Shown one piece after another: positions 1-64,000 of a DNA stretch of 64,000 nucleotides. The notes under the pieces were generated by a model. It made no database searches and was not told where the DNA came from. It worked only from the letters and a program-made list of their open reading frames with translations. This DNA is from an uncultured Actinomycetes bacterium (GTDB lineage Bacteria; Actinomycetota; Thermoleophilia; Gaiellales; JALYLC01), in the NCBI GenBank assembly GCA_963713435.1, contig CAVQLU010000007.1, positions 601,960-665,959 of the forward strand. Reading direction: 5' to 3'. How positions within the stretch are numbered: position 1 is the stretch's first letter; every line of letters starts with the position of its first letter. The translations under genes were made by a program, and so were the position numbers.

Positions 1-1168
1 CGCGAGCACCTCGCTGCCGTCGTCGCCCTGCCACACGAGCGTGTGGTGCTCGGGCCGGTTGAAGCGGTTCCAGGAGAGCTTCTGGGTGAGGAAGCGCGTG
101 ATGCCGGCCTCGCGCAGGATCTGCGGCAGCTGCCCCGCGTAGCCGAAGGCGTCCGGGCTCCAGAACTCGCGATGGCGCCGCCCGAACTCGCGCTCGAACC
201 AGCGCTGGCCGTACAGGAACTGGCGCGCGAGCGACTCGCCCGAGGGCAGGTTGCAGTCGGGCTCGACCCAGCTGCCGCCGACGGGGACGAACTGCCCCCG
301 CTCGACGGCGGCGCGGATCCGCTGCCAGAGATCGGGATTGCGCTCCTTGATCCAGGCGTACTGCTGGGCCTGCGAGCAGGCGAAGCGGTACTCGGGGTAG
401 TCCTCCATGTAGCGGAGCTGCGAGCTGAAGCTGCGCTGCATCTTGCGGTAGGTCTCGGCCAGCGGCCACAGCCAGGCGGTGTCGATGTGCGCATGCCCGA
501 TCGCCGCGAGCTCGTGCGCGTGCGAGGCGCGATGCGGTGCTCGTAGGAGCGCGGCCAGGATGGCCGGATCGCCCTCGTTGCAGAAGCGGTTCAGCTCCTC
601 GCGCAGCAGGCCCGACCAGGCCTCGTCGCGCGTCTCGACCTCGAGCGCGCGGAGCGTCTCGAAGTCGAAGTAGCGCTGTTGCGCCTCGGGATCGAAGAGT
701 GCGATGTCGCAGCGCTTCAGCTCGGGCGGCGCGTCCTGGGCGCCGAACATCCCGTTGCAGGCGAGCTCGATCTGCAGCTCGAGCGGCCCGGGCTCTGCAC
801 TCCGCGGCCAGCACGGCGTCGGGCCGCTCGCCGTCGCCGCCCGTGTTCAGCCCCTGCAGGATGCGGCCGTCGCGCCAGAGCGCCGCCTCGCACTGCGAGA
901 CGAAGAGCAGGTCGACGCGACGCCCGCGCCACTCCTCCGGCACGGTCGCGCGAACGCGGAACCAGTACGTCGCCCAGAGCGGCCCGAAGCGCTCGCCCAG
1001 CACGGCGGGCCGGTAGTCGAGCGCCTGCGCCTCCTCCCAGGAGATGCGGTCGACCGCCGCGCTCACGAGCACGTCGTCGGCGGGGCGCGATTCTGCATAG
1101 ATGCGCTCGCGCATGCGCTCCGAGATCTGCTCGAGCCGCTCGCGCGTGTAGCCGAGGTGGCGGATCAC
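1..1168 (-). pseudogene. GH38 alpha-mannosidase, N-terminal part. The gene runs off the window at position 1, and there is one frame switch near 790-800.
   Basis: Reverse-strand translation gives WATYWFRVRATVPEEW, then HAHIDTAWLWP, GGSWVEPDCNLPSGESL and FWSPDAFGY, which are GH38 catalytic-domain signatures. The GTG at 1168 overlaps the stop of the upstream GNAT (GTGA). It is absent from the ORF track because it has no stop inside the window. Confidence 0.8.
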
Positions 1169-1658
1169 GAGGGGAGTCCCGGGTTCGCGAGCACCACCGA
1201 GGTCTCGATCTGCCGCTCGGGGATATCCCAGTAGGTCTTCAGCAGGCGCGTCTTCTGCTCGGGCGTCACCAGCTCGAAGCCGTTGCGCCGGTAGAAGGCG
1301 ATCGCCCACTCGGCGGCCGCCCAGGTACCGACCAGCATGCGCCCCTCCGTCAGCTCCCGCAGGTGCGTCGAGCAGCGCGCCGCCGATGCCGCCGCCCTGG
1401 CGGCCGGGTCGCACGTAGGCGTGGCGGATGAGGTCGGCGTCGCCGACGCGCTGGATGCCCATCACGCCGATCAGCTCGCCGGCCGACTCGTAGCCCCAGA
1501 ACGCGACGCCGCTCGCGAGCTCGCCGTCGAGCTCCTCGGCGCCCATGTACGGCTCGTGCCAGCGATCGGCGGGGATCACGCCGCGGTAGGCCTCGGCGGC
1601 GGCGTTGATGATCTCGAGGACGGCCTCGCGCTCGTCGTCGCGGCACGGGCCGGATCAC
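1165..1658 (-). pseudogene. GNAT family N-acetyltransferase with two frame switches (about 1645 and about 1375).
   Basis: Blocks read VIRP / CRDDEREAVLEIINAAAEAYRGVIP ... IRHAYVRPGRQGGGIGGALL (acetyl-CoA motif RxxGxG), then HLRELTEGRMLVGTWAAAEWAIAFYRRNGFELV in another frame. Start and stop both overlap neighbours as GTGA. Confidence 0.75.
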
Positions 1659-2520
1659 GAGGAGCCCGCCATCACGCTCGTGATGCGCCGGTTGAGGAAC
1701 AGCGCGAGCAGGGCGGGCGGCAGCAGGGCGAGCACGCCGGCGGCCGCCAGGATCGGGTAGTTCGTCGTGTACTTGCCCACGTATTCGGTGATCAGCACGG
1801 TCACGGGCTTCGAGTTCGAGGTCGAGGTCAGGAGCAGCGGGATCAGGAACTCGCCCCAGACCGACAGCGCAACGATGGCAGCGACGGCGGCGATCGCCGA
1901 GCCCATCTGCGGCACGACGACGCGCAGGAACGCCTGCCAGCGCCGGCAGCCGTCGACCAGCGCGGCCTCCTCCGGCCCGGTGTCCATCTCGCGCACGTGG
2001 TTGTAGAGGAGCCAGGTCGCGAGCGGCGAGAGCGTCGCCAGGAAGACGAGCGTGAGGCCGCGCTTGGTGTCGATCAGGTGCAGGTCGGCCATGACCTGGA
2101 AGAGCGTCACGGCGACCACGAAGACCGGCACGAGCATCGTCGCGAGCACGGCGTAGAAGAGCGTCCGCCCGAGCCGGAAGCGCAGGCGGCCGAAGGCGTA
2201 CGCGGCCATCGTGGAGACGATCAGGATGAGGGCGGTCGCCATGGCCGCGACCTCGGTGCTCACCAGCATCGCGTGGCTGAAGACGCCTGCCTCGGTCACG
2301 GTGCCGCCCGCGCGCGCCGCCGCTCGTGCCCAGCAGGAGCTGCCGGTAGGCCTCCGTCGTCAGCTCGTGCGGCACCCAGCGCGCGGGCACCGCGCGCACG
2401 TCCTTCTGGCTCGAGAGGCTCGTGACGACCCCGATCACGATCGGGCCGAGCGACCAGGCCACGATCCAGAGGATCGAGACGCCACTTGACGATGCGCCCG
2501 GCGAGCGTCGGATCGTTCAC
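1655..2520 (-). pseudogene. Carbohydrate ABC transporter permease (CUT1, MalG-like) with two frame switches in the first 250 nt.
   Basis: VNDPTLAGRIVKWRL / SILWIVAWSLGPIVIGVVTSLSSQKD... / then the 214-aa ORF 1655..2299, which carries the EAA loop (PEEAALVDGCRRWQAFLRVVVP) and TM segments. Confidence 0.8.
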
Positions 2521-3399
2521 TCTCGTCGACCTCCGCAGGCCGATCACGTAGAACGTCCCGAGCACGGCCGTCGCGCCGGCGAGCAGGAACGCGAGCGCCG
2601 TGCCGTGCGCGAAGTCGGCCTCGACGAACGTGGTCGTGTAGACCTGGATCAGGATCGAGCGCGTGTTGAGCGCCGTGCCGTTGAGCACGTAGACCTCGTC
2701 GAAGATCGCGATCGCGAGCAGCGTGCCGATCGTCAGCGCGACGGCCATCGAGGGCCGCAGCAGCGGCAGCGTGATGTAGCGGAACTGGCGCCAGCCGCCC
2801 GCGCCGTCCACCGACGAGGCGTTGTAGAGCTCCTCCGGGATGCTCTGCAGGCCCGCCAGGAAGATCAGGCTGACCAGCGGCAGCACGCCCCAGACGTGCA
2901 CGATCGTGACGAACGCGATCGCCCAGCGGCCGCCCGCGAGCCAGACGTGCGGCTCGTTGATCAGGTGCAGGTGGATCAGGAGGCTGTTGAGCAGGCCGTT
3001 GTCGGGGTCGAAGACGCGCTTCCAGAGCACGCCGCTGACCACCGACGGCAGCGCCCAGGGCAGCACCAGGATCGCGAGCACGATGCCGCGCCCCGGGAAG
3101 ATGCGGCGCAGCGTGACCGCGATGAAGACGCCGAGCACGAGCTCCAGCGAGACCGCCAGCAGCACGTATTCGAACGTGTGCCGGATGGCGTCGATCGCCG
3201 TCGGGTCGTCGATGACCTGCCGGTAGTTGCGCAGGCCGACGTAGCGCTGCGGCTGGCCGAACTGGCCCGACGACATGACGCTCGTCTGGAAGCCCTTGAC
3301 GAGCGGGTAGACGATCAGCCCGCCGACCGCGACCACGGCCGGCAGCACCATCAGCAGTCCGAGTGCAGCCGACTCGTGGGCGCGGAACCAGCCCCTCAC
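2517..3399 (-). CDS. Carbohydrate ABC transporter permease (CUT1, MalF-like).
   Basis: The first roughly 295 aa of ORF 2296..3399 show six TM-like stretches and an EAA-type loop (ELYNASSVDGAGGWRQFRYITLPLLRP). The expected stop (TGA at 2517-2519, GTGA overlap with the next gene) is out of frame, so a late indel is likely. Confidence 0.8.
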
Positions 3400-3417
3400 G
3401 CGTTCAGAGGCAGACGG

Positions 3418-4727
3418 TCATGTGCCGGCGTGGATCATGCGCTGGCGTGCGTCTGTGGCCTTCTGCGCGAGCTGGTTGAGGGCGTCCGAGACGCTCATCT
3501 GGCCCTTCACCGCCGCGTTGAGCAGGCCCTGCGCGTCGGAGCTGAACTGCGAGTACCAGACCGGCGCGCCCTGCGGGAAGAGCGGCTTGACGACCTTCAG
3601 CTGCTGCGCCGAGCACCGGGCCGCCGGCCAGCTGGCCCGAGCCCGCGAGCTGCTTGATGACCGAGGCGCCGCAGGGCAGGTTGCCTTCCTTCTTGTAGAT
3701 CGGATCGCGTTGGCCGGCTTCTGCCACCACTCGATGAAGGCGGCCGCGGCGGCCTTGTGCTTGGCCGTGACCGGGATCGAGAGACCCTCGGGCAGGCCGA
3801 ACGACGCGTTCGGGCCGGTGGCGCCCGGCACGAGCGCGGCCGCCGCCGGAGCCGGCGATGCTCGACTCCTTCGGGTCGTTCGCCGTCACGAGGTTGCCGG
3901 GGCCGGTCGCGAGCACGATGGCGGTCTGGCCGGCGGTGAACTTGTCGAAGGCGGCGGCGTCGTCGAGCGAGACGGCGCCGGGCGAGACCCAGCCCTTCTT
4001 GACGGCCAGGGCCTCCCACTGCAGCGCCTTGTAGCCGGCCGAGCCGGGCTGCTGGAAGGTCGGCTTGAAGTTCTTGTCGAACAGCTGGCCGCCGTTGGCG
4101 AGCGTCAGCAGGTACCACGGCGTGACGCCGCCCTCGGTCGCCGCCATGGGGATCGAGAGCGGGTACTTGACGCCCGAGGCCTTGAGCTTCTCGGCGGCCT
4201 GCGCCGAGCCCGGCGAGCGTGGTCGGGAACTTCTTGATGCCCGCCTTGGCGAACATCTTCTTGTTGTAGATCGAGATGCGGAAGTCGTTGGAGAAGCAGG
4301 CCGCGTAGGTCTTGCCGCCCGACTTGAAGGCCGCGCCCGTGCTCGCGAGGTCCTTCAGCAGCGGCGCCGGGAGCAGCCCCTCGAGCGGCTCGACCCACTT
4401 GGCGCCGGCGAACTGGCCCGTGAACGACCAGTCGAACTCGGCCACGTCGGCGATGTAGGTGCGCGCGGTGTTGGCGACGACGAGCTTGGAGTGCGTCGCG
4501 TCCCAGCCGGTCACGACGTAGTTGACCTTGACGCCGGTCGCCTTCGTGAACGCCGCGATGACCTCGGGCGGAATCCGGTAGGGCACGAGCACGGTGATCG
4601 TCTGGCCGCGGATGTCCTCGCGGGCCCTCGTGTCCTTCGCGCCGGCGGTCGTGCCGCCGGTCACGGCGAGTACCGCGAGAACCGCCATCGCCGCCATCGC
4701 CGCCAAGCGACGCTGCAACCTGTTCAT
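3418..4727 (-). pseudogene. Extracellular solute-binding protein of the sugar ABC transporter, with about four frame switches.
   Basis: An ATG at 4727 follows GGAGGAAG. A signal peptide MNRLQRRLAAMAAMAVLAVLAVTGG is present. Conserved SBP blocks alternate between the frames of ORFs 3597..4985, 3404..4147 and 3418..3831. Confidence 0.8.
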
Positions 4728-4800
4728 TCTTCCTCCGCGCACACGCCTCTGCGAGCTCGTCGCAGGAGCCGCTGGGGTTGGTCCTGCTCGCTCGACGATT

Positions 4801-6776
4801 GTGGGTGGCGATACTACGAGAGCCTTGGAGGGAATACAACGGAACGGACCCGGCGTCCACCCGCTCGATCCGCTGACGGCGACGGAAGTCGCCGCGGTGT
4901 CGTCGATCGTGCGCTCGCACGCGGAGTTCGCAGCGCTCAGCGAGCGCACGCGCTTCATCTCCATCAGCCTGCGCGAGCCGCTCAAGGCTGACGTGCTGGC
5001 CTGGGCGGCCGGCGGCGAGGCCCCGCCCCGCGAGGCCGAGGTGGTGATCCTCGACCAGGGCGCCCAGGCGACGGTCGAGGCGCTGGTCGCGCTCGAGCCC
5101 GCCGCCGTGACCTCCTGGCGTGCGGCGGACCGACATCCAGCCGATGGCGGTCATCTCGGAGCTGATGGAGGCCGAGGAGCTCGTGCGGCTCCACCCCGAG
5201 TTCCAGGCAGCGATGGCGCGGCGCGGCATCACCGACTTCGACGCCATCCAGGTCGACGCCTGGCCCGCCGGGCACTTCGGCGCCGCGGAGGAGGACGGCC
5301 GGCGGCTCTCGCGCTGCGTCGCGTTCATCAAGCCGCACCCCGGCGACAGCGAGTGGGCGCGCCCGGTCGACGGCCTGATCGCCCTCGTCGACCTCAACCG
5401 GCTCGAGGTGCTGCGCGTCGACGACCACGGCGTCGTGCCGATCCCGGCCGAGAGCGGCAACTACGACGCGGCGGCCGGCGCGCCGCTGCGCGACGACATC
5501 GCGCCGCTCGAGATCACGCAGCCCGACGGGCCGGGCTTCGCGCTCGACGGCCGCGTGCTGTCGTGGCAGCGCTGGCAGGTGCACGTCGGCTTCACGCCGC
5601 GCGAGGGCCTCGTGCTCAACCAGGTCGCCTACGAGGACGACGGCCGGCTGCGCTCGATCCTCTACCGCGCCTCGCTCTCGGAGATGGTCGTGCCCTACGG
5701 CGATCCGAGCCCGAGCCACTACTGGAAGAACGCCTTCGACGGCGGCGAGAACGGCGTCGGCATCGCCGCCTCGCCGCTCACGCGCGGCTGCGACTGCCTG
5801 GGCGAGATCGTCTACCTCGACGCCGTCGTCTCGGACGCAGCGGGCGATCCGCTGCCCATCCCGAACGCGATCTGCATCCACGAGGAGGACGCCGGCGTGC
5901 TCTGGCGGCACATCGAGTGGCGCGACGGCTCGGGCGAGGTGCGGCGCTCGCGCAGGCTCGTCATCTCGTCGTTCTCGGCCATCGGGAACTACGACTACGG
6001 CTTCTTCTGGTACCTCTACCAGGACGGCACGATCGCCTTCGAGGTCAAGCTCACGGGCGTGCTCTCGACCGGCGCGGTGGCGCCGGGCGAGCGGCCGGCG
6101 CACGGCACGCTGGTCGCTCCCGGGCTCAACGCGATGGTGCACCAGCACTTCTTCAACATGCGCCTCGATCTCGACATCGACGGCCAGGCGAACGGCGTCG
6201 ACGAGGTCTGGACCGAGTCGCTGCCGCCGGGTCCCGGCAATCCCGTACGGCAACGCCTTCAGCCCGCGCCGGCGGCGGCTCGCGAGCGAGCTCGAGGCGC
6301 GGCGCCGGGTCGACACCGCCTCGGCGCGCTGGTGGGAGATCGTCAATCCGTCGATCCTCCACCGCCTCGGCGAGCCGATCGGCTACCGCCTCCTGCCGGG
6401 CGAGACGACGTTCGCCTTCGCGCAGCCCGACGCTCCCGTGAGCAAGCGCGCCGGCTTCATCCGCGAGCACCTGTGGGTCACGCCCTACCGGCCCGACGAG
6501 CGCTACGCCGCCGGCGAGTACCCGAACATGCACCCCGGCGGCGCCGGCCTGCCCGAGTGGACGAGCGCCGACCGGCCGATCGACGGCGAGGACGTCGTCG
6601 TCTGGTACACGTTCGGCCACCATCACGTCCCGCGGCCCGAGGACTGGCCGATCATGCCGGTCACGACCGCCGGCTTCCTGCTCAAGCCGGTCGGCTTCTT
6701 CGAGCGCAATCCGTCGCTCGACGTGCCGCCCTCCACGCCACATTCGGATCACTGCCAACCCGGGAGCAGCACGTGA
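4801..6776 (+). pseudogene. Copper-containing primary amine oxidase (TPQ cofactor). Frame switches lie near 5110 and 6245, and the start is uncertain.
   Basis: It is collinear with Arthrobacter-type amine oxidase. Matching blocks include the TPQ consensus SAIGNYDYGFFWYLY, VVPYGDPSP, the His ligands HQHFFNMRLD, and the C-terminal block HLWVTPYRPDERYAAGEYPN...WPIMPV (ORF 6438..6776). Confidence 0.85.
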
Positions 6777-7488
6777 GCACAGTCGAGGGGCGCGTCGCGC
6801 TCATCACGGGAGCCAGCAGCGGCATCGGCGCCGCGACCGCCGCGTCGCTCGCCGCGCAGGGCGCGAAGGTCGCGCTGGCCTCGCGCCGCGGCAGCGACGA
6901 GGGCATCGCCGGAGCGCTCGCGCGCTCCTGCGACGTGCGCGACCCGCAGCAGATCGAGCAGCTGGTGGCCGAGACCGTCGAGCGCTTCGGAGGCCTCGAC
7001 ATCGTCGTCGCGAACGCCGGCGTCGGCGCCTACGGCGACTTCCTCGACATCTCGCCCGAGCACCTCGAGGAGATGATCGACGTCAACGTGAAGGGCCTGC
7101 ATGTACACGGTGCGGGCCTGCCTGCCGCACCTGCTTGCAGAGCTCTGCGGCCGATCTCGTCCTGGTCGCCTCGATCGCAGGGCAGCGCGCGCCCGAGGGC
7201 GAGTCCGTGTACGCGGCGTCCAAGTTCGCGCAGGTCGGGTTCATGCGCTCGCTCGACCACGAGCTGCACCGGCGCGGCGTGCGCTGCTCGACGATCGCCC
7301 CCGGCGGCGTCTGGACCGAGTTCGCCATGGGCGAGGGCCGCGGGCGCACGCCCGAGGACGCCGACCTGCCGGGGATGATGCGCGCCCAGGAGATCGCCGA
7401 CGCCGTCGTGCACGCCGTCACGCGGCCGCGCACGCATCGCGTGCTGGAGGCGACGATCCTGCCCATGAGCGACGACTCGATGAACTGA
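6773..7488 (+). pseudogene. Short-chain dehydrogenase/reductase with two frame switches (7095-7140).
   Basis: TGASSGIGAATA (TGxxxGxG), NAGV and YAASK (YxxxK). The GTG overlaps the amine oxidase stop (GTGA). Confidence 0.8.
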
Positions 7489-7502
7489 AGCGAGAGGAAT
7501 CG

Positions 7503-8838
7503 ATGGGACCGAAGGTCACGATCATCGGCGGGGGCAGCAGCAGCTTCGTGCCGGTGCTGATCCGCCGCCTCATGCAGTCCGAGGCGCTCGAGGCTGCGCG
7601 GGTCTCGCTCATGGACATCGACGAGGGCCGACTGGGCGTGATGCAGGCGCTCGCCGACAAGCTGATCGCGAGCGAAGGCAGCGACATCCGGGTCACGAGC
7701 ACGCTCGATCAGCGCGAGGCGCTCGTGGGCGCCGACTTCGTGATCGCGGCGATCGCCGAGGGCGGCATGGACGCCTGGGCCAACGACCTCGAGATCCCGG
7801 GCCGCTACGGCATCGTCATGCACGTCGGCGACTCGATCGGGCCGGGCGGGATCATGCGCGCCTTCCGCAACGCGCCGGCGCTGGCGCAGGTCGCCCGCAA
7901 CGCGGCCGAGGTCGCGCCCGAACGCCTACATCTTCAACTACACGAACCCGGCGCCGATCGAGGCGCTCGCCATGCGCACCGCCGCCCCGGGCGTGAAGTC
8001 GTTCGGGCTCTGCTCCTGCGCCGCGCACGCCAGCAGCCGCGAGTGGCTGGCGAGCCAGGCGGGCGTCAAGCCCGAGGAGATCGCGATGCCGCCCGTCGTC
8101 GCGGGGATCAACCACTGCGCGTCGATCCAGTCGCTGCGGCTGCTGGACGGCACCGACGCCATGCCGCGCGTGCTGGCGCGCGCGACCCAGCCGGTCGTCA
8201 AGTGGGCGCTCGAGACCTACGGCGTGCTGCCCTACTGCTGGACGCACTGGACGGAGTTCTTCCCGCAGATGCAGCGGCTCGAGGAGCCCTACTCGGGCAC
8301 GGCCCAGGGCGTGAAGATGCGCTACGGCATCAGACGCACGACATGGACTACGAGCGCGCCCGCGTGGCCGGGACTCGAGGGCCTCGCCGCGGCCTGGACG
8401 GCGCCCGGCGCCGACCCGATCACGCTCGCCGACCTGCCCGTCGGCGACGAGGACGAGGGCATCGAGGTGATCGACATCATCGAGTCCATCGTGACCAACG
8501 GCAACATCACGCGCGTCGTGATCGCGCCCAACAACGGCGCGATCCCGAACCTGCCCGACGCCGCGATCGTCGAGGTCAACGCGCAGATCAACGCCTACGG
8601 CGTGCGGCCGATCCACACCGGGCCGCTGCCCGAGGCGCTGGCGGCCCACCTGCGCCACTACGTCAGCTTCCAGCAGCACGTCGTCAAGGCCGCGCTCTCG
8701 GGCGATCGCAAGGCGGCGCTGCACGCGTTCCTGCTGGATCCGACGACGCAGTCGCACCTCGACCTCGACCAGACGCAGGCGCTGCTCGACGAGATGCTCG
8801 AGGCGAACAGGCAGTACCTGCCGCTCTTCGAGCGCTAG
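7503..8838 (+). pseudogene. GH4 family NAD/Mn-dependent glycosidase. There is a frame switch near 7920 and possibly a short excursion near 8335.
   Basis: MGPKVTIIGGGSSSFVP is an N-terminal Rossmann motif. FNYTNPAP, GLCSC and the C-terminal half (ORF 7972..8838) follow. GAGAGGAA lies upstream of the ATG. Confidence 0.75.
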
Positions 8839-8847
8839 CCTGGCGCG

Positions 8848-9620
8848 GTGGACGCGCCGGATGCATGGGACGTCAACGCCGCGTACTGGGACGCCTACAT
8901 GGGCGACGACGGCAACGAATGGCACCTGCGGCTGATCCGCCCGGGGTCGAGCGGCTGCTCGGGCCGGTCGCGGGCCAGCGCGTGCTCGACGTCGCCTGCG
9001 GCAACGGGCTCTACGCGCGGCGGCTGATCGAGCTGGGCGCCGCGCACGTCACGGCGACCGACGTCTCGGAGCCGATGCTGGAGCACGCGCGTCGCCGCAG
9101 CACAGGGGCCGGCGCGGGCATCGAGTACCGGCGCTGCGACGTCACCGACGGCGAGGCGCTGCTCGCGCTCGGCGAGGGAGCGTTCGACGCGGTCGTCTGC
9201 AACATGGCCCTGATGGACGTCCCCGAGATCGCCCCGCTGGCGGCGTCCCTGCCGTCGCTCCTGGCGGCGAACGGCCGTTTCGTCTTCTCGATCACGCACC
9301 CCTGCTTCAACCGGCTCGCGACGCGGTTCGTGGCAGAGGCCGAGTACGAGGCCGGCGTCCTCGTGTCCCGTCACGGTGTCTTCATGTCCCGCTACCTGAC
9401 GGCGGAGAGCGGCGAGGGCGTGGCGATCCACGGGCAGCCCGCCAACCAGCTCTACTTCGACCGGCCGCTCTCGCAGCTGCTCGCGCCCTTCTTCGCGGCC
9501 GGCCTGGCGCTCGACGGGATCGAGGAGCCCGCCTTCCCGGAGGGCGAGGAAGCGGACGGCCTCGGCTGGAGGACGACTCCCGAGCTGCCTCCGTTCCTCG
9601 TCGCGCGGCTGCGCCGATGA
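8848..9620 (+). pseudogene. Class I SAM-dependent methyltransferase with one frame switch near 8940, in a G-run.
   Basis: VLDVACGNGLYARRL is SAM motif I, and DAVVCNMALMD is also present. The N-terminus VDAPDAWDVNAAYWDAYMGDDGNEWH is in a different frame. Confidence 0.75.
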
Positions 9621-10414
9621 GCTCGCTCACGGTCTGCATCTCGGGCGCGCTCGGAGCGATCGGGCGCGAGCTCGTCCCGGCCGTCGTGGCGGCCGACGAT
9701 TTCTCGCTGCAGTCGGCGGTCGCGCGGCGCGAGCTCGGCCGCGACATCGGCGAGGCGCTCGGCGGCGCGGCGCTCGGCGTGCCGATCGAAGACGACATCG
9801 AGCGAGCGCTGGATCGCCGCCCGGACGTGCTGATCGACTACACGCACCCGGCCGTCGTGCGCCGCCACGTCGCACTCGCGCTGGAGCGGCGCGTGCCCGT
9901 CGTGATCGGCACCACCGGCCTGTTCGACGACGACTTCGCCGAGATCGACGCGGCCGCTCGCGCGGCAGGCGTGGGCGTGGCGACGGGCAACTTCTCGCTC
10001 ACCGCGGCCCTCCTGCAGCACCTCGGCCGCATCGCGGCGCGCCACGTCCCGCACTTCGAGGTGATCGAGCAGGGAGCAGCAGCGAAGCCGGACGTGCCGA
10101 GCGGCACGGCCCGCGAGCTCGCGGAGATCCTCGCCCGCGAACGCGCATCACAACCCGCAGCCGGCCCCGATCTGATCGGCCCGCCCGAGGCGCGAGGAGC
10201 GGAGATCGCGGGCGTCCCGGTCCACTCCCTCCGCCTCCCCGGAACGAGCCCGACCGTCGAAGTGATCTTCGGAGCCCCCGGCGAACGCCTGACAATCCGC
10301 CACGAAGAACAAAACGACCCCTCGATCTTCGTAATGGGAACCCTCCTGGCAGCCCGCCGAGTCCAGACGAAGTCAGGCCTGACAAGAGGCCTCGACTCCC
10401 TCCTCTTCGAGTAA
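9617..10414 (+). CDS. Dihydrodipicolinate reductase (DapB) family protein, non-canonical.
   Basis: This is an intact 265-aa ORF. It has the N-terminal GALGAIGRE Rossmann motif, VVIGTTG and KPDVPSGTAREL (the DapB substrate-binding block, but without the usual HH pair). The ATGA start overlaps the upstream stop. Confidence 0.75.
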   Translation: MSSLTVCISGALGAIGRELVPAVVAADDFSLQSAVARRELGRDIGEALGGAALGVPIEDDIERALDRRPDVLIDYTHPAVVRRHVALALERRVPVVIGTTGLFDDDFAEIDAAARAAGVGVATGNFSLTAALLQHLGRIAARHVPHFEVIEQGAAAKPDVPSGTARELAEILARERASQPAAGPDLIGPPEARGAEIAGVPVHSLRLPGTSPTVEVIFGAPGERLTIRHEEQNDPSIFVMGTLLAARRVQTKSGLTRGLDSLLFE

Positions 10415-10436
10415 CGACCACGCTTTGAGTGCACAA

Positions 10437-10683
10437 CCAGGGTCTGGCGCGTCCAGGCGGGGTCTGACCCCAGGTGTACGGGTCTGACCCCGCCTGTCCG
10501 TTTTGGCCTCTAGGCCAGTCGGCATGCCGGAAATGCCGCCCCGGCGGCCACGCTGACGAGCGACGCGCCTCGATCGCCAGAACGAGCCGAACGGCCTCAA
10601 ACGGCTTGGTTAAGCGAAACGGACACCTGGGGTCAGACCCGTACACCTGGGGTCAGGCCCGGACTGGACGCGCCAGACCCCAG
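10437..10683. repeat. Palindromic non-coding element: roughly 63-bp inverted arms, each an array of three GGGTC(W)GACCC units at 20-bp phasing.
   Basis: Unit cores start at 10440, 10460 and 10480 on the left arm. They start at 10630, 10650 and 10670 on the right arm. The arms are about 85-90 percent reverse-complementary. The element fills the gap between convergent genes (stops at 10414 and 10692). Confidence 0.85.
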
Positions 10684-10691
10684 ATGTTCGG

Positions 10692-12055
10692 TCAGGAGGG
10701 GTCGATGTTGTGGTTGTGGTGGAAGACGTTTTCCGGGTCGTAGCGGCGTTTGGCGGCCAGGAGGCGTTCGTAGTTCGGGCCGTAGGCTGCCTTGACGGCG
10801 TTCGAGTCCTGGTCGTCGCCGAGGTAGTTCAGCCAGCGCCGCTCGCGAGGTGGGGTCGCAGGGCTGCGTGCGCCTCTTGCGTCCACCTGATGTTCTCGTC
10901 GGTCGCGGCCGGATCCATCCAGACGGACGGGATCAGGAAGTTCCAGCCCTCCTCGCGGTGCGGCACGGCCGTTGCGCTCACGGGGATGCGCGTGACCGCT
11001 CCGTGGAAGTGCTCCAGCAGCATCACCGTCATCGGGGAGGGCACCGTCGCGAAGTGCTCGGCCATGGCGTCGATCAGCCCGTCCGTCAGGCCGCTCGTGA
11101 AGCTCGAGAGCCAGTAGTTGAGCGCTCCCTTCGGATAGCCGGCGTCGAGCAGCGTGTTCATCACCGGGTAGGGCATCGGGCCGACCTGCACCGCCGCCGG
11201 CGAGCCCCAGCCCACGAACGGCGCCAGATCGCGCTCCGCCTGCTCGGGTGTGCCCGTGTGGAAGACGACCATCGCGGCCAGCTTCATCCCCGAGCCGTCC
11301 GGCGCGTGAACCAGCCCGGCGAAGACGGTCAGGTCGTCCGAGGCGCCGGCGACTGCGTCGCGGTAGAAGCGGAGCATCTCGGGCCCGCGCGTCGATCGGA
11401 TGGGCGATCAGGCCGCCGGTGACCATGCCCACGGGCTGCAGGCGGTAGGTGAAGGTCGTCACCACGCCGAAATTGCCGCCCCCGCCGCAGAGTGCCCAGA
11501 ACAGATCGGGATCGGAAGCCTCGGTGACGTCGCGCACCTCGCCCTCCGCGTCGACGAGCTCGAAGGCCAGCAGGTTGTCGGCGGCCAGGCCGTACTTGGC
11601 CATCAGCCAGCCGAGACCCCCGCCGAGCGTCAGCCCGGCGATGCCGGTCGTCGAGATCGCGCCACCGGTGACCGCCATGCCGTGCGCGGCGGTCGCATCG
11701 TTGAGCTCGCCCCAGCTGAGACCGCCCTCCGCTCGCACCGTGCGGGCCGACGGCATCGACCTCGATGCCCTTCATCTCGGCCAGGTCGATCATCGACGCC
11801 GCCCTCGGCGACGGCGCGCCCGGCCACGTTGTGGCCGCCGCCGCGGACGGAGATGTCGAGCCCGGCGGCCCGCGCGAAGCGCACGCCGGCCGACACGTCG
11901 GCAGCGTTCCTGCAGCGGATGATCACCGCGGGCGAGCGGTCGACGAGGCCGTTGTGCACGCGGCGCGCGTCGTCGAATGCGTCGTCCCCGGGGCGCAACA
12001 CGCGCCCGGACACCTGGCCGGCCAGGTCGTCGAGGAGTGCGGGGTCAGGAGACAT
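10692..12055 (-). pseudogene. FAD-linked oxidase with BBE-like C-terminus, with about four frame switches.
   Basis: VRGGGHNVAG (FAD_binding_4), GIAGLTLGGGLGWL and NYERLLAAKRRYDPENVFHHNHNI (BBE tail). The pieces lie in ORFs 11630..12055, 11329..11793, 10692..11756 and 10829..11377. Confidence 0.8.
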
Positions 12056-12167
12056 GGCGGACGTACCTCCGACTCTGCCGCGCCGTTATCGACACGGCGG
12101 CTGCGAGTCTAAGGCGTGCGCGCAGGAGGCGCGCGAGGGTCGGGAGCGCGACGAGCGACGTCGCGGC

Positions 12168-13771
12168 TCAGCCGAGGCGGACGTCGAGCAGGAGCGGCTC
12201 CGAGCGCGAGCGCAGCCCCGGCAGCACCTCGCCGAGCGTCGCCAGAAGCTCGTCGTGCGTGACGATGCGGCGCGACGGGCAGCCCATGCCCGCCGCCACG
12301 GTCGAGAGGTCGAGCGACTCGAAACCCGGCCAGGCGCCGGGAGCGCCGTGCGCACTCGCGAGCTGATCCATGACGGCGTAGCGCCCGTTGCCCATGATCA
12401 CGAAGACCACGCCGACGCCGTAGCGCGCCGCGCTCCAGAGCGCCTGGATCGAGTACGTCGACGAGCCGTCGCCGAGCAGCGCGAGCACGGGCCGATCGGG
12501 CAGCGCCATGCGCAGGCCGATCGAGGCCGGCGAGGCCGAAGCCGAGGGCGCCGTTGGCGACCGCGACGAAGCCGAGCGGCGCGCGCGTCGCGATGCGGGC
12601 GAGGATCTCGGGCCGGGCAGACGGCGCCTCCTCGACGAGGATCGCGTCCTCGGGCAGGCCCGCCGCGAGCGCGGCGATGACGTGTTCCGTGCGCAGCGGC
12701 TCGCCGGCCCCGGGCGGCGCCGGTGCGAGCGGGCCGCTCGAGCGCCGGGACCGCTCCGCTGCGCTGCGGCAGACTCGGCCGCGAGCGCCGAGCAGACCGT
12801 CGCCGGCGCCGCCAGCAGCGCGAGGTCGCACTGGCTCCGCAACACGTCGTCCGGGTCGTCGCCCACGACGGCGACGCGCGTCGTCGCCTCGACCAGCGAG
12901 GCCCGGGTCGTACATGGTAGAGCCGGAAGGCGGGCGTGCCGATGGCGAGCACGAGGTCGTGGCCCGCGAACAGCGCGCGCAGTTCGCTCCGCCGCCACGG
13001 CAGGTGCCCGGCGAACAGCCGGTGGTTCTCCGGGAAGCCGTGGCGACTCGAGAACGTGTCCTGCCAGACCGGGCACTCGAGGCGCTCGGCCAGCGCCACG
13101 ACCGCCGCCCAGCCCTCGGGCGTATCGGCGCCGGCGCCGACGACGAGCGCCGGGGACGACGAGGCGCGCGAACAGCGCGGCGAGCTCCGCCACCGCCGAG
13201 TCGTCCACCGCGGAGGAGGTCAGCAGGCGCGCAGGCGCCGCCGGGCCGGCCCACTCGTCGCCGAGCGGCTCCTCCCAGTCCCCCATGGGGACGACGACGA
13301 GCGCCGGGCCGCGGCGCACGGTCGCCTCGTGCCAGGCGCGGGCGATGGCGCCGGGCACCTCGGAGGCGTGCGCGGGCAGCGTCGACCAGACCGGATAGTC
13401 GCCGGCCAGGCGCTCCAGGTTGCGCCCCGTGAGGAACGGGCCCGAGCGCGAGCTGGCGGCGATCCTGCTGACCGACGACGATCACGAGCGGCACCCGGTT
13501 GTCGCGCGCGCAGACGATCGCGTTGACGGCATTGCCGAGCCCGGCGGCGGTGTGCAGGTTGACGAAGGCCGGCCGCCCCGTGCCGAGCGCGTAGCCGCTG
13601 GCCATGCCGACGACGGCGCCCTCGTGCAGACCCGAGCACGAACTCGAGGTCGTCGGGGAAGTCGGTCAGGAACGGGATCTCGGTCGATCCCGGATTGCCG
13701 AACACGCGCGTCATGCCGAGCCGGCGCATGAGCGCGAACGTCTCGTCCCGGACCGTGGAAGGCGAGCTCAT
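12168..13771 (-). pseudogene. Thiamine-diphosphate enzyme, benzoylformate decarboxylase-like, with about six frame switches.
   Basis: It is collinear with MdlC-type proteins. Matching blocks are VFGNPGSTEIPFL, AFVNLHTAAGLGNA, and the TPP motif LLGDGSSTYSIQALWSAARYGVGVVFVIMGNGRY. Confidence 0.8.
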
Positions 13772-13819
13772 GCCCGCCGTTGTAGCAACGGCCACGCCGC
13801 TGGGCGCCGCCTGCCGTGC

Positions 13820-14415
13820 CTATGCACCCTGCAGCCAGCCGGCTCCGCGCGCGTACAGGGCCTCGACCTCCGGCCCTTCGAGACCCGGCATGTCCGGCTT
13901 GACGTCGTAGCCGACCTGCGTCTGGAGATAGGCGAGATGCCGGTAGCCCTCGGGAAAGCGCGCGAGCAGCGCGGGATCGAGCGCCACCCGGGCGCGAGGG
14001 ATCGACCGGGTCGAGCCGGTCCTTCTCGTAGATCGGCTGTCGCAGCACGAGGCCCCAGCGGCCGTCCCGCCGCTCGAAGAAGTCGTAGAAGCGACCGGTG
14101 CAGACGACGTCGCAGAGGGCGCCGTGCACGTCGGCGCGCTGCGAGATCGTCATCTTGGTCTGGCTCACCGCGCGCTCGCCCGACACGTCGATCGAGCTGC
14201 CGCCGAGGAAGTGCAGGATGCGCACGCCGCGCGCCCAGCCCTGCTGGTTGGCCTCGATGAAGCCGTCGGCGCTGCCCTGGAACCACGTGGCCATCATGCG
14301 GCCGTCGTCGTGCCAGACGGTGCGCAGCCGCTCCCAGTCGCCGCGCGTCGCGCCAGAGCGCCCAGGACTCGACGAGCTCGCGGATCTCGCTGCGGGACTC
14401 GGAGTCGCCTGCCAT
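13820..14415 (-). pseudogene. SnoaL-like / NTF2-fold protein with two frame switches.
   Basis: MAGDSESRSEIRELVESWALWRDA, then GDWERLRTVWHDDGRMMATWFQG...GRFYDFFERRDGRWGL, then the tail ...GYDVKPDMPGLEG... ending at TAG 13820. Confidence 0.6.
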
Positions 14416-14635
14416 GGACGCGAGCCTAACCGCCCAGGTATCCGGCCTGGCGAACACGAGTGCCCGCCAGGCCCGGAGAACCATTCGTACGCGCTGTGCC
14501 TAGGTGTTCGTCGCCTTGCGACGACTGGCCAGCCAGCGGTCGAGCGTCTCACGAAGTCGCGCGAACATTCGCGCCCCCTTTGGGTAGGCCTCGAGTCTAT
14601 GTCCATACCGGCCGCGCCGCGGACCGGCGGGAGAC

Positions 14636-14855
14636 TCAGTCCGTGCGGTACGCGTAGCCGCGCGAGGTCAGCTCGTGGCAGCGCACGGCGGGGCAGTCCG
14701 CCGCCCGCCGGCTTCTCGCAGAGCTTGACGAACATGAAGCCATCCGCGCCCAGGCGATCCCAGACGGGGTCATCGGCGAGCGGCGTCGGCATGCGCCGCT
14801 GCAGCCCGCGAAGCGCGGCGAGCTCGGCCGGCGTCAGTCCGTCGGGGTTCACCAC
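14636..14855 (-). CDS. Small Cys-containing hypothetical protein of about 73 aa. It needs one frame switch near 14700.
   Basis: VNPDGLTPAELAALRGLQRRMPTPLADDPVWDRLGADGFMFVKLCEKPAGG, then ADCPAVRCHELTSRGYAYRTD*. No family was recognised. Confidence 0.3.
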
Positions 14856-14936
14856 GCAGCCAGCCTACGCCGATCTCAGCCCCGGCCTGCGCCTCCCGCC
14901 CTCCCGGACCGGCCGTCCAGTAGCATCGCGCACCAC

Positions 14937-15860
14937 ATGGCGAACGTCGTACGAGGCGACCAGCCCACCACTCCCGACGAGCTCACCGCAGCCGCGGCCG
15001 CGAGCTTCGACGGCGTGCAGCGACGAGCGGCTGCGCACGATCATGCAGGCCTTCGTGCGCCACCTGCACGCGTTCGCGAGCGAGGTCGGGCTGACGCAGG
15101 AGGAGTGGATGACGGCGATCGGCATCCTCACCGCGACGGGTCACATCACCGACGAGCGGCGCCAGGAGTTCATCCTCTGGTCGGACACGCTCGGGCTCTC
15201 GATGCTCGTCGACGCGCTCGCGCACCCGGCGCCCGCGCCGGCCGACCGAGTCGACGGTGCTCGGGCCGTTCTACGTACCCGGGTCGGCGCTGCGCGAATA
15301 CGGCGAGAACATCGCCGGCGAGCCCGCAGGCGAGCCCGCCTGGGTGCACGGGCGCGTGCTCGACCTCGACGGGCGGCCGATCGCCGATGCCGAGCTCGAC
15401 GTCTGGCAGAACGGCGTCGACCAGCTGTACGCGGTGCAGCGGCCCGAGGCGCCCGAGGATCACCTCCGCGGCCGCTTCCGCACGCGCCCCGACGGCAGCT
15501 TCGCGTTCCTCGCGGTGCGCCCGGTTCCGTACACGATTCCCGACGACGGCCCGGTGGGCTCGATGCTCGCCGCGACCGGCCGTCACCCCTGGCGCCCCGC
15601 GCACATCCACGTGATCGTGCGCGCGCCCGGCTATCGCACCGTCGCGACGCACATCTTCGACTCCGCCAGCGCCTACCTCGACTCGGACGCGGTGTTCGCG
15701 GTCAAGCAGTCGCTCCTGCGCGAGTTCGTCGCGCTTCCGCCAGACGATCCCGCCCGGCCCGAGGGCATCGAGGGCGATCTGCTGGACCGTCGAGACCGAC
15801 TTCGTCATCGTGCCCGACAGCCAGGCCGGCGAGCCCGTCGACCCGGGACGCACCGCATGA
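14937..15860 (+). pseudogene. Intradiol ring-cleavage dioxygenase (hydroxyquinol/catechol 1,2-dioxygenase type) with three frame switches.
   Basis: The N-terminal helical domain reads RLRTIMQAFVRHLHAFASEVGLTQEEW. The catalytic blocks read LGPFYVPGS and GRHPWRPAHIHVIV. The pieces lie in ORFs 14937.., 14098.. and 15257... Confidence 0.8.
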
Positions 15861-15881
15861 ATCCAACCCGGAGGTAGCGCC

Positions 15882-17419
15882 ATGACGCCTGCGCGTCCAA
15901 TCAACCGCGACGAGTACTTGGACAGCCTGCGGGACGGTCGCGAGGTCTGGATCCACGGCGAGAGGGTCGACGACGTGACGGCGCATCCGGCCTTCCGGAA
16001 CAGCGCGCGCAGCGTCGCCCGGCTCTACGACGCCCTGCACGATCCGGCGCACAAGGACGTGCTCACGGTCGAGACCGACACGGGCAACGGCGGCTTCACG
16101 CACCCCTTCTTCCGGGCGCCGACCTCGGCCGAGGATCTCGTGCGCGGGCGCGACGCGATCGCCGCCTGGCAGCGCCATGACATACGGCTGGATGGGCCGG
16201 ACGCCCCGACTACAAGGCGGCCTTCCTCGCCACCTACGGGCCGAACGCCGACTACTACGCGCCGTACCACGAGAACGCCGCCCGCTGGTACCGCGAGGCC
16301 CAGGAGCGCGTGCTCTTCATGAACCACACGCTCGTGAATCCGCCCGTCGACCGCAACAAGGACATCCACGAGGTCGACGACGTCTTCATCCACGCCGTCA
16401 AGGAGACGGACGAGGGCGTCGTCGTGCGCGGCGCCAAGATGGTCGCCACGGGCTCGGCCATCTCGAACTACAACTTCGTCTCCTACCACGGCGCCCTGCC
16501 GATCAAGAAGAGCGAGTACGCGCTCTCGTTCTTCGCGCCGATGAACCTCAAGGGCACGAAGCTGATCTGCCGCCCGTCCTACGAGTACATGGCGGCGACG
16601 ATCGGGAGCCCGTTCGACTACCCGCTCTCGAGCCGCTTCGACGAGAACGACGCGGTGCTCGTGTTCGAGGACGCGCTGATCCCGTGGGAGAACTTCCTGA
16701 TCTACGGGAACCTCGAGATCGCCAGCACCTACCACCTGACCGGCTTCATCTGGCGGGCGCTGCTGCAGGGCTGCACGCGGCTCGCGGTCAAGCTCGACTT
16801 CCTGGCCGGCCTCTTCATCAAGATGGTCGAGGCCACGGGAACGCTCGAGTTCCGCGGCATCCAGGCCTCCGTCGGCGAGATCCTCGCGTGGCGCAACATG
16901 TTCTGGTCGCTCACGGACGCGATGTGCCACAACCCCGTGCCGTCGGCCAACGGCTCGGTGCTGCCGAACATCGAGGCCGCCTCCGCCTATCGCGTGCTCT
17001 CCAACCAGGCCTATCCGGCGATCAAGGCGATCATCGAGAACCAGACCGGCGGCGCGCTGATCGCGCACCCGTCGAGCTCGCTCGACTGGAAGGACGAGGA
17101 GCTCCGTCCGCTGCTCGACCAGTTCTACCGCGGCTCGGCCGGATACTCCGCGGTCGACAAGATCAAGCTCGTCAAGCTGCTCTGGGACGCGATCGGCAGC
17201 GAGTTCGGCGGCCGGCACGAGCTGTACGAGCGCTCGTACTCGGGCAGCCACGAGCTGACCAAGCTCGAGTGCTACCTGATGGCCAACGGCGACGGCACGG
17301 TCGACCGGCTCAAGGGCTTCGCCGAGCAGTGCATGCAGGAGTACGACCTCGACGGCTGGACGGTGCCGGACATGATCGGCAACGACGACGTCCGCATCAT
17401 CGGCAAGCGCAAGGGGTAG
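15882..17419 (+). pseudogene. HpaB-family (4-hydroxyphenylacetate 3-monooxygenase-like) flavin-dependent aromatic monooxygenase, oxygenase component. Two frame switches lie at 16175-16205.
   Basis: GGAGGT lies 7 nt upstream of the ATG. MTPARPINRDEYLDSLRDGREVWIHGERV... and the 369-aa ORF 16310..17419 show typical HpaB N- and C-domain sequence. Confidence 0.85.
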
Positions 17420-20098
17420 CGCTCGTTCCGCGCTTCAGCGCGGCACCGCGAACCAGGCCTTCGCGCACGGCCACGGCCGCTGCTTCGCCGCGCGTGCGCG
17501 CCTCGAGCTTGCGCAGGAGCGCCGAGACGTGGTGGTCGACCGTCCGCCGCGAGACCACGAGGCGCTCGGCGATCTCGGCGTTCCGCTTGCCTTCCGCCAG
17601 GAGCGCGAGCACCTCGAGCTCGCGCGCGGTGAGATGCGCGGGGTTCTGCCGCGCGGCGCTGTTCGGCCCGCGCGGAACGTGCCGGACGCCGCGCTCGCGC
17701 AGCCGTGCGTGACGGCCGCGGCGGCCGCGCGGGCCCCGATGCGCTGCAGCTCCACCACCCCGCGCCGCGCTGCGTCGTCATCGTCGGCGTGCGCACAGCG
17801 CGAGCGCCGCCTCGTAGGGGCAGCTCGGCCTCGCTCCAGAGCTGCGCGGCGCGCTCCCAGTCGCCGGCGAACGCGCGCCGCATCGGCGCCGACCGCGCCC
17901 GGGACGTCATCTGCAGGCCGGCGCGGCGGCGCCAGCGGGCGAGCGCGCCGGCCTCGCGCCAGGCACTGACGCGCGACGGCGCGCTCGAACGGCGCGCCGG
18001 TCAGGCCGGCGATCAGTTCGGGCTGCCCCTGCAGCCAGGCCGACTCGGCGCGCGCCACGGCCACCATGTCCGTCACATGCACGAGCTCCTGCTGCGCGGC
18101 GCGGTCGGCGGCGCGCTCCAGCAGCTCGTTCGGCCCCTCGTTGCCCTGCCTCGCATCTGCCAGGGCGGCGACGACGAGCGCGTTCAGCGAGGGGATGACC
18201 GACGGGCCCGGATCGTGCAGGACGATCGCGGCGGCATTGCTCGCCTCGCCCCAGCGAGCGCGATCGAGCGCGCCGGGCGCCGGCCGCATACAGGTAGCGG
18301 GCGTAGATCTCGAGGTCGCGCTCGCCGCAGAACGCGAGGCCGGCCTGCGACGTAGGCGATCGACGTGGCGGAATGCGCATGGTGCCGCAGTCGCGACATG
18401 GGCCGCGCGCACCCAGATCGAGCACGCCTCCGCGTCGTAGCCCGCCTGCCAGCGCGGATCCGAGCACCTCCTCGAGCGGGCGCCGGCCTTCCTCGCTGGC
18501 GTCCCGGTAGGCGCGCTGCGACGCGACCTCGAGACGAGCCCGTAGCTGCATCTGCGCTGGTCGCCGAGCTGCTCGGCCAGCAGCCCCGGCGCGCGTCGCC
18601 AAGCGCGATGGCGTCGTCGGTGTGCTCCGCGACGATGGCGAGGTTCAGGTAGGCGAGCGCGGCCTCGCGTCCCGGCGCGAGACCCTCGAGCGCCTCCAGC
18701 GCATCGAGGCTCGCGCGCTTCGACGCCGCGAGCCGCCCTGGGCACCAGATCAGTCTCGGCGAGCGCACACAGCGCAGCTGCCTCGCGGCGACGATCGCCG
18801 AGTGCCCGGTAGCACTCGAGCGCGCGCTCCTGGGCGGCCACGGCGTCGTCGATCCGGTTCGTGAGATAGCACTCCTGGGCGTGCAGCTCGAGCAGCGCGG
18901 CCAGCTCGGCCGGCGGCAAGCCGCCCGCGAACCGCAGGGCGCGCTCGTACTGGGCGGCGGCCTCGCGGTGCGACCCCTGCGCCGCGGCGCGGGCCGCGGC
19001 CGCCGTGGCGTACTCGAGTGCCGCCGCGGCATCGCCCGCCGCGTCCGCGTGATGCGCGAGCTGCGCCAGGTCCGAGGGCGCGCCTTCCGGCGGGGCGCGC
19101 AGCGCTTCGAGCACGTGCCGGTGCAGGACAGCGCGCCGGTGCGGCCCGATCGACTGCTCGACCGCGAGGCGCGCCAGCTCGTGGCGGAACGACACCGTGC
19201 GGCCCTCGCCCTGCAGCATGCCGGCCTCCAGGCACGCGTCCACCTGCTCGACGCCGTCCCCCAGAACCTCATCCAGCAGCCAGATCTCCGCGCGGGGCGG
19301 CACGACCGCCACCGCTTCGAGTGCAGCCTGAGCAGAGGCGCCGAGCCGGCTCATGCGGCCGAGCACCGCGTCGCGAACCGTCGGCGGGACATCCGTGCCG
19401 CCTCCGGCGAGCACCTCGGTGACGAAGAACGGATTGCCGCAGGTCTTGACGTAGAGCTCCTCGGCATCCAACCCGTGCGAGCCCGCCAGCTGCTGCACGG
19501 CGGCGCGCGACAGCGGAGGCAGGCGCAGCTGCGTCACACCCGGCGCGGTGCCGAGCTCGCCGACCGCGAGGCGCACCGGGTGCGTGGCCGCGAGCTCGCT
19601 GTCCCGGTAGGTCACGACGACCAGCGCGCCCAGCGTCTCGGCGCGCCGGGCGAGCAGCCGCATGACATCGAGCGTCGCCTCATCGGCCCAGTGGAGATCC
19701 TCGATCACGGCGATCGTCGGTGAAGACTCCCGAAGCTCATCGACCAGGGCGACGAAGACCGCGTGCGGCTTCTCGCTCGCGCAGGCCGCGGCCAGCACAT
19801 CGCCTCGCGCCATCGCCGCGATGTCGGTCAGCGGGCCCAGGGGCCGTGGCGTCTGGAGCGCATCGCAGGCGCCCCAGAGCACGCGTGCGCTCGCATGGTG
19901 CGCGTCGCAGAAGTGCCGCACCAGAGTGCTCTTGCCGATTCCGGCCTCGCCCGAGACCAGCACGAGGCGACCGCCGCCGTCCTCCACGGCGGCCAGGGCG
20001 GCGTCCAGGGCCTCGGCGAACTCGGCGCGCTCGAGCAGGGCCGATCCGGCCTCGGCGCGCTCTCGCGCCTGAGCGGCGACGTGCCTCATGACCGGCAT
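17397..20098 (-). pseudogene. LAL-type (large ATP-binding LuxR family) transcriptional regulator with eight or more frame switches.
   Basis: Walker A VSGEAGIGKST and IEDLHWADEATLD, TPR-like repeats, and a C-terminal LuxR HTH LTARELEVLALLAEGKRNAEIAERLVVSRRTVDHHVSALLRKL (ORF 17397..17612). Confidence 0.8.
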
Positions 20099-20125
20099 CG
20101 TGCGCCGCTCGGCGAGCGAAATCAA

Positions 20126-20180
20126 GCCCCGCCTCGTGCGCGGGGCGATGGCCGCGAGCGGGGCGCCGGGCGCCCCGCTC
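20126..20180 (-). terminator. Two GC hairpins directly downstream of the 20194 stop.
   Basis: GCCCCGC-7nt-GCGGGGC lies at 20126-20146. A perfect 11-bp stem GAGCGGGGCGC-cgg-GCGCCCCGCTC lies at 20156-20180. There is no U-tract. Confidence 0.5.
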
Positions 20181-20193
20181 GCGTGAGTCGCAC

Positions 20194-20824
20194 TCAGTTG
20201 AACGCGTGCACGAGCGGATTCATGCTCGCGTACATGCCGGCCGGGTTCGGGTACCAGATCCAGACGTGCATGGTCACGAGCGCCGGATGCCAGAAGTTGA
20301 ACGCCGCACCCGACTGCGGGCTGGTCGTCGGGCAGGTGTCCTGGCTGGCCTCGGGAACGAACGTGCCGTCCTTGTAGTGGCAGGCCGCCGGGAAGGCGCC
20401 GTACGTCGCGCCCTTGAGCGGGGGCGTCGCCGGCTTCTTCGGGAAGACCCACTCGAGCGCGCCGAGCTGCCACTTCCCCCCGTGCTTCTCGTACACGAGG
20501 ATCGGCGGCTTGCTGACGTCGAAGCCCTTGACCGCCGGATTGATGAAGTGGTAGCCCATGCCGGCGATCTGCTGGGTGAGGATGCCGTACCCCGCCGCCT
20601 TGGCCGCGCCGAGGTCGTTGGAGTACTTGGCCGTGGCCAGGCGGGCGCGCGCGAGCTGCGCCGCCGGCAGGTCGGGGGCGGCCGCGTGACCGGCCATCGG
20701 CATGTCCATGCCCGCGGGCCATGCTCGCGCCCTGATGATGCTGGGTGCTCTTGACGGCCGCTCCCGCGACCGCCGCCCCCGTGAGGATCACGGCCATCGC
20801 CGCGATCATTCCGATGATTCGCAT
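20194..20824 (-). pseudogene. Secreted protein of unknown function with a His/Met-rich N-terminal motif, and one frame switch near 20712.
   Basis: AAGGAG lies upstream of the ATG at 20824. The signal peptide is MRIIGMIAAMAVILTGAAVAGAA. It is followed by HHQGASMA..MDMPMAGH and then the 171-aa ORF 20194..20709. Confidence 0.6.
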
Positions 20825-21005
20825 TGCTGCTCCTTCGCGTATGTGACAGAAGGAGGGTCGGGAAGCACAAGGGGCGCCGGGCCGGCACAGCCGGGCCTGC
20901 GTCCCTCGGGCCAGCCCCCTCCGGCGGGCCCGGCCCCGTCCCTCGGCGGCCACTGCGGCCACCGCAGTCAGAGTGCGCCGCAGCAGGGTGCCGCGTAACG
21001 GCAGC

Positions 21006-21039
21006 ACTACCTATCTCACACGCCGGCGACTACCTATCT
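21006..21039 (+). promoter_or_regulatory. Direct repeat ACTACCTATCT x2 (23-bp period), 25-58 bp upstream of the decarboxylase start.
   Basis: Exact 11-mers lie at 21006-21016 and 21029-21039. They sit in the most AT-rich stretch of the 20824-21064 intergenic region. Confidence 0.4.
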
Positions 21040-21063
21040 TTGCGCGTGTAGGCTTGCCGCCTC

Positions 21064-22962
21064 ATGCCGCCCGGCGACGGTTCTCCCCTTGCTCTCGATG
21101 CGGAGTCGATGCGCCGGCTGGGCTACCGCACGATCGACATGCTGGTCGACCGGATGACGGGTCCCGCGGGCCCGGTCGTGCGCTCCGCGACTCCGGCCGA
21201 GCTGCACGAGCGCCTGACGATGCCGCCGCCGGAGGGCCCTGCGTCGTTCGAGGAGATCCTCGGCGGCCTGGAGCGCGACGTCCTCCCGTTCGTCGCCCGC
21301 ATCAGCCATCCGGGCTACCTGGCGTTCATCCCGGGTGAGGGCACCTGGCCCGGCGCGCTCGGCGATCTGATCGCGAGCGCGCTCAACCTGGATACATGCT
21401 GGTGGCTGGGCGCGTCGGGTCCGAGCGCGCTCGAGCTCGTCGTGCTCGACTGGTTCCGGCAGTGGGTGGGCTTTCCCAGGGAGGCCGCCGGCGTGCTCGT
21501 CTCGGGTGGATCGGCCGCCAATCTGACGGCACTGGCGTGCGCGCGCGAAGCGCTCATCGGCGCGACGGACGACCGGGCGACCATCTACCTCTCCGACCAG
21601 ACGCACTCCTCGGTGGCCCGTGCGGTGCGCGCGCTCGGCTTCCGTCCCGATCAGGTGCGCGTGATCTCGAGCGACCCGCAGGCGCGCATCCGCCTCGACG
21701 GCCTGCGCGCTGCCATCGCCGCCGACCGGGGGGCCGGGCGGCGCCCGCTGGTCGTGGTCGCGAACGCAGGCAGCACCACGGCGGGCGCGATCGACCCGTT
21801 CCGCGAGCTCTCGGAGATCTGCCGCGCGGAGAAGATGTGGCTGCACGCGGACGGCGCCTACGGCGCCTTCGCCTGCCTCAGCGAGCGCGGCCGCGAGGCG
21901 CTCGCCGGCATCGAGCTGGCCGATTCCATCACCCTCGATCCGCACAAGTGGCTGTACCAGCCGGTCGAGCTCGGTGCACTCCTGGTGCGCGACGGGGCGG
22001 CGCTCCGTCGCGGCTTCGAGATCTCGTCCGACTACCTGGAGAACGCCGAGGCGGCCGAGCGGGAGGTGAACTTCTCGGATCTCGGGCTGCAGCTCACGCG
22101 CACGAGCCGTGCCCTCAAGCTGTGGATCTCACTGCGCTACTTCGGCGTCGGCGCCTTCCGGGATGCGATCGACCGCTGCATCGATCTCGCCCTGCATGCG
22201 CAGAGCCGCATCGAGGCCTCGCCCGAGCTCGAGCTGATGTCGCCCGCGTCGCTCGGCATCGTCACGTTTCGCCGGCATCCCCCAGGCGTCGACGACGAGG
22301 CTGTCCTGGAGCGCATCAACGCCGGCGTGGTGGAGCAGATCGAGCGCGGCGACGAGGTATTCGTCTCCATCGGGCGCGTGCGCGGGCGCTACGTCATCCG
22401 GCTCTGCGTGCTCAACCACTCCACCTCGCAGGCGGAGGTCGATCGCGCGCTCGAGCTGGCCGAGTCCCTGACTGCCGAGCCCGGAGCGCGACCGAGCCTC
22501 GCGGTGCGCGAGAGCTATCCGCCGCTCGAGGCCGGGTGGCTCCGCCGCACGCCGCTCGATGCCGAAGGCCTGCGCTCGCTGCCGCTCTTCGCAGGTCTCG
22601 ACGACGCGCAGTGCGAGCGCGTCCTGCTGGCCGCCTACGAGCATCACGCGCTGTCCGGGGAGGCCGTAGTGGAGCAGTGGCAGGTCAGCCGGGACCTCTT
22701 CGTCATCCTGCGCGGCGAGGTCGACGTCGTCTCGGACGCTCACAGCCTGCCGGCGCTCGGCCCCGGGGAGTTCTTCGGCGAGCTGGCCGCGATCAACTGG
22801 GGCGCGGGCTATGCGCGCACGCGCACCGCCACGGTCACGGCAACCGCGCCGACGCGTCTCCTCGTGCTCGACTGGGCGCTCGTCAACTGGCTGATGGCGG
22901 TCAGCCCGGGCTTCGGCGAGCAGCTCGAGAAGACCGCGCACATCCGTCTCAGCTCCCCCTGA
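21064..22962 (+). CDS. Group II PLP-dependent (aromatic-amino-acid-type) decarboxylase fused to a C-terminal cyclic-nucleotide-binding domain.
   Basis: This is an intact 632-aa ORF. HPGYLAFIP, SGGSAANL and the PLP lysine context SITLDPHKWLY are present. The C-terminal roughly 130 aa show a CAP_ED pattern (LPLFAGLDDAQ..., GEFFGELAAI...RTRTATVTA). Confidence 0.85.
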   Translation: MPPGDGSPLALDAESMRRLGYRTIDMLVDRMTGPAGPVVRSATPAELHERLTMPPPEGPASFEEILGGLERDVLPFVARISHPGYLAFIPGEGTWPGALGDLIASALNLDTCWWLGASGPSALELVVLDWFRQWVGFPREAAGVLVSGGSAANLTALACAREALIGATDDRATIYLSDQTHSSVARAVRALGFRPDQVRVISSDPQARIRLDGLRAAIAADRGAGRRPLVVVANAGSTTAGAIDPFRELSEICRAEKMWLHADGAYGAFACLSERGREALAGIELADSITLDPHKWLYQPVELGALLVRDGAALRRGFEISSDYLENAEAAEREVNFSDLGLQLTRTSRALKLWISLRYFGVGAFRDAIDRCIDLALHAQSRIEASPELELMSPASLGIVTFRRHPPGVDDEAVLERINAGVVEQIERGDEVFVSIGRVRGRYVIRLCVLNHSTSQAEVDRALELAESLTAEPGARPSLAVRESYPPLEAGWLRRTPLDAEGLRSLPLFAGLDDAQCERVLLAAYEHHALSGEAVVEQWQVSRDLFVILRGEVDVVSDAHSLPALGPGEFFGELAAINWGAGYARTRTATVTATAPTRLLVLDWALVNWLMAVSPGFGEQLEKTAHIRLSSP

Positions 22963-25900
22963 TCTCGTCCCTGAGCGCACGAGCCCGGGCGGCCGATTCG
23001 GTATTGCCCTTGAGATCGAAGCGGCCGGCCGCCTCGGTCGCCGCCAGCAGCGCCTCGTCGAGACGGCCGGCCATGCGCAGGACCTCGGCCAGGTCGATGT
23101 AGGCGTATCCCTGGGAGTCCGGATCCTGCGTCGCCTCGATGATGCGGATCGCGTCGTTCGCGAGCGCTTCCGCCTCGCCGAACGCGCCGCCGCGCGCCAG
23201 GAGCTTCGCCCGCACGCTCCGCCAGAGGTACTGCGTCGCGACGTCATCGGTCGCCGCGACCTGCTCGCTCTGCTCGGTCATCGCCAGCGCCTCCGGATCG
23301 CGGCCCTGGCGATAAAGGGCCTCCGCGAGGAAGCCTGCGGTGGTCGAGATGAAGTTGCGCTCGCCCATGGCCGCCAGCGCGTCGTAGTCGCGGCGCAGCT
23401 CGGCCTCGGCCGCCACCGCATCGCCCGCGATGAGCTCGACCGGGCCGGACGAGATGGCCGATGTGAGCGCTGCGTCGAGATGCCAGCCGAGCGCCTCGAA
23501 CGTCTCGCGACTCTGGCGGTACATCGCCCGCGCCTCGGGGAATCGCCCCCGCATCGCCTCGAGCACGGCCAGCGCGCGCAGCGTGTCGGCCTCGGACTTG
23601 CGATCGTCCTCCAGCTCGGCCAGCACGCCCTCGGCGATCGCGATCGCCTCGGGTACGGGCAGCGGCCCGAGCTGGGCGCAGATCGCCAGCACCGGGAGGG
23701 CCCGGAGCTCCATCGCGCGATCGCCGGCTCGGCGGGCGTGCTCGATCCGCTGCTGCGCCGCGACGGTCGCATCGAGATAGCGGCACCCCGCCAGGTGCAC
23801 GTTCGTGAGGATCCGCCAGGCGCGTGCCAGGCCGCGCTCGTCGCCGGCGGCCTCGAGCAGCGCGATCGCCGACTCGACTCCCGCGATCACCGCCGCCTCG
23901 GGCTCGTCGGCCTCCGTGATCTGGTGCAGGTAGATGAGGCCGAGCCGCGCGTTCGCCTCGTCGGCCGACGCCCCCAGCGCCGCTGCCTCCTGCCGCGCCG
24001 TCTCGAGCACGCGGTCGGCGTCGGCGAGCTCGCCGGCCTCCATCATCGCCTCGCCCGCCTCGATCAGGATGGCCGGGCGCGCCGGCGACCCGCCGGGCAG
24101 GGTCAGCGCGGCGCGCTGCAGGAGGTTGGCGGTCGCGGGCATGTCACCGCGCGCGAAGGCCCGCCGGCCGGCGGACGCGAGCCGCTCCGAAGCCCGCAAT
24201 CCGAGCCCGCGCCCGTGCTCGTCGAGCGGTCCGAGCTCGGCGAGCAGGCGATGGGCCTGCTCGAGGTGGTAGCCGAGGATCTCTTCGAACTCGAGGGCCC
24301 GACCGCGCTCGGCATTGACGCCGTCGGCCCACCCGACGAAGCGCTCGTGGAGCCCTGCGCGCGTCCGCTTGAGCTGGCCGTTGTAGGCGCTGTCGCGGAT
24401 CAGGAGATGGTGGAACCGGAAGATCTCCTCCCCGTCGGCACCGGGCGCCCAGGGGCGGATGAGCTGCTTGCGATCGAGGGCGCTCAGGTGGGTGGCGAGT
24501 GCCGGGCGCAGCGGCTCCGGAGAGAGGAAGCGAATGGCCGACTCCGGGAAGCTGACGCCGATGACCGACGCAGGCTCGAGCACCGAGCGCTCGTCGCCGG
24601 CGAGCCGGTCGAGCCGGGCGGCGACCAGCGCCTCGATCGTCGGCGGGATGCGGATCCGCGCCACGGCGGCAGCTCCTTGGCCCGCCACCCGCCATTCGCC
24701 ATCGACCACGGCCACCGTGCCGTCGTCGACGAGCATCGAGACGAGTTGCTCGACGAAGAGCGGGTTGCCCTCGGCCGCATCCGCCACGCGCGCGCGGATC
24801 TCGGCCATGCCCTGCGAGTGCCCGAGCAGGGCCTCGACGATGGCGCCGGCCTGATCCTCGGCCAGCGGAGCGAGGACGATGCGCTGCTCGCGCTCTCCCT
24901 GTCCCCACGCCTCGCGCTCCTCCAGGAGGTCGTGCCTGGTAGTGGCGATGACGAGCACCGGCACCTCCATGGCCGCGCCGGACACGTGCTCGATGAGGTC
25001 GAGGAGCGTCGGCTCGGCGAAGTGGATGTCGTCGATGACGAGGGCCAGCGGCCGGCGTTCGCTGAGGAATGCGATCAGCCGCTGGACGGCCCAGAACGTC
25101 TCCGCCAGCGGGAACGCAGCGGTGCTCAGGCCGGTCACCGACGCGAGCCGCTCTGCCACATCCTCGTCGCCGACGAGGCCGAGGATCTTGGCCTGGGCCC
25201 GGTCCGGGGTGTCGTCGTCGTCGATCTCGGCAGCCGCCCGCACGATCTCGAGGAGCGGCCAGAAGGTGATGCCGCGGCCGTACGGCAGGCAGCGCCCGAC
25301 GACGACGTAGGCCTCGTCGGCCAGGGACGCGAGGAACTCGCGGATCAGCCGCGACTTGCCGACGCCGGCGTCTCCGACGATCGTCACCGTTTGCAGGCTC
25401 CGCTGCCCCACCGCCGTGTCGAAGGCGCCGCGCAGGCGCTCGAGCTCCGCGCTGCGCCCCACCATCGGACTCGCGTCCGGGCCGACGTTGCGTGCCTGTG
25501 CCGCCTCGGGCCGCACGGAGAGCAGCCGGTAGGCGGGCACGCGCTCCTCCTTGCCCTTCAGCTCGAGCGGGGCGACCGGCTCGACATCGACGGCATGGCG
25601 CACGAGGCGATGGGTCAGCTCGCCGATCAGCGTCTCGCCGGGCGGCGCCGCCTGCTCGAGCCGCGCGGCCGTGTTGACGGGATCGCCGGTCACGAGCCGC
25701 TGCCCGCCCGCCGGATCGCCGGCCACGACCTCGCCCGTGAAGACGCCGGTGCGGCTGGCGAGCCGGATGCCCCACGCGAGGTCGAGCTCGTCGTTCAGCC
25801 GGGCGAGCGCAGCTTGCATGCCGGCTGCTGCGCGCACGGCGCGCAGGGCATCGTCCTCGTGGAGAACCGGCAGGCCGAAGACTGCCATGATGGCGTCGCC

Positions 25901-26167
25901 GATGTACTTCTCGATCGTGCCGCCATGGGCCTCGAGCTCTGCCCGCATGGCGTCGAAGTAGCGGGTCATCACCTCGCGCAGCGACTCGGAGTCGAGCCGC
26001 TCGCCGAGGTCGGTCGAGCCCCTGAGATCGGAGAAGACGATCGTGACGGTCTTGCGGATCTCGCGCGGTGTAGGCGCAGCTTCAGCCGGCGCGAGCGCGG
26101 TGCCGCAGTAGCCGCAGAGGCGGAAGCGGGGCGGATTCTCCTCCCCGCAGTTCGGGCAGATCTGCAC
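22949..26167 (-). CDS. Zn-ribbon / class III adenylate-guanylate cyclase / AAA(STAND-like) ATPase / TPR multidomain protein.
   Basis: This is an intact 1072-aa ORF. It has CPNCGEENPPRFRLCGYCG and a cyclase core (VTIVFSDLRGST, KYIGDAIMAVFG, GDPVNTAARLE). Walker A GDAGVGKSRL is followed by a long helical-repeat C-terminus with no HTH. Confidence 0.85.
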   Translation of the reverse strand: MQICPNCGEENPPRFRLCGYCGTALAPAEAAPTPREIRKTVTIVFSDLRGSTDLGERLDSESLREVMTRYFDAMRAELEAHGGTIEKYIGDAIMAVFGLPVLHEDDALRAVRAAAGMQAALARLNDELDLAWGIRLASRTGVFTGEVVAGDPAGGQRLVTGDPVNTAARLEQAAPPGETLIGELTHRLVRHAVDVEPVAPLELKGKEERVPAYRLLSVRPEAAQARNVGPDASPMVGRSAELERLRGAFDTAVGQRSLQTVTIVGDAGVGKSRLIREFLASLADEAYVVVGRCLPYGRGITFWPLLEIVRAAAEIDDDDTPDRAQAKILGLVGDEDVAERLASVTGLSTAAFPLAETFWAVQRLIAFLSERRPLALVIDDIHFAEPTLLDLIEHVSGAAMEVPVLVIATTRHDLLEEREAWGQGEREQRIVLAPLAEDQAGAIVEALLGHSQGMAEIRARVADAAEGNPLFVEQLVSMLVDDGTVAVVDGEWRVAGQGAAAVARIRIPPTIEALVAARLDRLAGDERSVLEPASVIGVSFPESAIRFLSPEPLRPALATHLSALDRKQLIRPWAPGADGEEIFRFHHLLIRDSAYNGQLKRTRAGLHERFVGWADGVNAERGRALEFEEILGYHLEQAHRLLAELGPLDEHGRGLGLRASERLASAGRRAFARGDMPATANLLQRAALTLPGGSPARPAILIEAGEAMMEAGELADADRVLETARQEAAALGASADEANARLGLIYLHQITEADEPEAAVIAGVESAIALLEAAGDERGLARAWRILTNVHLAGCRYLDATVAAQQRIEHARRAGDRAMELRALPVLAICAQLGPLPVPEAIAIAEGVLAELEDDRKSEADTLRALAVLEAMRGRFPEARAMYRQSRETFEALGWHLDAALTSAISSGPVELIAGDAVAAEAELRRDYDALAAMGERNFISTTAGFLAEALYRQGRDPEALAMTEQSEQVAATDDVATQYLWRSVRAKLLARGGAFGEAEALANDAIRIIEATQDPDSQGYAYIDLAEVLRMAGRLDEALLAATEAAGRFDLKGNTESAARARALRDEIRGS

Positions 26168-26179
26168 GCCGGCTCAGCC

Positions 26180-26229
26180 GCTCACGGCCGGCCGCATCCC
26201 GACGAGCGCGAATGCGGCCGGCCGTGAGC
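26180..26229 (-). terminator. Perfect 18-bp stem / 14-nt loop hairpin between the secreted-protein gene and the cyclase gene.
   Basis: GCTCACGGCCGGCCGCAT at 26180-26197 pairs with ATGCGGCCGGCCGTGAGC at 26212-26229. Confidence 0.6.
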
Positions 26230-26234
26230 GCGAG

Positions 26235-27572
26235 CTAGGCGCGGCCGCGCGGATCCCCCGCCGGAACGCTGAAGAGCAGGTAGACGTTGCCGTGCAGATC
26301 GAACCACTTGAGCAGGACGCACGGCCCACCGGACGGCCGATCGCAGTTCAAGAAGCACGACGGCAGGATACCCGCCTGCCCAGGCGCGATCGCGGCTCCG
26401 TACTTGTTCACGAACGACGAGTTCGGCGAGCTGAAGCACACCTCGTACTGGAACCACAGCTTGTTCACGGAGGCGGCCGCGATCTTGAGCGTCACGTTCG
26501 TGCGGCCGGTGGCGGGCGTGACGTCGAACGTCACCGTCGCGGACGTCGCGACGTAGTTGTGGTTCACGGCGTTGTTGCAGTCCACGTTGTCGAGCCCGAC
26601 CGAGACGGAGAGCACGCCCCCGTTGGAGTTGGCGTTGACGGTCGCGCTCGTGGTGCCGGACTGGCTGGTCGCCGAGCACGCACCCGAGCAGACGGTCGCG
26701 ACATCGCTGATGTTGAACGCGGCGGAGGTTGCCGACGTGATCCCCGCGCCGGCCGAGGCGACCAGCTTGTAGGCGTTCCCGGCGCGGTCGATCGTCGGCG
26801 CGAAGAGCGCCGTGCCGGCCGCTGAGGTCGGCGCCGAGGTCGTCCCGCCGAGCACGGCGGCGATGCTGCCGGTCCCGCTCGCGATCGCGAGGCCGATCGG
26901 CACGCCGCCGATGGCAGCCGGGTTGCCGTTGCCGTCGCGCAACTGCACGCCGACGGGCGCGCCCGCCGGGTTCGCAGGCTGGCTCGTGATGACCTTGCCG
27001 GCACCAGCCGCCGTCGGCTGTGCGCCGAAGGCCAGGCTGCAGGCGGCGACCTGCGCCGTCAGCGTGCTCGCAGGATCCTGCACGAGCGTCACGGCGTAGC
27101 TGTCGGTGAACTTGCTGGTGGAGTGGCCGACGACCTTCCAGAGCGCCGCTCCGGTGACACCGCACGGGATCGTCACCTGGAGGGTGACCGTGGCGGTCTT
27201 GCCTGCGTAGTCGAGGTTGAGGTTGTCGACCGTCGCCGCTCCCGCCGCGATGGCCACCGGCAGCGGATAGGTGCCGCGCGCGGCCGTGGCGCCCGTGAGC
27301 GTGAACCCGGCCGGCGGCGTGATGCGCACCGAGCCGAGCGGCTTGCCGTGCGACCAAGCATCGCCGACGAGTTGCGTGAGCGTGATCGTGGACGACGCGG
27401 CCGTGCCGGCCGCGAGCGCGGTGGGCGCGACCGCGGCTCGATAGCTCGGTCCGCTCGAGCTGGAACCTCCGGCCTGCGACAACGCGGGACTGGCAAGTGC
27501 CACAGCGGTCGCGAAGACGGCGAGAACGCCGATCAGCGCACCTCGTGGAGCGGGACGGCGAGACGGCGACAT
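26235..27572 (-). CDS. Secreted Ala/Thr/Gly/Ser-rich, Cys-containing protein of unknown function.
   Basis: GGAG lies 7 nt upstream of the ATG at 27572. The signal peptide is MSPSRRPAPRGALIGVLAVFATAVALASPALSQA. The 445 aa are beta-rich and low in complexity, and the C-terminal third carries 8 or more Cys. Confidence 0.65.
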   Translation of the reverse strand: MSPSRRPAPRGALIGVLAVFATAVALASPALSQAGGSSSSGPSYRAAVAPTALAAGTAASSTITLTQLVGDAWSHGKPLGSVRITPPAGFTLTGATAARGTYPLPVAIAAGAATVDNLNLDYAGKTATVTLQVTIPCGVTGAALWKVVGHSTSKFTDSYAVTLVQDPASTLTAQVAACSLAFGAQPTAAGAGKVITSQPANPAGAPVGVQLRDGNGNPAAIGGVPIGLAIASGTGSIAAVLGGTTSAPTSAAGTALFAPTIDRAGNAYKLVASAGAGITSATSAAFNISDVATVCSGACSATSQSGTTSATVNANSNGGVLSVSVGLDNVDCNNAVNHNYVATSATVTFDVTPATGRTNVTLKIAAASVNKLWFQYEVCFSSPNSSFVNKYGAAIAPGQAGILPSCFLNCDRPSGGPCVLLKWFDLHGNVYLLFSVPAGDPRGRA

Positions 27573-27732
27573 AGCGTGCTCCTGGATCAGGCTCGAGGCT
27601 CGCGGCAACGACCGGAACGCACGCCTCGAGTCGGGCGCTCCGGGGCGGCAAGCATACCCAGGTGTAGCGCATCGGTGATACGCGAACCGCACCCGGCGGC
27701 CCGGGACGGATTGGACGTACCCTTGCGCTGCG

Positions 27733-28527
27733 ATGCCCGACCGCAATTGCCACGAGGTGCAGGCAGTTCGCTACGGCACCCTGCAGACGACCCGGTCCGA
27801 GCTCTACTACCGCCACGAGAGCTACGGCGAGCCCGATGCCGAGCTCGAGATGGCGTACTACTTCTGGCTGCTTCGCCGCGGTCCCGAGACGATCGTCGTC
27901 GACTGCGGCTTCGACCCGGAGGTCGGTGCGCGGCGCGGTCGCACGTGCCTGTGGGCGCCGCTGGACGCGCTGCGGGCACTCGGGGTGGAGCCCGCCGACG
28001 TCTCCACCGTCGTGCTGACGCACCTCCACTACGACCACATCGGGAACCTCGCCGCGTTCCCCTCGGCAACGCTGATCGTGCCGCGCCTCGAGCTCGAGTT
28101 CTGGACGAGTCCGATGGCTGCGCGCTTCCACTACGCCTCGCACGTGGAAGCCGGCGAGATCGCGCACGTCGCCGCGGCTGCGGCCGACGGGCGCGTGCGC
28201 CTGATCGACGGCAGCGAGGAGATCGTCGACGGCGTCACCGCCGTGACCGTCGGCGGCCATTCGCCGGGCCAGCAGGTCATCGTCGTGCAGGCCTCCGCCG
28301 GGGAGGTGGTGCTCGCCTCGGATGCCGCGCATTTCTGCGACGAGCTCGAGCTCGAGCGGCCCTTCGCCGTCCTGCACGATCTCGCGCAGATGTACGCGGG
28401 GTACGACCTCCTCAAGCAGTACGCGCGCGCGGGCGCCACCGTCGTCCCGGGTCACGACCCGGACGTCGCGCGGCGTTTCAAGCCAGTCGCCACGGCAGGA
28501 GCCGGCTCGGCGGTCCACATCGGATGA
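27733..28527 (+). CDS. Metallo-beta-lactamase fold hydrolase, N-acyl-homoserine-lactonase-like.
   Basis: This is an intact 264-aa ORF with LTHLHYDHIGN (HxHxDH) and a downstream GGHSPG. Confidence 0.75.
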   Translation: MPDRNCHEVQAVRYGTLQTTRSELYYRHESYGEPDAELEMAYYFWLLRRGPETIVVDCGFDPEVGARRGRTCLWAPLDALRALGVEPADVSTVVLTHLHYDHIGNLAAFPSATLIVPRLELEFWTSPMAARFHYASHVEAGEIAHVAAAAADGRVRLIDGSEEIVDGVTAVTVGGHSPGQQVIVVQASAGEVVLASDAAHFCDELELERPFAVLHDLAQMYAGYDLLKQYARAGATVVPGHDPDVARRFKPVATAGAGSAVHIG

Positions 28528-28531
28528 TCGG

Positions 28532-29455
28532 ATGCAGATGACCGAGGCCCCGGGGGCCGGCAGCGGAATGATCGGCCTCGGCAACATGGGCGGCCGGATC
28601 GCTCGCCGGATCAAGGCTGCCGGACTGCCGGTGCAGGGCTACGATCGCAGCCCCTCGCAGAGCGCAGCAGCCGGCATCGCAATCGCCGGCTCGATCGCGG
28701 AGCTCGCGGCCGACAGCGACGTCGTGTTCCTCTCGCTGCCCGACTCCGAAGCCGTCGAGGCGGTCGTGTTCGGCGAGGGCGGGCTGCTCGAGAGCGCCCG
28801 GCCGGGGATCATCGTGATCGACCTCAGCACCGCGGCGCCGAGCTCGACCGTGAAGATCCACGCGGCCCTGGCCGAGCGCGGCGTGGACTTCGTCGACGCC
28901 GGCATCTCGGGCGGCGCCGCCGCGGCCGAGCAGGGCACACTCGCGCTCATGGCCGGGGGCTCGCAGCGGGCGCTCGCCGCGGCTGCGCCGCTGCTCGCGA
29001 CCTTCAGCGCCCACGTCTACCACATGGGCGAATCCGGCTCGGGGCACGTCGCCAAGCTGCTCAACAACTTCCTCAACGCGATCAGTCTGGCCGCGACGGC
29101 CGAGGTGATGGTCGCGGCGAAGCAGGCCGATCTCGACCTCGCGCAGTTCCTCGACGTCGTCAACCACTCGAGCGGCGTCAACTTCGCGACGCTCAACCGC
29201 TTTCCGAGGATCATCGAGGGCGACTACCTGGAAGGCGGCCTGACGAGCGCACTGATGGCCAAGGACGTGCGGCTCTACCTCGAGTACCTTCAGCAGGCCG
29301 GAGTCACGAGCTTCACCGGCCCCGCCTGTCTCGGAGCGTTCAATCTCGCCGGCGCACTCGGCTACGGCGATCAGATCAGCAACCGCGTGGTCGACGCGAT
29401 CGGCGATGTCGCCGGCGGCGTCCGCGTCCAGCAGAACCGGAGGACGGAATCGTGA
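28532..29455 (+). CDS. NAD(P)-dependent 3-hydroxyisobutyrate dehydrogenase family oxidoreductase.
   Basis: GMIGLGNMGGRIA is the Rossmann motif. DAGISGG and GSGHVAKLLNN are also present. The real start lies inside track ORF 28322..29455. Confidence 0.8.
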   Translation: MQMTEAPGAGSGMIGLGNMGGRIARRIKAAGLPVQGYDRSPSQSAAAGIAIAGSIAELAADSDVVFLSLPDSEAVEAVVFGEGGLLESARPGIIVIDLSTAAPSSTVKIHAALAERGVDFVDAGISGGAAAAEQGTLALMAGGSQRALAAAAPLLATFSAHVYHMGESGSGHVAKLLNNFLNAISLAATAEVMVAAKQADLDLAQFLDVVNHSSGVNFATLNRFPRIIEGDYLEGGLTSALMAKDVRLYLEYLQQAGVTSFTGPACLGAFNLAGALGYGDQISNRVVDAIGDVAGGVRVQQNRRTES

Positions 29456-29847
29456 GAATCGCCAAGGCCGGACGCATCGGCAAGCCGACCGAAGAGCGCG
29501 GACCGACGTTCACGGGCCAGGTCTGGGCCGACCCCGTGCTGGGCGGCGAGGACGGGATCATGGTCGCCAACGTGTTCTTCGAGCCCGGGTCGCGCACCCA
29601 CTGGCACACGCACGAGACGGCGCAGGTGCTGCACGTGCTCGCCGGCGAGGGCCGGTTGCAGTCGCGCGACGGGACGGGCGGGAAGCTCCAGGCCGGCGAT
29701 GTCGCGCACATCCCGGCGGGCGAGGAGCACTGGCACGGCGCCGCGCCCGGCAGCTATCTCCTGCACCTGGCCGTCTCGATCGGCTCGGTCGACTGGCTCG
29801 ATCCGGTGAGCGACGCCGACTACGCGAGCGCGACCGCCTCCGGCTAA
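29452..29847 (+). CDS. Cupin domain protein.
   Basis: This 131-aa ORF carries THWHTHETAQVLHVLAGEG...HIPAGEEHWHG (cupin motifs 1 and 2). Its start overlaps the upstream stop. Confidence 0.75.
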   Translation: MRIAKAGRIGKPTEERGPTFTGQVWADPVLGGEDGIMVANVFFEPGSRTHWHTHETAQVLHVLAGEGRLQSRDGTGGKLQAGDVAHIPAGEEHWHGAAPGSYLLHLAVSIGSVDWLDPVSDADYASATASG

Positions 29848-29887
29848 GTCGCCCGGCAGGGCGGCGAGGACCGCTGCCCGGTGCTTT

Positions 29888-30152
29888 CCGTGCACGCACG
29901 GGGTCTGGCCCGCAACGTGCGGGTCTGACCCCGAGCGTGCGGACCTGGCACCGACCCGTGCACGCGGCCGCAACCCCACTGGTCATGCGGGAAACCAGCG
30001 ACGCGGAACCGTGCGGAACTCCGTGCGGCGGTGGGCCTGAAGCGGCGCCAGGGCCGCAAAGCCCGATGGATAGGGCGATGCACGCACGGGGTCAGGTCCG
30101 CACGCACGGGGTCAGACCCGCAACGTGCGGGCCAGACCCCGAGCGTGCGGAC
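29888..30152. repeat. Second member of the GGGTC(W)GACCC phased-palindrome element family.
   Basis: Unit cores start at 29901, 29921 and (degenerate) 29941 on the left. They start at 30089, 30109 and 30129 on the right. The arms are related both as inverted and as roughly 46-bp direct repeats (29901-29946 vs 30109-30152). The element fills the convergent gap between stops at 29847 and 30153. Confidence 0.85.
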
Positions 30153-31127
30153 CTACCCGAGGGCGGTGGAGTCCGGTTCGTCGTCCTGCAGGGCGGCGAG
30201 GATGCCGTCGATCAGCGCTCGAGTGAGCATGAGCGACAGGAACTCCTCGATCCTCGGGACCCAGACCTCACGCTCCCCGGCCGGCGTGTCCGGCGCGAGC
30301 CAGGCCGCGATCCCCATCTCGCCGATGTGGCCGACCTGGGCAATCGCCATGGAGAAGTCGCCGCGCCGCGACACGCGGCCGGGACCGCCCGCCTCGACGT
30401 AGCTGCGGTACAGCGCGCGCGTGCGCGCCGCGTCATCCGCACCGAACTCGAACAAGGCGACCGCCAGCTCCTGGCTCCGGTCGGCCAGACCGCTGTTGTC
30501 CCAGTCGATCACGCACAGCCCGCCACCCGGCGTCGGCAGGACGTTGTCGGCCCACAGGTCGCGATGACAGGTCGCGAGGTCGCGGGGTGGCTCGAGCAAG
30601 CCCTCCAGCGCGATCAGCTCCTCGCAGCGAGCGGCCAGCATCGCCGCGCACGGCCCGCTCGCGGCGTCCATCGCATCGGCAAGCTCACGCCAACGCGTAG
30701 CGCCGACGGGATCCGTGTACCAGGGATCGAGGGGCATCGTCCCGGCGAAGCCGAGCAGGTGGATTGCGGCGAGAAGACGACCGACCGCCGCAGGATCGAC
30801 AAGGGGATCCGCCTTTCCGAGCTCGACCCACTCGTAGACGCGCACAGCGTCGCCGGCGCAGGCGAGCTGGATTTCCCCGTCCAGCGTCCGAACGACGCGA
30901 GGCGTCGGGATGCCGGCCAGCGTCGCTGCCTCCTGGATCGCGGCGGCCTCCACGGCCTCGCGTTCATCGAGCGGATCGAACGTCTCCTTGACGGCCCAAT
31001 CGCCCCGCTCCGTCTGCAGCCGCCACACCTGACCGACGACGCCGCGCGCCACCGGGCCGGTCAGCGAGAGTGCCTCGCCGAGGCCGTAGGCCGCTGCGAT
31101 CGCGTCCTGGTCGGCGGCCCGGAGCAC
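30153..31127 (-). CDS. Phosphotransferase (APH/choline-kinase-like) family protein.
   Basis: CHRDLWADNVL (HxDxxxxN) and VIDWDNSG are present. I place the GTG start at 31127, just after the upstream stop. The track ORF 30153..31589 is over-extended. Confidence 0.7.
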   Translation of the reverse strand: MLRAADQDAIAAAYGLGEALSLTGPVARGVVGQVWRLQTERGDWAVKETFDPLDEREAVEAAAIQEAATLAGIPTPRVVRTLDGEIQLACAGDAVRVYEWVELGKADPLVDPAAVGRLLAAIHLLGFAGTMPLDPWYTDPVGATRWRELADAMDAASGPCAAMLAARCEELIALEGLLEPPRDLATCHRDLWADNVLPTPGGGLCVIDWDNSGLADRSQELAVALFEFGADDAARTRALYRSYVEAGGPGRVSRRGDFSMAIAQVGHIGEMGIAAWLAPDTPAGEREVWVPRIEEFLSLMLTRALIDGILAALQDDEPDSTALG

Positions 31128-31138
31128 GACGCGGCGCC

Positions 31139-31975
31139 CTAGCCGAGCAGCGCTTCGGCCAGGGCCGTCCAGCCCCGGCGCGGAATTCCGTCCTCGCCCG
31201 TGACCTGCAGGACGACGTGATCGGCGCCTGCGCTGAAATGCGCCCGCGCAACGCCCGCGAGCTCCTCGGCGGTGCCGTGTGGCACTACGGCATCGATCAA
31301 GCGGTCGGAGCCTCCGTCGGCGATGTCGGTCTCGCTGAAGCCGAAGCGCAGCAGGTTGCTCGTGTAATTCGTCAGCCCGAGATAGATGCTTGCGAACTCG
31401 CGCGCGGCGACTCTCGCCCGCGCGCTGTCGCTGTCGACCACGACGGCGACCTCCGGAGCGACCAGCGGGCCGGGCCCGAGCTGCTCTCGCGCGGCTTTCG
31501 TGTGCTCGACCGGGACGAAGTACGGGATCGTGCCGAGCGAGCGCTCGGCGCTCAGCGCCAGCATCTTCGGCGCCAGCGCCGCGATGCACCGGCGCTCGGG
31601 TGGAATCGGCACGTCGGCCCCATCGAGGCCGTCGAGGAACGTCCGCATGGCGGTGAGCGGCCTCGTGTAGTCGCTCGTCGCCTCGGGATGGCCGGTTCCG
31701 ATGCCCACGAGCAGGCGTCCCGGGAAGTCCCGCTCGAGCACCGCGTACTCGGCCGCGAGCTCGGCGGGGTCATAGGCCCAGATGTTCACGATGCTCGTCG
31801 CGATCACGAGCTTCTCGGTCGCCTCGAGCAGCGGCCGCACGCTCGGCAGTCGCGGCGAGCCTCCCAGCCAGAACGTCGTGTAGCCGAGGTCTGCGACGAG
31901 GCTCGCGGCCTCCCCGGCATTGCTCTCGCCGATGCGGCGCCAGGTCGTCCAGATGCCGAGCTTCCCCAGTTCCAT
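31139..31975 (-). CDS. LLM-class F420-dependent oxidoreductase.
   Basis: This is an intact 278-aa ORF. The N-terminus MELGKLGIWT and the luciferase-like TIM-barrel pattern are typical of this class. Confidence 0.7.
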   Translation of the reverse strand: MELGKLGIWTTWRRIGESNAGEAASLVADLGYTTFWLGGSPRLPSVRPLLEATEKLVIATSIVNIWAYDPAELAAEYAVLERDFPGRLLVGIGTGHPEATSDYTRPLTAMRTFLDGLDGADVPIPPERRCIAALAPKMLALSAERSLGTIPYFVPVEHTKAAREQLGPGPLVAPEVAVVVDSDSARARVAAREFASIYLGLTNYTSNLLRFGFSETDIADGGSDRLIDAVVPHGTAEELAGVARAHFSAGADHVVLQVTGEDGIPRRGWTALAEALLG

Positions 31976-31984
31976 GCGCGCAGG

Positions 31985-33508
31985 CTACCCCCGCGCGTTC
32001 TGGCCGCGAATCAACTCGGCGAGCCGCTCGGCGACCATCAGCGTCGGGATGTGCGTGTTCGCGGACGGAATGTCGGGCATGACGGACGCATCCGCGATGC
32101 GCAAACGGTCGATCCCGTGCACGCGCCCGCACTCGTCGACCACTGCTGACGGGTCCGAGGCGGCGCCCATGCGGCACGTGCCGACGGGGTGGTGGTACGT
32201 CCAGCAGGACCGGCGCATCCAATCGCGCCGGTCGGCGCGACCCGGCGCCCGGCGACGGCGCGGTCCGCCTTTGCCGAGCAGGCGCAGCTCGGGCTGAGCC
32301 GCGAGCCCTTCGGCCAGCTCGAGCCCCTCCTCCAGGCGCTCGAGGTCGCAGGGCTCGCGGAAGGTGCCGAGGTCGATGCGCGGCGCCTCGGTAGCACGCC
32401 CCGAACGCAGGGAGATTCTCCCGCGCGAGCGCGGCTTCAGGAGCGCCGCGACCACCCTGAACGTCGCGGGCGCAGCGCCGACCGGCGTATCGGGGACGAA
32501 GGCGATGAGCTGGAGGTCGGGTGGACTGCCGGCCACCGCCTGTGAGCTGTGCAGCGTCGCTACCGCCTGCGCAAGCGGAGCCGGAGCCGGGTCCGGCGCG
32601 TGTGGCGACGCCAGGGCCACGGCGGTGTGGTCGGCGAGGTTCGCTCCCACGCCGGCCAGATCGGCGCTGATCGTGATTCCCAGGTCGCTGAGCTGCGACG
32701 CCGGGCCGATGCCCGAGCGGAGCAGGAGCAGCGGCGAGCCGTAGGCACCGGAGCTGAGGACGACGCACCCGGCGTGCACGATCTCGCCGCCCGCCAACCG
32801 GACTCCCAGTGCCCGGCCTCGCTCCACCACGAGGTCGACCACCTCGCAATCGCAGCGAATGGCGAGGTTCGGCCGATCGCCCGGGCGCGGCAGGTACGTG
32901 TGGGCGGCGCTCAGCCGGATCCCGTCGAGGCAGTTGACGGGGAGCAGGCCCGCACCCACCGCTCCCGGTGCGTTGTGGTCTTCCACCGGCGTGATTCCCA
33001 TGCCCGCGAACCCAGCGAGGCTTGCAGCCGCGACATCCGACAGCTCGCCGGGTCGATAGCGCCGGATCGGCACGGGGCCTGCGCTCCCGTGCCACGGACG
33101 GTCGCCGAAGTCGAGGTCGCGCTCGAGCCGCGTGAAGGATGGCAAGACATCCGAGAACGACCAACCGGGGTTGCCGCTGCTCGCCCAGCCGTCGTAGTCG
33201 GCGGGCGAGCCGCGTAGCGCGAACGTCGCGTTGGTCGACGAGCAGCCACCGAGCAGCCGTCCGCGAGGGAGTGCGCGCGTAACCCCGGCCTCATCGGGTT
33301 CGCTCGTATAGCCCCAGTCGAAGCTGCGCGTCGGCTGCCAGCCGAGCCGCACATCGTCGGGCGGCGACTCGCGCAGGTCGGGTCCCGCCTCGATCAGGAC
33401 TACCCGGCAGCTCGGATCCTCGCTCAGCCGCGTCGCGACGACGCAGCCCGCCGCGCCCCCGCCCACGACGAGCACATCTGGAGCGCCGGCTGCAGCGGCG
33501 TCCGCCAC
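31985..33508 (-). CDS. GMC family oxidoreductase (choline-dehydrogenase-like).
   Basis: This is an intact 507-aa ORF with DVLVVGGGAAGCVVATRLSED, GGCSSTNA and a C-terminal HPVGTCRMG. Confidence 0.85.
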   Translation of the reverse strand: MADAAAAGAPDVLVVGGGAAGCVVATRLSEDPSCRVVLIEAGPDLRESPPDDVRLGWQPTRSFDWGYTSEPDEAGVTRALPRGRLLGGCSSTNATFALRGSPADYDGWASSGNPGWSFSDVLPSFTRLERDLDFGDRPWHGSAGPVPIRRYRPGELSDVAAASLAGFAGMGITPVEDHNAPGAVGAGLLPVNCLDGIRLSAAHTYLPRPGDRPNLAIRCDCEVVDLVVERGRALGVRLAGGEIVHAGCVVLSSGAYGSPLLLLRSGIGPASQLSDLGITISADLAGVGANLADHTAVALASPHAPDPAPAPLAQAVATLHSSQAVAGSPPDLQLIAFVPDTPVGAAPATFRVVAALLKPRSRGRISLRSGRATEAPRIDLGTFREPCDLERLEEGLELAEGLAAQPELRLLGKGGPRRRRAPGRADRRDWMRRSCWTYHHPVGTCRMGAASDPSAVVDECGRVHGIDRLRIADASVMPDIPSANTHIPTLMVAERLAELIRGQNARG

Positions 33509-33559
33509 ACGACGAGCGTAGAGAGAACCGGTCCGGAACGCCAGACACGGCGGGCGCTC

Positions 33560-34381
33560 TCAGCCGCCGCCACCGTCGATCCGGTCGCGCATGAAGTGAT
33601 CGGATGCGACCTCGCCGATGAGATCGGCCACGGAGTCGACGATCAGCGACGGCCGGTAGGGGAAGCGCTCGGCGGTCTCCCGCGTGCTGATTCCGGTGAG
33701 GACCAGGATCGTGCGCAACCCCGCCTCCATGCCCGCCACGACGTCGGTGTCCATCCGGTCGCCGACCATCGCGGTCGCCTCGGAATGCGCGCCGATCACC
33801 CGCAGCGCCTCGCGCATCATGAGCGGGTTCGGCTTGCCGACGAAGTACGGCTCCACGCCCGTCGCCTTCGAGATCAGCGCCGCCACGGAGCCGGTCGCGG
33901 GCAGGATCCCCTCCGGCCCGGGGCCCGTCGTGTCGGGATTGGCGGCGATGAAGCGCGCCCCGGCGGCGATCAGGCGGATGCCGCGCGTGATGCGCTCGAA
34001 GCTGTAGGTGCGCGTCTCGCCGAGCACGACGTAGTCGGGATCGCGCTCGACGAGCACGTAGCCGGCCTCGTGCAGCGCCGTCGTCAGCCCCGCCTCGCCG
34101 ATCACATAGGCGCTGCCGCCGGGCCGCTGCTCGGCCAGGAACCGCGCGGTGGCGAGAGCGGCCGTCCAGATCGAGCTCTCCGGCACCTGCAGGCCGCTCG
34201 CCGCGAGCCGCGCCGTGAGATCTCTCGGCGTGTAGAGCGAGTTGTTGGTCAGCACGAGGAAGCGCCGTCCGGCCTCCTGCAGCGCCTGGATGAAGCGGTC
34301 GGCGCCGGGAATCATCCGCTCCTCGGAGATGAGCACGCCGTCCATGTCGATCAGGTAGTTCTCGATCAGGTCGGCGCTCAT
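33560..34381 (-). CDS. HAD-IIA (NagD-like) phosphatase.
   Basis: YLIDMDGVL (DxDG), LTNNS, GKPNP and VGDRMDTD are present. The ATG at 34381 lies inside the longer track ORF. Confidence 0.8.
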
Positions 34382-34466
34382 GCGCGAACGGTACCGGCGC
34401 CGCTTCGGCGAGGCACGCGGAGATCGGCAACTCTTCCGACTATCCGACCGGAAGAGGCGAGCGATC

Positions 34467-34901
34467 TTGAGCAAGAGCGAAGGCCAGAGCTTCAACGCGC
34501 AGACGATCGAGGAATTCCGTTCCACCGGCGGCCGCGTGGAGGCGTTCGGAGACGGTCCGCTGCTGCTGCTCACGACGATCGGAGCGAAGTCGGGCCTTCA
34601 GCGCACGACCCCCCTCATGTACCTCGCGGATGAAGGCCGGGACGGTCGCGTGTACGTGTTCGCCTCGGCCCGCGGCGCCGATGACGACCCCGCCTGGTTC
34701 CGCAATCTCAGCGCCAACCCGCACGACGTCACGGTCGAGATCGGCGAGAGCTCGGCGAAGGCCGATGCCGAGGTCGTGGCCGAGCCGCTCCGCGGAAAGC
34801 TCTACGCGGAGCAGGCCGAGCGCTTTCCCGTCTACGCCGGATACGAGACCAAGACCTCGCGCGCCATCCCCGTCGTCGCACTGACCCTGCGCGACGCGTG
34901 A
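34467..34901 (+). CDS. Deazaflavin (F420H2)-dependent nitroreductase/quinone reductase (DDN) family protein.
   Basis: [28 protein letters not shown] and DPAWFRNL are present. I choose the TTG start after GGAAGAGG. Confidence 0.7.
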
Positions 34902-35488
34902 CCGACGACGCGGTCCCGGCGGCCGGGTCGTCGGGAACGGCGCTGCCCCCCATCCGGACGCCGCGACTCGTGATCAGGCCGCTCGGCGATGACGACCGAG
35001 ACGCCTCCCGCGCCGTCCTCGACCCGGCTGACGACGCTGCCTTCCGCCGCTGGTTCAGCTGGGCCGTGGCAGCCCCGCCGGCACTCGCCGACCTGCTGCA
35101 GCCGCCCTTCGGCGAGCGCGCCGTGATTCTCGTGGAGAGCGACGAGCTGATCGGGTTGGTTGGCCTCGTGCCCTCGCTCGGCCCGTTCGCGCAACTCGAG
35201 GGCGCTCCGGCCGGCGGCCCGTGGACGCTCGAGCCCGGGCTCTACTGGGCGCTCTCCCCCGGACATCGGGGGCACGGATACGCCACCGAAGCCGCTGCAG
35301 CGCTCTGCCGTGAGCTCTTCACCGTGCTCAATCCCGTGCGGCTGATCGCGATGACCGAGCACACGAATCTCGCCTCGCAGGCGGTCATGCGGCGCCTCGG
35401 CATGCGGATGCTCGAGAACCCGCATCCGAAGCCCGCCTGGCTCCAGGTCGTCGGGGTCCTCGACAGCGCGCCCGGCGACGCTCGCTGA
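34898..35488 (+). CDS. GNAT (RimJ/RimL-like) acetyltransferase.
   Basis: This is an intact 196-aa ORF with RLVIRPLGDDD and GHRGHGYATEAA. The GTGA start overlaps the upstream stop. Confidence 0.7.
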   Translation: MTDDAVPAAGSSGTALPPIRTPRLVIRPLGDDDRDASRAVLDPADDAAFRRWFSWAVAAPPALADLLQPPFGERAVILVESDELIGLVGLVPSLGPFAQLEGAPAGGPWTLEPGLYWALSPGHRGHGYATEAAAALCRELFTVLNPVRLIAMTEHTNLASQAVMRRLGMRMLENPHPKPAWLQVVGVLDSAPGDAR

Positions 35489-35543
35489 CGGCCCACCTGC
35501 AACGCGGACCCTTCTCAGGTCCCTCTCAGAATCAGCCACTAGG

Positions 35544-36740
35544 TTGAGATACGTGGATCGCATCGACACCGCAGTCATCGGCGCGGGGCCCTTCGGGCTG
35601 TCGGTCGCCGCGCACCTCGCGCGCCGCAGCAGCGCCCGGACCTACGGCGAGCCCATGCGCACCTGGCGCACGCTGATGCCTCCCGACATGCGGCTTCGCT
35701 CCGGCTGGCGGACCACCAGCCTCTCGGCCCCCGGCGGCGCCGGCACGCTCGATGCGTGGACGCGCAGTGGAGAGGGCGAGCGCATCGAGCCGCTTCCGCT
35801 GCAGCACTTCCTGCGCTACTCGGACTGGTTCAGGCGCACGTTCGTGCCGGAGCTCGATCCGAGCGACGTCACGCGCATCGAGCTCGCCGACGGCGGCGTG
35901 CGGGTGGCGACGGCGGCCGGCGACGAGGTTCAGGCCAAGCACGCCGTACTCGCGCTCGGTGTGACGCCGTTCCCGCGCGTACCCGCGGTATTCGCATCCT
36001 CCGACGATCCGCGCATTCGCATCGTGCTCGAGCGCAGCGAATACGGTGACCTGGCCGGCAAGCGCGTCGCGGTGATCGGGGCGGGCAACAACGGCGTCGA
36101 GAGCGCGCTGCTCGCACACCGAGCCGACGCACGCGTCGAGCTGCTCGCCCGATCGAGCGTGCACTGGTTCACGGAGCACGAGCCGCACACCAAGCGCAGC
36201 CCGTTGCAGCAGCGTCTCTACGACCTGGCCTATCCCGTCGTCGGCTTCGGCCCGCCGGGCATCAATCGCTTCGCGCTGCATCCGGATGCATTCGCCCGCC
36301 TCCCCCATGCCGTGCGTCACCGCCTCAGCGCACGTCTGCTGCGACCGGGCGCGGCGCCCTGGCTGCGCGAGCACGTCGAGGGCGTCATCCCGATCAGCGA
36401 GAACGTGGAGGTGCGCAAGGTGGAATCGCGCCCCGACGACCTCGTGCTGCGGCTGAGCGACGGGACGACGCGCGAGGTCGACGTCTGCATCGTGGCCTGC
36501 GGCTTCGCATTCAGTCGCGACGGCCTGACGGCGCTCGCGCCGGAGCTGCGCTCGCGCATCGAGATGCAGGGCGGCTGGCCGCTGCTCGACCGGTGGTTCC
36601 GCTCGAGCGTCCCGCAGATCTCCCTCGTCGGCTTCCCGGCCGAAGGTCGCTTCGGGGCGATCGCCCGCTTCGTCGGCGGCGCCGCGTTCGCCGCCGAGCG
36701 CGTCGCCGAGGTGCTCGCCGCGCTCTCGCTCTCGGTCTAG
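35544..36740 (+). CDS. FAD/NAD(P)-binding oxidoreductase (flavin monooxygenase / pyridine-nucleotide-disulfide-like).
   Basis: This is an intact 398-aa ORF with two dinucleotide motifs, AVIGAGPFG and VAVIGAGNNG. The start could instead be the GTG at 35553. Confidence 0.7.
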   Translation: MRYVDRIDTAVIGAGPFGLSVAAHLARRSSARTYGEPMRTWRTLMPPDMRLRSGWRTTSLSAPGGAGTLDAWTRSGEGERIEPLPLQHFLRYSDWFRRTFVPELDPSDVTRIELADGGVRVATAAGDEVQAKHAVLALGVTPFPRVPAVFASSDDPRIRIVLERSEYGDLAGKRVAVIGAGNNGVESALLAHRADARVELLARSSVHWFTEHEPHTKRSPLQQRLYDLAYPVVGFGPPGINRFALHPDAFARLPHAVRHRLSARLLRPGAAPWLREHVEGVIPISENVEVRKVESRPDDLVLRLSDGTTREVDVCIVACGFAFSRDGLTALAPELRSRIEMQGGWPLLDRWFRSSVPQISLVGFPAEGRFGAIARFVGGAAFAAERVAEVLAALSLSV

Positions 36741-36839
36741 CCGCCCCGGGTCCTGCGACCGCAGGTTCGCGGCTTTCCCGCTCGCCGGATACGAGCCCAC
36801 CCCGATGAGCGGACGGCGCCTGCGAGGCAGGCTGCAGTC

Positions 36840-37319
36840 GTGTTAGGCGACCTGACGCCCGAGGAGATCGAACGCTTGCTGCGCAGCGAGGCGATCGGGC
36901 GAATCGGCTGCTACGGGTTCGGGCGCCCCTACGTCGTCCCCGTCACCTACGCCTATGACGGCGTTGCCGTCTACTGCCACTCGCGCGAGGGCCTCAAGCT
37001 GCGCATGATGAGGAACCACCCGACCGTCTGCTTCGAAGTCGACCGCGTGGACGGCGTGTCGGACTGGCAGTCCGTGATCGCGACCGGGAGATTCTCCGAG
37101 CTCGAGGCGATGGAGGCCGAGCTCGCGATGCAGTTGCTCGGGCGGCGCCTCGCCCCACTCGTCCCGAGCGCCACGAGCCGGCCGGACAGCCGCATCCACT
37201 CCTCGGGCCACCCGTGGTCGGTCTTCCGCATCCTGCTGGCGGAACGAACGGGCCGCTTCGAGCGGCCGGACTCGCGAGACGAGGAGATCCGACGTGGCGT
37301 TGAAGCACCCGAAATCTGA
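36840..37319 (+). CDS. Pyridoxamine 5'-phosphate oxidase family (flavin/F420-binding split-barrel) protein.
   Basis: This is an intact 159-aa ORF with LTPEEIERLLRSEAIGRIGC...PYVVPVTYAYDG...VYCHS. Confidence 0.7.
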   Translation: MLGDLTPEEIERLLRSEAIGRIGCYGFGRPYVVPVTYAYDGVAVYCHSREGLKLRMMRNHPTVCFEVDRVDGVSDWQSVIATGRFSELEAMEAELAMQLLGRRLAPLVPSATSRPDSRIHSSGHPWSVFRILLAERTGRFERPDSRDEEIRRGVEAPEI

Positions 37320-37554
37320 ACGGACCTCGAGACAGGATCTGGCACCGTCGCCGATCTTCGGCCTCGAGGGCATGCGCATCCCGCGCCGCACGTTGCGGCA
37401 GGGACCGATTCCGCCGGACGTTGCCTATCGGGTGATCCACGACGAGCTGATGCTGGACGGTAACGCTCGCCTCAACGTTGCGACCTTCGTGCGCCGAGGA
37501 GCAGGGCTTCCACCACTGAAGGCCGCACATTCGGCGGCAACCACTGCGGCGTGA
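37294..37554 (+). pseudogene. Remnant of a glutamate decarboxylase gene; only about 50 N-terminal codons of homology remain.
   Basis: Positions 37339-37491 encode ...MRIPRRTLRQGPIPPDVAYRVIHDELMLDGNARLNVATFV, which matches the GAD N-terminus (..IHDELxLDGNxRxNLATFV). Homology stops abruptly after ATFV, and the PLP domain is absent. Confidence 0.7.
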
Positions 37555-37612
37555 CGACAGCCGGCGCGTGGCTGAGCCCACTTCCCGATCGGCGCCGAGG
37601 CTCGCCAAGAGA

Positions 37613-37640
37613 CGGCCGCCCCGGTGCCCCGGGGCGGCCG
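37613..37640. terminator. Perfect 12-bp GC stem / 4-nt loop hairpin between convergent genes.
   Basis: CGGCCGCCCCGG-tgcc-CCGGGGCGGCCG. Confidence 0.6.
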
Positions 37641-37653
37641 ATCTACCAGGACC

Positions 37654-38100
37654 TCAGGCCCCCGCGGCAGCCGGGACGGCTGCCTTGCGGACGATCGTGA
37701 CCGGCACCGGCGACTGCCGGATGAGCGCGTGGGAGACGCTCCCGAGCATCACGCCGGCGATTGCGCCATGCCCGCGCGAGCCGACGACCAGCAGGTCGAC
37801 GCCGAGCTCGTGCACAGCGGACACGATGTTGTCCACCACAGGGCCGCGAGCCGTGTGGGGCGTCGCCTCCACCCCGGCTTCCCTCGCACGCTCCGCGGCG
37901 GCCGCTGCGATGCGCTCGGCGCCATGCTCCTCATCGACTTCGAGGACGGCAGGACTGGGTCCGGTGTGGCCCACCGGCAATGGCGGCCGTACCGCAACCA
38001 CCTGCAGCGACGCGCCCAGCTCGCGGGCCAGTTCGATGGCGACCTCGAGCGCCTGCTCTGCAGATTCGCTGCCGTCGGTGGCGATCATGATGTTCTTCAT
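37654..38100 (-). CDS. Universal stress protein (UspA family).
   Basis: This is an intact 148-aa ORF with MKNIMIATDGSESA and VVGSRGHGAIAGVMLGSVSHALIRQSPVPV. Confidence 0.9.
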   Translation of the reverse strand: MKNIMIATDGSESAEQALEVAIELARELGASLQVVAVRPPLPVGHTGPSPAVLEVDEEHGAERIAAAAAERAREAGVEATPHTARGPVVDNIVSAVHELGVDLLVVGSRGHGAIAGVMLGSVSHALIRQSPVPVTIVRKAAVPAAAGA

Positions 38101-38120
38101 GACATCTCCTCTCGGTGGCG

Positions 38121-38142
38121 CCTCGAACGTCCGGGTTCGAGG
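38121..38142 (-). promoter_or_regulatory. Perfect 8-6-8 palindrome in the USP 5' leader, just upstream of the SD.
   Basis: CCTCGAAC-gtccgg-GTTCGAGG lies 21-42 nt upstream of the ATG at 38100. Confidence 0.4.
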
Positions 38143-38191
38143 CTCCTGCCGAGCATCGCGCGATCCGGCCGCAGCGGCATCGGGGAGATCG

Positions 38192-38217
38192 GCGGAAACC
38201 GCATTCGGCTTTCCCGC
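38192..38217. promoter_or_regulatory. Imperfect palindrome GCGGAAACCGCATTCGGCTTTCCCGC, a candidate operator about 105 bp upstream of the USP start.
   Basis: Both halves match a recurring CGG(G)AAA(N)CCGC half-site seen upstream of other operons in the 36.8-60 kb region. Confidence 0.4.
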
Positions 38218-38235
38218 ACTTCCCGGACCGGGCCG

Positions 38236-40900
38236 CTACCAGGTCTTGAGGCGCGCCGTGCCGCCGCCGCGACGCACGCGGATGCGGCGATCGATCGCGA
38301 CGCACCCGGTGCTCGTGGCGAGAACCGGATTGAGATCGAGCTCGCAGACTTCGGGCAGGTCGAGCGCCAGAGCCGAGAGACGATGGAGAAGATCTGCCAG
38401 CGCTGCCGCGTCGAGCGGAGCCTTGCCACGGAAGCCGGCGACGAGCCGTCCGACGGCACCACCGGTCACGAGCTCGTCGGCATCGACGTCCGTCAGCGGC
38501 GCAATGCCGATCGCGACGGCCGAGACGAGCTCGGCGAAGATGCCGCCGAGACCGAGGGCCACGAGCGGACCGAAGACGGGATCGTGGACGACGCCCGCGA
38601 TCAACTCGGTGCCCTCGAGCATCGGCTGCACGAGCACGCTTCCACCGATACGCGTGGCGGCAGCTCGCACGGCGGCCGCGTCACGGAGATCGAGTGCCAC
38701 GCCACCGGTCTCGGTCTTGTGTGCACCTGCGACCGCCGACTTGACCACGACCGCCCCGCCCAAGGATTCGGCTGCGAGCACCGCGTCGCGCGGTCCTTCT
38801 GCGAGTACCTCGGAGGCGAGCGGGATGCCGTAGGCCTCGAGCAGTCTCCTGCTCTGCCGGACATCGAGCCACGCCTCATCTGTGGCGCGGAGCGCCGTCA
38901 CGACGATGGCGCGAGCGGCCGCGCGGTCGACTCCGGTCAGTGTCGGTACGACACCTTCGCGCCGCCGCAGCCAGGCGGTCCTCTTCGCAGCTACGCCGAG
39001 CGCGGCTGCGGCACTCTCGGGAGAGGCGAACGTCGAGGCATTGACGAGCGGCTCATAGGCATCCGAGCCGGCATCCGCGAGCAGCACTGCGACCACGGGC
39101 TTCGTTCGTCCGGCCACGCCGGCAGCGCGGTCGATCACGTGTGCGACGTCCGTCGCGGTGGCGAGCACCGGACGTACGAACAGGATGCAGACGGCATCGA
39201 AGGCGGCATCCGCGAGGACGAGCGGCAACACGGCCTCGAAGGTCTCCGCGGTCGCCGAGCCAAGCAGATCGATGGGATTGGCGCGGCTGCTCTCGGCCGG
39301 CAAGACCGCCCTCAGCGCCTCGGCCGTCGCACGCGAGGGCGCGGGCAGCACCAGGCCCTGGCCTGCGCATGCGTCGGCAAAGAGGATGCCGAGGCCGCCG
39401 GCATTCGTCACGACGGCGACATTGGGGCCGAGCGGGAGCGGTTGCGACGAGAGCAGGGCGGCGGCGTCGAGGAATTCCGAAAGCGTCTTGACGCGGAGGA
39501 CGCCGGCCTGATGGAAGAGCGCGTCGACGGCCGCGTCGGAGCTCGCGAGCGCCGCCGTGTGGGAGGCGGCTGCACGTGCCCCTGCGGCGGTCGCGCCGCC
39601 TTTGAGCGCCAGCACGGGCTTCCTCCGCGCCACCCGGCGGGCGACGCGCCCGAAGCGGAGAGGATTGCCGAAGCTCTCGAGATACAACGCCACGACCGCG
39701 GTGGCCCCATCGTCCTCCCAGTACTCCAACAGGTCATTGGAGCTCACGTCGGCCTTGTTGCCGAGAGACACGAAATCCGAGAGACCGAGTCCGCGCGCAC
39801 GGGCCTGCTCCACGACGGCGAGGCCGAGCGCCCCGCTCTGGGAGGCGAATCCCACATCGCCGGGCGGAAGCGGGCCGGCGGCGAACGTGGCGTTGAGCTG
39901 GTGCGCGGATGAAGCGACACCGAGGCAGTTCGGGCCGATGAGGCGCCCGCCGTGAGCCCGCACGGCGTCCATCAGCGCCTTCTGTCGAGCGGCGCCCTCG
40001 GGTCCCACCTCGGCGAAGCCGGCGGAGATGACGCAGACAGAGCGAACGCCCGCCGCGAGCGCGTCATGCGCGGCGGCGAGCACCCCGTCGGCCGGCACGC
40101 AGATGAGCGCGAGATCGACCCGCGGACTCGCATCCGCGAGAGTGGTCGCTCCCGGCACTCCCCCCACGGCCTCCCCGCGCAGGTTGACCGGAACGACGGG
40201 TCCGGGAAAGTGCCCTGCGAGCACGTTCCTGAAGAGCTCGCCTCCGATCGTGCCTCGGCGCGCCGACGCGCCATACACGGCGATCCCCGCGGGCGCGAGG
40301 AATGCACGAAGGGAAGCTGCGACACCGACGTGATCGCGATCGTCAACCCGTTCGACGTAGTCACGCGTCGGCTCGATCGACATCGTCGCCTCGATCACCC
40401 CGCGAGTCGCCCGCTGTTCCACGGAGAAGCCCGAGCCTGCCACCACTCCGAGCATCTGACGGTTGCCGTGCAGGATCTCGAAAACGAGTCGCTGGATCCC
40501 TGCTGCGGCAGCGCGCCCGGCGAGTTGCTCGAGGAGCCGTGTCCCGACCCCGATGCCCTGCATCTCGTCGGAGACGGCGAATGCCACCTCGGCAGCACGT
40601 GGCATCGCGCAAGCGGTCGAAGCTCGCGAGAGCCACCACGCGTTCGTCACCGCCCTCGCCGAGCACGCCGATCAGCGCCCCGCGGGAACTCCAGTCGGGT
40701 TCGAGAAATGGCTCGATCAGGCTTGCTCGGGCCTGCACGGTCGCGTGAAAGCGCTGGGACATGCTGTGTGGCGAGAGCGCCGCGAGGAATGCCGTCAGCG
40801 CGTCGCGATCGGAACGGCACGGCTCCCGCAGGCGAAGCGTCCGGCCATCGCGCAGGATCACGTCGGCAACGACGCGATTCGAGCGTTCAGCAGTAGACAC
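38236..40900 (-). pseudogene. Pat-like protein: an N-terminal GNAT acetyltransferase fused to an NDP-forming acyl-CoA synthetase-like region (CoA-binding + ATP-grasp). One frame switch lies near 40590-40600.
   Basis: The N-terminus VSTAERSNRVVADVILRDGRTLRLREP... comes from ORF 40361..40900. AEVAFAVSDEMQGIGVGTRLLEQL (GNAT motif A), GIAVYGAS, IGPNCLG and FVSLGNKAD then follow in ORF 38236..40650. Confidence 0.8.
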
Positions 40901-41073
40901 AGGACCAGCCGTGCGCGGCGACGCCGATGAGCGTCCCCGCCTTGGCGCATGTGCCTAGATCCTCCCGGCTGCCTCTCATATGTCGAGGATGCCGTGGCAG
41001 AGGCCGGATGCCATCAGTGCCTGCACGCGTCGAGACTACGGGTGTCCCGCACTGCTGTATCGTCGGCGGCGGC

Positions 41074-41691
41074 GTGATCAAGGTCATCCTCGTCGACGAC
41101 CACCAACTCGTCCGCAGCGGCGTTCGTCGAGTGCTGGAGGCGACCGAGCGCTTCGACATCGTCGGCGAGGCGTCCGGCGTCCGTGAGGCGCTCGACCGTG
41201 CACGGGTCCTGCGCCCTGATGTGGTTGTGCTCGACCTGGGGCTGCGCGACGGTTCCGGACTCGATGCGATCGCGACGTTGCGCGAGGGTGGCGCACGCGT
41301 TGTGATCCTGTCGATGCAGGACGAGCCTGCCTACGCGCGCAAGGCCTTCGAGCTCGGTGCACAGGGCTATGTCATCAAAGACGCCGCCGACGAGGAGCTG
41401 GCGGGGGCCATCGACGCGGTACTCGCCGATCGCATCTATGTGCACCCGGCGCTGGCCGCCCGCCTGGTGATGAACGAGCCCGAGGACGATCTGACCGAGC
41501 GCGAGCGGCAGATTCTGCGCCTGATCGCGCTCGGCTACACGAACCAGGAAATCGCTGGGCAGCTGTATCTGAGCGTCCGGACGATCGAAGCTCATCGCCG
41601 GCACATCCTCGACAAGCTCCGGCTCTCCACGCGAGCCGACCTTGTCCGCTACGCGCTCGAGCACCGCATCGTCGAGCTCGCATCACCCTGA
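41074..41691 (+). CDS. NarL/LuxR-family response regulator (DevR/DosR-like).
   Basis: VILVDDHQLVR, DVVVLDLGL (phospho-acceptor Asp), VVILSMQDE and GYVIKD are present. The C-terminal HTH is LTERERQILRLIALGYTNQEIAGQLYLSVRTIEAHR. I choose the GTG start at 41074. Confidence 0.85.
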   Translation: MIKVILVDDHQLVRSGVRRVLEATERFDIVGEASGVREALDRARVLRPDVVVLDLGLRDGSGLDAIATLREGGARVVILSMQDEPAYARKAFELGAQGYVIKDAADEELAGAIDAVLADRIYVHPALAARLVMNEPEDDLTERERQILRLIALGYTNQEIAGQLYLSVRTIEAHRRHILDKLRLSTRADLVRYALEHRIVELASP

Positions 41692-41761
41692 GCCGAACAC
41701 ATCGCCGAGGCGGCAGCAGAGTGTGCGCAGGCAGCAGGCGTCACGACGACGCCTTCGGCTT

Positions 41762-41785
41762 CGGGAAAACCGCAGAGAGGTTTCG
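41762..41785 (+). promoter_or_regulatory. CGGGAAAACCGCAGAGAGGTTTCG, a candidate operator about 100 bp upstream of the USP/ATPase/xfp operon.
   Basis: It shares a half-site with 38192-38217, 53693-53708 and 60039-60053. Confidence 0.35.
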
Positions 41786-41873
41786 ATGTCCTCCCCGATG
41801 TTGGCCAAGCCATCGCTCAGGGATGCTCTCGGCATACCCGAGTCGAGCTCGGGACATTCGAGAGGAAGACGTC

Positions 41874-42347
41874 ATGAAGAAGATCATGGTTGCCACCGAC
41901 GGCAGCGAATCCGCCGCCGCTGCGGAGGATGCAGCGATCGAGCTCGCGCAGCAGATGGGAGCGAAGCTTCACGTGCTCGCCGTGCGTCCGCCGGTCGTAC
42001 ACGGGCGAGCAGGCTCGGGCCCGGCCATGACCGAGATCGAGGAATTGCACGGCTCCGACCACATCGCCGAGGAAGCGGCTCGACGCGCCCGCGCAAGCGG
42101 CGTGGAGGCAGTGCCGCACGCCAGTCATGGATCGACGGCAGAGGGCATCGTCCCGGCCACGGTGGCAGAGCGCATCGTCCAGGTGGCGACCGAGCTCGGA
42201 GTTGAGCTGATCGTGGTCGGGTCGCGCGGAATGGGCGCCATCCACGGCGCGCTCGTCGGCAGCGTTTCCCACGCCCTCGTGAGCCGTTCGCCGGTTCCGG
42301 TCATGATCGTGCGTCACACGGCCGTTCCGGCTGCCGTCCAGTCGTGA
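41874..42347 (+). CDS. Universal stress protein (UspA family).
   Basis: GAGAGGAAG lies upstream of the ATG. MKKIMVATDGSESA and VVGSRGMGAIHGALVGSVSHALVSRSPVPV are present. Confidence 0.9.
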   Translation: MKKIMVATDGSESAAAAEDAAIELAQQMGAKLHVLAVRPPVVHGRAGSGPAMTEIEELHGSDHIAEEAARRARASGVEAVPHASHGSTAEGIVPATVAERIVQVATELGVELIVVGSRGMGAIHGALVGSVSHALVSRSPVPVMIVRHTAVPAAVQS

Positions 42348-42360
42348 GTCGAGACGCCCG

Positions 42361-45075
42361 GTGGCCGGTTCCGGCATGTTGTCGCCTCCGGCCTCGGGTC
42401 GTCCGGTAACGCCATCCCGTGGGGCGACGGAGATCGCGGCGGCACCTGGCGGGCTGGACGCCGCAACCGCGGCACACCTGCCGATCCCGGAAGTTCTTTC
42501 CCTGCTCGCGAGCAGCGGCCATGGCCTGAGCGACGCAGAAGCCGCCGTGAGGCTCCGCAGCGTCGGGCGGAACGCGCTCGCCGTGCGGCGAGTCTCGGCC
42601 ATCGCCGTGTTCATGCGCCAGGTGCGGAACCCGTTGCTCCTGCTGCTCCTGGCCGCGGCGGCGGTCTCGGGCCTCACGGGCGACCCCACGGACGCCGCGA
42701 TCATCGCCGCGATCGTGGTGCTGAGCGTCGGCCTGAGCTTCTTCAACGAGTACCGAGCCGCGAACGCCGTCGCCGCGCTGCATCGCGACCTGCATCACAT
42801 GGCGCTCGTGTGGCGCGGGGGCGCACAGATCTCGATCGACGTGACCGATCTCGTGCCGGGCGACATCGTCGCGCTCCGCGTCGGCGACATCGTTCCTGCA
42901 GACCTGCGCTTGCTCGACGTGACGCAGCTCGAATGCGACGAGGCAGTGCTCACGGGTGAGTCGCTCCCGGTCGAGAAGACGACCGCGGCCTCGGCAGGCG
43001 ACTCGCCGCTGGATCTGCCGTCGTGCGCGTTCATGGGAACGGTCGTGCACCAGGGCGCGGGACGCGGCGTCGTCGTCTCGACGGGCAAGGCGACCGCCTT
43101 CGGCGCGATTGCCGCAGGGCTCTCCGAACGGCAGGCCGAGACGGCGTTCCAGGTTGGCCTGCGCGACTTCTCGAGCCTGCTCGTGAAGGTCGCCGGCGTT
43201 CTCTGCGTGTCGATCTTCATCATCAACGTCGCGCTCGCGCGACCGCTGGTCGAAGCGCTGCTGTTCTCGCTCGCGATCGCAATCGGCATCACCCCCCAGC
43301 TGCTGCCGGCCATCGTCTCGGTCAGCCTCGCGAGCGGGTCGCGCCGGCTGGCGCGCAAGCGCGTGCTCGTGAAGCGCCTCGTCACGATCGAGGATCTCGG
43401 CAACATCGAGATCCTCTTCACCGACAAGACCGGAACCCTGACCGAGGGCGCAATCACGTTCCGCGAGGCGCTCGATTGCGCGGGGGCTGCGAGCGCGAGC
43501 ACGCTCGCGTACGGCCTGCTCTGCAACGAGACGACGATGACCGATGCCGGCCCCGTCGGCGGCAATGCGCTCGATCTCGCGCTCGTCTCGGCGCCGGAGG
43601 CCGCCTCCCCGCTGGTCGCGGCCGGCGCGAGTGCCTGTCAGCGCCTGGGCCTCCTGCCATTCGACCACGAGCGTCAGCTCGCCTCCGTCGTCGTCCGCTC
43701 GGCGGGAGGCGTCACTCTGGTCACCAAGGGCGCTCCCGAGGCGGTGCTGGCGCGCTGTGCCGATGTGCCGGCGGCCGCCCACCGCGTGCTCGAGCAGCTC
43801 TTCGCCGACGGCGCGCGCGTGGTCGCCGTGGCGACGCGTCCGGCGCCTGGGCTCGGAGCACCGGCGCCGGAGGATGAACGCGATCTGCACCTCGAAGGGT
43901 TTCTCAGCTTCGTCGATCGCCCGAAGCCCGATGCCGGCCAAGCGGTCGGCGAGCTCGCGAGCCTCGGCATTGCAGTCAAGATCATCACCGGGGACAACGG
44001 CACCGTGGCCGGCAAGGTCTGCCGCGACATCGGCATCGCGGTCGACGGCACCCTGACAGGAGGCGAGGTCGATCACCTGAGCGACGACGAGCTTGCCGCG
44101 GCGATCCCGTCGACGACGATCTTCGCGCGTGTCGGGCCCGATCAGAAGTCGCGGCTGATCAGGATCGCGCGGCGCACGGGCGCCGACGTCGCCTTCCTCG
44201 GAGATGGAGTCAACGACGCCGTTGCTCTGCACGCCGCAGACGTCGGCATCTCGGTCGACTCGGCGACCGAGGTCGCGAAGGATGCGGCCGACATCGTGCT
44301 GCTCGACAAGGACCTCGGCGTGCTGGCCGACGGCGTGCGCGAAGGGCGGCGCATCTTCGCCAATACCCTCAAGTACGTCCTCATGGCGACGTCGTCGAAC
44401 TTCGGCAACATGTTCAGCGCAGCGGGCGCGTCGCTCTTTCTCTCGTTCCTGCCGATGCTCCCGTCGCAGATCCTGCTCAACAACCTGCTCTACGACGTCG
44501 GTCAGATGGCGATCCCGAGCGACCGGGTCGACCCCGAGACCGTTACGCGCCCAGCGGCCTGGGACATCGGGTTCGTGCGCAAGTTCATGATGGTCTTCGG
44601 GCCCGTCAGCTCGATCTTCGATTTCGCGACGTTCTTCGTGATGCTCGTGATCCTGAACGCCGGCCACAGCGAGTTCCGGAGCGGCTGGTTCGTGGAGTCG
44701 CTGGCGACGCAGACGCTCGTGATCTTCGTCATCCGCACCCGGCGTGTTCCGTTCCTGCGCAGCCGTCCGAGCCGCCTGATGATCATCCTTCCGATCAGCT
44801 GCGCGACGATCGGCGCCCTCCTGCCCTTCACGCCGATCGCCTCTGCGCTCGGCTTCGCCGCGCTCCCGCTCGCCTTCTTCCTGATCCTGCTCGGCATGAT
44901 CGCCACCTATCTCGTGCTCGTCGAACTCGTCAAGGCGCGCTTCTACGCTGCGCACGAACGGCCGCGGCGGCAGCGCCCGACCAGTGAGCAGAAACGGCAC
45001 CGTCACATCCACCGCCGCGCGCGGCGCTTCACACATCACGCGTCCTTCGCACCGGCACTGAGGAGTCAGCCATGA
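42361..45075 (+). CDS. Cation-transporting P-type ATPase, MgtA-like.
   Basis: This is an intact 904-aa ORF with TGESLPV, DKTGTLT, TGDN and [10 protein letters not shown]. About 10 TM segments are visible. Confidence 0.85.
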
Positions 45076-47463
45076 GCCGCACGAGCGAACCGAGCGCCAC
45101 GGAACCCCTGACTGCCGACGACCTTGCCCGGCTCGACGCCTGGTGGCGCGCGGCCAACTACCTCGCGGTCGGGCAGATCTACCTGCTCGCCAACCCGCTG
45201 CTGCGCGAGCCCTTGCGCCCCGAGCACATAAAGCCCCGCCTGCTCGGCCACTGGGGAACGACACCCGGCCTCAATCTGCTCTACGCGCATATCAACAGGC
45301 TCATCCGGCTGCACGATGCGGACGCGTTGTTCATCGCCGGGCCCGGGCACGGCGGCCCGGCGATGTGCGCAAGCACATGGCTCGAGGGCTCCTACACGCA
45401 GCACTGGCCCTCGGTCACGCAGGACGAGGCCGGCATGCAGAAGCTCTTCCGGCAGTTCTCGTTCCCGGGCGGAGTGCCGAGCCATGTCGCGCCCGAGACT
45501 CCGGGATCGATTCACGAGGGCGGAGAGCTCGGCTACGCGCTCAGCCACGCCTATGGCGCCGCTCTCGACAACCCGGATCTGCTCGTCGCCTGCGTGATCG
45601 GCGACGGCGAGGCAGAGACGGGCCCGCTTGCGGCCAGCTGGCACGCGAACAAGTTCCTCGATCCGGCGACCGACGGAGCGGTGCTGCCGATCCTGCATCT
45701 GAACGGCTGGAAGATCGCCAATCCGACCGTGCTCGCCCGCATCGGCGACGACGAGCTCGCCGACCTGCTGCGCGGCTACGGGCATCGCGCGATCTTCGTC
45801 AGCGGCGACGAGCCCGCGCGTGTTCATCAAGCGCTGGCGGCGGCGATGGACGAGGCCTACGCAGACATCCGCCGGTTCCAGCGCGAGGCGCGCGAGCACG
45901 GCACGAGCGAGCGCCCGCGCTGGCCGGCAATCATCCTGCGCACGCCAAAAGGCTGGACCGGGCCCGCGAAGGTCGACGGAGTCCAGGTCGAGGGCACGTG
46001 GCGCGCACACCAGGTACCGCTGGCGGGCACGCGTGAGAACCCCGAGCACCTCGCAGCTCTGGAGCGCTGGATGCGGACCTACCGGCCGGAGGAGCTCTTC
46101 GACGACGACGGCCGCCCTGTTGCGGCGATCCGCGCGCTCGCCCCGGGCGAGCCGAAGCGCATGGGCTCGAGCCGGCACGCGAACGGCGGGGAGCTCCTGC
46201 GCGAGCTCGACCTCCCCGACTTCCGCGAGTTCGGGGTCGCGGTGGCGCAGCCGGGAGGCGCGACGAGCGAGGCGACGCGCGTCCTCGGAAGCTACCTCCG
46301 AGAGGTCATGCGACGGAGCTCCGAGGCGCGCAACTTCCGCCTCGTCGGCCCCGACGAGACGGTCTCCAATCGCCTCGGCGCGGTGCTCGAGGTGACGAGC
46401 CGGGCCTGGATGGGCGAGCGGTCTGCGACTCGACGAGGGCCTCGCAGCCGACGGGCGCGTGATGGAGATCCTCTCCGAGCACGTCTGCCAGGGGTGGCTC
46501 GAGGGCTATCTCCTCACCGGCCGCCACGGCATGTTCTCCTGCTACGAGGCGTTCATCCACATCGTCGACTCCATGTTCAATCAGCACGCGAAATGGCTCA
46601 AGGTCACGCGCGGCATCCCGTGGAGGCAGCCCATCGCGTCGCTCAACTATCTGCTCACCTCACATGTCTGGCGCCAGGATCACAACGGCTTCTCACATCA
46701 GGATCCCGGCTTCATCGACCACGTCATGAACAAGAAGGCCGAGGTGATTCGCGTCTACCTGCCGCCCGACGCGAACTGCCTGCTCTCCGTCGCCGATCAC
46801 TGCCTGCGCAGCCGCAACTACGTCAACGTCATCGTGGCCGGCAAGCAGCCGGCACCGACCTGGCTGACGATCGAGGCGGCTGCCGATCATTGCGCGCGCG
46901 GGCTCGGCGTGTGGGACTGGGCATCCTGCGAGGGCGAAGAGGATCCCGACCTCGTCATGGCCTGCGCCGGCGACGTCCCCACGCTCGAGACGCTGGCCGC
47001 CGTGAGCATGCTCCGCACGCGCTTTCCGCAGCTTCGGGTGCGCGTCGTGAACGTGGTCGATCTCATGCGCCTGCAACCGGCGGGCGAGCACCCGCACGGT
47101 CTCTCGGACGCCGATTTCGACGCCATCTTCACGACCGACAAGCCGGTGATCTTCGCCTATCACGGGTATCCGTGGCTGATCCACCGCCTCACCTACCGCC
47201 GCACGAATCACGGCAACTTTCACGTTCGCGGCTACAGGGAGGAAGGCACGACGACCACGCCGTTCGACATGGTCATGCTCAACGAGCTCGACCGCTTCCA
47301 TCTCGTGATGGACGCGATCGATCGCGTGCCGCAGCTCGGCGGCCACGCGGTGGTCGACCGCCAGGCGATGGTCGACGCGCGCGCCGAGGCACGGCGCCAT
47401 ACGCGAGAGACCGGCGCGGACATCGCGGAGGTCACCGATTGGTCGTGGTCGCCGACGGGCTGA
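45072..47463 (+). pseudogene. xfp: Xylulose-5-P/fructose-6-P phosphoketolase with a single frame switch near 46421-46430.
   Basis: [30 protein letters not shown] and GDGEAETG are present. After the switch come [24 protein letters not shown] and FSHQDPGF (ORF 46459..47463). The ATGA start overlaps the ATPase stop. Confidence 0.9.
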
Positions 47464-47478
47464 GCCCGTCGGCGGTAC

Positions 47479-49119
47479 TCAGGCGCCGGTGAGGTCGCGG
47501 CGTTCGAACAGCGCGATCGACGCAGCGACCGCGAGCGCCGCGATGGCGAGCATGGCGGCCGCCGCAGGCAGCCTGAAGGCGTGGATCGGGACGAGCCCGA
47601 CATGCTGGAACGGCGAGAGCCCGAGCGTCCAGGCCGGCGCGCCGAGCAGCTCGCCCAGGAGGTTCCAGATGAACGCCGCGACCACGACGCCATACGCGAC
47701 GGTCGTCGTCGCCCGCGGGATCACCGCGAATGCCAGGCAGGCCAGCGCCAGGAAGAGGATGGCCGCAGGCAGGCAGTTCGCACCTGCCTCGAGCATCCGG
47801 GCAAGCGAGACGTCGGCACTCTGCGACGCGGCTCCCGCCCAGGCCAGCGCCCCGGCCGCCAGCGCGAGCGCGCTCGCGCCGCCGATCGCGAGCAGGAGTC
47901 GGCCGACGAGCCAGCGACGACGGCTGACCGGGCTCGCGAACAGCGTCTCGAGCCGCTGCTCGGCCTCCTCGTGTCGTGCGGCAACGATCTGCGCGCTCAT
48001 GAACAGGCTGATCACGAGCACGAAGAAGACGAAGTAGAAGCTGAGGGCGCCTGTGGCCGAGAGCAGCGACGCGCCACCGAGCTTCGCGAGGTCGTGCTGC
48101 ATCTTGCTGGACAGTCCCGACGCGAACGAATCCGAGATGACGCCCACCACGAACGCGAACAGCCCGACGCCCGCCAGCCAGGCGATCAGCGTGCCGACCT
48201 CACCGCGCAAGGCCTGGGCGAGCGGTGAGGACAGCAGCGCGAGCCTCGGCTCGGATGCGTCACGCGTCTGCAGGACACCGGAGCCGACATCGCGCCGGAG
48301 AGCGATGGCCATCGCGACAGCCAGGAGGGCGATGGCGACGCACGGCGAGAGCATCAGCACGACGGGTCGCGGCCCTGCGAACGCCCGCAACTCCTCGACC
48401 CATCCGAGCGGCGTCGCCCAGCGGAGCCAGCCTGTCCCCGTCGTGGTGTCGGCGATCACGCGCAGCGCGAAGGCGATCCCGACCACCGACAGCGACAGCG
48501 ACAGCGCGAGGCGCCGGTTTGGCGCGAGCTGACTTGCGAGCGCACCCACGCCGACGAAGACGGGGATCGGCGACACGACGGCGAGCGCGAGGAACGCCGC
48601 TCCTTGCAGCGGAAGTCGTGTCAGGGCGAGCCCGGCGAACATCGCACACCAGAGGATCGCAGCGCCGATCGCGATGGCGGCGAGGGCGGAGAGAAACACC
48701 CGCCGGCGGCTGACCGGGCCTGCCAGCAGCAGCTCATGGCGTCCCGTGTCCTCTTCCGAACGCAGGGCGCGAAGGGCCGCGAGCACGCCCCAGATCGCCG
48801 CGAACAGCGACATGAAGCCGCCGACGCGCCAGCTGACGTAGCCGCCGACGCTGAGCAGATCGTGCGGGACGCCGTAGAAGAGCCGGACGGCGTTGTTGTC
48901 GCCGAACGTGCGAGCGAACGCGATGCGGTCGGCACGCGTGGGATACGAATCGCGGTAGCCGACAACCTGCGCCGCGGCGACCGCGGCGAACAGGAGCGCG
49001 AACGATGCCGTGCGGGCACGCGAGTCGGCGAGCGCGCGCACCGTCAGCGCGCTAGTCGCGGACATCGTCCGCGCGTGAATCGTAATGATGGATGAAGATC
49101 TCCTCGAGCGACGGCTCAC
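47479..49119 (-). CDS. ABC transporter permease, ABC-2-like, with about 12 TM segments.
   Basis: This is an intact 546-aa hydrophobic ORF. Its start overlaps the upstream ATPase-subunit stop. Confidence 0.7.
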
Positions 49120-49958
49120 GGCTCGTCAGCGCACGCCACGGGGTACGCTGCGAGCGCCGCGATCAGCGGGCCGACGCTCCCCGTCACCTCGCAGCGGAGG
49201 GCGTTCGCACCCGCGGCGATGACGTGCACACCTGGAAGCGGCGGAAGACTGGGCGCCGGCCCCTCGAAGGCGACCTCCACGGTCTGGGCGACGAGGTGCC
49301 GGAGGTCGGCCAGCGTGCCCTCGTCGACGAGGCGTCCCTCGCGCAGAATGCCGACGCGGTCGCAGAGCGCCTCGACCTCGCTGAGGATGTGCGACGAGAG
49401 AAACACCGTCTGGCCGCGCCCCTTCGCCTCGAGCACCGTCTCGCGAAAGGCCATTTCCATGAGCGGATCGAGCCCGGCCGTCGGCTCGTCGAGAATCAGG
49501 AGTTCGGCGCGGGTGGCGAACGCAGCGACGAGCTGCACCTTCTGCCGGTTGCCCTTCGAGAGCGCTCGCACCTTTTTCCGGGTGTCGAGCTGGAACCGCT
49601 CGACGAGCACGTCACGATAGGCCGTGTCGGTCCCCCCGCGCACCTTCGCCATGAACTCGAACGTCTCGGCGCCGGTCAGGCTCGGCCAGAGCATCGGCTC
49701 TCCCGCGACATACGCCACCCGGCGATGCGCAGCCACCGCTTCGCTCCAGGCATCCAGGCCGAAAACCTCAGCGCGGCCGGCGCTCGGGCGATGCAATCCG
49801 AGCAGGAGCCTGATGGTCGTGGTCTTGCCCGCTCCGTTGGGTCCGAGGAAGCCGTAGACCTCGCCCGCCGCGATGGAGAGCTCGAGCGAATCGAGCGCGA
49901 GCGTGCCCCCGTAACGCTTCGAGAGTCCGTGCGCGGTGATCGCATCCACGTCAGGCAA
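49116..49958 (-). CDS. ABC transporter ATP-binding protein.
   Basis: Walker A GPNGAGKTT, the signature LSKGNRQKV and Walker B LLILDEP are present. Confidence 0.9.
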   Translation of the reverse strand: MPDVDAITAHGLSKRYGGTLALDSLELSIAAGEVYGFLGPNGAGKTTTIRLLLGLHRPSAGRAEVFGLDAWSEAVAAHRRVAYVAGEPMLWPSLTGAETFEFMAKVRGGTDTAYRDVLVERFQLDTRKKVRALSKGNRQKVQLVAAFATRAELLILDEPTAGLDPLMEMAFRETVLEAKGRGQTVFLSSHILSEVEALCDRVGILREGRLVDEGTLADLRHLVAQTVEVAFEGPAPSLPPLPGVHVIAAGANALRCEVTGSVGPLIAALAAYPVACADEP

Positions 49959-51876
49959 GCTTCGCAGCTCGCCATGCTCGGTTCACCGGGAAGCGGCGGC
50001 GCGTGCCCTGCTGCGGACCGTGCAGCGCACGCAGGGCATTGAGGATGGCTGCGACATCGATGACCTCCTGGGCGATCGCGCCCTGCAGCGGCGTGATTCC
50101 GCCGAACGCGGCGATGACCATCAGCACCGCGCTGAGACCCATGCCGATGACGATGCCGGTGCGGGCGATCGACAGGGTGTCCCGCCCGATCTCGAGCGCC
50201 TCGGCGACGCGCCCCAGATCGTCGACCAGCACGACCGCGTCCGCCGCATCGGACGAGATCGTGCTGCCCGTGGCACCGAGCGCGATTCCGACATCGGCTG
50301 CTGCGAGCGCAGGCGCGTCGTTCAGTCCGTCGCCCACCATCACGACCGTCTCGCCCGAGCGGCGCAGCGAGCCCACCACCTGGGCCTTCGACTCCGGCGT
50401 CGCCTCGGCGCGGACGTCGTCGATGCCGGCCGCCCGGCCGACCTCGTTCGCCACCGCCGTGGAGTCGCCCGTCAGCAGCACCGGGCGCGAGCCCGTGCGT
50501 CGAATGCGGTCGACGACGAGAGGCGCGTCTTCTCGCAGGCGATCGGAGCAACGGATGACGCCCGAACGCCCGCCGTCCACCGAGACCCACACCTCGGCCA
50601 TCCCGGGCGACGCCGGCCCATCAGGCTCGAGGCCCACGAACGACGCGCTCCCCACACGCGTCCGCCTGCCGCCGACGATTGCCTCCACGCCATCGCCGTA
50701 GCTCTCGTGGAACTCAGCGGCCGGTTCGAGGGCCAGCCCCCGCACGACCGCCTCGGCGCGAATCGCCGCAGCCAGCGGATGCGCCGATTGCTGCTCGGCC
50801 GCCGCGGCTGCAGCCAGCAGGTCGGCCGGCGCCTCGATGACGCGAGGATGGCCGGTGGTGAGCGTGCCGGTCTTGTCGAACACCACGACCGTCGCCGCGC
50901 CGAGCCGCTCGAGTGGAGTGCCGCCCTTGACGACGATGCCGCGCCGAGCCGCACGCGCCAGACCCGAGACGAACGCGATGGGCGTAGCCAGGATGAGTGG
51001 ACACGGCGTCGCGACGACGAGCACGGCAAGCGCGGCGACAGGCGAGCCGGAGATGATCCACCCGAGCGCCGCAACGGCCAGGGTGATGGGCAGGAAAACA
51101 ACTGCGGCCCGATCCGCCAGGCGCGCCGTGCGCGGCCTATCGGCCTCGGCGCTCTCGACAAGGCGCACGATGCGCGCGTACGTCGACGAGTCGGCGGCGC
51201 GCAGGGCGCGAACCTCGATCGCCTCGCCGACGACACTCGCGCCGCTGCGGATCTCATCGCCCCGCTCGCGACCCACAGGGAGCGGCTCGCCTGTCAGAGC
51301 GGCCTCGTCGAGCACCGCGCGCCGGCTCGCGAGCGTGCAGTCCACCGGCACGATCTCACCGGCGAAGACGAGCAGATCGTCACCCGCGACGACCTGACCG
51401 GCCGGCACGTCCACGGTGCCGGCGTCCCTGCGCATGTGGGCTACCGCAGGCGCACGCGCCGCGAGCGCGGCGAGCTCGCTGCGGGCACGACGGAAGGCGC
51501 GCTCGTCGAGCAGCTCGCCTCCCGACAGCATCAGCGCGACCACGAGGCCTGCAAGCAGTTCACCCAGGAGCAGGGCACCCACCATCGCCAGCAGCGCGAT
51601 GACGTCGGCTCCCAGCTGGCCGTGCAGCATGCGGCGCGCCACCGCGTAGGCAAGCGGCCCGACAACGGCAATCAGGGCGATTGTCCAGACGATCTCGGCG
51701 GCCTGCGTCTCACCGACGGCGGTCAGCACGAGACCGGTGACGAGCGCCAGCGCGACAGCAGCCGGGACGAGGAGGCTTCTCACCTCCCCATCCTCGGTCG
51801 GCGCGAAGCTGCACGCATCGGCGGCCGCCCGACAGCGACTAGGTAGGAATCCGCAGCGCGATCGCGAGGTTCTCAC
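49951..51876 (-). CDS. Heavy-metal (P1B-type) P-type ATPase without an N-terminal metal-binding domain, carrying a TM motif TPCP.
   Basis: TGEPLPV, VATPCPLILATP, DKTGTLT, SAHPLA and GDGLNDAPAL are present. The start is either the GTG at 51876 (GTGA overlap with an upstream open frame) or the GTG at 51783. Confidence 0.8.
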   Translation of the reverse strand: MRTSRSRCGFLPSRCRAAADACSFAPTEDGEVRSLLVPAAVALALVTGLVLTAVGETQAAEIVWTIALIAVVGPLAYAVARRMLHGQLGADVIALLAMVGALLLGELLAGLVVALMLSGGELLDERAFRRARSELAALAARAPAVAHMRRDAGTVDVPAGQVVAGDDLLVFAGEIVPVDCTLASRRAVLDEAALTGEPLPVGRERGDEIRSGASVVGEAIEVRALRAADSSTYARIVRLVESAEADRPRTARLADRAAVVFLPITLAVAALGWIISGSPVAALAVLVVATPCPLILATPIAFVSGLARAARRGIVVKGGTPLERLGAATVVVFDKTGTLTTGHPRVIEAPADLLAAAAAAEQQSAHPLAAAIRAEAVVRGLALEPAAEFHESYGDGVEAIVGGRRTRVGSASFVGLEPDGPASPGMAEVWVSVDGGRSGVIRCSDRLREDAPLVVDRIRRTGSRPVLLTGDSTAVANEVGRAAGIDDVRAEATPESKAQVVGSLRRSGETVVMVGDGLNDAPALAAADVGIALGATGSTISSDAADAVVLVDDLGRVAEALEIGRDTLSIARTGIVIGMGLSAVLMVIAAFGGITPLQGAIAQEVIDVAAILNALRALHGPQQGTRRRFPVNRAWRAAKLA

Positions 51877-52147
51877 CGATGGGTGGGAGCGCGCCGTCCT
51901 TCAAGCTGGGTGAACATGCAGACCGCCTCCCCCGACCACTGCGCGACCAATGCCGTCCTGCTGGGATCCGAGCAGTCCACCGGCAGCCGGGCGACGATCG
52001 AGGGCACGACCGGAACCTTGCTGTGCACCGAACACGGAGTCGCTGTCCACATCTGGAGCGAGATCGGCACTCCAGGTAGAAGCGAGTCGCGGCCGCACGC
52101 TGCGACAAGCCCGTTCTCGAGTGGCACGTGGCCGGAGGCGTTCGCGC

Positions 52148-52170
52148 GTAGGAATCCGCAATCGGATTGA
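52148..52170. promoter_or_regulatory. GTAGGAATCCGCAATCGGATTGA, containing the perfect 6-4-6 palindrome AATCCG-caat-CGGATT, about 78 bp upstream of the USP start.
   Basis: The 13-mer GTAGGAATCCGCA is repeated exactly at 51843-51855. The core is 13/16 identical to the core of the 38192-38217 site. Confidence 0.4.
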
Positions 52171-52237
52171 GCGTGCGCCCCGATGGTCGCCGACAGCGAC
52201 GTTTCTACGGTGCTGGAAACACGAGGAAGGTACGCTT

Positions 52238-52744
52238 GTGAACACGGTCGAGACCCACCCCATCCTGCTCTGCTACGACGGCTCGCCGGGCGCCAAGCAC
52301 GCGATCGAGACGGCGGGCGCGATGTTCCCTGGCCACGCGGCAGTCGTGTTGCACGTCTGGAGCCCCGTCGCACTCATCGTGAGCAGGTACGGCGGCCTGG
52401 CGACGATGTCGACGTACGACGACTCAGAGCTCCAGGAGGCGGCAATGGAGTTGGCCGCGCGAGGTGCTCGCGCCGCTTCGGATGCAGGCCTCTCCGCAAG
52501 TGCAGAAGCCTGCGAGACAACGTACGCCGGCACTGCACATGACATCCTCGCGGCGGCCGACCGGCATGACGCCGCGCTGATCGTGCTCGGTGCGCGCGGC
52601 CTCTCCACGTTCAGGGCGATGGTGCTCGGCTCGGTGTCCCACGGCGTCGCACAGCACGCTCACCGGCCCGTGCTGATCGTTCCGCCGGCCACCCGCGACG
52701 AACCGACTCCCGCGTCGGCCGAGCGCTCGCACGCGTCCGTCTAG
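52238..52744 (+). CDS. Universal stress protein (UspA family).
   Basis: A GTG follows GAGGAAGG. ILLCYDGSPGAKHA and VLGARGLSTFRAMVLGSVSHGVAQHAHRPV are present. The track ORF 51950..52744 is over-extended. Confidence 0.85.
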   Translation: MNTVETHPILLCYDGSPGAKHAIETAGAMFPGHAAVVLHVWSPVALIVSRYGGLATMSTYDDSELQEAAMELAARGARAASDAGLSASAEACETTYAGTAHDILAAADRHDAALIVLGARGLSTFRAMVLGSVSHGVAQHAHRPVLIVPPATRDEPTPASAERSHASV

Positions 52745-52747
52745 CCC

Positions 52748-53680
52748 ATGAGGGTCGTCGCAGCGCTGGGAGGGAACGCACTTGCGCGTCGCGGCGAGCC
52801 GATCTCGGCAGACGTGCAGCGGCGCAATCTGGCCGTCGCGGCAGCCGCGCTCGCGCCGATCGCGCGCGATCACGAGCTGGTGCTGACCTTCGGCGACGGA
52901 CCGCAGATCGGGCACCTCCTGCTCGAGAGCGAAGCCGACGCAAGCGCCCCGCCATCGCCGCTCGATGTGGTCGGCGCGGAGGCCGTCGGGATGATCGGCT
53001 ACCTGCTGGAGCAGGCACTGCTCCAGCAAGATCCGGCTCTCCGCGTCGTCATCCTCGTGACCCAAACGCTCGTGGCCGACGATGACCCGGCTTTCTCATC
53101 GCCCTCGAAGCCCATCGGTCCGACGTACGACCAGGCAACAGCTGAAGAGCTGAAGCGCACCCGCGGCTTCAGCGTCGCGCAAGACGGAAGCGCATGGCGG
53201 CGCGTGGTGCCCTCACCGGAACCGCGTGGCCTGCTCGAGGCCGATGCGGTGCGTACCCTCGTCGACCACGGGTTCCTGGTGGTCGCAAGTGGCGGCGGCG
53301 GCATGCCCGTGGTGCTCGACGCCGGCGGCCGGCCGCGCGGGATCGAGGCGGTCGTCGACAAGGATCTCGCAGCCGTCGTGCTCGCAGCGGCAGTGGGCGC
53401 CGAACGCTTGCTCCTCCTGACCGACGTCGATGGTGTCTACCGCGGGTTCGGGAGCGAGCATCCCGAGTTCCTGGGACACCTCTCTCCTGGCCAGGCGAGG
53501 GCCATGGCCGAGAGCGGAGAGCTCGGGCGCGGAAGCATGCTCCCGAAGGTCGAGGCTGCGGCGCGCTTCGCCGAAAACGGCGGCACCGCATGCATTGCCG
53601 CTCTGTCGGATGCGGGCGCTGCATTGGAGGGGCGCGCAGGCACGACGATCGCCCGCACTCACTTGCGCGCGGCAACGTAG
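52748..53680 (+). CDS. arcC: Carbamate kinase.
   Basis: This is an intact 310-aa ORF with MRVVAALGGNALARRGE, FGDGPQIG, VASGGGGMPV and GSMLPKVEAA. Confidence 0.9.
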   Translation: MRVVAALGGNALARRGEPISADVQRRNLAVAAAALAPIARDHELVLTFGDGPQIGHLLLESEADASAPPSPLDVVGAEAVGMIGYLLEQALLQQDPALRVVILVTQTLVADDDPAFSSPSKPIGPTYDQATAEELKRTRGFSVAQDGSAWRRVVPSPEPRGLLEADAVRTLVDHGFLVVASGGGGMPVVLDAGGRPRGIEAVVDKDLAAVVLAAAVGAERLLLLTDVDGVYRGFGSEHPEFLGHLSPGQARAMAESGELGRGSMLPKVEAAARFAENGGTACIAALSDAGAALEGRAGTTIARTHLRAAT

Positions 53681-53795
53681 GCCCCACTCCACCGCGGAAA
53701 AGCCGCACGACGCGCGCGGGGCACCGCCGATGCGGGGGGCGCGTCCACCGGCGAAGCTCGTTCCAGCAAGCCACGTCAACGAAGGAGGGGTCGTC

Positions 53796-54152
53796 ATGAA
53801 ACTCAGTCCGAAAGACAGCACCGTCGCCGCACTCGCCGTGCTCATCGTCGGCGTCTTCGTCGTCGCCTACGCCAGCTGGAACGTCCCGCTCATCGGCGAC
53901 AGCAACCGCTGGGCGGCGGTCGTCATCATCGCTCTAGGCCTGCTCGCCGGCTACCTCGCGTCCCCCGGTTCGGAGGCCCGTTCGTATCTCCTCGCGGGCC
54001 TCGTGATCGTGGCGTTCCTGTTCGCGGTGATCGCCCTTGCGTCCGCCTCGCTGACCGCTCTGGCGCTCCTCGTCGTCGCGCTCCTCGCTCTCATCGTCGC
54101 GTACACGACGCGGCACGCGGTGCACGACGGCGAACGGCATCTCGCGACATGA
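53796..54152 (+). CDS. Small integral membrane protein of unknown function (about 4 TM).
   Basis: GAAGGAGGGG lies upstream of the ATG. The 118-aa ORF is hydrophobic. Confidence 0.6.
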   Translation: MKLSPKDSTVAALAVLIVGVFVVAYASWNVPLIGDSNRWAAVVIIALGLLAGYLASPGSEARSYLLAGLVIVAFLFAVIALASASLTALALLVVALLALIVAYTTRHAVHDGERHLAT

Positions 54153-54155
54153 GCA

Positions 54156-55151
54156 TCAGGGCACGAGCACCGCAGCTCCGGCCACGCTGCCGTCTGCAAC
54201 TCTCTGCAACGCACGGTTCGCGTCGGCGAGGGGATGGATCTCCACGTCGGCGCGCACCGGAATCGACGCGGCCTGCTGCAGGAACTCGGCCGCATCCCGC
54301 CGCGTGACATTCGCGACACTGCGGATGCTGCGTTCCCACCAGAGCAGGTCGTAGGGGAACTCCGGGACGCGATCGAGGTGGATCGCGTTGACCGCCACAG
54401 TCCCGCCGCGCTCGAGTGCGCGCAACGCCGCGACCACGACGGCCCCGGACGGCGCGAAGGTGATCGCGGCGTCCAGCAATTCGGGCGGTGGATCGTCGTA
54501 GCCACCGGCCCAGCTGGCACCGAGCTCCAGCGCCCGCGCGCGTTCCGCGTCCGACCGGGTGCACACGAACACGGAGCAGCCCCAGTCGACGGCCACCTGG
54601 ATCGCGCAGCGCGCGGACGCACCGAACCCGAAGAGCCCCAGCCGGCCACCGGGCTCGATGCCGCAGACCCGGAGGGAGCGGTAGCCGATGACGCCACCGC
54701 AGAGCAGGGGCGCTGCGGCCACGTCGGCGATGGCATCCGGCAGCCGAGTCGCGAAGCGCGCACGCACCGTCACGTATTCGGCGAAGCCGCCATCTCGGTC
54801 CCAGCCCGTGAAGGTCGCCTGACTGCACAGGTTCTCGCGACCTTCGCGGCAGCGCGGGCAGATGCCGCAGGCGCCCGCGAGCCACGTGACGCCCGCCCGA
54901 TCGCCGGGGTTCCAGTCCTCGACTTCGACACCCATCGATTCGACACGGCCGACGATCTGGTGGCCGGGAATGAGCGGCAGCGTCCGGGCCGCGAGATCGC
55001 CTTCGGCGATCTGCAGGTCGGTCCGGCAGACGCCGCACGCCGAGACGCGCAGCAGGAGCTCGTCCGCGGCGGGCGATGGCAGAGGTACGTCACGGGCCGC
55101 GAGCGGGCCATCGGCTACCGGACACGGCCGATCGAGGACGAGTGCACGCAT
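54156..55151 (-). CDS. Zinc-dependent alcohol dehydrogenase family protein.
   Basis: CGVCRTDLQI, GHQIVGRV, the structural-Zn Cys cluster CGICPRCREGRENLC, and GFGASA are present. Confidence 0.85.
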   Translation of the reverse strand: MRALVLDRPCPVADGPLAARDVPLPSPAADELLLRVSACGVCRTDLQIAEGDLAARTLPLIPGHQIVGRVESMGVEVEDWNPGDRAGVTWLAGACGICPRCREGRENLCSQATFTGWDRDGGFAEYVTVRARFATRLPDAIADVAAAPLLCGGVIGYRSLRVCGIEPGGRLGLFGFGASARCAIQVAVDWGCSVFVCTRSDAERARALELGASWAGGYDDPPPELLDAAITFAPSGAVVVAALRALERGGTVAVNAIHLDRVPEFPYDLLWWERSIRSVANVTRRDAAEFLQQAASIPVRADVEIHPLADANRALQRVADGSVAGAAVLVP

Positions 55152-55165
55152 GCGAAGAGCCCACG

Positions 55166-55621
55166 CTACTCGGCCGACGCGCGCGGGCGTACAGACCGCG
55201 AGGCGAACCAGCCGAGCACAAGCGCCGGTGCAACAACGAACGTTGCGACGAGGATGAGTTGCGGCGTTCCGCGCCACCCCAACGTGACAGTCTCGATGAC
55301 ACCCCACGCGGCCAGGACGACGGCCATGGCGCCCGCCGCGAGCCCGGCATATCGCGGGGCAAAAAGCGTTACAGCGGCCGCCGCGAGCATGCCTCCCCCG
55401 ATCACGAACAGCAGAAAGAATCCGGGAACCGTGTAATCGGGAAAGACACTTCCCTCGAGCCATGCTTGCTTCGCTCCCAACCCCTCCGCGTCGTTGAGCA
55501 AGCCGTAGCCGCCGAAGATCGCGCCGAGGCCCACGACCAGCTCGATTGCAGCGATCGTGCAGCGAATTCTGCGGGGCGGCGGGGCGGCGTTTCGTGGGAT
55601 GGCGTGTGCGGCGGCGTTCAT
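55166..55621 (-). CDS. Membrane protein of unknown function (4 TM).
   Basis: AGGAGGG lies upstream of the ATG at 55621. The 151-aa ORF is hydrophobic and is probably co-transcribed with the ADH. Confidence 0.55.
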   Translation of the reverse strand: MNAAAHAIPRNAAPPPRRIRCTIAAIELVVGLGAIFGGYGLLNDAEGLGAKQAWLEGSVFPDYTVPGFFLLFVIGGGMLAAAAVTLFAPRYAGLAAGAMAVVLAAWGVIETVTLGWRGTPQLILVATFVVAPALVLGWFASRSVRPRASAE

Positions 55622-55812
55622 GGATTCCCTCCTGTCAATGCAGAGGAGAATCCCGCTCCGGGAACCCGGTCTCATCAGGGGAGCCGCGGAAGGCGACCGC
55701 GTAGTTTCCCGTCGCTCTCCGCGGGCCAACGCGGATGAGAGCGGCGCGCGCGCTGCTGATAGTTGTGCTGCGGCCGATGGCGGTCGCGACCCAGCGAAAG
55801 GAGACGCGCGCC

Positions 55813-57291
55813 ATGTCCATTTCCATGCCGGCCACGACTGCGCCGGCAGCCAGTGCGACCGAAACTCCGGCCCGGCCAAAGCTCAAGCGCTCGCTCGGCC
55901 TGTCGATGGCCACCGCGCTCGTGATCGGGAACATGGTCGGATCGGGAGTCTTCGGGCTGCCGTCGTCTCTTGCGGCCGTGGGACCGATCTCGCTGCTGGC
56001 CTGGGGCTTCACCGGCATCGGAGCGCTCCTGCTGGCGCTCGTCTTCGCCAATCTCGGTCGAGCCTATCCGCAGACCGGCGGACCCTACGCCTTCACGCGG
56101 CGCGCGTTCGGCGACTTCGCGGGCTTCTGGACGGCCTGGGGCTACTGGATCGCCGCCTGGGCGGGGAACGCCGCAATCGCAGTCATCTTCGTCAGCTACG
56201 GATCCGTCTTCTGGTCGAGTCTCGCAACCAACAACGTCCTCGCATTCGCAGTCGGGCTCTCCGTGATCTGGCTGCTCACACTCGTGAACGTCGCGGGCGT
56301 ACGCCAGTCGGGGCTGGTCCAGCTCGTGACGACGATCCTCAAGTTCGTGCCGCTGCTACTGATCGGCGTGATCGGGCTCTTCTACATGAACCGCGGCAAT
56401 TTCACGCCGTTCGACCCGAATCACGTCTCGCTCGTCGGTCACTGGCATGCGATCTCGTTCGCGGCGACGCTCACTCTGTGGGCGTTCCTCGGTCTCGAGT
56501 CGGCCACGGTGCCGGCTGAGGAAGTCAAGGACGCGGAGCGCACGATCCCGCGCGCCACCATGATCGGCACGCTCGCCACGACCGGCCTGTACGTGATTGC
56601 CACCGTCGCGATCATGGGCATCCTGCCCGCGGCCACGCTGGCGAAGTCGAACGCTCCGTTCGCCGACGCGGCCCAGTCGATCTTCGGCTCCTCCATCCTC
56701 GGCATGTCGCCTGCCAAGATCGTCGCGGCCATTGCGATGATCTCGACGTTCGGCGCGCTCAACGGCTGGATCCTGATTCAGGGCCGCGTGCCGCTGGCGG
56801 CCGCTCAGGACGGGCTCTTCCCGCGTCAGTTCGCGCAGGTCAGCGGCTCGCGCAAGACGCCCGTCGTCGGCCTCGTCGCATCGTCGGTCCTGCTGAGCAT
56901 CTTGCTCGGCATGAACTACCAGTCGTCGCTGACGGACACGTTCACGAAGATCATCATCCTCGCGACGCTCACGACGCTCGTGCCATACGCCTTCGCGGCG
57001 GCCGCTCAGCTGATGCTGATGTTCCGCGAGCCCGAGCGCTTCAGCGGCCGGCGCCTCGCGCTCGACGCGACGATCGCCGTGCTCGCCTTCGCCTACTCCT
57101 TCTGGATGATCTATGGCGCCGGACAGGAGTACATCGCGCAGGGCTTCCTCCTGCTGATGGCCGGCATCCCCGTGTACGTCTACATCAAGTGGCACCAGGC
57201 GAGGGCCGAGAAGGCCGGGATCGCCGTGGTCGCCAACCCCGAGCTCACGAGCAACGGCAGCGACCGGCCGCTCGTGAAGGCGGGGATCTAG
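55813..57291 (+). CDS. arcD: APC-family amino-acid permease, arginine/ornithine antiporter-like.
   Basis: AAAGGAG lies upstream of the ATG. The 492-aa ORF has about 12 TM segments and the motif [13 protein letters not shown]. It lies directly upstream of arcA. Confidence 0.8.
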
Positions 57292-57293
57292 CC

Positions 57294-58547
57294 ATGTCCA
57301 CCCGTACTCGCCAATCGGTGGCCGCCCGCGAGGCGGCCACCGAGAGCGTCTTCGGCGTCCACTCGGAGGCAGGGGTCCTGCACACGGTGCTCGTGCACCG
57401 GCCCGGGCTCGAGCTCGAACGCCTCACGCCGCGCAACAAGGATGACCTGCTCTTCGACGACGTCATCTGGGTCAAGCGCGCCCGGCAGGAGCACGACGCG
57501 TTTGCCGATGCGCTCGCCGACCGCGGCGTTGAGGTTCTCGAGGTACGGCACCTTCTCAGCGAGACGCTCGACCAGGCCGTGGCGCGCACCGATGTGATCG
57601 GCCGCACCATCAGCGCGGCAGGGCTCGGCCCGCGCCTCGGCCCCGCACTCGCGGAGTGGTTCCATGATCTGCCCTCCAGCGAACTGGCCGACCGGCTCAT
57701 CGGCGGCGTCGCCTACGACGAGCTGCCGTTTCCCGACACATCTCTGAGCGCGCTCGCCAGGCGCGGAGACTTCGTCCTCACGCCGCTCCCGAACCAGCTC
57801 TTCACGCGTGACACATCGGCCTGGGTCTACGGGGGCGTCTGCGTCAACCACATGGCGAAGCGCGCCCGCGTGCGTGAGGCGGTGCACATGAGCGCCATCT
57901 ACCGCCATCACCCGCGCTTTGCCGGAGGCGAGTTCTCGTACTGGAGCGAAGGGCATGCCGACGACCCGTCGCTCGAGGGCGGCGACGTGCTCGTCATCGG
58001 CAACGGCTGCGTGCTCGTCGGCATGGGCGAACGCACGCGACCGGCCGGCGTCGAGATGCTGGCGGATCGCCTCTTCGCCGCCGGCGCCGCGCACCTCGTG
58101 ATCGCGCTCGACCTTCCAGAGCGCCGCTCCGCCATGCACCTCGACACGGTCATGACGATGGTCGACGAGGACGCCTTCACGATCTACCCGGATGTCCGCG
58201 CAGGCCTGACCGCTTACGAGCTGCGGCCAGGGACGCACGGAGCCGTGGCCGAACGCGCCAATGACGCTCTTGCGAGCATCGCCGCCGCGCTCGACGTGCC
58301 GAAGTTGCGGCTCTTCGAGACCGGCGGCGACCGCTTCGAGGCCGAGCGCGAGCAGTGGGACGACGGCAACAACGTGCTCGCACTGGCACCGGGCGTCGTC
58401 GTCGCCTACGAGCGCAACGTCGCCACCAACACCCTGCTCCGCCGCAATGGCATCGAGGTCATCACCATCGCCGGCTTCGAGCTCGGACGCGGGCGCGGCG
58501 GTCCGCGCTGCATGTCCTGCCCGATCCTTCGCGATCCCGTCCGATGA
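57294..58547 (+). CDS. arcA: Arginine deiminase.
   Basis: [36 protein letters not shown] and the catalytic-Cys context [10 protein letters not shown] are present. Confidence 0.92.
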
Positions 58548-58570
58548 CCGTCGAGAGGAGGGACAGCACG

Positions 58571-59578
58571 ATGAGCACCGTGAGCAGCCTACGAGGACGA
58601 AACTTCCTGACACTCGCAGAGTTCTCCGGCGACGAGCTCACCTATCTACTCGATCTCGCCGCCGATCTGAAGAGCGCGAAGCGACAGCACTGCGAGGAGA
58701 AACAACTCGCCGGCAAACAGATCGCGCTGATTTTCGAGAAGGACTCCACGCGCACGCGCTGCGCCTTCGAGGTCGCCGCCCACGACCAGGGCGCGCACGT
58801 GACGTACATCGGCCCTGGCGGTTCGCACATGGGACACAAGGAGACCGTCAAGGACACTGCGCGCGTGCTCGGGCGCATGTACGACGCGATCGAGTATCGC
58901 GGCTTCGGAGAGGCCGTCGCCGACGAGCTCGCCGCATGGGCAGGTGTGCCCGTCTACAACGGCCTCACCGACGAGTGGCACCCAACGCAGATCCTCGCCG
59001 ACTTCCTGACGCTGCGCGAGCACATCGACAAGCCGCTCGCGGACATCTCGTTCTGTTACCTGGGCGACGCGCGCTTCAACATGGCCGACTCCTACCTGGT
59101 CGGCGGCGCCAAGCTCGGCATGGACATCCGCATCGCGAGCCCACGACAGCTCTGGCCGGATCAGTCGTACGTCGATCTCGCGCACTCGCTGGCGGAGGAG
59201 TCCGGCGCCACCATCACGATCACGGAGAGCATCGAGGACGCCGTTTGCGGCTGCGACGCGCTCGCCACGGACGTCTGGCTCTCGATGGGCGAGCCCGAGA
59301 ATGCGTGGGCCGAGCGAATCCGTCTCCTCCTGCCCTACCAGGTCAACGCGGGCGTGCTCGAGCTCACCGGCAACCCCGGCGTGAAGTTCCTCCACTGTCT
59401 TCCGGCCTTTCACAGCGCCGACACCGCAGTGGGCGCGACCATCCAGAAGCGCTTCGGCCTCGACGCACTCGAGGTCACCGACGACGTCTTCGAATCGCCT
59501 GCATCAGTCGTCTTCGACGAAGCCGAGAACCGGCTGCACACCGTCAAGGCCGTGCTCGTAGCAACGCTCGGCCGCTAG
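58571..59578 (+). CDS. arcB: Ornithine carbamoyltransferase (catabolic context).
   Basis: [24 protein letters not shown] and the FLHCLPAF (HCLP) motif are present. Confidence 0.92.
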
Positions 59579-59614
59579 TCCCGGCCTCCCACCCGACGAC
59601 GACAGGAGACACCC

Positions 59615-60010
59615 ATGAAAACCATCGTGGTTGCCACAGACGGCTCCGAGGGGGCAGGCGCCGCGCTCGAACTCGCAGCGCAATTCGCAGGCGAGACCGG
59701 CGCCCAACTCTGCTGCGTGAGCGTGGATGATTCACTCGACACCACCGGCATCGATCCCGCGCCCGAGCAGCGAGCGAGAGCCGGAGCGCAGCTGGCCCGC
59801 GAGTCCGGGCTCAAGGCAGAAGCCGTGGCAAAGGTCGGCCCGGCGGTCGAACGCATCATCGAGGTCGCGGACGAACGCGACGCCGACCTGATCGTCGTCG
59901 GGTCGCGCGGACATGGCGCGATCGTAGGCACGGTTCTCGGCAGCGTCTCCATGGGCCTCGTCCGGACGAGCCGGCGGCCCGTGTTGGTCGTGAAGAGCAG
60001 CGACGTCTGA
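59615..60010 (+). CDS. Universal stress protein (UspA family), short form.
   Basis: AGGAGA lies upstream of the ATG. MKTIVVATDGSEGA and VVGSRGHGAIVGTVLGSVSMGLVRTSRRPV are present. Confidence 0.88.
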   Translation: MKTIVVATDGSEGAGAALELAAQFAGETGAQLCCVSVDDSLDTTGIDPAPEQRARAGAQLARESGLKAEAVAKVGPAVERIIEVADERDADLIVVGSRGHGAIVGTVLGSVSMGLVRTSRRPVLVVKSSDV

Positions 60011-60142
60011 GCTGAGCTGCGTCGCAGCACCCGGCCCTTCGGAAAATCCGCAGACACGGGTGGGCGGCCGCACCGATGAGGTCGGAGCCGGAGCACGCGA
60101 TGCTGGGGGAATGGGCGCAGACACCATCCAGCAGGTCGTTGC

Positions 60143-60556
60143 ATGAGAGCGCCCGCGAAAGCTCTGGAAGTTCCGCGGTGTGCGCGCATCCGCGTCGTCA
60201 TAGCCTTGCCGCACACGCGGTTGCGCGAGGCGGTGTCGACCGCTCTGCACTCGACGCCCGCAATCCTCGTGGTTGCGCAGACCGTGGACGTCGGACGCGC
60301 GATCGAGTCCGCGCGCACCACCAGGCCCGACGTCGTCCTGCTCGGCACCTCGCTGCTCGCAGGAGACGTGGCCGAGGGCGTCGTCGAGATCGCCCGCGCG
60401 CTCGACGGCGTTCCCCTGGTCATGGCCGGTCACGAGGACAGCGTCGCGTACGTGACCGCCGTCATGGCCGCCGGCGCTGCCGCGTACGTCCCGCTGCAAG
60501 GCGACGCGGACACATTGGCACAGGTACTCCGATGCGCCGCGGAAATGCACCCGTAG
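60143..60556 (+). CDS. Stand-alone receiver-like domain lacking the phospho-acceptor residues (pseudo-receiver).
   Basis: The 137-aa ORF has a CheY-like beta/alpha periodicity. The acidic pair reads AL (RVVIALPH). The acceptor position reads G (DVVLLGTSL). The conserved Lys position reads P (AAYVPL). Confidence 0.55.
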   Translation: MRAPAKALEVPRCARIRVVIALPHTRLREAVSTALHSTPAILVVAQTVDVGRAIESARTTRPDVVLLGTSLLAGDVAEGVVEIARALDGVPLVMAGHEDSVAYVTAVMAAGAAAYVPLQGDADTLAQVLRCAAEMHP

Positions 60557-60581
60557 CGACCTGGCAGGCAAGCGGCCGACC

Positions 60582-62360
60582 ATGTGCGCGCCCGACCCGG
60601 TGGTGGCGCCCACGGCGTATACACTCGCTTGCTCAGTGTCTCATTCGCCGCTGGATGAGCCGCGCCTGCGGAGGTTGCTCGACGTTGGCCGTGCTCTTGT
60701 CGCCGAGCTCGACCCCGACTCGGTCCTGCGCACGGTTCTCGACGCCGCGTGCGAGCTCACGGGCGCCCGCTACGCAGCGATCGGCATCCTGACCGCCGAT
60801 CGGATGTCGCTCGAGCGCTTCGTGACCCGCGGCATCGACGCGGAAACCCAGCGCGAGATCGGGGATCTGCCGCGTGGAAGAGGCGTCCTCGGCGTGCTGA
60901 TCGACGATCCGAGACCGCTGCGGCTGGCGGATGTCGGCCAGCATGCGAAGTCCTACGGCTTTCCGATCGGGCATCCGCCCATGAAGAGCTTCCTCGGTGT
61001 CCCGCTGGTGATCCGCGGGGAAGCCTGGGGCAACCTGTACCTCACCGAGAAAGCCGAGGGCGAGTTCGACGAAGCGGACGAGGAAGTGATCCTCGCCCTC
61101 GCCGGCTGGGCTGCGACCGCAATCGAGAATGCACGCCTGCACCGCAGCGAGCGCGCACGCCGCGACGAGTTGGAACGTGCTGTGCGTGGTCTCGAGGCCA
61201 CGACGGAGATCGCCCGCGCGGTTGGCGGCGAGACGCGCCTCGACCGGGTGCTCGAGTTGATCGTCAAGCGCGGCCGTGCGCTGGTCGAGGCTCGTGGCAT
61301 GGTGATCATGCTGGCCGAGGCCGACGACCTCGTCATCACCGCCGTGGCCGGCCAGATCGACGGCGCGCTCGTGGGAACTCGCCTCGCCGTTGCGGATTCG
61401 GCGGGCGGAGCCGTGTTGCGTTCCCGCAAGCCGGAACGGATCACGGACGCCTCGTCGCGGCTGCGGTTCGCCCTCGCCGAGATGGCCGATGCCGAAGCCG
61501 GGCTGATCGTCCCGCTGGTCTTCCACGGCCGGGCGGTCGGCGTGCTCGAGGCGTTCGACCGGCTCAGTGGTGGGCCCGCGTTCTCGAGCGAGGACGAGGC
61601 GCTCATGGGGGCCTTCGCCGCGAGCGCCGCCACGGCGGTCGCCACCGCCCAGAACGTCGCGGCCCAGACCTTGCGACGAAGCATCGACTCTTCCGAGCGA
61701 GAACGCGCTCGCTGGGCGCGCGACCTGCACGATGAGACGCTGCAGGAGCTGAGCGCGCTCAAGATCGCACTCAGTTCCGGCCAGCGCACGCCGGACGCCG
61801 AAGCCCTGCGAGCATCTATCGCCACGGCGATCGAGTACAGCGAGCACGCCATCAGGGGACTGCGGGAGATCATCAGCGACCTGCGCCCGGCCGCTCTCGA
61901 TGCGCTCGGCACCCAGGCTGCCGTCGAGACGCTCGTCGAGCGCGCCCGCTCGCGCTCCGGCCTTGCGATCGAATGCACGATCGAGCTGGAGTACGAGTCC
62001 GGGCGAGCCGCCACGCGGCATACCGAGGCGCTCGAGGCCGGGATCTACCGAGTCACTCAGGAAGCCATCAGCAACGCCGTCAAGCACGCTCACGCGTCGC
62101 ACCTGGCGATCAGCCTCAGCGAGGATGGCGAGGTCGTCGCGCTCTCCGTCGAGGACGACGGCTGCGGGTTTGACATCGCCGAACAGGATGCTGCGGGCTT
62201 CGGGCTGGTCGGCATGCGGGAGCGAGTCGAGTTGCTCGGGGGCACGCTCCAGGTGACGTCGCGCTTGCAGAGCGGAACGCGGATCGACGTCGCAGTGCCG
62301 GTGCGGCGGCGGAATGCGGAGGCAGCCGAAGCCCCGTCTTCGGAGCGCGCCATCAGTTAA
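60582..62360 (+). CDS. GAF-GAF-HisKA_3-HATPase sensor histidine kinase (DevS/DosT-like).
   Basis: GAF-A block: HAKSYGFPIGHPPMKSFLGVPL..GNLYLTEK..F. A second GAF domain follows. The H-box is WARDLHDETLQEL, and the ATPase blocks are QEAISNAVKHA and DDGCGF...GFGLVGMRERV. Confidence 0.88.
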   Translation: MCAPDPVVAPTAYTLACSVSHSPLDEPRLRRLLDVGRALVAELDPDSVLRTVLDAACELTGARYAAIGILTADRMSLERFVTRGIDAETQREIGDLPRGRGVLGVLIDDPRPLRLADVGQHAKSYGFPIGHPPMKSFLGVPLVIRGEAWGNLYLTEKAEGEFDEADEEVILALAGWAATAIENARLHRSERARRDELERAVRGLEATTEIARAVGGETRLDRVLELIVKRGRALVEARGMVIMLAEADDLVITAVAGQIDGALVGTRLAVADSAGGAVLRSRKPERITDASSRLRFALAEMADAEAGLIVPLVFHGRAVGVLEAFDRLSGGPAFSSEDEALMGAFAASAATAVATAQNVAAQTLRRSIDSSERERARWARDLHDETLQELSALKIALSSGQRTPDAEALRASIATAIEYSEHAIRGLREIISDLRPAALDALGTQAAVETLVERARSRSGLAIECTIELEYESGRAATRHTEALEAGIYRVTQEAISNAVKHAHASHLAISLSEDGEVVALSVEDDGCGFDIAEQDAAGFGLVGMRERVELLGGTLQVTSRLQSGTRIDVAVPVRRRNAEAAEAPSSERAIS

Positions 62361-62365
62361 CGGAG

Positions 62366-62389
62366 CACGGGGGGCGCGCGCCCGCCGTG
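62366..62389. terminator. GC-rich hairpin between the convergent kinase and cydB genes.
   Basis: CACGGGGGGCGC/GCGCCCGCCGTG is self-complementary with one mismatch. Confidence 0.5.
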
Positions 62390-62458
62390 ACTCGCCTACG
62401 GCGAGGAGCAGCAGGTCCGCCGCCGGTCGCAGGCCGCAGAGCCGGCGTCTTCCGGCGA

Positions 62459-63548
62459 TCACTCGCCGGTCGTGGCACTCGGAGCGTCCGGTGCGACCGG
62501 AGAGCAGGTCGATGGGGCTCTTGAGCGGAGCGAGATCGTCGCGGCCGATCCGGTGACGGAAGACGTGGTACGTCCAGCCCTGATACACCAGGACGACCGG
62601 CGTCAGGGCGAGTGCCACGATCGTCATCACGACGAGCGTGTAGTGGGTGGAACTCGTCGACCAGATCGTCAGGCTGTAGGCCTTCCTGGTCGAGGACACG
62701 AGCACCCGCGGGTACAGATTGAGGAAGATCGTGAGTGTCACGAGCGCGATCGTGAGGGCCGTCGCGGTGAAGGCGAGGCCGTCCTGGGCGCGCCGCACGA
62801 GGAACGGCACCGCGATCGCCAGGCCGAGGGCCGTCAGCGGAATCACGCCGGGAACGAGCCCCTTGTCATGGGCAGACTCAGCGTTCAGATAGGTCCAGAA
62901 GAGAAAGACGAACACAAGGGCTGCGGCCACGACCGAGAGCCGCCGGGCCGCTCGGCGCGAACGCTCCAGCATCTCGTCCTTCGTCTTGAGCGAGAGATAG
63001 ACGGCGCCGTGCAGCGTGAAGACCGCGAGGGTCATGAGGCCCCCGAGGAGCGCGTACGGGTTGAGCAGCGTCAGCAGCGTGCCGGTGTACTCCCCGTGCG
63101 CGTCGATCGGCACGCCTTGCAGCATGTTCGCGAACGCCACACCCCAGAGCAGCGCAGGAAGAGCGGAGCCGAAGAAGATCGCGCGATCCCACCACGCCCG
63201 CCAGCGCGCCGAATCACGCTTGCCGCGGTACTCGAAGGCGACACCGCGCACGATGAGCGCGACGAGGATCAGGAACAGCGCGAGGTAGAACCCCGAGAAC
63301 AACGTGGCGTACCAGCCGGGGAAGGCAGCGAAGGTCGCGCCGCCGGCCGTGAGGAGCCACACCTCGTTGCCGTCCCAGACCGGCCCGATCGTGTTGATCA
63401 TCACCCGCCTGTCGGTGTCGTCCTCGGACAGAAACGGCAGCAGCGTTCCGACGCCGAAATCGAATCCCTCGAGCACGAAGTAGCCGATCCAGAGGATGGC
63501 GATCAACGCGAACCACAGGACTTCCAGGTGCCAGTAGCCGGTTGGCAT
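62459..63548 (-). pseudogene. cydB: Cytochrome bd ubiquinol/menaquinol oxidase subunit II. There is no in-frame stop; the nearest plausible stop needs a frame switch near 62490.
   Basis: The first roughly 340 aa of ORF 60633..63548 read MPTGYWHLEVLWFALIAILWIGYFVLEGFDFGVG...GPVWDGNEVWLL...VYQGWTYHVFRHRI. The frame then runs on for about 1.8 kb antisense to the kinase. Confidence 0.8.
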
Positions 63549-63558
63549 CGTCGCCGCC

Positions 63559-64000
63559 TCAGTACGCCATGGAGAAGTCGTGGGCGGGCTCGGACGACGC
63601 CGGGTCGTGCGGACCGCCGGGTGCGGGCGGCTCGCTGCGCGCGTAGCGGAACATGAGCCACCCGTCGACGGCGGCCAGCAGGCCGTACAACAAGGTGAAG
63701 CCGGCGAGCGTCAGCCCGACCTCCCAGGCCGACACGCTCGGCGAGACGGCATTCGACGTCTTCAGCAGGCCCTGGACGACCCACGGCTGACGGCCCATCT
63801 CCGTGAAGATCCAGCCGCTCGCGTTCGCGAGCAGCGGCAACGCGATCGCGGCCGTCGCGACGCGCAGGTAGCGCCGCGAGGTCGCGAGGCGCCCGCGCCA
63901 GAGCAGGAGCATGCCGAGGGCCGTGATGGCGACCATCAGGAAGCCGATTCCCGTCATGATCCGGAACGTCCAGTAGGTGACGCCAACGATCGGCGCGTAG
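63559..64000 (-). CDS. cydA: Cytochrome bd oxidase subunit I, C-terminal part; the gene continues beyond the window.
   Basis: The sequence reads ...WIFTEMGRQPWVVQGLLKTSNAVSP...LLYGLLAAVDGWLMFRYA and stops at 63559, 10 nt upstream of the cydB start. Confidence 0.85.
   Translation of the reverse strand, partial: YAPIVGVTYWTFRIMTGIGFLMVAITALGMLLLWRGRLATSRRYLRVATAAIALPLLANASGWIFTEMGRQPWVVQGLLKTSNAVSPSVSAWEVGLTLAGFTLLYGLLAAVDGWLMFRYARSEPPAPGGPHDPASSEPAHDFSMAY

Follow-up and report, generated by a model that had tools for sequence, protein, structure and literature searches.

Introduction

One of the closest described counterparts of the locus studied here is the DevR/DosR-DosS/DosT system of M. 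tuberculosis, in which, as at this locus, a haem-GAF kinase of tandem-GAF HisKA_3 architecture is paired with a NarL-family regulator, and a regulon rich in universal stress proteins (USPs) is clustered near the two-component system. Its promoters have at least two adjacent sites, tandem boxes with the distal one at -63.5 and the proximal one at -42.5 by the -35, common sites drive divergent genes, and each half-site of the Dev box requires G5 and C7 (PMC3177182). Outside mycobacteria, the DosR-like OsdR/OsdK of S. coelicolor is surrounded by a USP-rich island, and its palindromic operator was identified, as here, by comparison of upstream regions (PMC5069765). ComA of B. subtilis, also a NarL-family (tetrahelical HTH) protein, binds TTGCGG-N4-CCGCAA, and degenerate extra copies between this inverted repeat and the -35 are required for activation (PMC4797271). 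The low-oxygen-activated lxa island of B. cenocepacia likewise combines USPs, ADH, a cation ATPase, ABC transporters and two-component systems, and has one short palindromic motif ahead of most operons, at 17 intergenic sites (PMC3721108).

The window analysed here is a 64-kb stretch of DNA from an uncultured soil actinobacterium (Gaiellales), where promoters of a conserved design about 75 bp long, with a recurring motif, front stress, fermentation and transport genes, and an oxygen-sensor-type two-component system adjoins. The locus is best read as a hypoxia regulon of DosR-like type that has an operator of its own, with half-sites that resemble the ComA box and not the Dev box.

Results and Discussion

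A palindrome coupled to a second block

The initial annotation had described a CGG(G)AAA(N)CCGC element upstream of most operons. The eight site strings that it quoted are all present where it placed them, and the recurrence is confirmed as real, with sites far from chance, but the element as described covers no more than the distal third of a composite promoter. The literal pattern has just three matches against 0.5 expected, all three within the right 28 kb of the window. What the sites truly share is a palindrome of 15 bp (TGCGG-N5-CCGCA), whose N5 is A/T-rich in either orientation and whose left half has a CGTAG variant. All eight originally noted sites have C[CG]GATG 19-21 nt downstream, which had been overlooked; given a CSGATG background of 0.0012 per position, such coupling has a P of ~2e-19. 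An additional palindrome, absent from the initial annotation, overlaps the core promoter of the NarL-type regulator gene. The window thus holds nine palindromes serving 11 composite promoters (Table 1), all sites being intergenic and oriented correctly toward genes. Two palindromes (51.85 kb and 55.70 kb) are bidirectional, each with two divergent promoters, and this arrangement also occurs in the relatives' loci L003, L005, L008 and L013. The reported absence of the motif from the left 36 kb holds, with no matrix score of 16 or above there.

Table 1. Composite promoters and two-component genes of the window (positions in the window; L numbers denote loci of relatives)
Feature	Span	Strand	Palindrome	Second block	-10	Predicted start	Remarks
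PNPOx-family gene promoter	36768..36840	+	CGCGGCTTTCCCGCT 36768-36782	CCGATG 36802-36807	CAGGCT 36828-36833	36840	ORF 36840-37319; GTG start codon at predicted start; leaderless
Promoter of USP gene 37654-38100	38145..38218	-	TGCGGGAAAGCCGAA 38204-38218	CCGATG 38178-38183	GATGCT 38152-38157	~38145	Usp domain
GNAT/ADP-forming acyl-CoA synthetase promoter	40979..41051	-	TGCGGGACACCCGTA 41037-41051	CTGATG 41012-41017	CATCCT 40986-40991	~40979	Weaker, matrix score 11.6; orthologous site in L001 ahead of the same gene, TGCGGGACATCCGCG-N19-CCGATG
Response-regulator gene core promoter	41037..41076	+	TACGGGTGTCCCGCA, overlapping; shared with 40979..41051				Palindrome, 6 nt, TATCGT 41058-41063, 10 nt, GTG 41074
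NarL/LuxR-family response regulator, candidate operator binder	41074..41691	+					Response_reg + GerE
USP/P-type ATPase/phosphoketolase operon promoter	41760..41834	+	TTCGGGAAAACCGCA 41760-41774	CCGATG 41795-41800	GATGCT 41822-41827	~41834	Orthologous site in L001 at 11174
P-type ATPase/ABC transporter operon promoter	51783..51855	-	TGCGGATTCCTACCT 51841-51855, shared with 51841..51914	CCGATG 51816-51821	GAGGAT 51790-51795	51783	First ORF 49951-51783; GTG start at predicted start; leaderless
Second promoter on the 51841-51855 palindrome	51841..51914	+	AGGTAGGAATCCGCA	CCGATG 51876-51881	CAAGCT 51902-51907	~51914	84-codon ORF from 51916
USP/carbamate-kinase-like operon promoter	52146..52218	+	GCGTAGGAATCCGCA 52146-52160	CCGATG 52180-52185	TACGGT 52206-52211	~52218	CGTAGGAAyCCGCA variant, also ahead of homologous 153-170-aa USP in L002, L006, L008, L009
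118-aa membrane protein (ATG 53796) promoter	53693..53765	+	CGCGGAAAAGCCGCA 53693-53707	CCGATG 53727-53732	GAAGCT 53753-53758	~53765	L009 orthologue has same promoter type
Membrane-protein (ATG 55621)/Zn-ADH operon promoter	55640..55712	-	ACGGGAAACTACGCG 55698-55712, shared with 55698..55770	CTGATG 55673-55678	GATTCT 55647-55652	~55640	Homologous to 155-aa membrane protein of L009, which has its own site
Arginine deiminase operon (permease, ADI, OTC) promoter	55698..55770	+	CGCGTAGTTTCCCGT	CGGATG 55732-55737	GATAGT 55758-55763	~55770	
Receiver-only protein/GAF-GAF kinase operon promoter	60038..60111	+	TTCGGAAAATCCGCA 60038-60052	CCGATG 60073-60078	GATGCT 60099-60104	~60111	Top score
Receiver-only protein (weak REC), co-transcribed with kinase	60143..60556	+					Response_reg 27 bits, cut-off 30.2
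DosS/DosT-like sensor kinase	60582..62360	+					GAF-GAF-HisKA_3-HATPase (Pfam)

That these sites are similar by chance, or are copies of some repeat or mobile element, has practically no probability. High-GC DNA is rich in CGG/CCG, and CGG-N5-CCG by itself is barely enriched (260 vs 211), but the CCGATG coupling, the success of a window-derived matrix in other genomes and the confinement of conservation to short blocks with free spacers, at intergenic and properly oriented sites, already contradict it.

Anatomy of the promoter and predicted starts

The elements follow a fixed order: the palindrome, CCGATG 19-20 nt on, an SANNNT -10 hexamer after 20 nt more, and the predicted start 7 nt past its T. 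Relative to the predicted start, the dyad has its centre near -65, the other conserved block (tGCGnGnnnnCnCCGATG) covers about -49 to -33, and the -10 hexamer occupies -12 to -7. A logo of 65 sites, in which conservation is limited to short blocks and the spacers vary, has a near-invariant CCGATG, A at -11 in 61/65 and T at -7 in 62/65; all window sites conform to it, and the A...T at a fixed 27/31 nt distance is found in all nine. In 16 of the 65 the predicted +1 coincides with an in-frame start codon, and in 20 such a codon lies within 2 nt of it, where ~0.7 would be expected, and 38 of 115 sites found by pattern only have a start codon at +0 or +1. Among all genes of the examined loci, the leaderless peak falls at a 6-nt gap. 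In two window genes the predicted start coincides with the start codon, which indicates leaderless mRNAs. The distance from motif to start codon, put at 75-115 nt in the initial annotation, is in fact 65 nt for these two genes and 85-111 nt for the others.

These positions also decide against a small leader RNA hairpin with a CGG/CCG stem and an A-rich loop, which the initial annotation had offered as an option and which we consider scarcely credible. Pairing is possible: of the eight sites, two have a predicted fold with a four-pair stem closing the A/T-rich centre, and a third has a three-pair stem. However, a palindrome at about -65, upstream of genes of which two in the window and many in relatives are leaderless from the predicted start, is untranscribed, so the hairpin is rejected. 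Folding energy is no better than in shuffles (z -1.6 to +0.1), the stem bases are conserved in sequence while GTAG...CCGC variants break pairing without compensation, and Rfam gave no match. The dyad symmetry, both orientations of the A/T centre and the use of the site on both strands count instead toward a dimer-type DNA site.

Unlike ordinary leaderless and kinase/regulator promoters of the same genomes, which are TANNNT, the regulon -10 has G/C at -12, with T in only 8/65 and 15/109 sites. Together with the near-invariance of CCGATG, and with the near confinement of CCGATG plus -10 to the company of the palindrome (52 of 81 occurrences, the remainder mostly intragenic), this would fit a promoter class of a dedicated alternative sigma factor or sigma adaptor, with the palindrome as upstream activator site. 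Such a factor, although compatible with our main explanation, seems distinctly unlikely: -11 A, -7 T and a start 7 nt later are a housekeeping-type signature, T, G and C at -34, -33 and -31 suit an ordinary -35 separated by 17 nt, Solirubrobacterales sites commonly have T at -12 (22/51), and neither the window nor the ~190 first genes behind the motif included a sigma gene. To our knowledge, the spacings do not match the sigma-28 or ECF consensus either.

Spread in relatives and metagenomes

A two-block search matrix built from the window sites alone found 59 sites in 287 kb of Gaiellales loci, compared with 2.2 in shuffles, and 51 vs 7.8 in Solirubrobacterales, without enrichment in unrelated phyla (3 vs 3.2). 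Since the relatives' loci were retrieved via the regulator, its presence alongside the motif there is to some extent a product of the sampling, and the metagenome test offsets this in part only. In that test, at least 120 contigs carry the promoter motif by exact pattern, and the contigs anchored on it (120, 527 kb) have the DosS/DosT-like haem-GAF kinase on 15 and the regulator on 13; both are strongly enriched on contigs found by the motif alone.

The candidate operator-binding protein

The kinase aligns through GAF-A with the haem GAF structures of DosT/DevS (E 7e-43 to 5e-38), and the alignment keeps the HPPM stretch, which we take to be the site of the proximal haem histidine. The regulator is a generic NarL-family protein, a point against our main reading: it is just 36% identical to DevR, which matches it no better than VraR, NarL and DesR do, and it lies below every NCBIfam cut-off. 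Its recognition helix SVRTIEAHRRHILDKL is kept in the motif-adjacent regulators of relatives and metagenomes, and the DNA-contacting K179, K182 and N183 of DevR are R, E and A here. The earlier remark that the motif is not the mycobacterial DosR box was correct. The Dev box, with the consensus GGGACT..AGTCCC, measures 18-20 bp in M. tuberculosis vs 15 bp for the operator here, and the OsdR consensus AGGGCCGATCGGCCCT conforms to it whereas our palindrome does not. The invariant CCGATG and SANNNT further set these promoters apart from those of M. tuberculosis DevR. The half-sites (T)TGCGG and CCGCA(A) are instead shared with the ComA box, although the spacer there is 4 nt vs 5 nt here, and ComA governs a quorum response and is kin to the window regulator at family level only (HTH E 5e-8).

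Our preferred explanation, to which we give a probability of about 60%, makes the motif the distal operator in a class of activator-dependent promoters, which would define a DosR-like low-oxygen/stress regulon in Gaiellales and, with divergence, also in Solirubrobacterales. Of the initial proposals, that of an operator bound by the local NarL-type regulator has the best support, given an upstream dyad site used bidirectionally, ComA-like half-sites, a copy on the regulator's own promoter and the kinase/regulator enrichment; from these we infer both the binding and the identity of the bound protein.

Alternatively, the composite promoters may be real and the palindrome bound by a factor whose gene lies elsewhere, such as an FNR/CRP-, Rex- or WhiB-linked redox regulator, with the DosS/T-like system merely another regulon member. 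We regard this as unlikely, though it has a precedent that counts against our main reading: in the lxa island the recurring motif, TGA-N6-TCA, belongs to an Anr/FNR-type regulator despite the internal two-component systems (PMC3721108). The window regulator lacks a specific DevR signature, and the kinase operon itself stands behind the motif like any target gene. The present locus differs from lxa in its motif and in having no CRP-family regulators like those of that island. Against such a factor, no FNR/CRP-, Rex- or WhiB-linked gene, nor any DNA-binding regulator apart from the NarL-type one, was found within the 64-kb window. The palindrome lies on the regulator gene's own core promoter, and motif-anchored contigs are enriched in both partners. 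CRP and Rex boxes are also unlike the GCGG/CCGC half-site. This half-site differs from FNR-type half-sites (PMC3721108) and matches that of the ComA box, to which a NarL-family regulator binds (PMC4797271).

If the NarL-type regulator is the binder, the haem-GAF kinase would phosphorylate it upon a fall in O2 or a rise in NO/CO. A regulator dimer on the distal palindrome would then help a second dimer onto a weaker proximal block, possibly a TGCGG-like half-site plus CCGAT, 7 nt apart vs 5. This block would abut or overlap the -35-like xTGxCx, and by adjoining it the regulator could recruit RNA polymerase where the -12 T is absent. A single palindrome might fire two divergent promoters in this way. 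Two features do not suit the model: CCGATG shows stronger conservation than the presumed primary site, although a weak secondary site would be expected to show less, and the block centres are 23-25 bp apart vs 21 in DevR. The copy between the -35 and -10 of the regulator's TANNNT promoter suggests autoregulation, probably negative. The kinase-regulator operons of L002, L004, L005 and L008 have the layout of the window regulator (palindrome, 6 nt, TANNNT, 11 nt, start codon), but the distance from palindrome to -10 varies in relatives (6, 14, 18 and 23 nt), so the geometry of autoregulation is not fixed.

Genes behind the motif

The content of the regulon is of the DosR/OsdR type. USPs are the first genes behind the motif at 36 of 65 sites, and most matrix sites in Gaiellales lie upstream of them. 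Further genes encode GAF kinase, PPDK, GNAT-ACS, PNPOx, P-type ATPases, flavodoxin, ADH, cydA, PFOR, GAPDH and the arginine deiminase operon. In metagenomes, ADH is the most frequent first gene behind the motif.

A palindrome coupled to a second conserved block

The initial annotation had described a short CGG(G)AAA(N)CCGC motif upstream of most operons in the right part of the window. All eight motif strings that it quoted were found at their positions and the sites are real, but the literal pattern is too narrow, with 3 matches against 0.5 expected. Alignment of the sites and a logo of 65 sites from relatives indicate that the shared core is a 15-bp dyad, TGCGG-N5-CCGCA, with an A/T-rich centre in either orientation, a spacer of 5 nt in all sites of the logo, and CGTAG as a possible left half. 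Furthermore, the hexamer CCGATG (once CGGATG), which had gone unnoticed, lies 19-21 nt 3' of each of the eight sites. With CSGATG occurring at a frequency of 0.0012 per position, the 8/8 coupling to the palindrome has a P of ~2e-19; CCGATG by itself is not enriched (85 vs 72.5), the enrichment being restricted to the combination. Including a ninth palindrome that had been missed, the window (~70% G+C) contains nine palindromes for eleven composite promoters, each consisting of palindrome, CCGATG, -10 hexamer and start (Table).

In the window, a two-block matrix trained on the window sites only gave scores of at least 18 for the training sites and of at most 14.7, always within genes, for all other positions. 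This matrix found 59 sites in the Gaiellales loci (287 kb) against 2.2 in shuffles, and 51 sites in the Solirubrobacterales loci against 7.8, whereas loci of other phyla gave 3 sites against 3.2. No site scoring at least 16 was found across the 20-kb locus of a cultured relative, Conexibacter sp. DBS9H8. A strict palindrome search gave few matches in Solirubrobacterales, because the left half is GTAG there. The exact composite pattern was found in at least 120 metagenome contigs with a mean G+C of 68%. Judged by these searches, conservation of the composite promoter extends over Thermoleophilia, and soil metagenomes contain it in abundance. Among the papers listed on Thermoleophilia with DosR or USP (universal stress protein), or on TGCGG/CCGCA, we found no description of the motif. 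The original observation is confirmed and enlarged.

Table. Features of the window discussed in the text (window coordinates)
Feature	Position	Strand	Description
ORF	5120-7378		Truncated copper amine oxidase (profile 2-251 of 407) joined to short-chain dehydrogenase domain
Inverted-repeat element	10426-10694		Large, intergenic
PLP-dependent decarboxylase and neighbour	21109-26167		Decarboxylase with C-terminal cyclic-nucleotide-binding domain adjoins adenylate cyclase-AAA-TPR protein
Inverted-repeat element	29892-30165		Large, intergenic
Loose motif match	29986-30000		Between the arms of the preceding element
PNPOx gene, start	36840	+	GTG
GNAT-ACS gene	38236-40905	-	Apparent frameshift near 40.6 kb; partial GNAT match
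Ninth palindrome	41037-41051		Leftward: GNAT-ACS gene; rightward: 6 nt, TATCGT, 10 nt, GTG of regulator gene
Regulator gene	41074-41691	+	NarL/LuxR family
USP/ATPase/xfp promoter	41781-41800		Second (T/C)CGATG 14 nt upstream of CCGATG
Phosphoketolase gene	45072-47463		Frameshift near 46.43 kb
P-type ATPase gene, start	51783	-	GTG
Palindrome	51.85 kb		Leftward: ATPase/ABC operon; rightward: small ORF
84-codon ORF	51916-52170		Begins 2 nt past predicted start of rightward 51.85-kb promoter; runs into next promoter
Palindrome	55.70 kb		Rightward: arginine deiminase operon; leftward: membrane-protein/ADH operon, with CTGATG and GATTCT
Receiver-only protein gene	60143-60556		Sub-threshold REC match (27 bits); co-transcribed with kinase behind the strongest site
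Kinase gene	60582-62360	+	DosS/DosT-like, GAF-GAF-HisKA_3

Anatomy of the composite promoter

The logo was extended past the matrix, so that its additional conserved positions were not part of the search. Counted from the first C of CCGATG, T, G, G and C are conserved 12, 9, 7 and 2 nt upstream, A (61/65) and T (62/65) are conserved 27 and 31 nt downstream, and purines follow ~7 nt past this T. The conserved A and T together with the purines constitute a -10 hexamer, SANNNT, with its predicted start site. Such a hexamer is present at every window site (CAGGCT, GATGCT, GAGGAT, CAAGCT, TACGGT, GAAGCT, GATAGT). Relative to the predicted start, the centre of the palindrome is near -65, CCGATG occupies -38 to -33, and the -10 hexamer lies at -12 to -7. 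CCGATG is more highly conserved than the palindrome and closes a second conserved block from -49 to -33, in which T(-49), G(-46) and CCGAT(-38 to -34) are conserved though not searched for; a TGCGG-like match stands 12 nt 5' of CCGATG (at -49) in 24% of sites.

Several identities of CCGATG were ruled out. It is not the -10 element of a class II promoter, nor that of a sigma-28/WhiG-like (GCCGATAA) or ECF promoter, as the -10 of the logo (A at -11, T at -7) lies 20 nt further on. The spacings of sigma-28 and ECF promoters do not fit these promoters either. The ATG of CCGATG is neither a start codon nor a leaderless start, being out of frame with the genes and having no -10 upstream.

At -12 the regulon promoters have G or C; T was seen in 8/65 and 15/109 cases and is commoner in Solirubrobacterales. 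The ordinary leaderless promoters and kinase/regulator promoters of the same genomes are TANNNT. The G/C at -12 and the near-invariance of CCGATG could mark a separate promoter class of Thermoleophilia, in which a dedicated sigma factor or sigma adaptor acts with the response regulator. We consider this rather unlikely; if true, it would be a two-key hypoxia promoter of a kind so far undescribed in Actinomycetota. A plausible reading is that CCGATG is where a proximal half-site, CCGA, merges into a -35-like xTGxCx that has a 17-nt spacer. The duplicated hexamer of the USP/ATPase/xfp promoter is kept in the closest relative of the window (locus L001, 11195-11214).

Predicted start sites

The predicted start coincides with the GTG start codons of the PNPOx and P-type ATPase genes, both of which had been called independently of the motif, from third-position G+C. 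At 16/65 sites of relatives, the predicted +1 falls precisely on an in-frame start codon, against ~0.7 expected. Among the matches listed for metagenome sites found by pattern alone, 38/115 have a start codon at +0 or +1. Furthermore, when all gene starts of these loci were surveyed, leaderless genes gave a peak at the identical 6-nt gap. Thus, the start-site prediction holds up. The 84-codon ORF behind the rightward 51.85-kb promoter has no Pfam match, and may be a small protein or a non-coding leader.

The motif had alternatively been considered a possible small leader RNA hairpin. However, it lies at about -65, upstream of the predicted start, the folding of the eight sites is no better than that of shuffles (z -1.6 to +0.1), and the sequence is conserved without compensatory changes. 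Rfam gave no match on the whole window. On these computational grounds, the RNA reading is rejected.

Regulon content

The right 28 kb of the window encodes three USPs, a PNPOx-family protein, a GNAT/ADP-forming acyl-CoA synthetase (GNAT-ACS), the NarL/LuxR response regulator, two P-type ATPases, a phosphoketolase, an ABC transporter, a carbamate-kinase-like protein, a Zn-ADH, arginine deiminase genes, a receiver-only protein, the GAF-GAF-HisKA_3 kinase, and cytochrome bd. USP operons account for 3 of the 11 promoters in the window, and USP is the first gene at 36/65 sites in relatives, where other first genes encode GAF kinase, PPDK, GCS2, GNAT-ACS, PNPOx, P-type ATPase, flavodoxin, DUF1918, oxidoreductases, and membrane proteins. 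Among the metagenome matches listed, first genes encode Zn-ADH (15), ABC ATPase (12), an unknown family (12), and membrane protein (11), along with USPs, SQR-like oxidoreductases, cupredoxin-like proteins, CBS proteins, GAPDH, formate-THF ligase, cydA, and PFOR. Such gene content is what a low-oxygen or persistence regulon would be expected to have.

The unknown family (M..SYAV.W.E....GKLEL.., ~100-230 aa, usually leaderless) is encoded by the first gene in at least 12 metagenome contigs and has no Pfam match; its loci are L095, L098, L132, L137, L151, L160, L175, L179, L182, L187, L189, L192, and L195. For the receiver-only protein, a role as phosphate sink or as kinase partner is conceivable.

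Kinase, regulator and the candidate binder

The kinase contains two GAF domains followed by HisKA_3 and HATPase_c in Pfam. Its GAF-A matches the haem-binding GAF-A structures of DosT and DevS with E values of 7e-43 to 5e-38, and the aligned HPPM stretch, which we take to be the location of the proximal haem histidine, is kept. Haem binding is thus predicted from sequence. The regulator, a member of the NarL family, is 36% identical to DevR (reference sequence verified against PDB 1ZLJ/3C3W), and scores with VraR, NarL, and DesR are equal to or better than those with DevR. No NCBIfam equivalog cut-off was reached by the regulator or the kinase, which gave only sub-threshold matches to MctR/MctS, NarL, and UhpB. 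The nearest relatives of the regulator (70-92% identity) are found in Gaiellales metagenome-assembled genomes, followed by those of Solirubrobacterales (~50%), and in relatives the regulator gene comes right after the DosS/T-like kinase gene.

The recognition helix of the regulator carries R, E, and A at the positions of K179, K182, and N183 of DevR, which reportedly contact DNA; therefore, its box should differ from that of DevR. The helix SVRT.E.HR.HI is common to motif-adjacent regulators of Gaiellales, Solirubrobacterales, and metagenome contigs. Among the matches listed, the kinase is found 15 times and the regulator 13 times on the contigs retrieved through the motif alone (527 kb), mostly in an operon of the two that diverges from a motif. 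Given the spacing on its right, the ninth palindrome falls between the -35 and -10 of the TANNNT promoter that belongs to the regulator gene itself. This layout is repeated in the kinase-regulator operons of four numbered loci of the comparison set (L002, L004, L005, L008), and the palindrome-to--10 distance is larger in three others (L006, L007, L010). Among ~50 ORFs of the 64-kb window, Pfam revealed no gene for a CRP/FNR-type regulator or sigma factor and no HTH_Crp; the only cNMP-binding domain is fused to the PLP-dependent decarboxylase. The motif had been suggested to be an operator of the local NarL-type regulator. Its operator nature is supported in silico, and from the neighbourhood and helix data we infer that this regulator may be the protein that binds the palindrome.

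Comparison with known systems

The initial annotation was right that the motif is not the mycobacterial DosR box. The Dev box is an 18-20-bp palindrome in which G5 and C7 of each half-site are essential (PMC3177182), and the OsdR box is AGGGCCGATCGGCCCT (PMC5069765); neither matches the palindrome, and the 65-site logo is unlike the Dev box. The system shares with the DosR/DevR regulon a tandem-GAF HisKA_3 and HATPase kinase with DosT/DevS-like GAF-A, as well as a USP-rich content clustered round the two-component system, but lacks the Dev box and the DevR contact residues. DevR promoters, with tandem sites at -63.5 and -42.5 (PMC3177182), are alike in architecture to the distal dyad and second block found here, which are spaced by 23-25 bp. 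The ComA box, TTGCGG-N4-CCGCAA, has identical half-sites, with degenerate copies in the interval that separates its inverted repeat from the -35 (PMC4797271); the spacer is 4 nt in ComA and 5 nt here. The lxa island of Burkholderia, with its FNR-type motif, is a functional analogue, but its TGA-N6-TCA-type box, accompanied by a CRP/FNR-family regulator in the island, differs from the motif here (PMC3721108); it is also a reminder that the binder need not be the local two-component system. Taken together, the comparisons point to a DosRST-like regulon whose operator is its own and whose composite promoter is strictly phased; a DosS/T-type sensor would have been kept while the operator changed to ComA-like half-sites.

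Significance for soil Actinomycetota

Gaiellales and Solirubrobacterales are among the commonest Actinomycetota of soil, and their gene regulation is, to our knowledge, almost unexplored. The promoter design offers a sequence-level handle on their putative low-oxygen and persistence programme, reaching USPs, arginine deiminase, phosphoketolase, ADH, cytochrome bd, PFOR, and ion pumps. It also yields start-site predictions at the single-nucleotide level, with leaderless mRNAs apparently widespread. The element is strict enough for an exact-pattern search, so regulon members can be retrieved directly from metagenomes.

Other features of the window

The two inverted-repeat elements, which resemble MITE/REP sequences, consist of GCACGCACGGGGTCAGACCCGCA-like subrepeats; their arms measure 78 nt (85% complementary) and 62 nt (89%), respectively. 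In the phosphoketolase gene, one frame encodes XFP_N and XFP 2-47 and another encodes XFP 51-177 and XFP_C, so that the gene is a pseudogene or the assembly contains an indel error. The N-terminal GNAT part of GNAT-ACS, homologous to a protein of L001, lies in another frame than the remainder. The fusion in ORF 5120-7378 is probably a frame problem or an overlap artefact. The arrangement at the PLP-dependent decarboxylase suggests a possible cNMP-controlled enzyme.
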